A stretch of DNA of 53,522 nt. Origin: Armatimonadota bacterium (lineage in GTDB: Bacteria > Vulcanimicrobiota > JACPDS01 > JBDRKI01). Position numbers and translations under genes: made by a program. The notes under the pieces were generated by a model. That model was given only the letters and a program-made list of their open reading frames with translations. It was not told where the DNA came from and searched no databases. The stretch is taken from positions 1-53,522 of the forward strand of contig JBDRKI010000046.1 in the NCBI GenBank assembly GCA_043814095.1. Direction: 5' to 3'. Every line of letters begins with the position of its first letter. Positions within the stretch are counted from its first letter, which is position 1. Below are positions 1 to 53,522 of this stretch, one piece after another.

Positions 1-2
1 CA

Positions 3-950
3 AAAAAAGACGGACCAAAAAAGACAGAAATTCCGTTAACTAATGAATTAAAAAACAAGTTAATCCCAATACTTGAGAAAAAATTACTGCCTAACGATAA
101 TACCTGTAAAGCCTTCACCAAAGACTTTAAAAATGCCATAACTACTGACGGCACACCCGCTGCATCTGTTGAAACCGAAACAGAAGAAACAGACAAACCA
201 GCAGAAACTTCTAATGCAAACGGTAAAAAACCTGACGTCCAGATAGCCGATATCCCTATTTATTACAAGGGCAATAAAGAAGCTCTTGGAAAAGCAGGAA
301 TAAGTTTTAAAGATATTAGATCTGAGGAAAGCCAACAAAATGTACTTGAAATAATACCGAATAAGCATGCGCAAAACAACTTCGATATATCACTCGCTAC
401 TATAACAGATAAAGAATCCGAAACATCTGGCTCTTTCTCCCAAACTGACACGACAGGTAATAGACTTCTACTAGACACTAAAACCCAAAAAATAGAAGTT
501 GTAAAAGAAGGCGATGCAATAAAAATATACAGCTACAATAATGATGAAAACGCTCCCTTAAATGTATTAAAATTTGAGCCCAGGAAACTAGACAAAGTAC
601 CGATTCTCTGTAAAGGAGATCAAGATGTCATTCAAGGCCTCGGGTTGCAATTTAAAAAAGCAAGCAACGGCGAATATTTAATTACAAGCAATTATGAAGA
701 GAACGCAATAAATCCCAGGCATATAAAAATAGAGAGTCAAGCTTTTAACGAGATGGATATCGATAAATTAAGAACCCTGCAACCTTTTACCCGGATATCA
801 CTACAATCAAAAATAACAACAACAGATAGTGATAAAATAATAATTGTGGGAGATAAGCAACGCGCTAAATCTGATGCCTATATATGTGTTTATAACAAAG
901 ATGCCTCTGTTGACGTAATAAAGGTTACAAAAGTAGATCTTTCAAGATAA
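3..950 (+). CDS. Hypothetical protein, 5'-truncated by the window edge, with two ~115-aa degenerate tandem domains
   Basis: Frame 3 is open from base 3 (KKDGPKKTEIP...) to TAA at 948-950. The ORF track's 645..950 is only its C-terminal part. Confidence 0.8.
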   Translation, partial: KKDGPKKTEIPLTNELKNKLIPILEKKLLPNDNTCKAFTKDFKNAITTDGTPAASVETETEETDKPAETSNANGKKPDVQIADIPIYYKGNKEALGKAGISFKDIRSEESQQNVLEIIPNKHAQNNFDISLATITDKESETSGSFSQTDTTGNRLLLDTKTQKIEVVKEGDAIKIYSYNNDENAPLNVLKFEPRKLDKVPILCKGDQDVIQGLGLQFKKASNGEYLITSNYEENAINPRHIKIESQAFNEMDIDKLRTLQPFTRISLQSKITTTDSDKIIIVGDKQRAKSDAYICVYNKDASVDVIKVTKVDLSR

Positions 951-978
951 AAATAATACATACTATACCGGGGTACTT

Positions 979-3900
979 ATGAGTTTAGAAAAGATAGGTC
1001 CCGGCGGCGATAAACCTGTACGCCCGCAGAAAAAGGATAAACCCTGTCTTTATGACCTGGAAAGAACCAAAAAGGCTGTAAATAAAGCGGGGGGGAAATT
1101 AGAGCTTATCGCGGACATAAACATAAAACCCCCTTCCTGCCGCCGCAAAAACCTTCCTAAAATAAAATTCACTGCCGAAGAAAGGAAAATCCTTACTTCC
1201 TTCTCCCCCAATGACCTTCTTGTGATACTGGACAGAAAAGCATCAGAGCTTGAAGGATCGCTCTTTCTTCATCTTTACGAAAAAACAGCAGCCGATGCCA
1301 AAAAGACCTCTTTAAACGAATTTAAAAACTCATTACAGGGAAAAACTCCTGATGAACTATTAGATTTAATAGAAACCCATGTAACCGAAGACAGCTCTCT
1401 GACAAGAACCATAAGGAAAAAGATAAAACTTCTTTTATCTGAGAAGTTTAAGGTTTTAAAAAGCAGCCTGTCAAATTTTTCCTTTATCAAAGAAAGCGAT
1501 TTATCTGATGAAAACATAATGAACACGGCATTCAACCACATTGATTTAATCACCAAAGAACTAGACAGCGGCGTTTATATAAATACCCTGCAGAGCAAAG
1601 AGTTTAAAGATTTTCTTACAAAAATGCAGAATGGCTACGGTATAGATGTGTCGGATAAAATTAAAGAAATGACTGATCTATACTTTGATCCGGAAAAACT
1701 ATCTTTCCTTAACAGCGAAAACACCCTGCTAGCCGTAAAACTTATAAAAAAACATTTTCCTGATTTAAAATTTAAAGATACAGTATCTTTATTCACTTTA
1801 GAACGGTTTACCGAAACGCTTGATAAGAATGAAATAAAAAACAGTATTGAACAAAAAACATATTATCATAAAAAGTTTACAACCCTTTATAATGCTCCCA
1901 AAGTAAAAACAGTATACGGGCTCGTTGAACTTTTAAACTGCGAGCAATATAAATTGGAAAAACTGGCAGAACCCGAAGCCATGGATCAAATAAATTATGT
2001 TAAAGATAACTACCCCGAAACATTTGCCTTTAACTTAAATGAAAGCCACGATTTCATAGATGCCGCCACATCTTTTATAGAAGAACTCAACAGGCTTAAG
2101 TTAACTGCCCGGGAACTAGACAGTTTTCTAAATCTGTTCTCGGATAATATCGGCAATCACGGGAACATAGGGTGCCTGGGAATGGCTAATATAACCGGGG
2201 ATCAGATAAAGAATATAATGAAAGATAACGGAAATTTTAAAAAATACCTGAACGAAATAAAAGAAAAGTACCCCTCATTATCATTAAAAGGAAATCTGTC
2301 CGTTATAAAAAAACTGGTGTTAAACTACGGCAGCATTGATAAATTGCACGAAATGAACCGGTATATGAAGGCTCACGGGCTTTTCTCCAAAAACGGCTCT
2401 CAAGTAGCCCTGAATCTTGATAATTACGACTTAAAAATGAAGGTTATACAGTTTGTCGCACAGAAAAAATTCGACAAATTTTTACTCCACCCCCAGCAAA
2501 ACGTATTATCATACAGTAAACTCCCGTGCCTGGAATTAAACAAACCGCTTCTTTCGGTTATAAACGAAAAAATCACAAGCGGAGATGCAGAAAAACTGTA
2601 TGAAACGCTGACAAACTCATGGAATTTAACCCGGATTAATATTAATGATTTTTTATATATCCTGGCCACAGGTGAAGACGAATTTTACTTAAATACCGGC
2701 AATGCCTCTAAATTTCACGCCTTAAAACAAACCTACAACATTCTTTCAAATAATACAGGGACAGATAAAATAGAAAGCCTGGAAGATATGCCGAAATCAC
2801 AGCTTGAGCTTCTTATTAATAAATCGGATTATCTGTCCGATAAACACGTTAAAGAAAACTTTTTCAAAGTATACCGCGAATATGTTAAATATTGTAAAGG
2901 AAAACCCGGGATAAAACTTCAAGACATCGCTCATATTGACCCTCTTGAAATTTTAAAAGACGAGAGTTTAGGCAAAATCTTATCTATTCTAAAAGAAAAA
3001 TACGATATTAGAGGTATCAGATATGAAACAAACAAGCTTCCGGGAAATACCGGACAATTTTTAACCGATCTGGAAGATGAAAAAACACTGGAACTTTTTA
3101 ATAAAATATCCAAAGAGCAAGATTCTAACTTCAATAGCCTGCTTGTTGCGATAAACATAAAAAACAATCCCGAAAACCTTGAAATTTACAATATGCTTAA
3201 CAAATTAGATCCGGATAAGAGTACATACCAGAAAGATCAATTTATTGGATATTTTTTAAATTCAGTACTCGGCTCGAAATCCGTAATGGCAAATCTTGAA
3301 AATAAAGATTTTATTCACTTCTGTAATAAAATATTTTCTCATTTCTATAGCGGCATCAAAAGTGCTTTATTTATCCAAGAGATATCTACACTCTATGACG
3401 AAATAAAAAATAACCCGCAGCATCAAGAACTCCTGTTTTCCGAAAAATTCAATGAAGCTTTCTCTTACGTAAAAAACAAGTTTAATATAACAAGACCCGA
3501 TCCCTCTGTTTTATCACCGGTTTTAAAAATTGCCGAAAAATTCGATCCTGCAAAATTAGATTCTTTTATCGAAAAAATCGGGGAGCCGGTTTATGCTAAT
3601 GACCTGGTACTAGTTTCGGCTGTTTTGAACAACCCTGAATATGAAAAACTGCTGTTTAACAAAGATAAAATGCTGGAAGAAATGGAAAAGATATTATCTC
3701 AAACTCCAGCTCCCAGGCAAATATTAAGCTTCGTCGAAGAAATAAAATCAAGAAGTGAGTATCACTACAACAAGGCGTACTACGACAAAATAATAGAAAG
3801 TTATACCAACTCACACACTGAAAAACCCGATTTAAAAACTTTTCCTAAAATACAGCTTTTAAGACTTGTCCTGCTTAAAAAAGCTCTGAAAAATAAAGAT

Positions 3901-4380
3901 TTTTTGAACGACATGGGCAGAATTGCATACGATGATATAAACGACACCACATGCGAACACGGCGGTAATATTTACTTTGAAAACGGACAATTACGGCTAG
4001 CGGATCTAAAATCGGCAAAAACTTCCGATGTCAGCTATTACCACCCCCAGAAATTATATTTCACAAGCGGTATTATGACTTTCCACTGCCACATGAAAGC
4101 ACCGCCCGGGAATAATGACACTTCTAAATTCAGCGGCCCTTCCGGCTACCTGGGAATACACGGCGGAGATATAGGTTCATCCGAACCGAACAATGCAACC
4201 GACATAGTAATAACAAAAATGGGACATCCCAAAGATAAAAACGGAAACGAAGACTTAAGTAAAATGATTGTAAACATAGATTTATACTTTATAGATAAAA
4301 GAAAACCCGAGAAACACGAATTAATTATTTTTGATATGGGCAATAGGATTATAAACCTTCCCGAAAAACCACAGAATTAA
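979..4380 (+). CDS. Large orphan protein (1133 aa), mostly helical, with a C-terminal JAB/MPN-like metal-binding motif
   Basis: Long ORF. The C-terminus has E-H-G-G ... F-H-C-H ... G-P-S ... G-D, resembling the JAMM pattern E..HxH..PS..D. Confidence 0.6.
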   Translation: MSLEKIGPGGDKPVRPQKKDKPCLYDLERTKKAVNKAGGKLELIADINIKPPSCRRKNLPKIKFTAEERKILTSFSPNDLLVILDRKASELEGSLFLHLYEKTAADAKKTSLNEFKNSLQGKTPDELLDLIETHVTEDSSLTRTIRKKIKLLLSEKFKVLKSSLSNFSFIKESDLSDENIMNTAFNHIDLITKELDSGVYINTLQSKEFKDFLTKMQNGYGIDVSDKIKEMTDLYFDPEKLSFLNSENTLLAVKLIKKHFPDLKFKDTVSLFTLERFTETLDKNEIKNSIEQKTYYHKKFTTLYNAPKVKTVYGLVELLNCEQYKLEKLAEPEAMDQINYVKDNYPETFAFNLNESHDFIDAATSFIEELNRLKLTARELDSFLNLFSDNIGNHGNIGCLGMANITGDQIKNIMKDNGNFKKYLNEIKEKYPSLSLKGNLSVIKKLVLNYGSIDKLHEMNRYMKAHGLFSKNGSQVALNLDNYDLKMKVIQFVAQKKFDKFLLHPQQNVLSYSKLPCLELNKPLLSVINEKITSGDAEKLYETLTNSWNLTRININDFLYILATGEDEFYLNTGNASKFHALKQTYNILSNNTGTDKIESLEDMPKSQLELLINKSDYLSDKHVKENFFKVYREYVKYCKGKPGIKLQDIAHIDPLEILKDESLGKILSILKEKYDIRGIRYETNKLPGNTGQFLTDLEDEKTLELFNKISKEQDSNFNSLLVAINIKNNPENLEIYNMLNKLDPDKSTYQKDQFIGYFLNSVLGSKSVMANLENKDFIHFCNKIFSHFYSGIKSALFIQEISTLYDEIKNNPQHQELLFSEKFNEAFSYVKNKFNITRPDPSVLSPVLKIAEKFDPAKLDSFIEKIGEPVYANDLVLVSAVLNNPEYEKLLFNKDKMLEEMEKILSQTPAPRQILSFVEEIKSRSEYHYNKAYYDKIIESYTNSHTEKPDLKTFPKIQLLRLVLLKKALKNKDFLNDMGRIAYDDINDTTCEHGGNIYFENGQLRLADLKSAKTSDVSYYHPQKLYFTSGIMTFHCHMKAPPGNNDTSKFSGPSGYLGIHGGDIGSSEPNNATDIVITKMGHPKDKNGNEDLSKMIVNIDLYFIDKRKPEKHELIIFDMGNRIINLPEKPQN

Positions 4381-4410
4381 ACCTTACACACCCGTTATTT
4401 TATACACCTT
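4380..4410 (+). repeat. 31-bp perfect direct repeat, copy 1
   Basis: AACCTTACACACCCGTTATTTTATACACCTT, identical to 6321-6351. Confidence 0.95.
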
Positions 4411-4596
4411 GCTAATCAACATATATTTAATATTGCCCAGCCGCCCACCTCATCGGCCAGCTTCTGGGTTTCCAGATCTGAAATCTGAACACCTCCGTAT
4501 TTATATTTATAAAAACGGCTTAAAATAACAATTTCTATGGATATTAACAGATACCTTCTTATTTACACCCCCTTTCACAACATTTATAGAGCCAAA

Positions 4597-4662
4597 GTTA
4601 ACAAAAAATTAACAAATTGTTAACATTTTGGTAACAAATAACGCCCGTATATTGGTTATAAT
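4597..4662 (+). promoter_or_regulatory. Four TTAACA-like boxes (11-bp period) plus -10 TATAAT; putative OmpR/PhoB-family activated promoter
   Basis: GTTAACA 4597, ATTAACA 4608, GTTAACA 4619, GGTAACA 4630; TATAAT at 4657; GGAGG RBS before ATG 4696. Confidence 0.8.
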
Positions 4663-4695
4663 TAATATATAAGACAAATTACTTCGGAGGGATTT

Positions 4696-6285
4696 ATGAG
4701 TTTAGAAATCACACCCCGCACGGCGCCCCAAGACAATAACGGCGAACCTGTAGGCGGAATTAAAATAGTCCCAAGAAACAATGTAGGCGGAATTAAAATA
4801 GTCCCAAGAAAAAAAACAGACAACAATCACAATAAAAATAATGAAGGAGGAGCGGAAAAAACGGCTCCGGCAAAAAAGCCGCTGGTAAATCCTAATTATC
4901 CCATACCGGACAACCGCATCACAGGTCCGCTTTCGCTTGATTCATACCCCAGACTGGTTGAAATAGACGAAAATCTGGGCGATTTTTTAAACCAATTCTT
5001 CTTATCAAAATACAGTATTTATCCCGATAATGAAGGTAAAATAAAACATATATTCATGGAATATTCAAAATATGAAACAGGATGTTCTCACAGCTCTGGC
5101 GAGCTTGACGCACATAAGGCTATCCTGTTAAATACAGATGAAAACGTGAAAATCTCTTTTCTAGTAAAAAATAACGAAGACGAAGAAGTTTTGCAAAAAC
5201 TTATTAAAGAAGCCGGCATAAAAAATCCTGACAGGATAGAAATAATAATTACCGGCAAAACTCCCCGGGGATGGGCGCGCGATCCCGCCGTAGCAGTTGA
5301 GGATGACGGCGGCGAAAACCATATACTCTTATTTGAACGCCATAGTCCGCTGAGAATTGAAGCTTACAGAAAAAACAATCCCGGATCCGCAGAACTGGAA
5401 GCAGAATTGTCAGAGGTAGCTCAAGACCGCGCCATGTTTACATTTATAAACGACAATAATATAAATGTCGCCGACATGAAAGAAGTCATAGGCATAGTCT
5501 TAGACGGCGGAAATATAATCCGCATTGATAAAGATATATTTATAGGCACAAGCGTTATATATAATACCTGCGAAACATTATGGCATAAATACCATAAAAA
5601 TCCCGCTTTTAACCGCTTCGTCGCCCAATATTACAAAGAGCTGACGGGTAAAGAAGTTCCGGACGGATATCAGACTATAGAGATACTAACCGTTTTAACG
5701 CCTAATATTATCGCGACTTTTTTCAACAGCAATGTCATCGTTATCGGGGAAGACAACCCTGAAACAGACAAAATAGAAAGCCAACCCACTTTTCACATTG
5801 ATATGCTTATGGGACCGGCAAAAAACTCCAACGGCGAAAATGTCGTTATGGTGGGAGATCCTAAGATGGCAAAGGAAATATTCGATAATTTATCCGACGA
5901 TGAAAAAGAAAAAAACGGCAGTCTTAAAATGCTGCTGGAAGATTATATAAACAAGACAAATATTAACGCGGAACAGAATAATTTCGACGCGGTTGCGGAT
6001 TATCTGAAAAAACAAGGATTTAAGGTGATGCGCACACCTTATCTGGAACATCTTCCGGGACTGCCTACAGTGGCGTTTACCAACAATTTAATTGAAGATT
6101 ATACCGACGAAAAAGGCAAGCATATAAAAAGAATTTTTCTGCCTCAATATAATATAGAACCGCTGGATAAAAAAGCGGCGGATATTTTCAGGAGTATGGA
6201 ATATGAAATTATATTTGTGGACTGCTCCAGTATAGGAAAATGCCAGGGATCGATCAGATGCAAAACACAGGTAATTAAGGAATAA
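4696..6285 (+). CDS. Pentein-fold (agmatine/peptidyl-arginine deiminase family) enzyme with a low-complexity N-terminal extension
   Basis: GWARDP, LDGGN, FHIDM and C-terminal GSIRCKTQ match the WxRD / GG / HxD / GGxxxCxT catalytic pattern of guanidino-group-modifying enzymes. Confidence 0.8.
   Translation: MSLEITPRTAPQDNNGEPVGGIKIVPRNNVGGIKIVPRKKTDNNHNKNNEGGAEKTAPAKKPLVNPNYPIPDNRITGPLSLDSYPRLVEIDENLGDFLNQFFLSKYSIYPDNEGKIKHIFMEYSKYETGCSHSSGELDAHKAILLNTDENVKISFLVKNNEDEEVLQKLIKEAGIKNPDRIEIIITGKTPRGWARDPAVAVEDDGGENHILLFERHSPLRIEAYRKNNPGSAELEAELSEVAQDRAMFTFINDNNINVADMKEVIGIVLDGGNIIRIDKDIFIGTSVIYNTCETLWHKYHKNPAFNRFVAQYYKELTGKEVPDGYQTIEILTVLTPNIIATFFNSNVIVIGEDNPETDKIESQPTFHIDMLMGPAKNSNGENVVMVGDPKMAKEIFDNLSDDEKEKNGSLKMLLEDYINKTNINAEQNNFDAVADYLKKQGFKVMRTPYLEHLPGLPTVAFTNNLIEDYTDEKGKHIKRIFLPQYNIEPLDKKAADIFRSMEYEIIFVDCSSIGKCQGSIRCKTQVIKE
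4749..4811 (+). repeat. In-frame tandem duplication (30-bp unit, 33-bp period) encoding VGGIKIVPR twice
   Basis: TGTAGGCGGAATTAAAATAGTCCCAAGAAA at 4749 and 4782. Confidence 0.95.
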
Positions 6286-6320
6286 TAAAATCAAAAAAAG
6301 CGTTATTAGATTTTTTAAAG

Positions 6321-6351
6321 AACCTTACACACCCGTTATTTTATACACCTT
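6321..6351 (+). repeat. 31-bp perfect direct repeat, copy 2 (overlaps the 3' end of the 6325..6585 gene)
   Basis: Identical to 4380-4410; encodes KVYKITGV-stop on the minus strand. Confidence 0.95.
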
Positions 6352-6585
6352 ATCATGCTCTCTTACGTGGTCGGGCACTTTAAAGCCGATATCGTCACCG
6401 GGCTTGGCTGTATCAAGCTTATGGTGCTCTGTTTCCAGTGATTCAATTGTTGTTATAAGATCCGTAGTATGGCCTTTAATATGAACCTTATCCCCTACCT
6501 TAAGCTCCCCTTCTTCTATGGTCATCGCGGCAACGCTTAAGTGGCTGAAATAATGAGCTATACTGCCTATATATTTTTCTTCCAT
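6325..6585 (-). CDS. Small translation-elongation-factor-like beta-barrel protein (stand-alone peptidase U32 C-terminal-type domain), 86 aa
   Basis: MEEKYIGSIAHYFSHLSVA...LKVGDKVHIKG.TTD...AKPGDDIGFKV...VREHDKVYK. ATG at 6585 with an AGGCGGTG RBS; the ORF-track extension to 6888 overlaps the GH13 gene. Confidence 0.8.
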   Translation of the reverse strand: MEEKYIGSIAHYFSHLSVAAMTIEEGELKVGDKVHIKGHTTDLITTIESLETEHHKLDTAKPGDDIGFKVPDHVREHDKVYKITGV

Positions 6586-6693
6586 ATTATTCACCGCCTT
6601 TCCTGTAATAAATAATTCTATATTATAATAATTTATCCCTGTAGGAACTGTCCCTAAAGGGGTTAAAAAATTATTACAGAAAACATATTTATT

Positions 6694-8559
6694 ATGAAAT
6701 TTGATTATAAAGAGACAATTTATTCCGACGGTTCGGCGGAATTTATTTCCGCGGAGAAAAAAGAAGTTGCCGTTAAAATACGGGTTTATAAAAAGAATGC
6801 TGTTAAAAGTATTTATCTGTGCACCGCCCCCGAAGGAGAACGGTTCTATATTGAAATGAAAAAGGTGAAAACGGACAGTTTCTTTCAATACTGGCAGGCA
6901 AAAATAGATATTGTTTCGGATAATACAAGCTACAAATTCCTTATAACATCAGAAAATGATACATTCTGGTACTCCCAGTTCGGCATAACAACTTACATAC
7001 CGCCCGATATTTATGATTTTAAGTATCTAACGAACCATCATCCGGTTAAATGGCTTAAAGACGCGGTATTTTATCAGATATTCCCGGAGAGGTTCTGCGA
7101 CGGGGATTCCTCAAACAATGTTAAAGACAACGAATATACCTACTGCGGAAAAAGAGTAAAAGCGCTCCCCTGGGGCAAGACTGCGGATAAATACGGAGAA
7201 AAAGCGCATATGCAGTTTAACGGGGGCGACCTTGCCGGTATAAAGCGGAAGATCCCTTATCTAAAATCACTGGGCGTTAACGCGTTATACCTTACACCCG
7301 TATTTTTATCCCCCAGCCCTCATAAATATGACGTACAGGATTATTATAATATAGACCCTCATTTCGGAACAAATAAAGAATTTTCGGAGCTTGTAAAACT
7401 GCTCCATAAGAATAATTTCAGGATAATATTAGACGGGGTGTTCAACCACTGCGGGATGTCCCATTACTGGTTTAATAAATCGGGATATTATAAAACTAAA
7501 GGGGCGTATAATGACAAAAAATCCCCCTATTATGAATTCTTCAAATTCTATAAATACCCCGGCAACTATAAATGCTGGCTGGCTGTTAAAACACTGCCTA
7601 AATTAAATTATGAATCAGAAAAACTGAAAGACACGGTCTACCGGGGAGAAAACGCCATAGTAAAATACTGGCTTAAACCCCCATATAATATAGACGGATG
7701 GCGGCTTGATGTAGCCAATATGACAGCGCGCCTTGACCAATACCAGATGCACCATAAATTCTGGAGAGAATTTTTGGAAAACGTAAAAAAGACAAAAAAA
7801 GAAAGTTTTGTCATGGGCGAACATTTCTTTGACGCCCAGGAACTCCTGCAGGGCCATATGATGGATTCCGTGATGAATTACCAGGGGTTTTACTTCCCCG
7901 TAATAAAATGGTTCACGCAAACATATGATTTCATAACCACAGTGAAAAAAAGAATATACACAAAAACAAAATATACAGCGGATGATTTAAATACCGCTAT
8001 GGCCGTAACAAGAGCGCAGATACCCTGGCAGATACAGACACAGATGTATAATTTATTAAGTTCACATGATATACCCAGATTTTATTCTATTATAAAGAAG
8101 AATAAAAAACTCCTTAAATGCGGCTTGATACTTTTATTTACACACCTGGGGATACCGGGCATATTCTACGGGGATGAGATAGGTTTGGAAGGCAAAAACT
8201 CTATTGACTGCCGCAGGTGCATGATATGGGACAAAAATAAACAGGATAAAGACATATATAATCTTATGAAGAAACTTATAGGGTTAAGGAAGAAAGAAAA
8301 AATACTGCAGAAAGGCGGATTTAAAGCGCTTTATGCCGGAGGCAGTGTATTTGCTTACGCAAGGTTTATTAAAAACAAAGCCCTCATAACAGTAATAAAT
8401 AAAGGAGAAAAACAGACTATCTCATTGCCTTTATGGAAGATAGGCATAACAAAAGGAGTATTAAAAGATATCTTTACGGAGAAGAAATTCAAGGTAACTA
8501 ACGGGGTACTTAAATTAAAATTAGGCAAGCAAGAAAGCTTATGCCTTAAATTGACATAA
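6694..8559 (+). CDS. malZ: GH13 maltodextrin glucosidase / neopullulanase-type alpha-glycosidase
   Basis: FYQIFPERF, GGDLAGI, HKYD, DGVFNH, DGWRLDVA, GEHF and LSSHD conserved GH13 regions. Confidence 0.85.
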   Translation: MKFDYKETIYSDGSAEFISAEKKEVAVKIRVYKKNAVKSIYLCTAPEGERFYIEMKKVKTDSFFQYWQAKIDIVSDNTSYKFLITSENDTFWYSQFGITTYIPPDIYDFKYLTNHHPVKWLKDAVFYQIFPERFCDGDSSNNVKDNEYTYCGKRVKALPWGKTADKYGEKAHMQFNGGDLAGIKRKIPYLKSLGVNALYLTPVFLSPSPHKYDVQDYYNIDPHFGTNKEFSELVKLLHKNNFRIILDGVFNHCGMSHYWFNKSGYYKTKGAYNDKKSPYYEFFKFYKYPGNYKCWLAVKTLPKLNYESEKLKDTVYRGENAIVKYWLKPPYNIDGWRLDVANMTARLDQYQMHHKFWREFLENVKKTKKESFVMGEHFFDAQELLQGHMMDSVMNYQGFYFPVIKWFTQTYDFITTVKKRIYTKTKYTADDLNTAMAVTRAQIPWQIQTQMYNLLSSHDIPRFYSIIKKNKKLLKCGLILLFTHLGIPGIFYGDEIGLEGKNSIDCRRCMIWDKNKQDKDIYNLMKKLIGLRKKEKILQKGGFKALYAGGSVFAYARFIKNKALITVINKGEKQTISLPLWKIGITKGVLKDIFTEKKFKVTNGVLKLKLGKQESLCLKLT

Positions 8560-8579
8560 AAAGAGGAATATTGTAATAT
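8551..8579 (+). promoter_or_regulatory. Sigma70-type promoter for the 8605 ORF and probably tRNA-Trp
   Basis: TTGACA (8551) - 17 bp - TAATAT (8574). Confidence 0.6.
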
Positions 8580-8604
8580 TTATTATATCTTTAACGGAGA
8601 AATT

Positions 8605-8832
8605 ATGAAAGATAAAGATTTTGCCATAATACTGGAATCTTTAAGAAGTGATTTTAGAATTTTTAAGGAAAGCTTAGATTTATTAAAAGAAACTACGGAT
8701 AAAAAATTTGAAACATTACAAACCGAAACCCATCAAATGAATCATTTTCTCCAAAATATGATGTCCGAGCATGAAAAATGGCTACAGGATCATGAGGTAA
8801 GAATAAGAGACGTTGAAAAGAAAATCGCGTAA
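8605..8832 (+). CDS. Small hypothetical coiled-coil protein
   Basis: 75-aa ORF with GGAG RBS and heptad-like pattern (HEVRIRDVEKK). Confidence 0.65.
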   Translation: MKDKDFAIILESLRSDFRIFKESLDLLKETTDKKFETLQTETHQMNHFLQNMMSEHEKWLQDHEVRIRDVEKKIA

Positions 8833-8853
8833 ATAAAAATTGGCGGAGTCAGT

Positions 8854-8928
8854 GGGCCAGTAGTTCAGTGGTAGAACGTCGGTCTCCAAAACCGAATGTC
8901 GTGGGTTCAAATCCTGCCTGGCCCGCCA
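8854..8928 (+). tRNA. tRNA-Trp (CCA)
   Basis: Acceptor stem GGGCCAG/CTGGCCC, anticodon arm TCGGT-CTCCAAA-ACCGA, T-loop TTCAAAT, encoded CCA end. Confidence 0.97.
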
Positions 8929-9404
8929 ATTATTTTTTCTTCAATAAAATCAGCTACTTTCATATAATCATCCCTGTTAAAAACAGGCAGGTTTAAATCT
9001 TTTAATCTCTCCCCTATCACTGCTATCAGCTTTTCCTTATCCCAGTTTACTCTTTTTATATCAGTATAAACGCCTATCTGGGGAACATTCTCTCCCTTAA
9101 AACCTTCCACGATAATTAAATCATATTCCTTCGCGTAATTATTAATAAGGTTCTCAAGTTTTTCTTCTTCTTTTATTTTCTTTACGACAGCAAGGGTTTC
9201 TTTGTCTTCCATTATAACCATATCCGCGCCTGCTTTGGCAAAACGGTATGTGTCTTTTCCTTCTTTATCCAGGTCAAGATAACTTAAAATATGCTTTATA
9301 ACGCAGACGGTGTATCCCCTGTTCTTAAACTCGGGTATCATCTTCTCTATTAATGTGGTCTTACCTGAATTAGAATGGCCTGCCAGCGCTATTATATTAT
9401 TCAT
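8907..9404 (-). CDS. mobB: Molybdopterin-guanine dinucleotide biosynthesis protein B
   Basis: P-loop GHSNSGKTT, VIKH, GKDTYRF..AGA, DLIIVEGFK; ATG at 9404 after GGAG. Confidence 0.9.
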   Translation of the reverse strand: MNNIIALAGHSNSGKTTLIEKMIPEFKNRGYTVCVIKHILSYLDLDKEGKDTYRFAKAGADMVIMEDKETLAVVKKIKEEEKLENLINNYAKEYDLIIVEGFKGENVPQIGVYTDIKRVNWDKEKLIAVIGERLKDLNLPVFNRDDYMKVADFIEEKIIGGPGRI

Positions 9405-9460
9405 AAAACACTCCAAACAGTTTAGTTTGTAAAACATATTATAATTCTTTTTGCAATATA

Positions 9461-9488
9461 AAAAGCCCTGTTAAACAACAGAGCTTTT
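9461..9488. terminator. Intrinsic terminator hairpin downstream of the 9509..10072 gene
   Basis: AAAAGCCCTGTT-AAAC-AACAGAGCTTTT inverted repeat. Confidence 0.65.
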
Positions 9489-9508
9489 ATACAATCTGCT
9501 TTTTACTA

Positions 9509-10072
9509 TTATTCTTTAGCTGTTATCATTTCAAATAAAAGTTTCAGTACTATATCATCTTTTTTCTTAATGGCCGCGGCTACTTTATCCATGAAAAGAA
9601 TTTTCTCTTTTTCGGTTGAAGATTTTTTAATTTTGCCGTTTACGGTAATATATTTTTCTGAAGATATATTAAAGTATATTTTTTTAGTTCCATCTTTAAC
9701 CATGACATAATTACCGTTCGGGCTGTCAACTATACTTATCCCATCGCCGTTTGCTTTATCGGTAATGGTTTTAAACCACCATATTTCTTCCAGCATCTGT
9801 TTGGGAGAAACCTTCAGGGGGATTATTTTTCCGTCTTTTTTTATAAGCTTTGCCATATGGTTCACATACAGTATATACTGGGCATCTTCTTTATTATATA
9901 TAACTACATAGCCTGCCTCCGGGTCTTCAAAGCCCGCTCTTCCTTTAACTGATTCCATTATTTCATCAAACTCTTTAACGGTAAAGTCTGCTTCGGCTAC
10001 AAGCTTATCCTGTCTTTTTACTGAAGTTAAATTATTTAGTTGATAATTTCTTACCGGGATACTGCTGATCAT
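9509..10072 (-). CDS. Orphan protein (187 aa) under the TTAACA-box promoter
   Basis: ORF with GGAGG RBS before ATG 10072 (MISSIPVRNYQLNNL...); no motif recognised. Confidence 0.75.
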   Translation of the reverse strand: MISSIPVRNYQLNNLTSVKRQDKLVAEADFTVKEFDEIMESVKGRAGFEDPEAGYVVIYNKEDAQYILYVNHMAKLIKKDGKIIPLKVSPKQMLEEIWWFKTITDKANGDGISIVDSPNGNYVMVKDGTKKIYFNISSEKYITVNGKIKKSSTEKEKILFMDKVAAAIKKKDDIVLKLLFEMITAKE

Positions 10073-10115
10073 ATAATCCTCCAATACCTGTAATTATATA
10101 TATGATTATAAGGAA

Positions 10116-10181
10116 ATTATATCATAATATATAAAAATAATTGTTAACAAATTATTGCTAAATTGTTAACTTTTTGTTAAC
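10116..10181 (-). promoter_or_regulatory. Four TTAACA-like boxes (11-bp period) plus extended -10 TGnTATAAT
   Basis: On the minus strand: GTTAACA 10181, GTTAACA 10170, AGCAATA 10159, GTTAACA 10148; TGA-TATAAT with the hexamer starting at 10121. Confidence 0.8.
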
Positions 10182-10292
10182 AAAACCTCCCTTATAACTT
10201 TATAATAAAACATATTATAATAAAAAAAGGAGTTGAAAACCGTATATAGAAGGTATTTCTGGCTCAAAATATCATAAAAAGGGGTATGTTTT

Positions 10293-12311
10293 ATGCTTAA
10301 TAAAGTTACAGATATGATTAAATCTAAAAAGAAGGATTATAAGATACTGGTTATCAATCCGGGTTCTACCAGCACTAAAATCGCCGTTTTCCAGAATGAG
10401 AAAAACGTTTTTCAGAAAAATATAGAGCACTCTTCCGGTAAGCTCGATAAATTCCCTAAGATGTGGGACCAGTACCCTTTCAGAAAAGAGATAATACTCC
10501 AGGAACTTAAAGATAACAATATAGATGTTGATACTTTTGACTGTATTGTGGGCAGGGGCGGCCTTATAAATCCCATACCGAGCGGCACATATGAAGTTGA
10601 CCAGCGGATGATTGAAGACGCAAGAGCGGCCATAAGAGGCGAACACGCATCAAACTTAGGCGCGATCCTCGCGTATTCAATAGCCACTGAACTTGATATA
10701 CCTTCATTTATAGTTGACCCGCCGGCGGTTGATGAGATGGAGCCCATAGCCAGAATATCAGGCACATCGGAGATACCCAGAGAGAGTCTGTTCCACGCGC
10801 TTAATATAAAGGCGGTTGCGCGGCTCGCGGCCAAAAAATTAAACAAAAAACTTGATAACTGCAACCTTATTCTTGTGCATCTCGGAGGGGGAATCTCCGT
10901 ATGCGCGCTTAAGAAAGGAAAAATAGCGGATCTTTACAACGCGCTTACCGAAGGGCCTTTCACTCCGGAGAGAGCGGGAACTATTCCCACAATACCGCTT
11001 GTAAAATTATGCTTCTCGGGCAAATATACCCAGAAAGAAATAACAAAGATGCTTGTTGGCAAAGGCGGTCTTGTATCATATCTCGGCACAAATAACGCCG
11101 CAACGGCCGAAGAGATGGTTGAAGACGGAAACCAGCACGCGCGCCTCATTTATGAGGCAATGGCATACCAGATATCCAAATGCATAGGCGCTATGGCAGT
11201 CGTCCTGGAAGGCAAAGTGGACCAGATAGTAATAACGGGAGGAATCGCCCGTTCGGATATGCTGATTGACTGGATAAGGGAAAAAACAAAATTCATAGCT
11301 AAGATAACTACTTTTCCCGGGGAACACGAGATGGAAGCGCTTGCTTTAGGGGGGCTTCGCATATTAAAAGGCGAAGAAGAAACCAAAAAATACACAAGAA
11401 AAAAATATAAGATAGGCCTGCTTTACTGGAAGCCGATAAACGAATACGAGATGGCTATAAGCGAACTGGAAAAGATATTAACTAAATCGGGATATAAATT
11501 AGATACCGGTGAAGCCGATATAGAATTTCTGGATAAAAACTGCCATTCAAGCGAACACCAGCTTGAAAACAATTTAAAATCCCTCATAGACGAAAAAGTA
11601 AACCTTATATACGCGGTGGGAACAACAATTATGCCTAAATTAATGCAGGTACTCAAAGACAAGAACATACCCGTCGTTAATGTCGCCACTTTTGATCCGG
11701 TCATTATGGGCATAATTGATTCTTATGATAAACCGGATTCATATATCACAGGCTCATATTACCGCGTTGATATGGCCGAGCAGATCAAAGAAGGGCTCTT
11801 AAAGCTTCTGCCAAACATCAAGCGTATCGGATTTTTATACAATAAAGGCGAGATACATCCCGAAATACAGCTTGAAGAAGCACGCAAATTCTGCAAAAAG
11901 AAAGGAATAGAGCTTTTTGACTACATAGCCAACACGGAAGAAGACTTAAGTAATTCCGTAAGCTACTTTAAAGAAAAACAGGTTGACGCGATTATAATGC
12001 CTGCCGATACGAATATAACGACGGCAAGAAGAAAAACAATACTTAAGATCTCCAACCAGTTCCCTACTCTATGCTCCGCTAAATCGGCAGTGCTTAAAGG
12101 TGGATTAGTATCATATACCAATAACTACAAAAGCGTGTGCACAATGGGCGCAAAGACCGCGTTAAGGGTATTAGACGGGACCCTCCCCAGCGAGATACCT
12201 TTTGTAAGCCCTAAATCCAAATACCTGATTATAAATAATAAAACTGCCATGCTTTTTGATATAAACACAAAACATATACAGCCCACAGGACTTGTGGAAA
12301 TAATTAAGTAA
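10293..12311 (+). CDS. buk: Butyrate kinase fused to a C-terminal ABC_sub_bind-type ligand-binding domain
   Basis: N-terminal half: ILVINPGSTSTK, GRGG, HASNLG, HALN, HLGGG, PERAG, TGG. C-terminal half: KRIGFLYN..E, VDAIIMPAD, GGLVSY..Y...G...A.RVL.G..PSEIP...LIIN.KTA. Confidence 0.85.
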   Translation: MLNKVTDMIKSKKKDYKILVINPGSTSTKIAVFQNEKNVFQKNIEHSSGKLDKFPKMWDQYPFRKEIILQELKDNNIDVDTFDCIVGRGGLINPIPSGTYEVDQRMIEDARAAIRGEHASNLGAILAYSIATELDIPSFIVDPPAVDEMEPIARISGTSEIPRESLFHALNIKAVARLAAKKLNKKLDNCNLILVHLGGGISVCALKKGKIADLYNALTEGPFTPERAGTIPTIPLVKLCFSGKYTQKEITKMLVGKGGLVSYLGTNNAATAEEMVEDGNQHARLIYEAMAYQISKCIGAMAVVLEGKVDQIVITGGIARSDMLIDWIREKTKFIAKITTFPGEHEMEALALGGLRILKGEEETKKYTRKKYKIGLLYWKPINEYEMAISELEKILTKSGYKLDTGEADIEFLDKNCHSSEHQLENNLKSLIDEKVNLIYAVGTTIMPKLMQVLKDKNIPVVNVATFDPVIMGIIDSYDKPDSYITGSYYRVDMAEQIKEGLLKLLPNIKRIGFLYNKGEIHPEIQLEEARKFCKKKGIELFDYIANTEEDLSNSVSYFKEKQVDAIIMPADTNITTARRKTILKISNQFPTLCSAKSAVLKGGLVSYTNNYKSVCTMGAKTALRVLDGTLPSEIPFVSPKSKYLIINNKTAMLFDINTKHIQPTGLVEIIK

Positions 12312-12334
12312 GGATATATCCTTATGGAGGATAA

Positions 12335-13414
12335 ATGACTCTTAAAATTTTCATCATAAATCCCGGCTCTACTTCAACAAAGCTTGCGGCTTATGAATAC
12401 AAAGAGGGGTTATCCCCTCTTTGTAATTTATCAACACAGCACGATAAAGAAGAATTTAAAAACTGTAAATCCTATCAGGATGAATACCCCATAAGGTATA
12501 AAAAAATAACAGACTTAATTAAGGAAAAAAATATAGACTTAAAAGAATACTCTGCCATAGTAAGCAGGGGCGGCCCTTTTAAACCCTTAGAAGGCGGCAC
12601 ATACATTATAAACGATAAACTTATAGAAGATATAGACAGCGGCAATGTCCTCTCTCCCCATATATCGCTTCTGTCTGCGAAATTCGCTTACAATCTCGCA
12701 AAAGAACACGGGATACCCGCTTATTTTGCAGACCCGGTTTCAACGGACGAATATCATGATTATTCACGCCCGTCAGGACTTTCAGAGATAGAAAGAATAA
12801 GTCTCTGGCACGCATTAAACTGCAAAGCGGTTGCAAGGGAAGCGGCAAAAGATACGGGTAAAAAGCTTGAAGATATAAATTTTGTCATCGCTCATTTAGG
12901 AGGCGGGATAACCGTTGCCGCTCTTTTAGGCGGCAGGGCCGTTGATTCAACAAACGCCAATTCCGAAGGAGCAATGTCGCCCGAAAGAGCAGGCACTCTC
13001 CCCGCACTTGAGCTTGTTAATTTATGCTACTCCGGAAGATATGATAAACAAGAACTTATAAAAAAGATAACCAAAGGCGGGGGGTTAGCCGCTTATCTGG
13101 GGACAAACGACGCAAAAGAAATAGAAGAAAAAGCCGAAAAAGGCGATGAGAAAGCAAAATTCTATTTAGAAACCATGGCTTACCAGGTATCTAAAGAGAT
13201 AGGCGCTTATTCGGCAGTACTTAAAGGCAGAGTTGACGCAATTATATTAACAGGCGGACTTGCCCGTTCAGAACTTGTTACAGATTTTATAAAAGAGAGG
13301 GTATCTTTTATAGCTCCTGTTAAAATATATCCCGGCGAAGATGAAATGCTTGCTTTAGCTCAGGCCGGAGTAAGAATCCTTAACGATGAAGAAAAAACTA
13401 AGGAATATGTTTAG
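12335..13414 (+). CDS. buk: Butyrate kinase (second paralog)
   Basis: INPGSTSTK, SRGG, HALN, HLGGGITV, SPERAG, LTGGLA, PGEDEM. Confidence 0.92.
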   Translation: MTLKIFIINPGSTSTKLAAYEYKEGLSPLCNLSTQHDKEEFKNCKSYQDEYPIRYKKITDLIKEKNIDLKEYSAIVSRGGPFKPLEGGTYIINDKLIEDIDSGNVLSPHISLLSAKFAYNLAKEHGIPAYFADPVSTDEYHDYSRPSGLSEIERISLWHALNCKAVAREAAKDTGKKLEDINFVIAHLGGGITVAALLGGRAVDSTNANSEGAMSPERAGTLPALELVNLCYSGRYDKQELIKKITKGGGLAAYLGTNDAKEIEEKAEKGDEKAKFYLETMAYQVSKEIGAYSAVLKGRVDAIILTGGLARSELVTDFIKERVSFIAPVKIYPGEDEMLALAQAGVRILNDEEKTKEYV

Positions 13415-13885
13415 TTATTTATCCGGCGGCGCTCCAGGCGGCTGGTTAACGGGATAAAATGTTTTTATATCCCATATAAAATTGTCTTTTTCGTTGGTTT
13501 CTTCAAGCCTATTCATCGGATCAATATTACAGCTTGCTTTTATTGATTGAGAATAACCCCAGTCAGTGGAACGGGAAAGACTGATTTCAATACCTTCGCC
13601 TGCTTTTAACTCCTGGATCTTTACTTTTTCAATACCCCTGCCGGTATCTACATCAACGGTAAACGGTCCGGAATCTATTTTGCTGTCATTTACTACATAA
13701 CTGCTGATTGTAACGGGATATCCCGCATAGGTACCAAAAATATGCATTTTAGCCGCAAACAGGTTCGTAAGTTCCTTCTTCTTCTTTTTCGCCTTTAATA
13801 ATTCTTTTATTTCCTGCTCTTTTAACGGACGTATTCTCTTTTCTAAAACCTTGTATTTTGCTGATTTTACGGTATTTTCTCCCAT
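13415..13885 (-). CDS. Hypothetical protein
   Basis: 156-aa ORF with AGGAGG RBS; no motif recognised. Confidence 0.7.
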   Translation of the reverse strand: MGENTVKSAKYKVLEKRIRPLKEQEIKELLKAKKKKKELTNLFAAKMHIFGTYAGYPVTISSYVVNDSKIDSGPFTVDVDTGRGIEKVKIQELKAGEGIEISLSRSTDWGYSQSIKASCNIDPMNRLEETNEKDNFIWDIKTFYPVNQPPGAPPDK

Positions 13886-14044
13886 AATTGCCTCCTATAA
13901 TGCATATCTGCTTATTTTAAGCTTATAAAATATAGATTTTTTTGTCAATATTCAAAAAATACTCCTTTTGACCTATATTCAGCTCCTCCCCTCTATTTTA
14001 TAATTATATTAGGGGAAGATAATTCCCTAAATCAGGAGGCAATT

Positions 14045-14368
14045 ATGGATATAAGAAATATAAAAGGGGCACCTAAATACGGGGATATAAAAAAGTATTT
14101 TAAACAGTTAAAAAAGGCTTATCAGAAGCTGACAGAAAAACTAGAAGGCAAACCCTTGACCCCTAAACAAAGAAAAGAAGTAGATAAAACTTTAGCTAAA
14201 ATCGAAAAAGGACTTGAAAAAATACAGGGTTTTGAAAATTATAAAGGGGGAAAAGAAAAATCCCCTGTGGGAAGAAATCTCTTGGTAGAGCTTCTCCAGG
14301 ATTATCTAGAATTACTCTTTTATGTCGCCAGTGACAAGAAAAAGCAAACTGCTAACAGAAAAAAATAA
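14045..14368 (+). CDS. Lys-rich helical hypothetical protein
   Basis: 107-aa ORF with AGGAGG RBS, followed by a hairpin. Confidence 0.7.
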   Translation: MDIRNIKGAPKYGDIKKYFKQLKKAYQKLTEKLEGKPLTPKQRKEVDKTLAKIEKGLEKIQGFENYKGGKEKSPVGRNLLVELLQDYLELLFYVASDKKKQTANRKK

Positions 14369-14387
14369 CTATCTTTTAAAACCTTTT

Positions 14388-14421
14388 ATGCAGACGCTTA
14401 CCGGGCGCCTGCATTTTATTT
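14388..14421 (+). terminator. Intrinsic terminator
   Basis: ATGCAGACGC-loop-GCGCCTGCAT followed by TTTATTT. Confidence 0.6.
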
Positions 14422-14494
14422 AAATCAGATGCAATATTAAAATAAATATGATATAATATTACTATAAGGGACAAGATAAATTAAGGGGGATCTT

Positions 14495-14701
14495 ATGTTA
14501 ACAACAAGAGGAATTAAAGTAAATATTCACAGAACAAATAAATTAAATAATTTTATAAAACCTTACACAAACGAAGAAAATTATACTTTCTTCGTTGACC
14601 TGCGCAGTGCTTCAACCCTGTCTGAGATATTAAGCATAGACAGCCGGGACCAGGAAGAGCTTGTGAACAAGCTTTTTAATGACATGAATATGAGAAATTA
14701 A
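14495..14701 (+). CDS. Small hypothetical protein
   Basis: 68-aa ORF with AGGGGG RBS and an upstream TGATATAAT extended -10 (14449-14457). Confidence 0.55.
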   Translation: MLTTRGIKVNIHRTNKLNNFIKPYTNEENYTFFVDLRSASTLSEILSIDSRDQEELVNKLFNDMNMRN

Positions 14702-14740
14702 CTGTATAGATAAAATATCTGTAGTTTTGTTATATAAAAT

Positions 14741-14769
14741 AAAAAGGCCCTTTAAAAAAGGGTCTTTTT
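14741..14769. terminator. Bidirectional terminator between the 14495 ORF and tRNA-Leu
   Basis: AAAAAGGCCCTTT-AAA-AAAGGGTCTTTTT. Confidence 0.7.
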
Positions 14770-14778
14770 GTTATGTAT

Positions 14779-14867
14779 TGGTGCCGAAGGCCGGGGTCGA
14801 ACCGGCATGGATGTTGCCACCCGCAGGATTTTAAGTCCTGTGCGTCTACCAATTCCGCCACTTCGGC
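14779..14867 (-). tRNA. tRNA-Leu (TAA)
   Basis: Acceptor stem GCCGAAG/CTTCGGC, anticodon arm CAGGA-CTTAAAA-TCCTG, long variable arm, GTTCGA T-loop, ACCA end. Confidence 0.97.
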
Positions 14868-15051
14868 AGGAAATACTATAAAATTATAACAAATTAATGC
14901 CAAAAGTCAATCAGCTGAAAAAGACTTGTTGAGAAGATAAAATTGCTGTATAATCTAATTTAATATATACAACATAATCCTTATTATACAGAATATTTTT
15001 ACGGATATTTCTATAAAAAGGAAAAAAACTTATTAAAAAGAAATAAAAAAT

Positions 15052-16233
15052 ATGTTTAAAAATCCAAACAAAGACAATCAAATAAAGGATTTCCCCTCAT
15101 GGGTTGAGATAAATCTTGACGCCCTGGAGCATAATTATAATCAGATAAAAAAAATAACAAACGGTCAGATGATACTTCCCATAGTTAAAGCCGACGCTTA
15201 CGGACACGGCGTTATCCGGGTATGCAGAAAACTTGAAAATCTCGGAGTGAAAACCGTCGCGGTGGCAACCTTATCCGAAGCAAGACAGCTTTCTAATAGT
15301 AAAATAAATATGGATGTCCTTATACTCCTTGCGGGCCTCCCCCGGCAGGCAGAGACTATCGTAAAGTACGGCTTCATACAGACAGTATCAAGCTACCAGA
15401 TGGCTCAGGCTTTATCCGAGGAAGCCGTAAAACAGAATAAAACCTGCAGGGTTCATATTAAAATAGATACGGGAATGAACAGACTCGGCTTTTACCCGCA
15501 TGAAGCCGTTGATGCGGTTAAGAAAATCAGGAATTTAAAGAATATCAAAATAGAAGGGATCTATTCTCATTTTTCATCTTCTTTTATAGATGATAAAGAC
15601 TATACCATGCTTCAATGGAGCAGGTTTGATAATATTTTAAAAGAGCTGGAAAAACTGGGCATAGAAATAGAATACAAGCATATATCAAACTCGGCTTCTA
15701 TTGTTGACGCGGCTTTTATAAAATTGAATATGGTAAGACCGGGGATTATGCTTTACGGATTATATCCCACTCAGAAATTAAAAAATGTAATCTCTGTTGA
15801 ACCTATCTTAAGACTTAAAGCTAAGTTAATCTCGGTCAAAAAAATTACAGCCGATTCACACGTCAGCTACGGCATGACATACACAGCTTCAAAAAAATCA
15901 TCTCTTGCCGTGGTGCCTGTAGGTTATGCGGACGGTTATTCAAGAAGATTATCCCATAACATATCGGTAACCATAAAGGATAAGAAATATCCCGTAATCG
16001 GAAATATCTGTATGGATCAGATTATAGTGGATATTACAAAGGGAAAGAATTTTAAAATAGGCGAAGAGGTTACCTTAATCGGCGGCGGAGCAAATGAAAC
16101 TTCCATAGACGAGATAGCGCAAAAAACAAATACAATTAATTATGAAATAACATGCGGCATAAACAAACGACTGCCCAAGGTATATATAGAAAACAATGAA
16201 ATAACGGCGGTTGAAACCATCTTTGACGAGTAA
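15052..16233 (+). CDS. alr: Alanine racemase
   Basis: VKADAYGHG PLP-lysine motif, HIKIDTGMNRLG, VRPGIMLYG, GYADG, ICMDQ. Confidence 0.97.
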   Translation: MFKNPNKDNQIKDFPSWVEINLDALEHNYNQIKKITNGQMILPIVKADAYGHGVIRVCRKLENLGVKTVAVATLSEARQLSNSKINMDVLILLAGLPRQAETIVKYGFIQTVSSYQMAQALSEEAVKQNKTCRVHIKIDTGMNRLGFYPHEAVDAVKKIRNLKNIKIEGIYSHFSSSFIDDKDYTMLQWSRFDNILKELEKLGIEIEYKHISNSASIVDAAFIKLNMVRPGIMLYGLYPTQKLKNVISVEPILRLKAKLISVKKITADSHVSYGMTYTASKKSSLAVVPVGYADGYSRRLSHNISVTIKDKKYPVIGNICMDQIIVDITKGKNFKIGEEVTLIGGGANETSIDEIAQKTNTINYEITCGINKRLPKVYIENNEITAVETIFDE

Positions 16234-16240
16234 ATAAAAC

Positions 16241-17149
16241 TTACATTTGATCTGAAAGCTGCTGACTTATACTTATAAAATTCTGTTTAATAATCCCCAG
16301 CCTGTTTGCAAATTCTTCAACTTTTGTAATCCGGGATTCTAAATCCGAGGTATCCCCCGCTTTAAGACCTGATATAACTTCATCTAAAGTTGATAAAAGC
16401 TCCCCTATAGTTTGTCTTGAATCACTTATATTGGCAACTATCTCAGGATAAAGATTTTTCTCTTCCGGCTTGGCTGATTCAAACTGGTTTAAAGCGCCTT
16501 TAAAGAGGCCTTTAAGCTCAAGAGTATACCCTAAAAGCTCTTTGGGCTTTACCTTGCCTTCAACTACCCCGTAAGCCAGTTCCTTAAACCTTGATATATT
16601 GGAATATTCCTCTACTTCCTCGTAAAACTCCCCTATCTGACCCGTGTCTTCATCTAGATCCGCATATTCGGTAATCTCCTGAAAACCCTTAGTCAGCGTC
16701 TTGCCGCACCCTCCGCAAATCTTTGCTTCTTTCGGATTTTTATGACTGCAGAAGATGCAGTTTACAAAAAGCGAGGCTTCCAGTTCTTCTTTTGCTTTCT
16801 GGAATATGTCATTCATCTCTGCGTAAATTTCATAAAGTTTTTTATCCGCAACAGAGAGATCTTCCATAGCTTTATCCATGCGTTCAACCTTTTTATCCTG
16901 CAAATACATACCAAGATCAGAAAGACCTTTCTGGTACTCATTTATAGCTTTTTTCATGACTTCCCAGCGGGCTTTTGAGTTGGGATCAAGAAATATGGTC
17001 TCATCCTGCTCAAGCATGAGAAGATCTCCCAGATCCTTGGTAACTATATCTATAACCTGTTTAAGGGCATCCTCGCCGGTCTGACCGGATTTTATAGCGT
17101 TTACAACATTCTGCAAGACTATTAACCTCGGGGACGGGGTATATTCCAT
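16241..17149 (-). CDS. Helical protein with a central double zinc ribbon
   Basis: CIFCSHKNPKEAKICGGCG motif between two helical regions. Confidence 0.75.
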   Translation of the reverse strand: MEYTPSPRLIVLQNVVNAIKSGQTGEDALKQVIDIVTKDLGDLLMLEQDETIFLDPNSKARWEVMKKAINEYQKGLSDLGMYLQDKKVERMDKAMEDLSVADKKLYEIYAEMNDIFQKAKEELEASLFVNCIFCSHKNPKEAKICGGCGKTLTKGFQEITEYADLDEDTGQIGEFYEEVEEYSNISRFKELAYGVVEGKVKPKELLGYTLELKGLFKGALNQFESAKPEEKNLYPEIVANISDSRQTIGELLSTLDEVISGLKAGDTSDLESRITKVEEFANRLGIIKQNFISISQQLSDQM

Positions 17150-17226
17150 AGCTATACTTCCTTATAAATAACTTATTTTACTTAATTTTATTCTACATTT
17201 CTTAAAATTATTCCTTTTTATATAAT

Positions 17227-17292
17227 GTTAACAAATTTTTAACATTTTGTTAACATTTTGGCAATAAATATTAAACTGGATTATGATATGAT
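17227..17292 (+). promoter_or_regulatory. Four TTAACA-like boxes (11-bp period) plus extended -10 TGnTATGAT
   Basis: GTTAACA 17227, TTTAACA 17238, GTTAACA 17249, GGCAATA 17260; TGA-TATGAT with the hexamer at 17287. Confidence 0.8.
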
Positions 17293-17331
17293 ATAAGTGT
17301 AATATAATGATTATTCAGCGGAGGAATTATT

Positions 17332-17895
17332 ATGGGAAAAATTGGAAAATTTCGCCAAACAGTAACTGGAACTGATAAAGCAGTGAAAATTCCTAAAAAA
17401 TTGAGCCCGGAAGATGCAAAGGCGCTTAAAGCAATCTTTATGAATGTTGCAGGTGAACTCGGGTTAGGTGACGGAGCAAGACAAAAGATTCTTAATGGTA
17501 TTGATGAGATGACAATAGGAGAGAAAGATTTAAGTGTAACTGCAACTAATATAAAAGAGTCTGCAGGAAAACCTTCAAAACCGGCAGTTATTAAAGGCGG
17601 TAAATCCGGAACAATCGAAGAAATTTTTGTAAAAGGTATTAATAGGTTAGATGAAGCAGAACTAAGAAGGCTTAAAGTTGAGTTTATGAATATTGCTAAT
17701 GAACATGGTTTGAGTGATAAATCAAAAACAAAAATACTTAATCTTATTGACGAGACAATGGCAAAGGCGCCTAAAATTAAAGGCACAGCAACAAAGCCTC
17801 CTACAGGCCGCCAGATGAGAAGACCCGAACTTAAGGTTGATGCTGACGGTAAGTTAATAAGGTTGTTCAGAAGAGCAGCCCGCTGTTTTAAATAG
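17332..17895 (+). CDS. Lys-rich orphan protein with two copies of a ~37-aa helical repeat
   Basis: GGAGG RBS; LK..FMN.A.E.GL....+.KILN.IDE occurs twice. Confidence 0.75.
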   Translation: MGKIGKFRQTVTGTDKAVKIPKKLSPEDAKALKAIFMNVAGELGLGDGARQKILNGIDEMTIGEKDLSVTATNIKESAGKPSKPAVIKGGKSGTIEEIFVKGINRLDEAELRRLKVEFMNIANEHGLSDKSKTKILNLIDETMAKAPKIKGTATKPPTGRQMRRPELKVDADGKLIRLFRRAARCFK

Positions 17896-17933
17896 ATATA
17901 ATAATATAGGGTTAAAACGCCCGGGAGGATATT

Positions 17934-18131
17934 ATGGGAACAACAGCAGGAAGAATAAGCACAATAGCTTCTGTAAAAACCACATCTGCAAAGAAAACAA
18001 GAGCAGTAAAAACAAAAAAGACTACATTGCAGAAATTTAAAGAACTTGCAGAAAAAATCATTAATCATTTAAACGAAAAAATCGTAGAACATGCAAAAGA
18101 TATTATAGATTCACCTGTAAATAAAATGTAA
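17934..18131 (+). CDS. Small peptide (65 aa): Thr/Lys-rich N-terminus and amphipathic helix
   Basis: GGAGG RBS; co-oriented directly after the 17332 gene. Confidence 0.65.
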   Translation: MGTTAGRISTIASVKTTSAKKTRAVKTKKTTLQKFKELAEKIINHLNEKIVEHAKDIIDSPVNKM

Positions 18132-18133
18132 TT

Positions 18134-20125
18134 TTATTTTGCATTAAGTTTATTGATTCTATCACGGGCGGAATTAATATAATTAATTTCGCCTTTGTAT
18201 TTATTACAGAAGATAATGTAATTCTTAAGAGCTTCTGGTTTATCTCCCTTTAATTCATAAGTTCTGGCCGTATAATAATATATCATATGGTTCTCAGGCT
18301 CTTCTGAGAGTATCTTACCGAAAACGTCCAGCGCCATGTCAAAATTTCCTGTCTTTGCGAAAAACTTGCCAGCGCGTTCAAGAAACTTAATATCCCCGTA
18401 TTTACAAGCCTGAAGATAGCAGTATCCCGCTTTCTTCATATCTGATACGCTTTCATAATACATTCCCATAACATTCCAGTAAAAAGATAAAAGCTCCCTG
18501 ACATAATAATCTTTATATATACTGTCATCATCGAGGTTACGTATATGTATTCTTGATACCGGTATGGTTTCAGGATCTATCTTCTCCCCTTTTTTTACAA
18601 CCCTTAATAAAAGACCGTACGGCTGGAGCCGGTATTTGGAATCTTTGCCCAGATTAAAACTGTAATTGAAATATATGGGGTATTTTGAATAGTTTTCATC
18701 TATAATCCTTCCGAAAACCTCCTGACGCCTTCTCTGTGCCCAGTCTTCGCTTATGCTACCGAACATAAAATCATCCCCGAGGAACCCGCCTGCCACATAT
18801 CCGGAGTCATCATACATCTTTATATCAGTCCGGTATTTTTTAACCTCCTGGAAATAAAGGATGTTAAAAACTATGCCGTCGCCCGCGGCGAATATAACGG
18901 CATCTTCATCCATCATATCCATCGTGCTTTTAACAAAATCATGCACATAATAATTTTTGTGAAGATCGTTTTTATGGAAATTCCATATAAGGGGCATAAG
19001 TATAAGGAGAAGAACAATTATTTTTAAAGCATATACAGTAAATGAATTATTTTTAGTACTCTTTACAATCAGATCCCATAATAAGGTTAAACCGTATGCT
19101 ATATAGCACGCGAAAATAAGGTAGCAAGGCAGGTAAAACACGGACATTATATTTATAATTGAAATGTTGTATGAAAGCTCCTGGATAAAGATAAAAAATG
19201 CGCTGTTAAAAATAAATATTCCCAGCGCAAACGCCCAGAACTTTATATCCTTCCTGCACATATTGATAAAGCCCAGTATCCCGATAACTATTAGCGGTAT
19301 GCCGAACTGCTGTTTTAATTCAGTTAAGAACATCTTGAAAAATTCAAGTTTGCCGGACATTTTTATTAAATTCTCAACCCCTACAAAAGCGTAAGTCTTC
19401 CTCTGTACATGAGCAAGGAACCTTCCCAATGTTTCCGGGTTACCCCAATCAAGCACAGGATTAAACTTAGATGCTATAGGCAGGTATAAATAAGGGAGAA
19501 GCCCTAAAATAAATAACCCTATACAGCCCAGAATAAGCTTTAGATCCTTTAAAACCTGCCACCTTGTCCATATTATGAATATTATGAATAAAGGTCCCGC
19601 TAAAAGCATCGCATGGTGGTTGCATAAACTTAACCCGTAGATAAATGAGAGTATATAAAGGTATTTATTCTTATCGGTTTCACGCCAGAGCTGTAACACA
19701 TAAAGGCATACGGATAAAAAGAATATATTTAACGTGTAGACTTCTGCTATAACACTCAAAGACCAGAGCTTAAAAGAAAAACAGAAAAGCATTGCAGATA
19801 CAAATGCTATCTCTATCTTTTTAGTTAACCTGTATATTAATAAAAATAAAAATAATCCCGTTAATGCCGCCCAGAATCCGGACATGAAATTAACGTTCAT
19901 AGCAACATTACCGAAAGGTATAAAGGTAAATAACTTTCCTAAAATACAGTAAATAGGATACCCCGGAGGATGGATTACTCCCATTGTATAAGCGCCCGTA
20001 ATAAATTCTCCCGTATCTGCCGCGTAAGTTGTCGGACATACAGTAAGAAGATATATAACCAGCGGCAGCAAGAAAGATAAAATCATAAACAGCTTAAAAT
20101 ATTTGCTTTTGTTTTCTTCAATCAT
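18134..20125 (-). CDS. DUF2723/TMEM260-like GT-C glycosyltransferase with C-terminal TPR (paralog 8)
   Basis: PT.Y..DTGEF, HPPGYP, AEVY, NHH, PYLYLP, DWGNP, multiple TM helices, TPR. Confidence 0.88.
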   Translation of the reverse strand: MIEENKSKYFKLFMILSFLLPLVIYLLTVCPTTYAADTGEFITGAYTMGVIHPPGYPIYCILGKLFTFIPFGNVAMNVNFMSGFWAALTGLFLFLLIYRLTKKIEIAFVSAMLFCFSFKLWSLSVIAEVYTLNIFFLSVCLYVLQLWRETDKNKYLYILSFIYGLSLCNHHAMLLAGPLFIIFIIWTRWQVLKDLKLILGCIGLFILGLLPYLYLPIASKFNPVLDWGNPETLGRFLAHVQRKTYAFVGVENLIKMSGKLEFFKMFLTELKQQFGIPLIVIGILGFINMCRKDIKFWAFALGIFIFNSAFFIFIQELSYNISIINIMSVFYLPCYLIFACYIAYGLTLLWDLIVKSTKNNSFTVYALKIIVLLLILMPLIWNFHKNDLHKNYYVHDFVKSTMDMMDEDAVIFAAGDGIVFNILYFQEVKKYRTDIKMYDDSGYVAGGFLGDDFMFGSISEDWAQRRRQEVFGRIIDENYSKYPIYFNYSFNLGKDSKYRLQPYGLLLRVVKKGEKIDPETIPVSRIHIRNLDDDSIYKDYYVRELLSFYWNVMGMYYESVSDMKKAGYCYLQACKYGDIKFLERAGKFFAKTGNFDMALDVFGKILSEEPENHMIYYYTARTYELKGDKPEALKNYIIFCNKYKGEINYINSARDRINKLNAK

Positions 20126-20134
20126 AAATATCTC

Positions 20135-22132
20135 CTACTTTTCCTGTTTTAACTTAAGTATCTTTTCTTTTGCTTTCTCTACATATTTCCGGAATTTCGG
20201 TTCCCCGTCATATTTGCCGCAGAATAAAAGATAATTCTTAAGGGCTTCTTCTCTCTCTTTTTTAAGTTCATACATAATGCCTTTATTGTAATATACGGGG
20301 TAATAATCCGGGTCAAGCAAAAAAGCTTTATCAAAATATTTTAATGCCTTATCAAACTGCCCTGTTTTCATGAAGAATGAACCGGCAGTATTAACTGCCT
20401 TGGCATCATCATATTTATAAATTTCTTCACAGCAGTATTTTGCTTTCTCAAAATCACGTATACTCTCGTAATAAGCAGCCATTCTGACCCAGTAACCGGA
20501 GAGTATCTTCTTTATATCGTAATCTTTATAAATAGCATCATCATCCAGATTGCGCATATATATCTTTTCAACGGGTATAGTTTCCGGATTTATTTTTTCG
20601 TCTTTTTTTACCACTTTATAAATGAGGCCGTAATTATCAAGTTTGTATTCGGAATCAGCTCCTAAATCAAACTCATAATTAAAATATACCGGGCGTACCG
20701 GGTAATTTTCCTCTATTATTTTATTAAATACCTGGCGGGATCTTTCTTCCTGCCAGACTTTTGTACGCCGCCCAAACAAAAAATCCTCACCTAGATATTC
20801 ATCCGACAAAATGCCTATATGATCATATAATTTTATATCGGGCCGGTATTTCTCAACATTCTGGAGATAAAACATAGTAAAGATAGTGGTATCCCCTTTA
20901 GCGAATATAACTGCGTCTTTATCCATAATGTTCATCATGCTTTTAATAAAATCATAGGAATAATAGTTTTTACTCCTATCATTTACATGATAATTACTTA
21001 AGACAGGTATTAATACTATTAATAAAATAGCTGCTTTTAAAATAATTTTTACCGTATTATTTTTATCAATAAATCTGCTCAATAAATCCCATAAATATGA
21101 TAACCCGTACCCTATATAACAGGCGAATACAAGGTAAGCCGGGAAATAATACACATACATCGAAAGCATCCTGGTAACAGTAAACTCATGCTGCTGGGTA
21201 ACTATCAATACAATAGTATTGGAAACAAATATACCCAGAGTGGCGGTAAGAAACTTTATATCCTTAAAAATAAGGCGTATAAACCCTATAATCCCTATGA
21301 TTATAAAAGGCAGCCCGAACTGGAGTTTAAATTCTCCTAAAAAAGCTTTTATAAATTTCCATTTCACATCCATACCGTATCTGCCAAGCCCTACATCACT
21401 GTATTCCTTGCGCATAACATGGTATAAGAAGCGTTTTAAGCTTTCCGGATTCCCCCAGTCTATGGCAGGATTAAACTTAGATGCTATAGGCAGGTATAAA
21501 TAAGGGAGTAACCCTACAACAAATAAACCCAGACACCCTAAAACAAGCTTTAAGTCCTTTAAAACCCGCCATTTTGTCCATATTATGAAAAGCAGCAAGA
21601 AAGGCCCCGCAACAAGCATAAAATGATGGTTGCATAGGCTTAACCCGTAAATAAGAGAAAATATGTAAAGGTATTTATTTTTATCCGTTTCACGCCAGAG
21701 CTGTAACACATAAAGGCATACGGATAAAAAGAAGGCATTTAAAGTATAAACTTCGGCCACAACAGACTGGGACCAGAAAGTCCCGGCAAAACAGAAGAGC
21801 ATTGCAGATGCAAATGAAACTTCAATCTTTTTAGTTAACCTGTATATTAATAAAAATAAAAATAATCCCGTTAATGCCGCCCAGAATCCGGACATGAAAT
21901 TAACTCGCACAGCAATACTGCCAAAAGGTATAAACGTGAACAATTTTCCTAAAATACAGTAAATAGGATAACCCGGCGGATGAACAACCCCTAAAACATA
22001 CGGGCCTGCCGCAAACTCTGCCGTATCCTGTGTATAAGTAACGGGGCAGAGCGTAAAGATATATATAACCAGGGGAAGAAAAAATGACAAAAGGGCGATT
22101 ATTTTAAAATACAGCGATTTTTCTTTATCCAT
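20135..22132 (-). CDS. DUF2723/TMEM260-like GT-C glycosyltransferase with TPR (paralog 7)
   Basis: DTAEF, HPPGYP, AEVY, DWGNP, TPR. Confidence 0.88.
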   Translation of the reverse strand: MDKEKSLYFKIIALLSFFLPLVIYIFTLCPVTYTQDTAEFAAGPYVLGVVHPPGYPIYCILGKLFTFIPFGSIAVRVNFMSGFWAALTGLFLFLLIYRLTKKIEVSFASAMLFCFAGTFWSQSVVAEVYTLNAFFLSVCLYVLQLWRETDKNKYLYIFSLIYGLSLCNHHFMLVAGPFLLLFIIWTKWRVLKDLKLVLGCLGLFVVGLLPYLYLPIASKFNPAIDWGNPESLKRFLYHVMRKEYSDVGLGRYGMDVKWKFIKAFLGEFKLQFGLPFIIIGIIGFIRLIFKDIKFLTATLGIFVSNTIVLIVTQQHEFTVTRMLSMYVYYFPAYLVFACYIGYGLSYLWDLLSRFIDKNNTVKIILKAAILLIVLIPVLSNYHVNDRSKNYYSYDFIKSMMNIMDKDAVIFAKGDTTIFTMFYLQNVEKYRPDIKLYDHIGILSDEYLGEDFLFGRRTKVWQEERSRQVFNKIIEENYPVRPVYFNYEFDLGADSEYKLDNYGLIYKVVKKDEKINPETIPVEKIYMRNLDDDAIYKDYDIKKILSGYWVRMAAYYESIRDFEKAKYCCEEIYKYDDAKAVNTAGSFFMKTGQFDKALKYFDKAFLLDPDYYPVYYNKGIMYELKKEREEALKNYLLFCGKYDGEPKFRKYVEKAKEKILKLKQEK

Positions 22133-23024
22133 TATTTAACTCCGTTTCCAGTTCTTTAATCCTTTTCAAAGCGGCATCCAGATAAACTTTAAGATGCGGA
22201 TCTGAAGCACATTTGTTAAAGAAAATTATATAATTATCAAGAGCTTCTTTTTTATTCCCTTTATAATCATACACAACGGCTTTATTGTAATATGTAAGGT
22301 AGTAATCGGGCTGAATAGATACGGCCTTATCAAGATATTTTAAAGCTGTATCAAACCTGCCTGTTTTTAAAAAAAACATGGCCGCATCATTAATATATTC
22401 AACATTAGCAGAATCATATAATTTCTCATAACAGCCGTCTGCTTTTTTTAAATCATTAACGCTCAGGTAATACCACCCCATCCTGTCCCTGTAAGCTGAT
22501 ATAAGATCCAGGATGTCTTTATCTTTAGTTACTATTCCGGTATCTATATGCATTACAGACCCGGGATCAAACCCCGGTTTAAACTCCCCGCCTTTTTTTA
22601 GTACTTTGTAAATTATCCCGAAAGGCACAAGCTTGTATTCAGAATCTTTATCAAACTGAAAAATATATGTAAAATATACCGGGTATTTACCGTAATTTTC
22701 ATTAACCGATTTATTTATAAGATCCGTACATTCTTTCTCACATAATTTGCCGCATCTGGGATTAAGAATTTTTATATCCTTGCGGTAATTCTCTTTTTTC
22801 TGCAAACTGAGCATATGCTCCGCAACGGGTCCCTTTTCTACAAAAAGAACGGCATCTTTATCCGTTAAATCCATCATGCTTCCGGTATAATCATTTAAAA
22901 AGCTTTTTTTGATCAAATAATCCTTATAATATCCCGTATAGAATATGTAAAATGCGGTTAAAAGAAAACATATTAATAGAAAAAATATTATAAAATAATG
23001 ATTTTTAATATTTTTCCCTATCAC
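22125..23024 (-). CDS. Short paralog: single TM anchor, extracytoplasmic domain and TPR, without the DUF2723 membrane domain (paralog 6)
   Basis: Aligns to the C-terminal half of its neighbours (MMDL.DKDAV.F, ENYRKDIK, ENYGKYPVYF, YKLVPFG, TPR); no HPPGYP. Confidence 0.8.
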   Translation of the reverse strand: MIGKNIKNHYFIIFFLLICFLLTAFYIFYTGYYKDYLIKKSFLNDYTGSMMDLTDKDAVLFVEKGPVAEHMLSLQKKENYRKDIKILNPRCGKLCEKECTDLINKSVNENYGKYPVYFTYIFQFDKDSEYKLVPFGIIYKVLKKGGEFKPGFDPGSVMHIDTGIVTKDKDILDLISAYRDRMGWYYLSVNDLKKADGCYEKLYDSANVEYINDAAMFFLKTGRFDTALKYLDKAVSIQPDYYLTYYNKAVVYDYKGNKKEALDNYIIFFNKCASDPHLKVYLDAALKRIKELETELNNG

Positions 23025-23035
23025 GACAGCTCCCC

Positions 23036-25075
23036 TTATTTAAAATCTTTTATCCCCAGATCCTTTTTCAATATTTTTATTCTTTTCTCCGCAAATTTAG
23101 TAGATTTTGTATAAAGAAGCTCCCCTTCGGTTTTAGTTAAAAAAGTAATATAATTTTTCAGTGCTTCTTTTTTATTGTCCGTAATATCATAACCTATTGC
23201 CATATTGTAATATGAAAGCGGATAATCAGGATCAAGCCGGATTGATTTATTAAAACATTTGAATGCCATATCAAAATCGCCTATCTTAAGGAAAAATCCG
23301 CCCGCGTTCGCCAGGGCATTTGCCCCTTTATATTTATAAACCTCATCATAACATTCCCTTGTTTTTTCAATATTTCCCTGATTAGCGTAATATATAGCCA
23401 GCATATCCCAGTAACTTGAAAGTATTTTCTCAATATCAAAATCTTTATATACCCCATCCCCTAAGTTGTGCAATTTAATCTTACTCAAAGGATCAAAAGA
23501 AGGTTCAATTTTATCTCCTTTCTTCTGAACCCTGAATATAAGGCCGAACGGCACAAGTTCATATTTTGAATCAGGCCCCAGATAAAAATCATAAAGAAAA
23601 TATATGGGACGTTTGCCGTAGTTCTCGTCTATTATTTCTGTATAAACCTTTCTCCTTACATTTTCGCGCTCTTCCTTTGTAAAAGTGCCGAATAAAAAGT
23701 CCTCGCCTAAATACTCATCTGAAAGAGCCCCTATAAATTCATACATCTTGACATCTTTCCTATATTCTTCAACCTGCTGCATATACAATATACCAAAAGC
23801 AAGATGGTCTCCCTTAACAAAGACAATCGCGTCACGCTCCAGAAGATCCATATGACTTTTCAGGAAATCATACACATAATAATTCCTGCTCAAATCATTT
23901 TTATAATAATTAACGCCTATCTGCATAACCGCTAAAAGTAAAATTGCTATTGTAAGCACCCATTTCCATAAAGAAGAATTTTTAAAGAATTTTAAAGATA
24001 TGTCCCATAAATAAGAGAGGCCGTATCCTATATAGCACGCAAAAATAAGGTAGCACGGAAAATAATACACTGACATAACCTCAGCGCGCATTATGCTGTA
24101 AGGGTGTTCCTGTATGATGATAAGAAATATACTGTTAAAAATAAATATGCCTAATAAGAGCACCGCGTATTTTACATCTTTTATAAAAGAGCGTAAAGAA
24201 CCTATAACTCCTATAACTACTACTGGTATCCAGAACTGTTCTTTTAACTGGATTAAAAATTGCTTTATAAACTGCAATTTTACATCTATCCCGTACCTCC
24301 CTATATCCACATCATTATACATCCTGCGCTGGATATGCAGCATAAACCGCTTAAATGTTTCAGGATTACCCCAGTCAAGGGCAGGGTTAAACTTTGAAGC
24401 AATAGGCAGGTATAAATAAGGCAGTAACCCTACTATAAATAAGCCTACACACCCCAGAACAAGCTTTAAATCCTTTAAAACCCGCCATTTTGTCCATATT
24501 ATGAATATTAAAAAGAAAGGACCTGCTAAAGTCATAAAATGGTGGTTTGTTAAGCTTAGACCGTACATAAACGAGAAAATATAAAGATATTTATTTTTAT
24601 CGGTATCACGCCAGAGACAGAGAAGATAAAGACATACAGATAAAAAGAATATATTTAATGTATATACCTCAGCTACAACAGACTGAGACCATAAATCAGG
24701 AGAAAAACAGAAAAGCATTGCCGAGACAAATGAAATTTCTGTCTTTCTTGTAATCCTGTAAATTAATAGAAATAAAAATAATCCTGCTAATGCCGCCCAG
24801 AAACCTGACATGAAGTTAATACGCCATGCAATACTCCCCAGAGGGATATAACTGAAAACCTTCCCTACTATACTGTATAAAGGATACCCCGGAGGATGAA
24901 GCACCCCGCATGTATATGCGCCTGCAATAAACTCACCGTTGTCTTCGGTATAAAGTGTCGGACATGTTGTAAGAGCGTATATTATAAGCGGAAGAATAAA
25001 CGAGAAACACGCCGTTATTATAAAATAAATACTGCTCTTTTCTTTTCCTGTTTTTTCTAATTTTATTTCTTCCAT
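23036..25075 (-). CDS. DUF2723/TMEM260-like GT-C glycosyltransferase with TPR (paralog 5)
   Basis: EDNGEF, HPPGYP, AEVY, DWGNP, TPR. Confidence 0.88.
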   Translation of the reverse strand: MEEIKLEKTGKEKSSIYFIITACFSFILPLIIYALTTCPTLYTEDNGEFIAGAYTCGVLHPPGYPLYSIVGKVFSYIPLGSIAWRINFMSGFWAALAGLFLFLLIYRITRKTEISFVSAMLFCFSPDLWSQSVVAEVYTLNIFFLSVCLYLLCLWRDTDKNKYLYIFSFMYGLSLTNHHFMTLAGPFFLIFIIWTKWRVLKDLKLVLGCVGLFIVGLLPYLYLPIASKFNPALDWGNPETFKRFMLHIQRRMYNDVDIGRYGIDVKLQFIKQFLIQLKEQFWIPVVVIGVIGSLRSFIKDVKYAVLLLGIFIFNSIFLIIIQEHPYSIMRAEVMSVYYFPCYLIFACYIGYGLSYLWDISLKFFKNSSLWKWVLTIAILLLAVMQIGVNYYKNDLSRNYYVYDFLKSHMDLLERDAIVFVKGDHLAFGILYMQQVEEYRKDVKMYEFIGALSDEYLGEDFLFGTFTKEERENVRRKVYTEIIDENYGKRPIYFLYDFYLGPDSKYELVPFGLIFRVQKKGDKIEPSFDPLSKIKLHNLGDGVYKDFDIEKILSSYWDMLAIYYANQGNIEKTRECYDEVYKYKGANALANAGGFFLKIGDFDMAFKCFNKSIRLDPDYPLSYYNMAIGYDITDNKKEALKNYITFLTKTEGELLYTKSTKFAEKRIKILKKDLGIKDFK

Positions 25076-25084
25076 AAAGTTCTC

Positions 25085-27148
25085 CTAATAGGATTGTTTA
25101 TTAATATGTTCTCTTAACTGCGGTATTCTTTTTGCCACCCATTCTATGTATTCAACATTATAAGGTATGCCCGACTTGCTTTTATTGCAATTAGCGGCAA
25201 ATTTAAGATAATTCACAAGGGCATCTTTTGCTTCCCCTTTATAATCATGATAAATGCCCAGATTGTAATATATAAGGTAATGCCCGGGATCTATAGACCG
25301 GGCTTTATCAAGACAGTTGAAAGATTTATCAAACTCCTTTATATTTAAAAAGAAGGCTCCCGCGTTATTTAAAAAGAAGGGGTTATCGTATTTATAAAGC
25401 TCAGAATAATAAAGAGCCGCGTTTTCCATATCCGAAACACTTACATAATAACGGGCCATCCTGTCCAGAAAAGCAGATAAGAGCTGGCGCACATAATAAT
25501 CTTTGTATATCTTATCATTAAAAAGATTGCGGACATGTATCTTTTCAATAGGCACTGTTTTAGGATCTACGGGCTCGTCTCTCCTTACCGCTTTAAATAC
25601 AGGTCCGTAATAATCAAGGAGATATTTTGAATCTGCACTGAAGTAAAAAGGATCAGTAAAATACATTGAACGCCCCGGATAACCTTCATCCATCATCCTT
25701 GTATAGACTTCCCGCTGGCGTTCAGTAAGCTTTTTCTCTGTTGTAGGGTTAAATATTATATCCTCCCCCAGATACCCGTATGATACATAACCCACACCGT
25801 CAAACATTTTTACATCTTTTCTGTACCCTTCAACTTCCTGGAGGTACAGTATATTAAAAATAGGGTTGTCCCCCTGGGCTATCACATAAGAATCTTTATC
25901 CATTACGGCTAAAGAGCTTTTAGTAATATCATAAATATAGTAATTATTGCTTAAGTCGTTTTTATGGTAGTTAAACAAAATCTGTGTAAGGACAAGAAGA
26001 AGTATAAAAACGGTAAAAACGGGTTTTACAAAACGGTATCGTACTTCTTTATCCTTAAGAATATCCCATATAAATAAAAGGCCGGAACCTATATAACAGG
26101 TAAATACCAGGTAACAGGGCAGGTAAAAAACAGCCATGACTTCCGCTATCTCCCTGCTGAATACCCTTTGCTGGAGTACGGGGAATATGGCTCCTGTGGA
26201 TATGAAAATTATAAATAGAAGAGTTGAGAACTTAAAATTTTTCTTAAAAAGATTCCATAACCCCGCAAACCCTATAATTATCGATAAAATACCGAACTGT
26301 CCCGCAAACTGGGATAAAAACGCTTTCATATACTCCCATTTCTCGGCAAACCCGTGAGGCCCCAGCCCCAGCGGGGCATAAGTTTTACGCTGGATATGCA
26401 AAAGAAAAGATTTCAGTGTCTCGGGATTGCCCCAGTCCAGTACGGGGTTAAACTTAGACGCTATGGGTATGTACAGATAAGGGAGAAGCCCCGCTATAAA
26501 AAGACCTATAGCCCCGAAAACAAGACCCGGCCTTTTAAGCAGTTTCCAGTCATTCCAGAGAACAAACAAGATAAAGAATAACCCCGCCACAAACATAAAA
26601 TGATGGTTGGTTATGCTCAAGCCGTAAACAAATGAAAGTATGTAAATGTATTTATCTTCTCTTTTTTCCTGCCACAGGTGAAGAAGATAAAGGCATCCCG
26701 CAAGGAAAAGCATATTCAAGGAATAAACTTCCGCGGCAACGCACTGCGACCAGAAAAGCGGCGAGAAAGAAAAGAGCATGGCAGACCCGAAAGAGATAAC
26801 TTCATTACGGGTAATCCTGTATATAAGGAGAAAGAGTATAAAAGCGGCAGCAGCGCCGAAAACAGCCGTCATGAAATTAACCCGCCAGGCAATGCCACCC
26901 AAAGGAATATATGTAAAGATCTTCCCTATCATGCAGTAAAGAGGGTACCCCGGAGGGTGTGTAACTCCTAATGTATAAGCTGCTGTTATAAATTCCCCTG
27001 AATCTTCAACATAGCTTGTAGGGCATAAAGTAAATACATAAAGTATAAGCGGGAGCAGAAATGATAATGCCGCTAATATTTTAAAATATATACTTTTTTT
27101 TTCTTTTCCTGTTTCTTCCGTAGCTTTATCCGATTTTACTTCTTCCAT
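25085..27148 (-). CDS. DUF2723/TMEM260-like GT-C glycosyltransferase with TPR (paralog 4)
   Basis: EDSGEF, HPPGYP, AEVY, DWGNP, TPR. Confidence 0.88.
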   Translation of the reverse strand: MEEVKSDKATEETGKEKKSIYFKILAALSFLLPLILYVFTLCPTSYVEDSGEFITAAYTLGVTHPPGYPLYCMIGKIFTYIPLGGIAWRVNFMTAVFGAAAAFILFLLIYRITRNEVISFGSAMLFSFSPLFWSQCVAAEVYSLNMLFLAGCLYLLHLWQEKREDKYIYILSFVYGLSITNHHFMFVAGLFFILFVLWNDWKLLKRPGLVFGAIGLFIAGLLPYLYIPIASKFNPVLDWGNPETLKSFLLHIQRKTYAPLGLGPHGFAEKWEYMKAFLSQFAGQFGILSIIIGFAGLWNLFKKNFKFSTLLFIIFISTGAIFPVLQQRVFSREIAEVMAVFYLPCYLVFTCYIGSGLLFIWDILKDKEVRYRFVKPVFTVFILLLVLTQILFNYHKNDLSNNYYIYDITKSSLAVMDKDSYVIAQGDNPIFNILYLQEVEGYRKDVKMFDGVGYVSYGYLGEDIIFNPTTEKKLTERQREVYTRMMDEGYPGRSMYFTDPFYFSADSKYLLDYYGPVFKAVRRDEPVDPKTVPIEKIHVRNLFNDKIYKDYYVRQLLSAFLDRMARYYVSVSDMENAALYYSELYKYDNPFFLNNAGAFFLNIKEFDKSFNCLDKARSIDPGHYLIYYNLGIYHDYKGEAKDALVNYLKFAANCNKSKSGIPYNVEYIEWVAKRIPQLREHINKQSY

Positions 27149-27163
27149 AAAATTCTCCAGACT

Positions 27164-29185
27164 TTAGTTTTTTATATTAAGCTCTTTTTTAATCTCATTA
27201 ATTCTTTTTCTTGCGCTTTGTTTATTATCATCATCAAAAGGATAATTGGCATAAAAATAAGCATAATTTTTCAAAGCCTCTTTTTTCTCGCCTGCTATAT
27301 CATAAAGAAAACCTTTATGGTAGTATGCAAGGTAATAATCCGGTTCAATACTAACAGCTCTATTAAGATATTTTAATGCGGTATTTAAGTCCCCTGCATT
27401 TATAAAAAATATTGCCGCATTATCAAGTATACCGGGCCTTGAGTATTTATAGACTCTTTCATAACAGTATTTTGCCTGTTTAAGATCAGATACACTCACA
27501 TAATAATGGCCCATCATATCCCAGAAAACACTCATCATATCTTCAATATTGGCATCTTCATAAATATTATCATTTATATTGCGCAGGTAGATTTTATCTA
27601 CGGGTATGGTTTTAGGATCTAAGCTCTCCCCTTTTTTTACGGCCTTATAAATTATCCCGTAATTAGCAAAATAATAATCAGAATCCTGACCCAGATCAAA
27701 AACATAATTTATATACACGGGTTTTCTGCCGTAGTTTTCGGCTATTATCTGGGTATAAACTTTTCTTCTTCTTTCTTCCAGCTCAGAAGGCGTCATTTTC
27801 CCGTAAAGAAAATCCTTCCCGAGGTATTCACCGGACAAAGTTCCCACATGATCATACATTTTTATATCAGGCCGGTAGTTCTCAACCTGCTGGAAGTAAA
27901 GTATGCCGAATATCACATAATCCACCCTTGCGATAATAATACCGTCTTCATCTACCATATCCATGGTGCTTTTCACGAAATCATGGACATAATAATTCTT
28001 GCTTAAGTCATTTTTGTAATAATTGCTTATTACGGGAATCAGTACCAGTAAGACTACAATAGCTTTAAAGCATATTTTAAATAAACGGTTATCCCTGCTG
28101 AATCTTACAACCAGCTCATATAAATAAGAGAGGCCGTATCCTATATAACAGGCAAATACAAGGTAACAGGGGATATAAAATATGGAAAAAACATCTGCAC
28201 GTATTGTAGTATACTGGGATTGATTAATAAAAATAAACAAAAAACTGTTAAAAATAAAGATAATAAACAGTAAAACCCAGATTTTTATATTCCTTTTTAA
28301 AAGATATAAAAAACCACCAAACCCGATAATCAATAATAAAGCATTAAACTGACCTGACAGCTCCGCAAAAAACGATTTTACAAAATCCAGCTTTGTATCC
28401 CATCCGATATACTTAAAATACTCAAATCCCAACGGAGCATACATTTTACGGGTAATATGGTTAACTATTCCCGAGATTGTTTCGGGATTTCCCCAGTCCA
28501 TTACCGGATTAAATTTTGAAGCTATAGGCAGATAAAGATACGGAGTTAAGCCCAATATAAAAAGAGCGGTACAGCCGGTTAAAAATCCCAGCCTTTTAAG
28601 AAGCTTCCAGTCACACCATAATACAAAAAGAATAAAAACAGGGATGGACATAAGCATTGTGTGATGATTAGTTAAGCTAAGCCCGCACAATAACGAAAGC
28701 AGGTAAAGATATTTATCTTTTCTGTTCTCATTCCATATTTGAAGAAGATAAAGACAGACAGATAAAAAGAATATGTTTAAGGTATACACCTCTGCCATAA
28801 CCGACTGGGACCAGAATGTATAGCTGAAACAGAAAAGCATGGTTGAAGCAAATGAAACTTCAATTTTTCTTGTAAGCCGGAAAATAAGCAAAAAGAGGAA
28901 AAAAGCAGCCAGTGCCGCCCAGAAAGCAGACATAAAATTAACACGCCATGCAATATTTCCCACAGGGATAAAGGTAAAAACCTTACCTAAAATGCAGTAA
29001 ATAGGATATCCGGGCGGGTGCAGTATGCCTAACTTATCGGCGCATGTGATAAATTCAGCGCAGTCTTCGGCGTAAATCGTGGGGCATAAGGTCAGGGTAT
29101 ATATTATTAAAGGTATAAGGAATGATAAAAAAGCAACTGCTTTAAAATAAATACCCTTATTTATCTCTTTATTATTTTCCACCAT
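27164..29185 (-). CDS. DUF2723/TMEM260-like GT-C glycosyltransferase with TPR (paralog 3)
   Basis: EDCAEF, HPPGYP, AEVY, DWGNP, TPR. Confidence 0.88.
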   Translation of the reverse strand: MVENNKEINKGIYFKAVAFLSFLIPLIIYTLTLCPTIYAEDCAEFITCADKLGILHPPGYPIYCILGKVFTFIPVGNIAWRVNFMSAFWAALAAFFLFLLIFRLTRKIEVSFASTMLFCFSYTFWSQSVMAEVYTLNIFFLSVCLYLLQIWNENRKDKYLYLLSLLCGLSLTNHHTMLMSIPVFILFVLWCDWKLLKRLGFLTGCTALFILGLTPYLYLPIASKFNPVMDWGNPETISGIVNHITRKMYAPLGFEYFKYIGWDTKLDFVKSFFAELSGQFNALLLIIGFGGFLYLLKRNIKIWVLLFIIFIFNSFLFIFINQSQYTTIRADVFSIFYIPCYLVFACYIGYGLSYLYELVVRFSRDNRLFKICFKAIVVLLVLIPVISNYYKNDLSKNYYVHDFVKSTMDMVDEDGIIIARVDYVIFGILYFQQVENYRPDIKMYDHVGTLSGEYLGKDFLYGKMTPSELEERRRKVYTQIIAENYGRKPVYINYVFDLGQDSDYYFANYGIIYKAVKKGESLDPKTIPVDKIYLRNINDNIYEDANIEDMMSVFWDMMGHYYVSVSDLKQAKYCYERVYKYSRPGILDNAAIFFINAGDLNTALKYLNRAVSIEPDYYLAYYHKGFLYDIAGEKKEALKNYAYFYANYPFDDDNKQSARKRINEIKKELNIKN

Positions 29186-29194
29186 ATAACACCC

Positions 29195-31184
29195 CTACTT
29201 TTTATTAAGCTCAGCTATTCTTTCCCTGGCGATATTTATTAAATAACTCCCGGGCTCTGCTTTATCGCAAAGGATAACATAATATTTAAGCGCGCTTTTA
29301 TTATCCCCCAGCATATCATATGCCGCGGCGAGATTAAAAACCGTAAACGGGTAATCAGGATCAATGGAATACGCTTTTTCAAGGAATTTCAAAGCCATCT
29401 GTGTCTTACCCGCGTTTAAAAGGCACCCCCCCCGCATTACTCAGGGCTTTGTAATCATCATATTTATAAACCTGTTCAGCTGCTTTAATCAGGTTCTCCG
29501 TATCAGAGATGCTGTAGTAATAAAAAACAAGGGTATCCCAGTAAAAATCCAGCAGACTGACTGTATCATAATCTTTATATATACTATCATCATTAAGATT
29601 GCGCAGTTTCATTTTATCTTCAGGCATAAAAGGCGGCTTCCACCCAAAACCTTTTCTAACAACGCGGAATACTATGCCATAGGGCTGGAGATAATATTTT
29701 GAATTTCTGCCCAGATTAAAATTATATGAAAAATATATGGGGCATTTATTATAATTCTCATCTATAATCCTGTTATATGCCACCCTCCTTATAACATCTC
29801 TCTGTTCCTCACTGAGTTTTGAAAAAGCAAAATCTTTACCGAATATATCTCCCGAGACGCACCCCGTGTCTTCATACATCTTAACGTCGCCCCTGTATCC
29901 TTCAACCTGCTGGAGGTAAAGCAAGTTAAAAACTATGCTGTCTCCTTTAGAAAAAAGAATTGCGCCTTTATCCGTAAGATCTAAAACGCTTTTTGCGTAA
30001 TCATAAGCAACATAATTTCTGCTTAAATCATTCTCATGGTAATTATGCCATATGGGAATTACCGCTATCAATAAAATAATTACACTAATTATAAATTTAA
30101 GTACTCTATTCTTATCAATAACCTTACCCAGTAAATCCCATATATAAGAAAGGCCGTATCCTATATAGCATGCAAAAACAAAGTAACACGGGAAATAATA
30201 TACACTCATTGTCACAACGCGCAGTAAAGAATACGGGTATTCCTGTGTTACTGCTATTACAAACCCGTTAAATATAATTATCCCAAGTGAAAGAACCAGA
30301 AATTTTATATCCTTTACAACTAACCTTAAAAAACCAAGCACCCCTATAACAATAAAGACAATACCGAATTGATCAAGAAAACCGGAAAGAAAAGCTTTTA
30401 CAAATTTCAGCTTAACATCAATACCGTAACTGCCGATACCCACATCACTGTAAGTTTTGCGCTGGATATGAGCTAAGAATCTTTCAAGTGTCTCCGGATT
30501 CCCCCAATCCATAACAGGGTTAAATTTAGATGCAATAGGCAGGTATAAATAAGGCAGTAAGCCCACTATAAAAAGCCCTATACAGCCCAGAACAAGCTTT
30601 AAGTCCTTTAAAATCCGCCATTTTGTCCATATTATGAATATAAGGAAAAAAGGGGCGGCTATAGCCATAAAATGGTGGTTAGTTAAGCTTAAACCGTACA
30701 TGAAAGCAAAAAGGTATAGGAACTTATTCTTATCAGATTCACGCCAGACTTGTAGTAAATACATACACACAGACAAAAAGAATATGTTTAATGTATATAC
30801 TTCAGCAACAACAGCTTGAGACCAGAATACCGGTGAAAAACAGAAAAGCATGGCTGATAAAAATGAAATCTCTATTTTTCTTGTAAGCCGGAAAACAAGC
30901 AAAAAGAGGAAAAAAGCAGCCAGTGCCGCCCAGAAAGCAGACATGAAATTAACACGCCATGCGATACTGCCATACGGGATAAAGGTAAAAACCTTCCCTA
31001 AAATACAGTAAAGCGGGTACCCGGGCGGATGGACAATCCCGAGTGTATATGCGCCTGTAATAAATTCACCGCAGTCTTCCGCGTAGCTTACGGGACATAA
31101 AGTAAAGGTATATATTATTAACGGAAGCAGAAATGATACGGAAGCGATTATATTAAAATAAAGATTACTTATCTTTTCTTTCAT
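29195..31184 (-). pseudogene. DUF2723/TMEM260-like glycosyltransferase (paralog 2), frameshifted at a G8 tract just before the TPR (phase-variable or assembly error)
   Basis: ORFs 29406..31184 and 29195..29437 join into one paralog-length gene if the C8 run at 29426-29433 (G8 on the coding strand) is G7. Confidence 0.85.
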
Positions 31185-31188
31185 AATA

Positions 31189-33222
31189 TCATTTACCGTC
31201 CGGCTTTTTAGTCTTTTTTATCTCGTCACTTATCTGCTTTATTCTCTTCTTCCCTAATTTCACGTATTTAGCGTACCTGGCATCCCCTTTATACTTATCC
31301 AAAGACAAAACATAATATTTAAGAGCCCCTTTACTGTCGCCTTCAAGCTCATAAACAAGAGCTTTATTAAAGTATAAAGGGAAATAAGTCTGATCAATAG
31401 ACAATCCTTTATCAACATACTTTACCGCTTCTGCGGGGTTTTGGTTATTGATATAAAACGCGGCTGCGTTATTTAAAGAACAGTAATCCTCATACTTGTA
31501 AATCTGTTTATAACATTCTTCCGCTTTTTTCTTATCCCCTACCCTTAAATAATAAAATGCCATCATATCCCAGTATAAGGCGTACATTCTCTTAGTGTCA
31601 TAATCCTTATACATCTTATCATCATAAAGATTCCTGATATGTATCTTAGTTAAAGGATCAAAACTATCAACAACCTTCTCATCTTTTCTTACAACCTTAA
31701 AAACAGTACCGAAAGGAACAAGCCTGTACTTTGAGGAAGCGCCCAGATAAAAATCATAGTTAAAGTAAACAGGCCTCTTCCCGTAGTTTTCATCAATTAT
31801 TTTTTCTGCAACCTGCCTGCGCCTTTCTTCCTGCTGTAGTTCGGTAAGAGCCCCGAAGAGCATATCTTCCCCCAAGTATTCGCCCGTGATAGCGCCTGTA
31901 TTCTCATATATAGTTATATCAGGCCTGTGGTTCTCGCAGTATTTAAGATAAAACATACTGAATACCGGGGCATCTCCTTTAGCAAAAATAATTGCGTCAC
32001 GATCCATAAGATCCATGGAGCTTTTAACATAATCATAAACAAAATAATTATTGCTTAAATTATTCTGGTGATAATTATGCCATATAGGGATTACCGCTAT
32101 TAACAATACAACCACACTGACTACAACTTTAAACACCTTATTCTTATCAATAACCTTAGCTAACAAATTCCATATATAAGATAACCCGTATCCTATATAG
32201 CATGCAAAAACAAGATAACAGGGAAAATAATATACTGTCATTGTTCTTTCCCTTAATATGCTGTAAGGGTGTTCTTGAATGAATATAAGGAGAATGCTGT
32301 TAAATATAAATATCCCGAATGTCATAAACGTAAATTTTATATCTTTAAAAGCCATCTTTATAAATCCGAGCATACCTATAACAATAAAGACTATACCGAA
32401 CTGACCGAGAAACTCAAGCAAAAACCCCTTTATAAACATCCATTTAACATCTATGCCGAAACGGCCTAAAGCGACATCGCCATAGGTCTTCCTCTGTATA
32501 TGATCCAAGAACCTCCCCAGTGTCTCAGGATTACCCCAATCAATAACAGGATTAAATTTAGATGCAATAGGCAGGTATAAATAAGGTAGAAGCCCTGCTA
32601 TAAATAAACCTATACAGCCTAAAACAAGCTTTAAGTCCTTTAAAACCTGCCACTTTGTCCATATTATAAATATTATAAAGAAAGGAGCTGCCAGGGTCAT
32701 AAAATGGTGGTTAGTTAAACTTAAACCATACATAAAAGCAAATAAATAAAGGTACTTATTCTTATCAGATTCTCTCCATATTTGTAACAGATACATACAG
32801 ACAGATAAAAAGAATATATTCAACGTATATACTTCAGCAACAATTGACTGGGACCAGAATGCCGGTGAAAAACAGAAAAGCATGGCTGATGCGAATGAAA
32901 CTTCAATCTTTTTAGTTAACCTGTAAATTAATAAGAATAAAAAAAGCCCTGCCAGCGCCGCCCAGAAAGCAGACATAAAATTAACACGCCAGGCAATACT
33001 CCCCACCGGGATAAAGGTAAATACCTTGCCAAGCATGCTGTATAGTGGATAACCCGGAGGATGGAGAACACCTAATTTATATGCACCTGTAATAAACTCA
33101 CCGCAGTCCTCAGAATAAGTGGTAGGGCAAAGAGTGAATATATATACTATTAAAGGCAAAAGAAATGAAAAAACTGCTATTATTTTGAAATATAAGGTTT
33201 TATTCCCTGTATTATTATTCAT
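31189..33222 (-). CDS. DUF2723/TMEM260-like GT-C glycosyltransferase with TPR (paralog 1)
   Basis: EDCGEF, HPPGYP, AEVY, DWGNP, TPR; GGAGG RBS. Confidence 0.88.
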   Translation of the reverse strand: MNNNTGNKTLYFKIIAVFSFLLPLIVYIFTLCPTTYSEDCGEFITGAYKLGVLHPPGYPLYSMLGKVFTFIPVGSIAWRVNFMSAFWAALAGLFLFLLIYRLTKKIEVSFASAMLFCFSPAFWSQSIVAEVYTLNIFFLSVCMYLLQIWRESDKNKYLYLFAFMYGLSLTNHHFMTLAAPFFIIFIIWTKWQVLKDLKLVLGCIGLFIAGLLPYLYLPIASKFNPVIDWGNPETLGRFLDHIQRKTYGDVALGRFGIDVKWMFIKGFLLEFLGQFGIVFIVIGMLGFIKMAFKDIKFTFMTFGIFIFNSILLIFIQEHPYSILRERTMTVYYFPCYLVFACYIGYGLSYIWNLLAKVIDKNKVFKVVVSVVVLLIAVIPIWHNYHQNNLSNNYFVYDYVKSSMDLMDRDAIIFAKGDAPVFSMFYLKYCENHRPDITIYENTGAITGEYLGEDMLFGALTELQQEERRRQVAEKIIDENYGKRPVYFNYDFYLGASSKYRLVPFGTVFKVVRKDEKVVDSFDPLTKIHIRNLYDDKMYKDYDTKRMYALYWDMMAFYYLRVGDKKKAEECYKQIYKYEDYCSLNNAAAFYINNQNPAEAVKYVDKGLSIDQTYFPLYFNKALVYELEGDSKGALKYYVLSLDKYKGDARYAKYVKLGKKRIKQISDEIKKTKKPDGK

Positions 33223-33289
33223 AACCCCTCCACTCTATATGTAATATAATTTTACAAATATAAATAAAATCCTTGATTTTTACCCCTAA

Positions 33290-33321
33290 AAAAGCACCCC
33301 GGTAAATACCGGAGTGCTTTT
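33290..33321. terminator. Intrinsic terminator downstream of the TA operon
   Basis: AAAAGCACCCCGGT-AAAT-ACCGGAGTGCTTTT. Confidence 0.75.
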
Positions 33322-33410
33322 ATATATTCTACCAGTGACCTGCTTTTTCTTAACCGCAGGGACGGGTGTAAAAAACGGCATATTGCCGCGCCGCCCGCCT
33401 TCATTCTTCT

Positions 33411-33683
33411 TTAAAATCTTTTTAACAATTTTTCATAAACTGAACGGCGATGGCCTATCTTAAAAATAGTAATTATACTTTCTTTAATAATATAAATAAT
33501 TCTGTAACTGCCAACCTTTAATTTATAACAACTGGACAACGGAGCTCTCATCCTTTGTCCAAATTTTTCAGGATCCCGTAAAATCTTTTTCTCTATAATT
33601 TTAAATATATCTTTTTGGTTTTTTTTATCAATTTCCTGAAAATCTTCTTTTAATACTCTATGATCGTATATTCCCTTATACAT
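33411..33683 (-). CDS. relE: Type II toxin, RelE/ParE family
   Basis: 90 aa; ...DP..FG..M...L...YKLKVGSYRIIY.I....I.IFKIGHRRSVY. Confidence 0.9.
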   Translation of the reverse strand: MYKGIYDHRVLKEDFQEIDKKNQKDIFKIIEKKILRDPEKFGQRMRAPLSSCYKLKVGSYRIIYIIKESIITIFKIGHRRSVYEKLLKRF

Positions 33684-33684
33684 T

Positions 33685-33939
33685 TCAAAGTCCCAGCTTT
33701 TTCTTTATTTGTTCATGAGATAATGCTTTTTTAGGATCAAAAGTATTAAACCTCTCTAATGCCATCTCTCCTAGAACTTCGTCTTCTAACTCATCCAGCT
33801 GTTCTTTTGTTGCCTGTTTTTTAATAAGGTCTCTAACAAAAAGAGATATAGATATATGCAGTCTTTTTGCTTCCTGTTTTATCCAGTCATAAAGACTTGG
33901 TTCCAAAACCACCATTATTCTGGGATTTTTAGTAGACAT
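33685..33939 (-). CDS. Antitoxin, ribbon-helix-helix type
   Basis: MSTKNPRIMVVLEP..Y..IK..A....SIS..VRDLI, acidic C-terminus ending ALSHEQ; 1 bp upstream of the toxin. Confidence 0.85.
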   Translation of the reverse strand: MSTKNPRIMVVLEPSLYDWIKQEAKRLHISISLFVRDLIKKQATKEQLDELEDEVLGEMALERFNTFDPKKALSHEQIKKKLGL

Positions 33940-33949
33940 TTTTCACCTC

Positions 33950-34008
33950 GTTCATCAAAAGTGTTGAACCCCCGTTTATAGTGTAGCAAAAGTGTTGAAC
34001 TATGTCAA
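33950..34008 (-). promoter_or_regulatory. TA promoter with autoregulatory operator repeats
   Basis: TTGACA (34008-34003) - 17 bp - TACACT (33985-33980). The 14-bp repeat CAAAAGTGTTGAAC at 33956 and 33987 flanks the -10. Confidence 0.75.
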
Positions 34009-34025
34009 TAAATAAGGGATGGAAA

Positions 34026-34091
34026 GTTAACATTTTGTTAACATTTTGGCAATAATCTTGTAACAACCTTTAAACAGAATTATGTTATTAT
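34026..34091 (+). promoter_or_regulatory. Four TTAACA-like boxes (11-bp period) plus extended -10 TGnTATTAT
   Basis: GTTAACA 34026, GTTAACA 34037, GGCAATA 34048, TGTAACA 34059; TGT-TATTAT with the hexamer at 34086. Confidence 0.8.
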
Positions 34092-34125
34092 ATACATGTA
34101 AATCAAATAAATATGGGGATTTATT

Positions 34126-34860
34126 ATGAATCTCAGTAATATTAACAGAATAACCACTATGGGTATTGAAGCAGGTGCAAAAACTCCTTCTAATATGACT
34201 GTACGGGAAGTTGATAAAATTTTATCCGACTGCATAAAAGGATTATCAAATGATAGTAAGTTTCTATCAATTTATAACAAGGAACTATTTGATAAAACCA
34301 TTAAAGTACATTCCTATAAAACCTGTGGCGGAAATCTGGAATTTAGTGTATACTTACCAAATACTTATGATTATGTCAGTCAAAAACTAGAAGCATTATT
34401 ACCAGAAAATACTTCAGTCACAAGTAAATATCTGCAGGAACTTCTAAAATTCCAACGTGCTGACGGTCCGATAGTCCCTGAATCAAAAAAGTTTATCACC
34501 AGAGAAGGATGGAATAATATCGTCAGCAAGCTAGTTGTTGATATATTTGAAAATACAGATGTTACATTTAATAAAGATAAGTCTTATTTGCTTAAGTCTA
34601 CTAAAGTCAATTTTGACGGTGTTAAAAATAAAACTGAAACGACTGCAAAAAAAATAGTCGATTTCTTCGCAAGACATGATCTTGAATTTTCTGCAATTAA
34701 GGCTTTTAGAAGATCTACAGGCAAAACTGAACCTGTTAAAGCTCCTGGAACTCCTAAAACTGGAGTAAAAACAAGGAGAACTCCCACAGTCCGCATAAAA
34801 TTTAAGATGCCTAATATAAAGGCTATAAAATCATCTCTAAAAAATTGGTTCCGCTGGTAA
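34126..34860 (+). CDS. Orphan protein (244 aa) with a basic Pro/Thr/Lys-rich tail
   Basis: ORF directly downstream of the TTAACA-box promoter. Confidence 0.75.
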   Translation: MNLSNINRITTMGIEAGAKTPSNMTVREVDKILSDCIKGLSNDSKFLSIYNKELFDKTIKVHSYKTCGGNLEFSVYLPNTYDYVSQKLEALLPENTSVTSKYLQELLKFQRADGPIVPESKKFITREGWNNIVSKLVVDIFENTDVTFNKDKSYLLKSTKVNFDGVKNKTETTAKKIVDFFARHDLEFSAIKAFRRSTGKTEPVKAPGTPKTGVKTRRTPTVRIKFKMPNIKAIKSSLKNWFRW

Positions 34861-34887
34861 GGTAAATATAATTTATAGGAGGATATA

Positions 34888-35082
34888 ATGGCAAAGATAA
34901 ACACAGTAAATAGCACAACTACGGCTAAATCCCATAAGGTTAGTAACACTAAAGATTCTAATCTTAACAAGTTTCTTACAAAATCCGGAGAAGCTTTAAA
35001 GAAATTAGGGAAAGTACTCAAGGAAGTATTTATTAATACGGTGAAAAACGCAGTTGATCCTGATGCCCCGTATAGAGATTAG
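34888..35082 (+). CDS. Small amphipathic peptide (64 aa), paralog of 35216..35437
   Basis: AGGAGG RBS; ALKKLG..LK..F.N.VKNA.DPDAP shared with the next ORF. Confidence 0.8.
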   Translation: MAKINTVNSTTTAKSHKVSNTKDSNLNKFLTKSGEALKKLGKVLKEVFINTVKNAVDPDAPYRD

Positions 35083-35215
35083 TTTTTACGGCAATTATAG
35101 TCCGGATATAAACTTTTATAATAGGTTTTAAAGCACCCTGGTATCTACTATGCAAGGGAGGATATTGCATTATTTAAGGTAATATCTCCTGTAAATAATT
35201 ACTTAACCGGAGGAT

Positions 35216-35437
35216 ATGATGGCTGACAATACTGTAAATGTAACAAACGCTAAAAAAGCAATGGAAAGCCCTACAGCTAAAGCGGCATCTCACGGGTTCG
35301 GGGATGCTGAATTCCTTAATCCCGAAGTGCAGAAATACTTCGGTAAAGCTTTAAAGAAATTAGGCGAAGGGATTAAAAAGATATTTGTTAATTTAGTCAA
35401 AAACGCGTCTGACCCTGATGCCCCGCCTAAAATATAG
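35216..35437 (+). CDS. Small amphipathic peptide (72-73 aa), paralog of 34888..35082
   Basis: GGAGG RBS; ALKKLGEGIKKIFVNLVKNASDPDAP. Confidence 0.8.
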   Translation: MMADNTVNVTNAKKAMESPTAKAASHGFGDAEFLNPEVQKYFGKALKKLGEGIKKIFVNLVKNASDPDAPPKI

Positions 35438-35441
35438 GTTT

Positions 35442-36236
35442 TTATTTTAGCACCATAACAATAATCCAGGCAGAAGCTGTAAGGAATACTACAAGGTCCA
35501 GATTAGTTATATTCTGGACCCTCATTTTTGTCCTTTTTATGCCTGTCTGGTAACATCTTGCTTCCATAGCCACAGCAAGCTCTTCAGCGCTTTTGAACGC
35601 GCTTATAAAAAGAGGCACAAGTATTGGTACTAATGCTTTTGCCCTTTTTACCAGACTGCCTGATGTAAAATCAGCACCTCTGGAAACCTGAGCTTTAATT
35701 ATCTTTTCTGTCTGGAAAAGAAGGATTGGCACAAATCTGAGCGCTATTGTCATCATCATTGCTATCTCATGCGCGGGGAATTTAAAGATTCTTAAAGGAA
35801 GCATAAGACTCTCAAGTGCGTCTGTTAAGTTTATTGAGGATGTTGTAAGGGTTAAGATGGATGTTAAGACAAGAAGCATCATAATCCTGAAAACCATTAA
35901 AAAGCCCAGCTCAAGACCCTGTTTTGTTATCTCTATAAAATAGAATTTACAGATTATATCGCCTTTTGTGAAAAAGACGTTGAATATAACGGTGATTATT
36001 ACAAGTATAAATACTGTTCTTAAACCCCTTAATATGTATGAGAAAGGTATCCTTGATAAAATTAATGTTGTTAATACCAGCGCGGTATATAATAACATAC
36101 CAGCTAAGGAATGTATCATGAATAATACTATCATAAGGATAAATACAAGAATAATCTTAATCCTGGCATCCATCCTGTGAATTATTGATGTGCCGGGTAT
36201 AAACTGGCCTATTATAACATTCCTTAGAAGTTCCAC
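35442..36236 (-). CDS. ecfT: ECF transporter transmembrane component T
   Basis: GQFIPG.S.IHRMDAR.K, IALRFVP, AQVSRG, AMEARCY. Confidence 0.95.
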   Translation of the reverse strand: MELLRNVIIGQFIPGTSIIHRMDARIKIILVFILMIVLFMIHSLAGMLLYTALVLTTLILSRIPFSYILRGLRTVFILVIITVIFNVFFTKGDIICKFYFIEITKQGLELGFLMVFRIMMLLVLTSILTLTTSSINLTDALESLMLPLRIFKFPAHEIAMMMTIALRFVPILLFQTEKIIKAQVSRGADFTSGSLVKRAKALVPILVPLFISAFKSAEELAVAMEARCYQTGIKRTKMRVQNITNLDLVVFLTASAWIIVMVLK

Positions 36237-37078
36237 TGTTTAATAAGCTCCTCTTCTATCCCGTTTAAGGTATAAACAGATGTATTTACCGGTATTCCTT
36301 CATCGTGAAGCTTATACGCAAGCTTAGTGTACGCGGGCAGATCAAGCCCCAGATTCTGTATAAAATTCTTAAGTGAGAATATCTGTTCTATAGTCTCATC
36401 AGCGGCTATCTTCCCTTCATACAGAACAACCACTCTTTTTGCAATCTGTGCTACTTCTTCCATTGAATGGGATACCATTATAATCGTTATACCGTGCTCT
36501 TTATTTAAAATATTAATCCTGTTAAGAATCTCGGCCTTTGACGAAGGGTCCATGCCTGCTGTAGGCTCATCAAGTATCAAAACCTTGGGCCTCATTGCAA
36601 GAACCCCCGCAAGAGCTACTTTTCTCATCTGTCCGCCTGATAATGAAAAAGGAGACCTTTCTTTTGCCTCGGAAACGCTTAATCCCACAAGCTTTAAGGC
36701 ATCCTCTACCCTTTCTTCCACCTCTTTCGGGGTAAGGCCCATATTTTTAGGACCAAAAGCTATATCAGCGTAAATAGTCTCTTCAAAAAGCTGGTGCTCG
36801 GGATACTGGAACAGAAGCCCTATATCTTCACGCACCTTCTTGAAATCAACGCCCTTAGACGAGAGATCCATTCCTAAAACAGAGATACTGCCTGATGAGG
36901 GCCTTAATAACCCGTTAAAATGCTGTATTAAAGTGGATTTACCGCTGCCTGTAGGGCCTATAAGCCCTATAAACTCACCCTGGTTTACTGTTAGATCTAT
37001 ACCCTTAAGAGCTTCTGCCTCAAAAGGAGAGTCTTTCATATATGTATGTGTAAGATTTTCAGTCTTTATTAAAACCAT
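36224..37078 (-). CDS. ecfA2: ECF transporter ATPase
   Basis: GPTGSGKST, LFQYPEHQLFEET, LSGGQ, LDEPTAG. Confidence 0.95.
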   Translation of the reverse strand: MVLIKTENLTHTYMKDSPFEAEALKGIDLTVNQGEFIGLIGPTGSGKSTLIQHFNGLLRPSSGSISVLGMDLSSKGVDFKKVREDIGLLFQYPEHQLFEETIYADIAFGPKNMGLTPKEVEERVEDALKLVGLSVSEAKERSPFSLSGGQMRKVALAGVLAMRPKVLILDEPTAGMDPSSKAEILNRINILNKEHGITIIMVSHSMEEVAQIAKRVVVLYEGKIAADETIEQIFSLKNFIQNLGLDLPAYTKLAYKLHDEGIPVNTSVYTLNGIEEELIKQWNF

Positions 37079-37080
37079 TA

Positions 37081-37941
37081 CTACCTGCCTACTTTCTGGG
37101 CTTTTCTTAACATAAGCAGTTTTTTATATTCATCGGCAAAATCATCTATGGTTAAAACATTTTCGGATAAATTGATACCTTTTTTCCGCAGGGAACACGC
37201 AAGTTTCGCGCCAGTCGGCAGATCAAGAGATACTTCTTTAAGCTTTTCTTCGTTAGAAAATACTTCCTGGGGGGTACCGTCCATAAAGAGAGTCCCTTTA
37301 TTCATTACAATAACCCTGTCAGCAGAAGATGCCTCTTCCATAAAATGGGTTACAAGGATAATCGTAAGCCCTTCTTCCCTGTTCAGTTGCCTTATTTTAT
37401 ACATAACCTCCCTGCGTCCTTTAGGGTCAAGCATTGTTGTTGCTTCATCCAGAATTATATAATTTGAATGCATGGCAAGCACCGAAGCTATCGCCACTTT
37501 CTGCTTCTGACCTCCGGATAATAAATGCGGCGGGGATTTCCTGTATTTTTCCATACCCACCAGCCTTAATGACTCATCTACCCTTTTTAAGATCTGGTCT
37601 GACGGTACCTGCAGGTTCTCAGGCCCGAAAGCAACATCTTCCTCAACAATAGTGCCTACTATCTGGTTGTCCGGGTTCTGGAAGATCATGCCCACATTGC
37701 GCCTTAAGTCCCATATCCTGTCTTTATCTTTTGTGTTTATGCCTTCAATAAATACTTCCCCTTCCGAAGGCAGAAGAAGGGCGTTAAAATGCTTAACCAG
37801 AGTGGATTTGCCGGAACCGTTATGTCCTATAATTGCTATAAATTCGCCCATATTAATATTAAGGTTAATACCGCTAAGAGCATTTATCTCTTCGCCTGAA
37901 GCAAGTTTATATTTATAGTTTAAATTTGATGCTTTTATCAT
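37081..37941 (-). CDS. ecfA1: ECF transporter ATPase
   Basis: GHNGSGKST, FQNPDNQIVG, LSGGQKQ, LDEATTMLDP. Confidence 0.95.
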   Translation of the reverse strand: MIKASNLNYKYKLASGEEINALSGINLNINMGEFIAIIGHNGSGKSTLVKHFNALLLPSEGEVFIEGINTKDKDRIWDLRRNVGMIFQNPDNQIVGTIVEEDVAFGPENLQVPSDQILKRVDESLRLVGMEKYRKSPPHLLSGGQKQKVAIASVLAMHSNYIILDEATTMLDPKGRREVMYKIRQLNREEGLTIILVTHFMEEASSADRVIVMNKGTLFMDGTPQEVFSNEEKLKEVSLDLPTGAKLACSLRKKGINLSENVLTIDDFADEYKKLLMLRKAQKVGR

Positions 37942-37956
37942 AGTCTTATAAATAAT

Positions 37957-37984
37957 GTAGGGACAAGCTGCGGCCTGTCCCTAC
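37957..37984. other. GTAG-capped palindrome (REP-like or terminator hairpin) between rplQ and ecfA1
   Basis: GTAGGGACA-AGCTGCGGCC-TGTCCCTAC. Confidence 0.55.
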
Positions 37985-38032
37985 TTATTTATTATCCTTC
38001 TTTATTATTTTGTTTTAATCCCTTTGTATTTA

Positions 38033-38395
38033 TTATACAAATTCCACTATGGATACGGGGGCGTTATCGCCTTTTCTGAAGCCCAGCTTTATTATTCTTG
38101 TATAGCCGCTGTTTCTCTGTTTTTCGCCTTCTTTATACACAGGGGCTATGACATCAAATAATTCTTTTGCCGCGTCTCTGTCCGAAACAACTCTGAAGAC
38201 CTGTCTTTTGGCTGAGAGATCTCCTTTTTTAGCCAGACCTACCAGCTTATCAATAAGTTTTGAAATTTCCTTAGCGCGGGTCTGTGTTGTTTCAATTTTT
38301 CTGTGCTGGATTAGAGATGTAACCAGATTTTTTAACATCGATGATCTGTGCGACTTTCTTCTGCCCAGCGTTCTTCTTTTAACTTTATGTCTCAT
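38033..38395 (-). CDS. rplQ: 50S ribosomal protein L17
   Basis: MRHK...LGR..SHR, GYTRIIK; ATG at 38395 after GGAGG. Confidence 0.97.
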   Translation of the reverse strand: MRHKVKRRTLGRRKSHRSSMLKNLVTSLIQHRKIETTQTRAKEISKLIDKLVGLAKKGDLSAKRQVFRVVSDRDAAKELFDVIAPVYKEGEKQRNSGYTRIIKLGFRKGDNAPVSIVEFV

Positions 38396-38416
38396 AACAT
38401 CCTCCAAGCTAATTAG

Positions 38417-39364
38417 CTATATTTCTTCCTCGTCTTCTTCAATCTCAGCCGATCTTAACATAAGACCGTGTTCCTTATACTTTTCACGGATCTCTTCAAG
38501 CGACTTTAAGCCGAAATTTTTCATCTTCATGAAATCTTCTTCCTTCAGCTGGAAAAGTTCGCCGACAGTCTTAATGCCGGATCTCTTAAGACAGTTATAT
38601 GACCTTATTGAAAGATTAAGGCTCTCAACTGGTTTTCCCATTAACTGGCTTTCTTCCGTTTCTTTATCTTCTTCCGAAACTATTCTAAAATCTTTAATTA
38701 AGCCGAAATAATGTTCAACAATTTCTCCTGCTTTATTTAACGCTTCCTGGGGGGTTACCGAACCGTCGCTCCATAACTCAAGGATCAATCTGTCAAAATT
38801 GGTAAGGTGCCCTACCCTCGCGTCTTCAACAACATAATTTACTTTTGTAATGGGAGAAAATATGGAGTCTACGGGTATCAAGCCTATTACTTTTTCTTCA
38901 CCTTCCTGCTTCTCCGCGGGCACATAGCCTCTGCCGTGAGAAACTCTGAGCTCCATAACCAGCTTAGAATCTTTACCGGTAAGTGTGGCGATAACCAGAT
39001 CGGGATTTAATATCTCTACATCCGCATCGGGAGCTATATCGGAAACCTTAACTTCTTTTTTGCCTTTTGCCTCAAGACGGAGCGTCTTTGGAAATTCAGT
39101 ATGCAGTTTAAGCCTTACTTTCTTTAAGTTTAATATAATTTCCGTGGTATCTTCATAAACTCCGGGTATGGTTGAGAATTCATGAAGAATTCCTTCTATC
39201 TTTATATGGGTTATGGCAGCTCCTTCCAAAGATGAAAGAAGCACTCTTCTTAAAGAATTGCCGATTGTAGTGCCGTATCCCTTGGGCAGCGGTTCAATAA
39301 CAAACTTACCGTAATTTTCTTCTACTTTAGACGTTATATTAGGTCTGCCTATATCTGTTATCAT
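38417..39364 (-). CDS. rpoA: RNA polymerase alpha subunit
   Basis: EPL.KGYGTTIGNSLRRVLLSS, LSIRSYNCLKR, KNFG.KSL. Confidence 0.98.
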   Translation of the reverse strand: MITDIGRPNITSKVEENYGKFVIEPLPKGYGTTIGNSLRRVLLSSLEGAAITHIKIEGILHEFSTIPGVYEDTTEIILNLKKVRLKLHTEFPKTLRLEAKGKKEVKVSDIAPDADVEILNPDLVIATLTGKDSKLVMELRVSHGRGYVPAEKQEGEEKVIGLIPVDSIFSPITKVNYVVEDARVGHLTNFDRLILELWSDGSVTPQEALNKAGEIVEHYFGLIKDFRIVSEEDKETEESQLMGKPVESLNLSIRSYNCLKRSGIKTVGELFQLKEEDFMKMKNFGLKSLEEIREKYKEHGLMLRSAEIEEDEEEI

Positions 39365-39395
39365 ATTTCCTCCTTAATTTAATTCATGAAAACGG

Positions 39396-40022
39396 TTATT
39401 TGGAATAATATTCTACTATTAATTCTTCTTTAACCGATATATCAAGTTCTTCTCTTGAAGGTATGCCTTTTACAACTCCCTTATACTCTTCGGGATGGAT
39501 CTCCAGCCAGTTGTAAGGGCTTCTCTTTTTAGCTTCTTCAAAAGACTCCAGCATCTGGGGGATCTGTCTTGATTTTTCCCTTAAAACTATGACGTCCCCG
39601 GCTTTAGTCAGATATGACGGAACATCCACTTTCTTTCCGTTCACCGTAAAATGTCCGTGCGATACCAGCTGTCTTGCCTGGTTGCGGGAAGCCGCAAAAC
39701 CCAGTCTGTATATAATGTTATCCAGCCTGCTTTCCAGTATCTGCAGGAAAATCTCCCCTGTTACTCCTTTTCTGTGAGCGGCCTTGCGGAAATAGTTCCT
39801 GAACTGGGTCTCCCCTATGCTGTATATTCTTTTTAGTTTCTGTTTTTCACGCAGCTGTATGCCGTACTGGGAAGTTTTTTTCCTTAACTTTCCGTGCACG
39901 CCGGGAGCGTATAAGCGCCTGTCAAGCGCGCATTTCCCTGTATAGCATCTTGAGCCTTTTAAAAACATTTTTTTGCCTTCACGTCTGCATAATCTGCATG
40001 AAGCTTGTGTATATCTAGCCAT
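39396..40022 (-). CDS. rpsD: 30S ribosomal protein S4
   Basis: MARYT..CRLCRREG, LESRLDN, IVEYYSK. Confidence 0.98.
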   Translation of the reverse strand: MARYTQASCRLCRREGKKMFLKGSRCYTGKCALDRRLYAPGVHGKLRKKTSQYGIQLREKQKLKRIYSIGETQFRNYFRKAAHRKGVTGEIFLQILESRLDNIIYRLGFAASRNQARQLVSHGHFTVNGKKVDVPSYLTKAGDVIVLREKSRQIPQMLESFEEAKKRSPYNWLEIHPEEYKGVVKGIPSREELDISVKEELIVEYYSK

Positions 40023-40099
40023 CTATTGCCTCCCTAGTATTTATTATCTTAACAGCCCGCTTGTGCCAGCCATAGCGGACAGTGATAAAACAATTTATA

Positions 40100-40486
40100 T
40101 TATACCCTTCTTCTTTTAGGCGGCCTGCATCCGTTATGCGGTATGGGTGTCACGTCTTTAATTAAAGTAACGCTTAATCCCGCTGCCTGCAGTGATCTTA
40201 TAGCGGCTTCCCTGCCTGATCCGGGGCCTTTAACGTATACTTCCACGCTTTTCAAGCCCTGGTCAATAGCTTTCTTTGCCGCGGTCTCTGCCGCAATCTG
40301 CGCCGCAAAAGGGGTGCTCTTTCTTGAACCCTTAAAACCCATCATACCTGCTGAGGTCCATGCGATTGAATTACCCTGCATGTCCGTAATGGTAATAATG
40401 GTATTATTAAAGGTTGACTTAATATGAGCAACACCTTTAGATACCTTAAGCGCACCCGCTTTTTTAGAAGATTTTTTCTTAGCCAT
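40100..40486 (-). CDS. rpsK: 30S ribosomal protein S11
   Basis: [31 protein letters not shown]. Confidence 0.98.
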
Positions 40487-40583
40487 AAATTCCTCCGTTA
40501 TCCCTCCCGGGATTAAGAAATAATATTTATTATATTACTTCATTATAAATAATGCTTTGTATTTTTAATTATATTAATACATT

Positions 40584-40967
40584 TTATTTAGCTGTCGGGG
40601 ATTTTTTCTTGCCCATAACAGTCTTTCTCGGACCCTTTCTGGTTCTTGCGTTTGTTTTTGTCCTCTGCCCTCTTACAGGAAGAGATCTTCTGTGTCTTAT
40701 GCCTCTGTAGCAGCCGATCTCAGCCAGCCTTTTAATATTCTGGACAATTTCCCTGCGCAGATCGCCTTCTACCTTATACTGCTTTTCTATGACTTCTCTT
40801 AAACGGGCGACTTCTTCAGCAGACAGATCTTTAACGCGCCTGCTCGGATCCACTTCCGCTTTCTCCATAATATCTCTGCTTATGTTTCTGCCTATACCGT
40901 ATATATAGGTTAAAGCGATATCCGTCCTTTTATCTTTCGGTAAATCAACTCCAGCTATTCTAGCCAT
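40584..40967 (-). CDS. rpsM: 30S ribosomal protein S13
   Basis: [27 protein letters not shown]. Confidence 0.98.
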
Positions 40968-40994
40968 AATTATCCTCCATAATTCCTTATTGTG

Positions 40995-41108
40995 TTAGCC
41001 CTGTACCTGTTTATGTTTGGGATTAGAACAAATTACCCTTACTTTGCCGAATCTTTTAATGATTTTGCATTTTTCACATCTTTTTTTAACTGATGCTCTT
41101 ACCTTCAT
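40995..41108 (-). CDS. rpmJ: 50S ribosomal protein L36 (not in the ORF track)
   Basis: Manual translation: [37 protein letters not shown]. Confidence 0.97.
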
Positions 41109-41123
41109 GACACCCTCCAGTAT

Positions 41124-41342
41124 TTACTTATATCTGTATGTTATTCTGCCTCTTGTAAGATCATAAGGCGACAGCTCTATGCTGACCCTGTCCCCCGGCA
41201 GAATTCTTATAAAATTCATTCTTATTTTGCCTGACACATGCCCGAGAACAATATGGCCGTTCTCAAGCTCAACTTTAAACATCGCGTTAGGCAATGCTTC
41301 TTTTACTATTCCTTCAACTTCTATAGTTTCTTTTTTAGCCAT
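41124..41342 (-). CDS. infA: Translation initiation factor IF-1
   Basis: [28 protein letters not shown]. Confidence 0.98.
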
Positions 41343-42093
41343 AAGACCTTCCAGTTAAGATACGGGGACCTTCTTTAGTTACCGCGACAGTATGCTCAAA
41401 ATGAGCCGACATACTCCTGTCTTTAGTAACTACCGTCCATCCGTCCTTTAAAATATCTATTTCATACCCCCCCAGATTTATCATCGGTTCTATCGCAAAA
41501 ACCATCCCTTCTTCCATGACCTGACCCAGTCCGGGCGCCCCGAAATTCGGGATTTGAGGATCTTCATGCATATTGCGTCCTATACCGTGGCCTACCAGAT
41601 CCCTTACCGGCGAATAACCGTGACTCTCAACATGCTCCTGCACCGCATTTCCGATATCACTCAATCTGGCGCCGATGACGCACTTCTCAATAGCCTTGCC
41701 AAGAGCTTCCCGCGTAACATCAACGAGTTTTTTATGCTCCTGCGGCACATCTCCCACAATAAATGTGTAAGCCGCATCGGAGTGAAAACCGTCAAGCAGA
41801 ACTCCTACATCTATGCCCACAATACTGCCCTTTTTTATAATTCTCTCAGGTGAAGGAATCCCATGAACAACCTCTTCGTTTATTGAGACCGTAATTGTTT
41901 TCGGGAATCCCCTGTAGCCTTTAAACGACGGTATAGCTCCGCTTTCTATTATAATTTTTTCGGCTATTATATCAAGTTCCTCGGTACTTATTCCTTCTTT
42001 TAATCTCTTCCCAATTTCTTCTATTACGCGAGCCGTTATCCGGCCGCTTGATGCTATCTTTTCTATTTCTCTTTTCGTCTTTAAAATTATCAT
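41335..42093 (-). CDS. map: Methionine aminopeptidase type I
   Basis: [28 protein letters not shown]. Confidence 0.97.
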
Positions 42094-42096
42094 CTG

Positions 42097-42762
42097 TTAA
42101 CAGGGGCTTATCCCTTCATATTTCTTAATAATCAAAACTATTTTGTTTGAGATGTTCTTAATATCCTCATCTCCTCTAACTTTAAAGAGTTTATCTTCCT
42201 TCCTGTAAAAATCCACCAGGGGTTCAGTCTGCTCTTTATATACCTTAATTCTATTTAATATAATATTTTTTTTGTCATCAGACCTATGCAAAAGGTCGCT
42301 ACCGCAGTTTGTGCATTTGCCTTCTACCTCAGGAGGATTGTTTATAAGGTGGTATACCGCATTGCATTCAGGGCATATGCGCCTGTTTGACAACCTTCTT
42401 AAAACCTCTTCCTCGTCTAGAACTATGTCTATGACAACCGTTATATCTTTACCGTGCACGCTTAAGGCTGTTTTTAAAAAATTAGCCTGGTTTATTGTCC
42501 TGGGATAACCGTCAAGTATAAATCCTCTGTCGCAGTCATTATCCAGGAGTCTGTGCTCCACCATTTTATTTGTAACACTGTCAGGCACAAGCAGGCCCTT
42601 ATCTATATAAGTTTTTGCTTCTTTGCCTAAAGAAGTCGCCTGGGCTATGTTTTCCCTGAATATATCCCCTGTGGAAATATGCGGTATACTCAATTCCTTC
42701 GCTACTATCTCAGCCTGTGTGCCTTTACCGGCACCCGGCGATCCCAACAGTATTATATTCAT
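42097..42762 (-). CDS. adk: Adenylate kinase (long zinc-type LID)
   Basis: GSPGAGKGTQ, HISTGD, LDGYPR, CPEC/CTNC. Confidence 0.97.
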   Translation of the reverse strand: MNIILLGSPGAGKGTQAEIVAKELSIPHISTGDIFRENIAQATSLGKEAKTYIDKGLLVPDSVTNKMVEHRLLDNDCDRGFILDGYPRTINQANFLKTALSVHGKDITVVIDIVLDEEEVLRRLSNRRICPECNAVYHLINNPPEVEGKCTNCGSDLLHRSDDKKNIILNRIKVYKEQTEPLVDFYRKEDKLFKVRGDEDIKNISNKIVLIIKKYEGISPC

Positions 42763-42778
42763 CAACAGCTCCCTTTTA

Positions 42779-44086
42779 TTACTTCATAAATCCCTGGTAA
42801 TGCCTCATGACAAGCCTTGCCTCTATCTGCTGCATGGTATCAAGGGCAACACCCACGATAATAAGCAGGGATGTGCTCCCCAGAACAAAACTCACTTTTG
42901 TCATCTGCATAATATATGTGGGCAGTACCGCAATAGCGCCTAAAAATATGGCCGCTATAAAGGTAACCCTGTATAATATTCTTTCAAGGTACTCTGAAGT
43001 AGGCCTTCCCGGTCTTATGCCGGGAATAAACCCGCCGTATTTTTTCATATTATCCGATATATCGGTTATATTAAATGTTATGAATGAGTAAAAATAGGTA
43101 AAAAATACCACAAGTAAAAAGTATGCAAGACTATACCATATACCGCTCGGGTTTAATAATATTGTAAATAATCCGGAAATTTTAGCCCATATAGTGCCCA
43201 ACGCGGGCTTCGGCAGGTAATTAAGCAGTGTTGAGGGCAGCATAAGTATTGATATTGCGAATATAATTGATATAACGCCGGCATTGTTTACCCTTATGGG
43301 TATATATGTGGACTGTCCGCCGAACATTCTTCTGCCTACAACCCTTTTCGCGTACTGTACGGGAACACGCCTCTGTCCCTGGTTAAGTATGATAATAGCC
43401 ATAATAAGGCCTATGGTGATCAAAATGAAAAGTATTATATTTACAAAGAACAAGGCGCCTTCTACTCTGGCCTGCTGGAAAGTTCTGACAACATAATCCG
43501 GAAATCTTAAAACAATGCCCGCGAATATTATCATGGAAACGCCGTTGCCGATTCCTTTATCGGTAATCTGCTCGCCGAGCCACATTAAAAATGCTGTGCC
43601 TGCGGTTAAGGCAACTATAATTGTTAAGTAATAAAATATTCCTTTTATAAGGAATATGCTCTCCCCTGAAGGCCCTCTGTATCTTGAAAGGCTCAATGTC
43701 ATCATCGTGGCTTGAAGAAGAGCAAGCCCTACAGTAAGAAATCTTATATACTGGGAGACTTTCTGCCTTCCTTCTTCCCCGCCTTCTTTCTGCAGTTCCT
43801 GCAGTTTAGGTATAACAACCGTTAAAAGCTGCATAATAATTGAAGCGTTAATGTAAGGCGTGATACCCATTGCAATAATTGAAAAATTATCAAGAGCGCC
43901 GCCCGTGAACATTCCCAGAAACTGGAAAAGCGCCCCTTTGCTAAGAAGCTCCTGCCACACGGTAAGGTTAATGCCCGGCATGCTTATATTAACGCCCAGC
44001 ACAAATACAAAGAGGCCGAAGAACACAAAAAGTATCCTCTGCCTGAGGTCTTGAATTTTCATTGAACCAGCTAAAGAAGACAGCAA
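42779..44086 (-). CDS. secY: Preprotein translocase SecY (TTG start)
   Basis: GITPYINASII, WLGEQIT.KGIGNG, FIPGIRPG, GSTSLLI.VGV. Confidence 0.97.
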   Translation of the reverse strand: MLSSLAGSMKIQDLRQRILFVFFGLFVFVLGVNISMPGINLTVWQELLSKGALFQFLGMFTGGALDNFSIIAMGITPYINASIIMQLLTVVIPKLQELQKEGGEEGRQKVSQYIRFLTVGLALLQATMMTLSLSRYRGPSGESIFLIKGIFYYLTIIVALTAGTAFLMWLGEQITDKGIGNGVSMIIFAGIVLRFPDYVVRTFQQARVEGALFFVNIILFILITIGLIMAIIILNQGQRRVPVQYAKRVVGRRMFGGQSTYIPIRVNNAGVISIIFAISILMLPSTLLNYLPKPALGTIWAKISGLFTILLNPSGIWYSLAYFLLVVFFTYFYSFITFNITDISDNMKKYGGFIPGIRPGRPTSEYLERILYRVTFIAAIFLGAIAVLPTYIMQMTKVSFVLGSTSLLIIVGVALDTMQQIEARLVMRHYQGFMK

Positions 44087-44527
44087 TTAAATCACCTCTA
44101 CCTTTCCACCAGCTTTTTCTATCATTTCCTTCGCGCTTTTCGTGAATTTATGCATTTTTACGGTTAAAGGTATCTCTATTTTTCCGCCGCCAAGCACTTT
44201 AACAGGCATATTCAAATTCTTTATGATGCCTCTGTTAACCAGATCTTCCGGAGATACTGTGGAATCCTTATCAAATTTTGATAAAGCATCCACGTTAACT
44301 TCCGTATACCTTATCTTATACTTATTTTTAAATCCTTTAAATTTAGGAAGTCTTCTGTACCACGGAGTCTGGCCGCCTTCAAATCCCGGAGGCTTGCCGC
44401 CGCCTGAGCGCGCATTCTGGCCTTTACTGCCGCGTCCGGAAGTCTTGCCGTGACACCCGTGACCTCTTCCGACTCTTTTTTTACTCTTTTTTGAACCCGG
44501 AGCAGGTTTCAAATCTGTTAATTTCAT
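44087..44527 (-). CDS. rplO: 50S ribosomal protein L15
   Basis: RVGRG.G..GKTSGRG.KGQ.AR, FEGGQTP. Confidence 0.98.
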
Positions 44528-44555
44528 AAAAACCCTCCAAAAAACTTAAATTAAT

Positions 44556-45095
44556 CTATTTTTTTAATATTTCCTGAACTTTCTTATCTCTTACCTGAGC
44601 TACCTGCTCAGCAGTTCTTAATGATTTTAAACCTTTTATTGTCGCGTATACTATATTAATGGCGTTCGGAGAACCGAGAGACTTTGTTAAAATGTCTTTT
44701 ATGCCGGCAAGCTCAACAACAGCCCTTACGGGTCCGCCGGCTATAATACCGGTACCGGGAGCAGCGGGCTTTAACATAACGCGGGCCGCGCCGTGTTTAA
44801 TTATAATTTCATGCGGCACTGTTGTCCCGACCATAGGAATTTCAACCAGGTTTTTCTTCGCGGTTTCAACGCCTTTTCTGATGGCGTTGGGAACCTCGCC
44901 CGCTTTACCTAAGCCTACTCCTACTTTGCCGTTATAGTTTCCTACTACCACTAAAGCGCTGAAGGAGAACCTTTTTCCTCCCTTTACCACTTTAGCGACC
45001 CTATTTACCTTTACTACCTGTTCGGTATATTCAGGCTGTTCCTGTTCCCTGTTATCCCTGTTGCCTCTATAGTTTCTGTTCATCTGATCAACCAT
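44556..45095 (-). CDS. rpsE: 30S ribosomal protein S5
   Basis: [26 protein letters not shown]. Confidence 0.98.
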
Positions 45096-45131
45096 GATTC
45101 CTCCATTTCACCATACCTTTAATTAAAAAGT

Positions 45132-45491
45132 TTAAAATTTTAATCCTACTTCTCTTGCGCTGTCGGCAAAAGATTTTATAATACCGTGATACCTGTATCC
45201 AGCTCTGTCAAAAACAACTTCTTTAATGCCGGCGTCATTTGCTCTTTTGGCAATGATCTTTCCCAGTTCCTTGGCCTGGTCTGTCTTTGTGCCTTCGGCT
45301 TTAAAATCTTTCTCTCCTGTAGTGGCACAAAGCAATGTTTTCCCGCCTAAATCATCTATAAGCTGGGCATACAGATATTTATTGCTTTTAAATACAGCCA
45401 GACGGGGTTTTGTTTCCAAACCGAACATTTTTTTTCTTATCCTGGTTTTTCTTTTGCAACGCAGTGAGTTTTTTGATTCTTTATTTATCAT
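45132..45491 (-). CDS. rplR: 50S ribosomal protein L18
   Basis: PRLAVFKSNK, VVFDRAGYRYHG. Confidence 0.97.
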   Translation of the reverse strand: MINKESKNSLRCKRKTRIRKKMFGLETKPRLAVFKSNKYLYAQLIDDLGGKTLLCATTGEKDFKAEGTKTDQAKELGKIIAKRANDAGIKEVVFDRAGYRYHGIIKSFADSAREVGLKF

Positions 45492-45513
45492 GATTTATAT
45501 CCTCCTATAATCC

Positions 45514-46065
45514 TTATGCCGCGCCTGCCGCTTTAACCATTTTTCCGGCTTTCTTTCTTATGACTTCGTCTTCATATTTCACGCCTTTGCCTTTATAGGG
45601 TTCAGGTTTTCTTAATGCTCTTATATTTGCGGCAATCTGACCCACTAATTCTTTATCTATTCCTTTTACGGCTATTTTATTGTTGCCTTCAACTTCAAAT
45701 TCAATCCCTTTTACCTCGTCAACGATAATAGGATGCGAGTAGCCAAGATTTATCTGCAGCTGTTTGCCCTGTTTGGCCGCTTTATAGCCCACGCCTACGA
45801 TAACGAGATTTTTCTGGAATCCCTCCGAGACGCCTCTTACCATATTATAGATTAAAGTTCTGGATAATCCGTGAAGAGAATGAGTTGTCTTATCCTCATT
45901 TGTTCTTTCCACAACCACGGCGCCTTCAGAGAGCGAAAGCTTGATTTTAGGGCTGATTTCTCTTTGTAATTCGCCTTTCGGGCCTTTTACTTTAACAAGA
46001 GTGCCCTGGATATCAACAGTGACTCCCTGGGGAACCTCTATCGGCAACTTGCCTATTCTTGACAT
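45514..46065 (-). CDS. rplF: 50S ribosomal protein L6
   Basis: [15 protein letters not shown]. Confidence 0.98.
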
Positions 46066-46106
46066 AACTTACCTCCATATTGTTAGCTAAATACAACTTG
46101 TGCTTT

Positions 46107-46505
46107 TTACCATGCGTAACAAAGAACTTCACCGCCCAGATTCTGGCTCTTGGCATCTCTGCCTGTCATGACGCCTTTAGAAGTTGACATAACGACAACC
46201 CCGAGCCCGCCGAATATTCTGGGTATTTCTTTGTTATTCACATAGACTCTTAAACCGGGTCTGCTTATTCTTTTTACGCCTACCAGAGCCTTTTCTCTGT
46301 TCTTTTTATACTTTAACTGGACTCTTAAGGTATTCTGCTTGCCGGATTGAATAACCTGATATCCTTTTATAAATCCTTCTTCGCTTAAAATTCTTAAAAC
46401 ATCTTCTTTGATTCTAGAAGACGGTATATCCACTGTCTCGTAATAAGCTGAATTCGCGTTTCTTATCCTTGTTAATAAATCGGCAATCGGATCTGTAACT
46501 GGCAT
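46107..46505 (-). CDS. rpsH: 30S ribosomal protein S8
   Basis: DPIADLLTRIRNA, SRPGLRVY, GGEV. Confidence 0.98.
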   Translation of the reverse strand: MPVTDPIADLLTRIRNANSAYYETVDIPSSRIKEDVLRILSEEGFIKGYQVIQSGKQNTLRVQLKYKKNREKALVGVKRISRPGLRVYVNNKEIPRIFGGLGVVVMSTSKGVMTGRDAKSQNLGGEVLCYAW

Positions 46506-46564
46506 AATTTACCTCCTAATTTAATTCATGCTCCGCGCATTATTATCATTATTATTATATAGTA

Positions 46565-46750
46565 CTACCAACTTGATTTTGTAAGTCCGGGTATAAAACC
46601 CTTATGAGCCAGGGTTCTTAAACATATTCTGCATATGCCGAAGTGCCTGTAATAAGCTCTGGATCTCCCGCATAAACTGCATCTGTTTTTCTGCCTTGTT
46701 TTGTATTTCGGTTTTTTCTTAGTTTTAGCTACCCAAGCTGTAGTTGCCAT
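46565..46750 (-). CDS. rpsZ: 30S ribosomal protein S14, zinc-binding type Z
   Basis: 61 aa; RCSLCGR...CRIC.R, KSSW. Confidence 0.97.
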
Positions 46751-46760
46751 CTGGTTCCTC

Positions 46761-47300
46761 CTAATTGTTTCTAATCGGGCATCCCATTAATTTTAAAAAC
46801 GATTTTGCTTCGTCATCTGTCTTAGCCGTGGTTACAATTATGATATCCATGCCTCTGACTTTATCAACTTTATCATAATCTATCTCGGGAAATATAATCT
46901 GTTCTCTGAGCCCGAATGAATAATTGCCTTTTCCGTCAAAGCTTTTACCAGACAGGCCTCTGAAGTCCCTGATCCTGGGAAGCACTATGTTGAATAATTT
47001 ATCAAGAAATACATACATGTTTTTGCCGCGCAGGGTAACCTTGCATCCGATAGACATGCCCTTGCGGATCTTAAACGCCGCAATGGCTTTTTTGGCTTTA
47101 GTTATAACGGGAGCCTGGCCCGTTATGGTTTTAAGATCAGCAACGGCGTTATCTAACGCTTTCGGGTTTAATATCGCTTCCCCGACACCCATATTCACGA
47201 TTACTTTTTCCAGCCTGGGCGCCTGCATAACGCTTTTGTAATTGAACTTTTTGACCATTTCCGGTTTTACTTCTTTGGTATATTTTTCTTTTAACCTCAT
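46761..47300 (-). CDS. rplE: 50S ribosomal protein L5
   Basis: [22 protein letters not shown] at 47300. Confidence 0.98.
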
Positions 47301-47331
47301 TATTATCACCTCTTATTAATCTTTTAAATTT

Positions 47332-47649
47332 TTAGGTGGTCTGACCGCATTTCTTGCAGGTTCTTTCTTTGCCCTCCGGCGCGACCTTAAAACCTGTTCT
47401 TGCGGGCTTATCACAGCTGCTGCATACAAGCATTAAATTGCTTACATGGATAGGCAGCGCTTTTTCTATAATACCGCCCTGGGGAATCTTGGGAGGTCTT
47501 GCTTTTGTATGTTTTTTGCCCATGTTTAAGCCTTCCACAAGAGCTGTTCCTTTATCGCGGAAAACTTTTAAAACTTTCCCTTTCTTTCCCTTGTCTTTTC
47601 CAGCCAGACATACTACCTTGTCATTTTTTTTGATCTTTATTTTACTCAT
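47332..47649 (-). CDS. rplX: 50S ribosomal protein L24
   Basis: GKDKGK.GKV, PIHVSN. Confidence 0.97.
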   Translation of the reverse strand: MSKIKIKKNDKVVCLAGKDKGKKGKVLKVFRDKGTALVEGLNMGKKHTKARPPKIPQGGIIEKALPIHVSNLMLVCSSCDKPARTGFKVAPEGKERTCKKCGQTT

Positions 47650-47686
47650 TTTACATCTCCCGGTATTTATTATATGTTAAATATTC

Positions 47687-48055
47687 TTATAATACTTCCA
47701 CTGCCAATGAAATTATTTTCATATACTGTTTTTCTCTTAATTCTCTCGCAACAGGCCCGAAAATTCTGGTACCCTTGGGATTACCCTGATCATCAATTAT
47801 AACCGCCGCGTTATCGTCAAACCTTACTATTGTTCCGTCGTTTCTTTTAATCTTTTTCGCGGTTCTGACAACAACAGCTCTTACTTTATCTCCTTTTTTT
47901 ATCGCGGCGGCGGGAATAGCCGCCTTTACGGAAGCTCTGACCACATCACCCACATGAGCATATTTATGTTTAAAGCCTTTCTCGACTCTAATTACCATAA
48001 TTTCTCTTGCACCTGAATTATCCGCTACAACCAACTTAGATTGCTGCTGTACCAT
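47687..48055 (-). CDS. rplN: 50S ribosomal protein L14
   Basis: [26 protein letters not shown]. Confidence 0.98.
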
Positions 48056-48088
48056 ATTATCCTCCTAAGAATTTGCAAGTTTTCCAAA

Positions 48089-48346
48089 CTATTTGGCCTT
48101 TTCTAAAACTTCAATGACTCTCCATTTTTTTCTCTTGCTCAAAGGCCTTGTCTCCATAATCTTTACGGTATCACCTGCCTGGCACTCGTTCTTTTCGTCA
48201 TGAACCATAATTTTATTGATTCTTTTCATGACTTTTTTGTAAAAAGGATGTGAAAATTTCCTTTCAATACCGGCAATTACGGTTTTTTCCGAACTTGTTT
48301 TTAATACCTTGGCAACTTTGGTTTTTCTATTGTTCCTGGATGTCAT
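48089..48346 (-). CDS. rpsQ: 30S ribosomal protein S17
   Basis: HP.YKK, HDE.N, ETRPLSK.K.W. Confidence 0.97.
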   Translation of the reverse strand: MTSRNNRKTKVAKVLKTSSEKTVIAGIERKFSHPFYKKVMKRINKIMVHDEKNECQAGDTVKIMETRPLSKRKKWRVIEVLEKAK

Positions 48347-48356
48347 AATCTGCCTC

Positions 48357-48566
48357 CTAACGTCTTCCCAGTTCTTTTTCTCTTAATATTGTCTTGACTC
48401 TGGCGATCTGTTTTCTAACCTGGCCTATCTTGGAATAGTCTTCCAGGTGGCCGGTCGCTATCTGAAATCTTAAGTTAAAAAATTCTTCTTTTAAACTTTT
48501 TAATTCTTCTTTTAATTCATTCTGGCCCATCTCGCCGTATTTTTTTATAGCTTCTTTTGTTTTCAT
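48357..48566 (-). CDS. rpmC: 50S ribosomal protein L29
   Basis: [19 protein letters not shown]. Confidence 0.96.
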
Positions 48567-48595
48567 AATTTTCACCCCTCTATGATTAAGTGGTA

Positions 48596-49003
48596 TTAGT
48601 GTCTTTTCAGGAATCTTGTCTTCACGGGCAATTTAAATGATGCCAGACGAAGAGCTTCCTGAGCCACTGCTTCTTCTACACCGCCTATTTCAAATAAAAC
48701 TCTGCCCGGTTTTACAACCGCCACCCAGAATTCCGGCGCGCCTTTTCCGCTTCCCATTCTGGTCTCGGCCGGTTTTTTAGTTACCGGCTTATCCGGGAAA
48801 ATCTTTACCCATACTTTTCCGCCGCGTTTGGCAAATCTTGTCATGGCAACTCTCGCGGCTTCTATCTGCCTGTCTGTAATCCATCCTGCTTCCAGGGTCT
48901 GGAGACCGTACTCGCCAAAATGAACGCTGTTGCCTCTTGCGGCCTTACCGGCTCTTTTGCCTCTCTGCTGTTTTCTGTATTTTATCCTTCTGGGCATTAA
49001 CAT
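48596..49003 (-). CDS. rplP: 50S ribosomal protein L16
   Basis: [16 protein letters not shown]. Confidence 0.98.
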
Positions 49004-49668
49004 TATGACTGCCCCCCTTCTTGCGTCTTTTGTCTGGTTTTCTTAGGAAGAACTTCTCCTTTGCATATCCAGACCTGGACACCTATTCTGCCGTAAGTGG
49101 TATATGCTTCGCACTTAGCGAAATCAATATCCGCTCTTAAAGTATGCAATGGAACTCTGCCGTCAAATGTACGTTCACTGCGTGCGATTTCAGCGCCGGC
49201 CAGCCTGCCGCTGCATAAAATCTTTATGCCTTCGGCTCCGGCACGCATGGTTGCACCGATGGCTTTTTTCATGGCGCGCTTAAAAGGTATCCTTTTTTCT
49301 ATCTGCTCCACAATATTGTCCCCAACCAGTTTAGCGGATAAATCAGGCTGTTTAACTTCCTGCACCGTTAAATTTATAGGGGAAGCAACCATCTTTTGCA
49401 GATCTTTCTTTATGGCCTCAATGCCCGATCCTTTTTTACCTATAACTATACCGGGTTTCGCGGTATAGATCTTCACATTGATCATCTTTTCGGCGCGTTC
49501 AATCTCAACTTTAGCTATGCCGTAGCCTTTAAGTTTATCAAGACATTCCCTGATTCTTAAATCGCTTAATAGCCATTCTTTATAATTTTTCTTTGCGGCA
49601 ATCCAGTTGCTGTCCCAGGTAGTCGTTATTTTTAAACGATTAGCTTTCGCTGATGTTTTCTGACCCAT
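49003..49668 (-). CDS. rpsC: 30S ribosomal protein S3
   Basis: [31 protein letters not shown]. Confidence 0.98.
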
Positions 49669-50189
49669 TATTGACCTCCCTTTTCCATAACGGCAATTGT
49701 TATATGACTTGATCTTTTGAATATAAGGCTTGCGCGACCCATGGCCCTGGGCAGATGTCTTTTCATGGTCGGGCCCGGATCAACATAAGCTTTTGATATA
49801 TATAATCTGTCAACATCCATATCAAAATTGTTTTCTGCGTTGGCAACCGCTGACTTTAATACTTTTTCAAGTTTACCGGCCGCAAAAGAATGCGTGAATT
49901 TAAGCAGAGTCATCGCTTCAGATACTTTCTTTCCTCTTATGGTATCAATAACGTATCTTACTTTCCTGGGCGGTGTCTGGACATATTTAGCTACCGCTCT
50001 GACTTCTCTGTCTTTATTTTCTTTTTTAGAAACTTTTTTAGATATTTTTGCCGGCTTAACAGTGGCTTTCTTAGTTTCTATTTTAGCCTTAACTTCTTTT
50101 TTGGCTGTCTTAGGACTGCTTTTTGCCTTTTTAACAGTATCTGTTTTACTAGTCTTGGCTCGTTTAGTGGTTTTTTTCTTCTCTTCCAT
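49668..50189 (-). CDS. rplV: 50S ribosomal protein L22 with a ~60-aa Lys/Thr/Ala-rich N-terminal extension
   Basis: Core PRKVR.V.D.IRG, SAVANAENN, PRAMGRA, SHIT; probable ATG at 50189. Confidence 0.95.
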   Translation of the reverse strand: MEEKKKTTKRAKTSKTDTVKKAKSSPKTAKKEVKAKIETKKATVKPAKISKKVSKKENKDREVRAVAKYVQTPPRKVRYVIDTIRGKKVSEAMTLLKFTHSFAAGKLEKVLKSAVANAENNFDMDVDRLYISKAYVDPGPTMKRHLPRAMGRASLIFKRSSHITIAVMEKGGQ

Positions 50190-50223
50190 ATTACCAGGCC
50201 TCACTTTCAATTATTTATGCCTT

Positions 50224-50541
50224 TTATTTTGCTGCTGCCGCCATAGGAGCTGCTGCGTCACCCACTTTACTGGCTTTTTCTGCTTTTGAGGAATGTCCCC
50301 TAAAGACTCTCGTGGGTACAAATTCTCCCAGTTTATGACCGACCATCTGTTCCGTAACATAAATAGGAACATGTTTCTTGCCGTCATGGACAGCTATTGT
50401 ATGGCCTATCATATCGGGAAATACCGTACACGCTCTGGCCCAAGTTTTAACCACTTTTTTATCATTCCTCTGGTTCATGGCTTCAACTTTTTTAAATAAA
50501 TTGTTATCAACATACGGGCCTTTTTTAATTGATCTGGACAT
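50224..50541 (-). CDS. rpsS: 30S ribosomal protein S19
   Basis: [19 protein letters not shown]; short Ala-rich tail. Confidence 0.98.
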
Positions 50542-50555
50542 TTACGCCTCCTGTT

Positions 50556-51389
50556 TTATCTCTTTTTCTTCTTTCTTCTTGAGACTATATCTTTATTATT
50601 ACTGTTTTTCTTCCTGGTTTTTAAGCCATATGTAGGCTTACCTGTAGGTGTTACGCTGGGCCTTCCGGGTGTGGACTTTGATTCACCGCCGCCGTGCGGG
50701 TGATCGCAGGGATTCTTGGCAACGCCCCTGTTTGTAGGCCTTATGCCCATCCAGCGTTTTCTGCCGGCTTTGCCTATGGTTATATTTTCATGATCAATAT
50801 TGCCGACCTGACCTATGGTCGCCCTGCAGTTGGCGTTAATAAGTCTTACTTCCGAAGAAGGAAGTCTTATATGGACTTTTTCGCCCTCTTTTGCCAGAAG
50901 CTGTGCCCCTGCACCTGCCGAACGTACAAGCTGGCCGCCGCGCTTCGGCTGCATTTCTATATTGTGTATCAATGTACCTAACGGAATATTCTTTAAAGGA
51001 AGGGTATTACCGACTTTTATATCGGATCCCTCGCCTGATACAACTTTATCACCGACTTTTAAACCCACCGGGGATAAAATATATCTTCTCTCGCCGTCTT
51101 TATAAACAAGAAGAGCAATATTAGCTGATCTGTTAGGATCATACTGGATTGACTCAACTCTTGCTTCTATATTATCTTTATCTCTTTTCCAGTCGATTAT
51201 TCTGTAAATCTTTTTGTGACCGCCGCCGCGCTGTCTTACCGTAATCCTTCCCTGAAAATTTCTGCCGCTTTTCTTTTTAAGGCTTACAAGCAGTTTCTCA
51301 TAAGGCTTTGTCTCGGTTATTTCATTAAAATCCGACACATTCATAAATCTTCTGGACGGTGTAGTCGGTTTAAAATTCCTGTTAGCCAT
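50556..51389 (-). CDS. rplB: 50S ribosomal protein L2
   Basis: [21 protein letters not shown]. Confidence 0.98.
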
Positions 51390-51417
51390 AATTTTCCTCC
51401 GTTTTCTTATTTACACA

Positions 51418-51726
51418 TTAATGTTCAAATAAACTTACTCCGCCTACCTGTATGCTCTGGCCTTCTTTTAATGTAACTACCGCTTTTTTCTTTTCGTTTG
51501 TTTTGCCTACATACTTGCCCATTCTTTTTGTTTTGGCGGGTATTTTAATGGTGTTTACTTTTATTACTTTCACTTTAAATATACTCTCTATGGCTTTTCT
51601 TATTTCTATTTTGTTGACTGACGGATCAACTTCAAAAGTATACTTATTCAAAGTACTGTTCATTGTGCTTTTTTCCGTAACCAAAGGACTTTTAATTATA
51701 TCTCTATAATCGCCTCTCTTTTTCAT
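51418..51726 (-). CDS. rplW: 50S ribosomal protein L23
   Basis: P.VTEK, NKIEI, KKA.VTL. Confidence 0.97.
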   Translation of the reverse strand: MKKRGDYRDIIKSPLVTEKSTMNSTLNKYTFEVDPSVNKIEIRKAIESIFKVKVIKVNTIKIPAKTKRMGKYVGKTNEKKKAVVTLKEGQSIQVGGVSLFEH

Positions 51727-52346
51727 GACATTACCTCCTCTATATAATCAACGGAGTCTTTGGTCAATATTATAGTTTCATTACTAATAATATCGTAAGG
51801 ATTAATCCTGTTTGCTGTTGTTATTTTCACGTTTTTTAAATTACCCGCTGATTTTTCTAAAATACTGTCTTTTTCCTTAACAACTACCAGAACCTTGTCA
51901 TTAACCTTTAATTTGCTTAAAATTTCCATAAAATCTTTTGTTTTAGGAACATCCAGTTTTATAGAGTCAACAAATATCACTTTGCCTTCCGAAAATCTGG
52001 CGGATAATGCAGATTTTATCGCAAACTGTCTTACTTTTTTAGGCAGGGTTTTTTTATAATCGCGCGGTCTCGGTCCGAATGTTATTCCGCCGCCTTCCCA
52101 TAAAGGTGAACGGATAGACCCTACTCTGGCGCGTCCTGTGCCTTTCTGTTTCCACGGCTTTGCGCCGCCTCCGCGTACTTCTGATCTGTCTTTGGTTTTC
52201 GAAGTGCCGCGTCTTTTATTATTAAGATACATCACACAGCCTGAATGTATGATATCCGCTCTTACGGGGGCTGAAAATATATCATCTTTAACCGTGATAT
52301 CACCCTTGCTCTGGCCTGTTTGGCTTAATAATTTTACTTGACCCAT
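51723..52346 (-). CDS. rplD: 50S ribosomal protein L4
   Basis: RSEVRGGG.KPWKQKGTGRAR.GS. Confidence 0.98.
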   Translation of the reverse strand: MGQVKLLSQTGQSKGDITVKDDIFSAPVRADIIHSGCVMYLNNKRRGTSKTKDRSEVRGGGAKPWKQKGTGRARVGSIRSPLWEGGGITFGPRPRDYKKTLPKKVRQFAIKSALSARFSEGKVIFVDSIKLDVPKTKDFMEILSKLKVNDKVLVVVKEKDSILEKSAGNLKNVKITTANRINPYDIISNETIILTKDSVDYIEEVMS

Positions 52347-52370
52347 AATTTCCTCCTCGAGATCCTTTAA

Positions 52371-53006
52371 CTATGCTTTAGATTTAACTGATTTTCTTAT
52401 AAAAACCATACCGTTTTTATGGCCGGGCACGGAACCTTTGACAAGTATTAAATTTTTATCCTGGTCTATCTGCACCACTTTTAAACCAAGTATAGTGCTC
52501 TTTGAATTGCCCATCTGACCGGGGCCTTTTTGACCTTTAAAAGTCCTTGCCGAATCGGTTGAACCGGCGGACGCAGGCTTTCTATGAACTTTGCTCGTGC
52601 CATGGCTCGCGCCCTGACCCGCGAAATTATGCCTCTTCATTGTTCCGGTAAAGCCTTTACCTATGGTTGTGCCTGAAATATCCACAAAATCACCTATTTT
52701 AAACAGTTCGCTTATTTTAAGCTCTTTTCCCAATGTCAAATCATCCAGCGAAGGAACTTTTATCTCTTTCAGGTGTTTATAAATATCCAGTTTATTCTTT
52801 TTAAAGTGTCCGGCATAGGGCTTGTTTGTCCTTTTGGCATCCTTCTTTTCATACCCTATCTGAACAGCGTTATAACCGTCTTTTTCGTCTGTTTTAACCT
52901 GTGTAATAACACAAGGACCGGCAGAAATTACCGTTACAGGAATCAATTCTCCGTCTTGAGTAAAATAATTCATCATTCCTATTTTTTTGCCCAGTATCCC
53001 TTTCAT
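52371..53006 (-). CDS. rplC: 50S ribosomal protein L3
   Basis: GKKIGM, DGY.AVQ, GKGF.G.MKRH, KGSVPG. Confidence 0.98.
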   Translation of the reverse strand: MKGILGKKIGMMNYFTQDGELIPVTVISAGPCVITQVKTDEKDGYNAVQIGYEKKDAKRTNKPYAGHFKKNKLDIYKHLKEIKVPSLDDLTLGKELKISELFKIGDFVDISGTTIGKGFTGTMKRHNFAGQGASHGTSKVHRKPASAGSTDSARTFKGQKGPGQMGNSKSTILGLKVVQIDQDKNLILVKGSVPGHKNGMVFIRKSVKSKA

Positions 53007-53074
53007 AATTCACCTCGTATAAGAAATTCGTAGAGCTTTAAAAATATCTTAAGCTCCGCAAACTATTTATCTAA

Positions 53075-53389
53075 CTAATTAGCAGTTATCTCTATGGATA
53101 CACCTGCGGGAAGATCAACTTTCATTAAAGCGTCAACAGTCTTCTGCTGGGGGTCAAAATAAATATCAATTAATCTTTTATGTGTTCTTATCTCAAACTG
53201 CTCCCTTGATTTCTTGTCAACATGCGGGGAACGCAAAACACAGTACTTATTTTTTTCCGTCGGGAGAGGCACGGGACCGGAGATCTGCGCTCCTGATCTT
53301 TTAGCTATGTCTATTATTCTCTCAACCGAACGGTCTAAAATTTCATGATCGTACGCTCTTAATTTCACTCTTAATCTCTGATTAGCCAT
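53075..53389 (-). CDS. rpsJ: 30S ribosomal protein S10
   Basis: [26 protein letters not shown]. Confidence 0.98.
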
Positions 53390-53409
53390 TTTTTTCTCCT
53401 TAAATCGGC

Positions 53410-53443
53410 AAGCGGTCCGGGCAGTTTAAACTGCCCGCCGCTT
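53410..53443. other. Strong hairpin between tuf and rpsJ
   Basis: AAGCGG-TC-CGGGCAGTTTAAACTGCCCG-CCGCTT; no U-tract. Confidence 0.55.
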
Positions 53444-53456
53444 ACCTGATGCTTAA

Positions 53457-53522
53457 CTATTCAATTATTGAAGTTACAACACCGGCTCCTACCGTTCTTC
53501 CGCCTTCTCTTACAGCGAACCT
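53457..53522 (-). CDS. tuf: Elongation factor Tu, 3' end only
   Basis: Manual translation: RFAVREGGRTVGAGVVTSIIE-stop. Confidence 0.97.
   Translation of the reverse strand, partial: RFAVREGGRTVGAGVVTSIIE

Follow-up and report, generated by a model that had tools for sequence, protein, structure and literature searches.

A repeat promoter signal common to a flagellum-type export cluster and to scattered genes of this genome suggests that one regulator probably switches on both a protein-injection or export apparatus and dozens of cargo proteins without known function. The reading that we favour, with moderate confidence, is that the repeat arrays are bound by a single conserved activator of the OmpR/PhoB family (in all likelihood the C97 response regulator described below), which would co-induce a filament-less export apparatus together with ~75 cargo-like genes.

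The repeat array in the window and across the genome

The window, the 53,522-nt stretch of DNA that was analysed, holds four arrays (A–D) ahead of four genes (Table 1). An earlier sequence-only reading had proposed one array/−10 geometry for the four loci, and all 16 boxes and the four hexamers (starting at 4657, 10121, 17287 and 34086) lie where it placed them, with a period of exactly 11 bp and an extended TGn −10 at three of the four loci, as it had stated. Its ‘four TTAACA boxes’ need amending: four boxes at an 11-bp period are found in the window, but TTAACA itself occurs in just 11 of the 16, the repeat unit being GTTAACA-W4 with boxes 3 and 4 degenerating to GGCAATA, TGTAACA or GGTAACA, and the family at large spans two to four boxes. 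Likewise, the ‘fixed 27-nt offset’ from box 4 to the −10 holds within the window (4/4) but is genome-wide one rung of a 16/27/38-nt ladder, and the geometry conserved at flgB is +16. Array B has an additional TATAAT at +38.

Table 1. Arrays, promoter elements and downstream genes in the window, and arrays of the export cluster elsewhere in the genome (contig:position).
Feature	Position	Strand
Array A, GTTAACA/ATTAACA/GTTAACA/GGTAACA, 11-bp period	4597..4636	+
−10 of array A, TATAAT, 27 nt past box 4, without TGn	4657..4662	+
Target of A, 529-aa peptidyl-arginine/agmatine deiminase-like (pentein) protein, low-complexity N-terminal extension	4696..6285	+
Target of B, 187-aa orphan, N/S/T/Q-rich N-terminus (9/25)	9509..10072	-
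Extended −10 of array B, TGA-TATAAT, 27 nt past box 4	10116..10121	-
Array B, GTTAACA/GTTAACA/AGCAATA/GTTAACA	10142..10181	-
TAAGGG element upstream of array B	10189..10194	-
Array C, GTTAACA/TTTAACA/GTTAACA/GGCAATA	17227..17266	+
Extended −10 of array C, TGA-TATGAT, +27	17287..17292	+
Target of C, 187-aa basic orphan, net +16, C-terminal segment strongly amphipathic	17332..17895	+
65-aa cationic amphipathic peptide gene after target of C	17934..18131	+
TAAGGG element upstream of array D	34013..34018	+
Array D, GTTAACA/GTTAACA/GGCAATA/TGTAACA	34026..34065	+
Extended −10 of array D, TGT-TATTAT, +27	34086..34091	+
Target of D, 244-aa basic orphan, net +18, N-terminus N/S/T/Q-rich	34126..34860	+
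64-aa cationic amphipathic peptide gene, locus D	34888..35082	+
73-aa amphipathic peptide gene, locus D, paralogous to the 64-aa one	35216..35437	+
Array ahead of flgB	C54:23730	
Array ahead of flgE/G-like to flhA unit	C54:15575	
Arrays ahead of two downstream units	C54:7323, C54:1344	
Array ahead of fliK-like/flgF/flgG/flgJ-like unit	C55:15601	

Trained on the four sites of the window, a box matrix had 183 raw matches (71 loci) in the genome against 0, 0 and 0 in three locally shuffled genomes; once retrained, the matrix found 88 loci, again against 0, 0 and 0. A model of two boxes plus a phased −10 added 10 further sites (shuffles 0, 0 and 1 at 16 bits, 0 at 19 bits). The total is ~98 array sites, of which the window supplies four. 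The motif is thus commoner than in shuffled DNA, the many further sites that had been expected exist, and by their spread across the genome they would form a dispersed regulon. At 85 of the 88 sites a same-strand gene follows 59–249 nt downstream. The orientation of six of 68 sites was flipped by hand, and the retrained matrix reproduced 67 of the 68, the last being the same locus with one box shifted. Wrong automatic orientation of those six had produced groES and other housekeeping targets, which were rejected; three weak sites (C64:3309, C102:57593 and C8:15158) are likely to be false positives or to have been read in the wrong orientation.

Of 68 sites genome-wide, 54 have their best −10 on this ladder: 20 at 16 nt, 24 at 27 nt and 10 at 38 nt. 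The −35 position matches TTGACA at 0–3 of 6 bases in the 16 and 27 classes, which suggests that these promoters need an activator, and at 3–5 of 6 in the 38 class, while an AAGG-type word occupies the upstream-element position at 36 of the 68 sites. Arrays are polar, with boxes 1 and 2 perfect, boxes 3 and 4 degenerate and an A-tract upstream; AAYA of the GTTAACA box is nearly invariant, and boxes 1 and 2 of most arrays fit GTTAA-N6-GTTAA. The arrays are one family of two to four boxes in 11-bp phase, within which the four-box/+27 form is one class. Tandem ~11-bp repeats, phased −10s and a weak or absent −35 are what an activator-type, OmpR/PhoB-like direct-repeat promoter, as first proposed, would be predicted to look like.

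The array-headed export cluster and its targets

In this genome, both operons of a flagellum-type export cluster have the array ahead of them. Export gate, ATPase, MS-ring, C-ring and rod genes are present, with FlgB, FlgC, FliE, FlgF/G and FliM/N/O kept. FlhA of the cluster scores 792.9 bits, over a cut-off of 772.1, and FliI (clade 2) 675.3, over 629.8. The injectisome model hrcV (SctV) reaches 612.5 against 692.25 and is not passed, while the SctN model is passed narrowly (611.7 over 604.75), with FliI scoring higher. Three marks of an injectisome, namely SctV above its cut-off, a secretin in the cluster and no flagellar rod genes, were not found. Searches of the genome, which is 98.97% complete, turned up no flagellin, MotA/ExbB, FlgD or FlgH, and its four sigma-70 family matches are, on our reading, sigA, a sigH-like factor and two ECF factors, FliA (sigma-28) not being among them. 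An L-ring and a cluster-linked secretin were not found either, all four secretin matches lying on other contigs; the route of the export apparatus across the outer membrane is not accounted for by L-ring or secretin genes. A gene of 80 aa at the cluster end, headed by an array and considered as a possible SctF-like needle subunit, is a member of a conserved helical family (~78 aa) with multiple copies, modelled as one long helix, for which no informative Pfam or PDB match was found (119 of 150 members listed scanned) and all Atlas scores are under 0.8; in relatives, the array stands directly upstream in only two of 18 copies.

Ahead of flgB of the export cluster, 47 of 49 loci in relatives (30–65% GC) outscore all 30 shuffles for the array, and TAnnnT lies exactly at +16 in 44 of these 47. 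The array-negative loci are L140, seemingly shifted by 1 nt, and L137, a flagellar-cluster copy. Before other flgB copies the array is missing in 19 of 20 cases, and the lone array-bearing control (L359), the top flgB match of its genome, looks like the export type. In five relatives, 41 of 50 called −10s are in phase with the same 11-bp ladder. Some relatives carry a second, flagellar gene set beside the export cluster. Searched with FlhA, named genomes gave mainly ordinary flagellar FlhA (35–49%; best 61%, L014), and in the L014 genome the two-box pattern did not turn up. The MotA/ExbB family search of 40 relatives cannot separate MotA from ExbB/TolQ and is uninformative on their stators.

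The targets are rich in orphans, as the sequence-only reading had expected: 60 of 77 have no Pfam match, whereas among controls this holds for 13 of 39 (p 5e-6). Of an initial 40 control genes, one was removed as a target, and two of the 39 that were left turned out later to be targets as well. Residues 2–26 contain 8.0 N/S/T/Q in targets, as opposed to 5.2 among 392 control proteins (p 9e-18); residues 51–75 of the targets themselves contain 5.4 (p 1e-8), and the bias recurs in targets of five relatives (7.1 vs 5.6, n = 44, p 9e-4). In composition, target N-termini appear type III-like, being polar, acid-poor and without a signal peptide. Because the array also heads export-apparatus operons and the targets have this bias, the ‘effector arsenal’ once offered as an example now seems the best reading of the gene set. 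Hydrophobic N-termini occur in 10 of 85 first genes and are missing from 75. About ten targets are signal-peptide or membrane-anchored surface proteins; further targets that do not look export-like include an HD protein and a ComEA-like SLBB protein, and lipoproteins are also among the targets. One relative has a target similar to a gene of the present genome; this is likely murC, of a mur operon. Besides the deiminase and amphipathic peptides, the mostly orphan targets include proteases and one phosphodiester glycosidase.

The 529-aa deiminase-like protein has all of the motifs WARD193, DGGN270, HID367 and GSIRC518, matches Pfam PF04371 weakly (E 4e-5, under the cut-off), matches PAD_porph clusters of the Atlas in both features and structure and has one further homolog (57%). 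The 65-aa peptide of locus C, its gene probably co-transcribed with the array C target, is similar to both locus D peptides, and the hydrophobic moment of the 73-aa peptide (0.76) exceeds 0.69, the 99th percentile for 1000 random windows of 66 aa. One metatranscriptome (contigs, 7% of words) contained scattered short near-identical pieces, two within the deiminase gene, from which no start, strand or level is readable.

The candidate regulator and other readings

Three OmpR-family regulators are encoded in the genome, and only one is conserved along with the motif: a 231-aa response regulator (G000:C97:38444) adjoining a 357-aa kinase that looks soluble. Orthologs with 61–77% identity occur in 44 of 47 genomes of cluster-bearing families and in none of 23 in families f12, f17 and f20, a co-occurrence that is a single clade split and that any clade-specific gene would match equally. 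The recognition helix is identical in 12/12 loci read, and no array lies upstream of the regulator gene in 12/12 loci. Close matches of the other two OmpR proteins occur in 0/70 and 4/40 relatives; by elimination among the three, the C97 regulator is most likely the array binder. Its best NCBIfam match is YycF/WalR (279.7 bits, under the cut-off of 340), it reaches the curated cut-off of neither WalR nor PhoB, and its kinase scores 219.1 bits against a WalK cut-off of 725 and lacks the membrane part. Its DNA-binding domain matches RegX3 (E 2e-27), WalR (4e-23) and SaeR (3e-19); source databases name its homologs ‘PhoP’. In the proposed mechanism, one or two head-to-tail dimers would bind GTTAACA half-sites on a single helix face and bring sigma-70 RNA polymerase to promoters in which a −10 is present and a proper −35 is lacking. 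The regulator would thereby co-induce a flagellum-derived type III apparatus (rod, MS-ring, C-ring and export gate, with filament and motor absent), ~75 dispersed genes with cargo-like products and the ~10 surface proteins.

The regulator could instead be a WalR/CtrA-like master of an envelope or life-cycle phase, such as attack or attachment, with the export cluster as one client and most orphans phase-specific cytoplasmic or surface proteins rather than cargo. The WalR match of the C97 regulator and its very high conservation speak for this, as do TGTTAA-N5-TGTTAA in the arrays, which fits the WalR consensus, and the lipoproteins, the SLBB protein and, in one relative, the likely mur operon among the targets. 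With the regulator below the YycF cut-off, its kinase far below that of WalK and without membrane part, most first genes lacking hydrophobic N-termini and the export-like bias holding against the internal control, we consider it unlikely. It is improbable that the regulon is real but bound by another clade-specific factor reading the near-palindrome TGTTAACA, possibly a repressor or silencer over the −35 region. In its favour, GTTAAC is a palindrome and scores are obtained from both strands for many arrays, the −35 position lies under boxes in the 16 and 27 classes, the additional TAAGG element suggests a second protein, and the C97 gene, having no array, would not be autoregulated; against this stand the polarity of the arrays, the poor −35 of the 16 and 27 classes, which points to activation, and the 11-bp direct repeat, an OmpR-family hallmark (PMC6222199, PMC5083920).

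An ordinary Pho regulon is very improbable and largely refuted by genome context, despite the ‘PhoP’ label, a box like the B. subtilis PhoP repeats and the phosphodiester glycosidase. The array is absent at the pstSCAB-phoU operon and at a second PstS-like gene. Repeats of a different kind, CTTCACA at 11 bp, belong to the pst unit, as does an adjoining PhoB/PhoR-like pair without close match in 70 relatives, and no pst or pho gene is found among the 85 first genes, in line with the earlier expectation that this is not Pho. That the arrays are chance, or a non-regulatory repeat family, draws on the very AT-rich local intergenic DNA and has a negligible probability given the empty composition-matched shuffles, the same-strand genes that follow the sites, and a position and −10 spacing conserved in genomes of up to 65% GC.

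Related systems and significance

The B. subtilis PhoP and WalR boxes and the E. coli Pho box are, like the arrays, tandem 11-bp repeats over the −35 region, and the +16 class is close in layout to the Pho box; here, however, the phosphate operon is not targeted and the C97 regulator falls below the curated WalR and PhoB cut-offs. Injectisome regulons under HrpX/HrpB or ExsA place apparatus and dispersed effectors under one regulator and have polar-rich N-terminal export signals, and the Myxococcus ‘needleless’ T3SS reportedly offers a non-flagellar comparison case. The proposed regulon shares the single regulator for machine and scattered effectors and polar N-termini that may be export signals, but its apparatus keeps the flagellar components listed above, scores as FlhA rather than SctV and is without a secretin in the cluster, and the candidate regulator is OmpR-type, not AraC-type. 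PmrA and CpxR are OmpR-family proteins whose binding motifs differ from the GTTAACA array. In Legionella pneumophila these two-component regulators co-control secretion-machine components and many substrates (PMC5289986), similar to the machine and substrates under one regulator type proposed here; theirs is type IV (Icm/Dot), whereas the machine here is flagellum-derived and the kinase soluble-looking.

SaeR of Staphylococcus aureus, also of the OmpR family, binds GTTAA-N6-GTTAA at an 11-bp period, its promoters carry one, 1.5 or two sites (2–4 half-sites) and its targets are exported (PMC5083920). The motif and half-site number are common to both, but here the box is extended to GTTAACA, the regulon adds a type III-like apparatus and has ~98 sites, and the C97 DNA-binding domain lies nearer to those of RegX3 and WalR, which sets it apart from SaeR orthologs. 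Non-flagellated Lysobacter enzymogenes OH11 uses flagellar export genes without functional flagellin to export proteins acting on other microbes (PMC7688988). Flagellin is absent or non-functional in both; the Lysobacter genes are one genus' remnant flagellar set, whereas the present cluster is separate and conserved, coexists with a flagellar set in some relatives, and has its own promoter signal and conserved small helical family. Our literature search found no paper tying Eremiobacterota to type III secretion or flagellar T3SS and nothing relevant on Vulcanimicrobiota secretion systems or effectors; papers on Eremiobacterota/Xenobia flagella describe no such system in their available text.

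Injectisomes are thought to derive from flagella. More tentatively, and with rather less than even confidence, a large Eremiobacterota branch may have converted a second flagellar basal-body copy into a dedicated protein-delivery machine, apparently independently of known injectisomes, in which the ~78-residue family would form the filament or tip and one OmpR-type regulator would be the master; the array would then be a barcode of the effector set in every uncultured genome of this kind (~75 mostly unknown proteins in the present one), pointing to a predatory or parasitic life. If true, an export cluster that lacks filament and motor, has a regulon of its own and is conserved over many families of a phylum with hardly any cultured members would provide a second, living example of the flagellum-to-injectisome transition. 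Because the promoter signal is specific (zero shuffle matches) and portable over 30–65% GC, it lists candidate cargo without homology in any genome of this kind, and as a cargo finder it could lead to testable functions for hundreds of orphan genes. Marine representatives of the phylum have been suggested to live as predators (PMC9259500), and the regulon, if the reading is true, would give that lifestyle a concrete mechanism.

Phased promoter arrays

On re-reading the window (37.7% GC; contig C46 in the 2.5-Mb genome G000), tandem boxes with an 11-bp period were present at all four places named by the sequence-only reading (arrays A–D, Table), each with a −10 hexamer 27 nt past the start of box 4, TGn-extended in three of the four. 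The boxes had been called TTAACA, a word contained in 11 of the 16, with the remaining five being GGCAATA-type or GTAACA-type; the repeat unit is better written GTTAACA-W4. The claim of a fixed 27-nt offset holds for the window only: of 68 sites across the genome, 20 have their best −10 at 16 nt from box 4, 24 at 27 nt and 10 at 38 nt. A −35 is lacking in the 16 and 27 classes (0–3 of 6 positions matching) and partial in the 38 class (3–5 of 6). Such phasing would be produced by a single activator on one helical face, which would touch the polymerase over the −35 or from a position immediately upstream. The arrays are polar, with an upstream A-tract, perfect boxes 1–2 and degenerate boxes 3–4, and an AAGG-type word precedes 36 of 68 sites. 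At many sites, prominently two-box ones, a TAAGG(G)-type element lies 14–8 nt upstream of box 1; read on the opposite strand it resembles TATAAT, and it may be a second factor's site or a divergent promoter.

A box matrix built from the four window sites found 71 loci in G000 and none in three genomes shuffled within 100-nt windows. A 60-nt matrix, retrained after the orientation of six sites was set by hand, found 88 (shuffles, 0), and a further 10 came from a model of two boxes with a phased −10, giving a total of ∼98 and bearing out the expectation of many more sites genome-wide. At 85 of the 88 sites a same-strand gene follows 59–249 nt downstream, and the array-headed units hold roughly 165 genes. 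Two pairs of arrays stand back to back.

The strict four-box pattern has 51 matches in G000 versus 0–3 in each of 40 relatives, so G000 is extreme in this respect. Of 121 phylum genomes, 34 contain the two-box pattern, and reversed controls were near zero. From five relatives, 60 two-box loci were fetched and six strand duplicates dropped; a −10 could be called in 50 of the remaining 54, with 41 of these on the 5/6, 16/17, 27/28, 38/39 ladder.

A flagellum-type export cluster

Five units of a flagellum-type system, on contigs C54 and C55, are each preceded by an array (Table). FlhA and FliI score above flagellar cut-offs and SctV falls below its own. G000 (98.97% complete) yielded no flagellin, MotA/ExbB, FlgD or FlgH, and its four sigma-70 matches are read as sigA, a sigH-like factor and two ECF factors. 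The genome's four secretin matches are all on contigs other than those of the cluster.

FlgB is matched in 82 of 121 phylum genomes and flagellin in 43; in families f5 and f11, FlgB is present in 18/19 and 5/6 genomes and flagellin in 0/19 and 0/6. Gene order is conserved in relatives within the stretches fetched. Using a matrix from G000 sites only, with flgB omitted, 47 of 49 flgB loci of relatives (30–65% GC) outscored every one of 30 dinucleotide shuffles; in 44, TAnnnT stands at exactly +16. A further 20 flgB copies match less strongly, many of them in clusters near flgD; 19 of these 20 lack the array. As these kin are not independent, the counts measure depth of conservation and not repeated origin.

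An array-headed gene for an 80-aa protein, predicted by structure modelling to be one helix, has matches in 19 of 40 relatives; frequently there are several copies, which lie at the cluster end. Its family (361 representatives at E 0.001) mostly occurs as the C-terminal helix of proteins that differ in length, with no informative match to known families or structures; a needle, filament or tip role would be a guess. A TIR domain is also found on 9 of 119 scanned members (P0123–P0272, family alignment A2).

Target genes

The promoter signal, which is real, phased and conserved, is common to an export cluster that lacks a filament and to a large set of orphans with export-like N-termini. Among first genes (those directly behind arrays) outside the window and C54, 60 of 77 have no Pfam match at E 1e-4 versus 13 of 39 controls picked at random among operon-first genes (p 5e-6), in agreement with the proposed orphan-gene targets. 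The 17 with matches include three caspase-like proteases, an M90/lethal-factor-like metallopeptidase domain, M16 and S9 peptidases, HEAT and TPR proteins, a GH114 lipoprotein, an HD protein and an SLBB protein. N-termini are hydrophobic in 10 of 85 first genes; in the other 75, residues 2–26 are enriched in N/S/T/Q and depleted in D/E and L, relative both to 392 controls (those of 605 operon-first genes without hydrophobic N-termini) and to residues 51–75 of the same proteins. Type III export signals typically have such a composition. The two-box genes of the five relatives show the same bias, and three are homologous to the C55 unit.

Five array-headed paralogs (L180, L188, L189, L212, L225; on C56, C127, C48, C90, C8) have a common N-terminal domain and all run past contig ends, with one exceeding 3,885 aa and carrying M16 peptidase domains.

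The structural cluster nearest to the window's deiminase occurs most often in Vulcanimicrobiota, and the window's three orphan targets have no paralog found in G000. Behind the two with basic products lie three related cationic amphipathic peptides of 64–73 aa, found only in the window.

Coordinates and content of features (window unless a contig is given)
Feature	Coordinates	Remarks
Arrays A–D	4597 (+), 10181 (−), 17227 (+), 34026 (+)	
Deiminase-fold protein	4696-6285	target; catalytic-type motifs; disordered-looking N-terminus
Orphan	9509-10072	target
Orphan	17332-17895	target; basic product
Orphan	34126-34860	target; basic product
Orphan	979-4380	export-like N-terminus, yet no upstream array; may be transcribed from a promoter outside the window
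Orphan	14045-14368	export-like N-terminus, yet no upstream array
tRNA-Trp(cca)	8854-8928	
tRNA-Leu(taa)	14779-14867	
Kinase genes	10293-13414	diverge from array B; acetokinase-family (butyrate kinase-like) protein fused to ABC substrate-binding-type domain, then second stand-alone kinase
TMEM260-like membrane glycosyltransferases, TPR tails	18134-33222 (−)	tandem; seven near-full-length, one partial (one copy scanned); flanked by arrays C and D
One of these TMEM260-like copies, split	29195-31184	two frames
ParE toxin, small antitoxin-like gene	33411-33939 (−)	14-bp direct repeat, two copies just upstream, likely operator
C54 first unit		array-headed; flgB-flgC-fliEFGHIJ-slt-fliK
C54 next unit		array-headed; FlgE/G-like gene, fliMNOPQR-flhB-flhA
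C54 third unit		array-headed; met-zincin
C54 fourth unit		array-headed; two small helical proteins
C55 unit		array-headed; fliK-like, flhB-like, flgF, flgG, flgJ-like
80-aa gene	C54:993-1232	array-headed; 78-aa helical family
L172	G000:C27:11090-12568	array-headed; 493 aa; C-terminal part matches M90 and lethal-factor-like metallopeptidase families
Divergent arrays	G000:C122:8688-8794	
Divergent arrays	G000:C8:15151-15158	
CTTCACA repeats, 11-bp period	G000:C36:20904 (+)	before porin-like gene and pst operon; probable Pho box
CTTCACA repeat, second copy	G000:C41:27545 (−)	before apparent sensor gene

Regulator and competing readings

G000 has three OmpR-family proteins, named here by contig. 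The C36 regulator precedes pstSCAB-phoU and has no close match among 70 relatives; for the C20 regulator, 4 of 40 relatives give one. Orthologs of the C97 regulator occur in 44 of 47 genomes of cluster-bearing families (61–77% identity), the other three genomes being 62–86% complete and one holding a partial 70% match, and in none of 23 genomes of families f12, f17 and f20. All 12 loci read encode the same recognition helix, and at none does an array lie upstream of the regulator gene. The protein is above no curated family cut-off. Most of its homologs carry an Eremiobacterota, Vulcanimicrobiota or Ca. Bruticola label, and a few are marked as Armatimonadetes or Chloroflexi. We place G000 in the phylum Eremiobacterota (Vulcanimicrobiota). 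Beside the regulator gene lie that of a soluble-looking kinase, which hints at an internal or relayed signal, and a conserved third gene.

From this distribution and the N-terminal bias, we consider it fairly probable that two things hold jointly: activation of the array promoters by the C97 regulator, and delivery of the orphan products as cargo. A master regulator of the life cycle or envelope, with secretion as one client, would be a possible but clearly weaker candidate; the export-like N-termini speak against it. Binding by a different protein, or repression, appears unlikely. A Pho regulon is very improbable: the pstSCAB-phoU promoter carries a different repeat, CTTCACA, and no array, in keeping with the earlier claim that the targets are not phosphate genes. 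Chance repeats, given the empty shuffles, can practically be dismissed.

In the parts of the sources available, the box is close to the SaeR site, GTTAA-N6-GTTAA (PMC5083920), the regulatory logic resembles that of Legionella PmrA/CpxR (PMC5289986), and flagellar export without flagellin is already known from Lysobacter (PMC7688988). The available text of PMC9259500 proposes predation for Eremiobacterota and lists T3SS-like matches as 'putative, no decision', with no description of the present export system; that of PMC9758169 does not contain the word secretion. The literature covered, mostly outside subscription journals, yielded no description of the array regulon or export cluster. Tied to a secretion system without a description found there, the regulon is a variation on a known kind and its signal is real.
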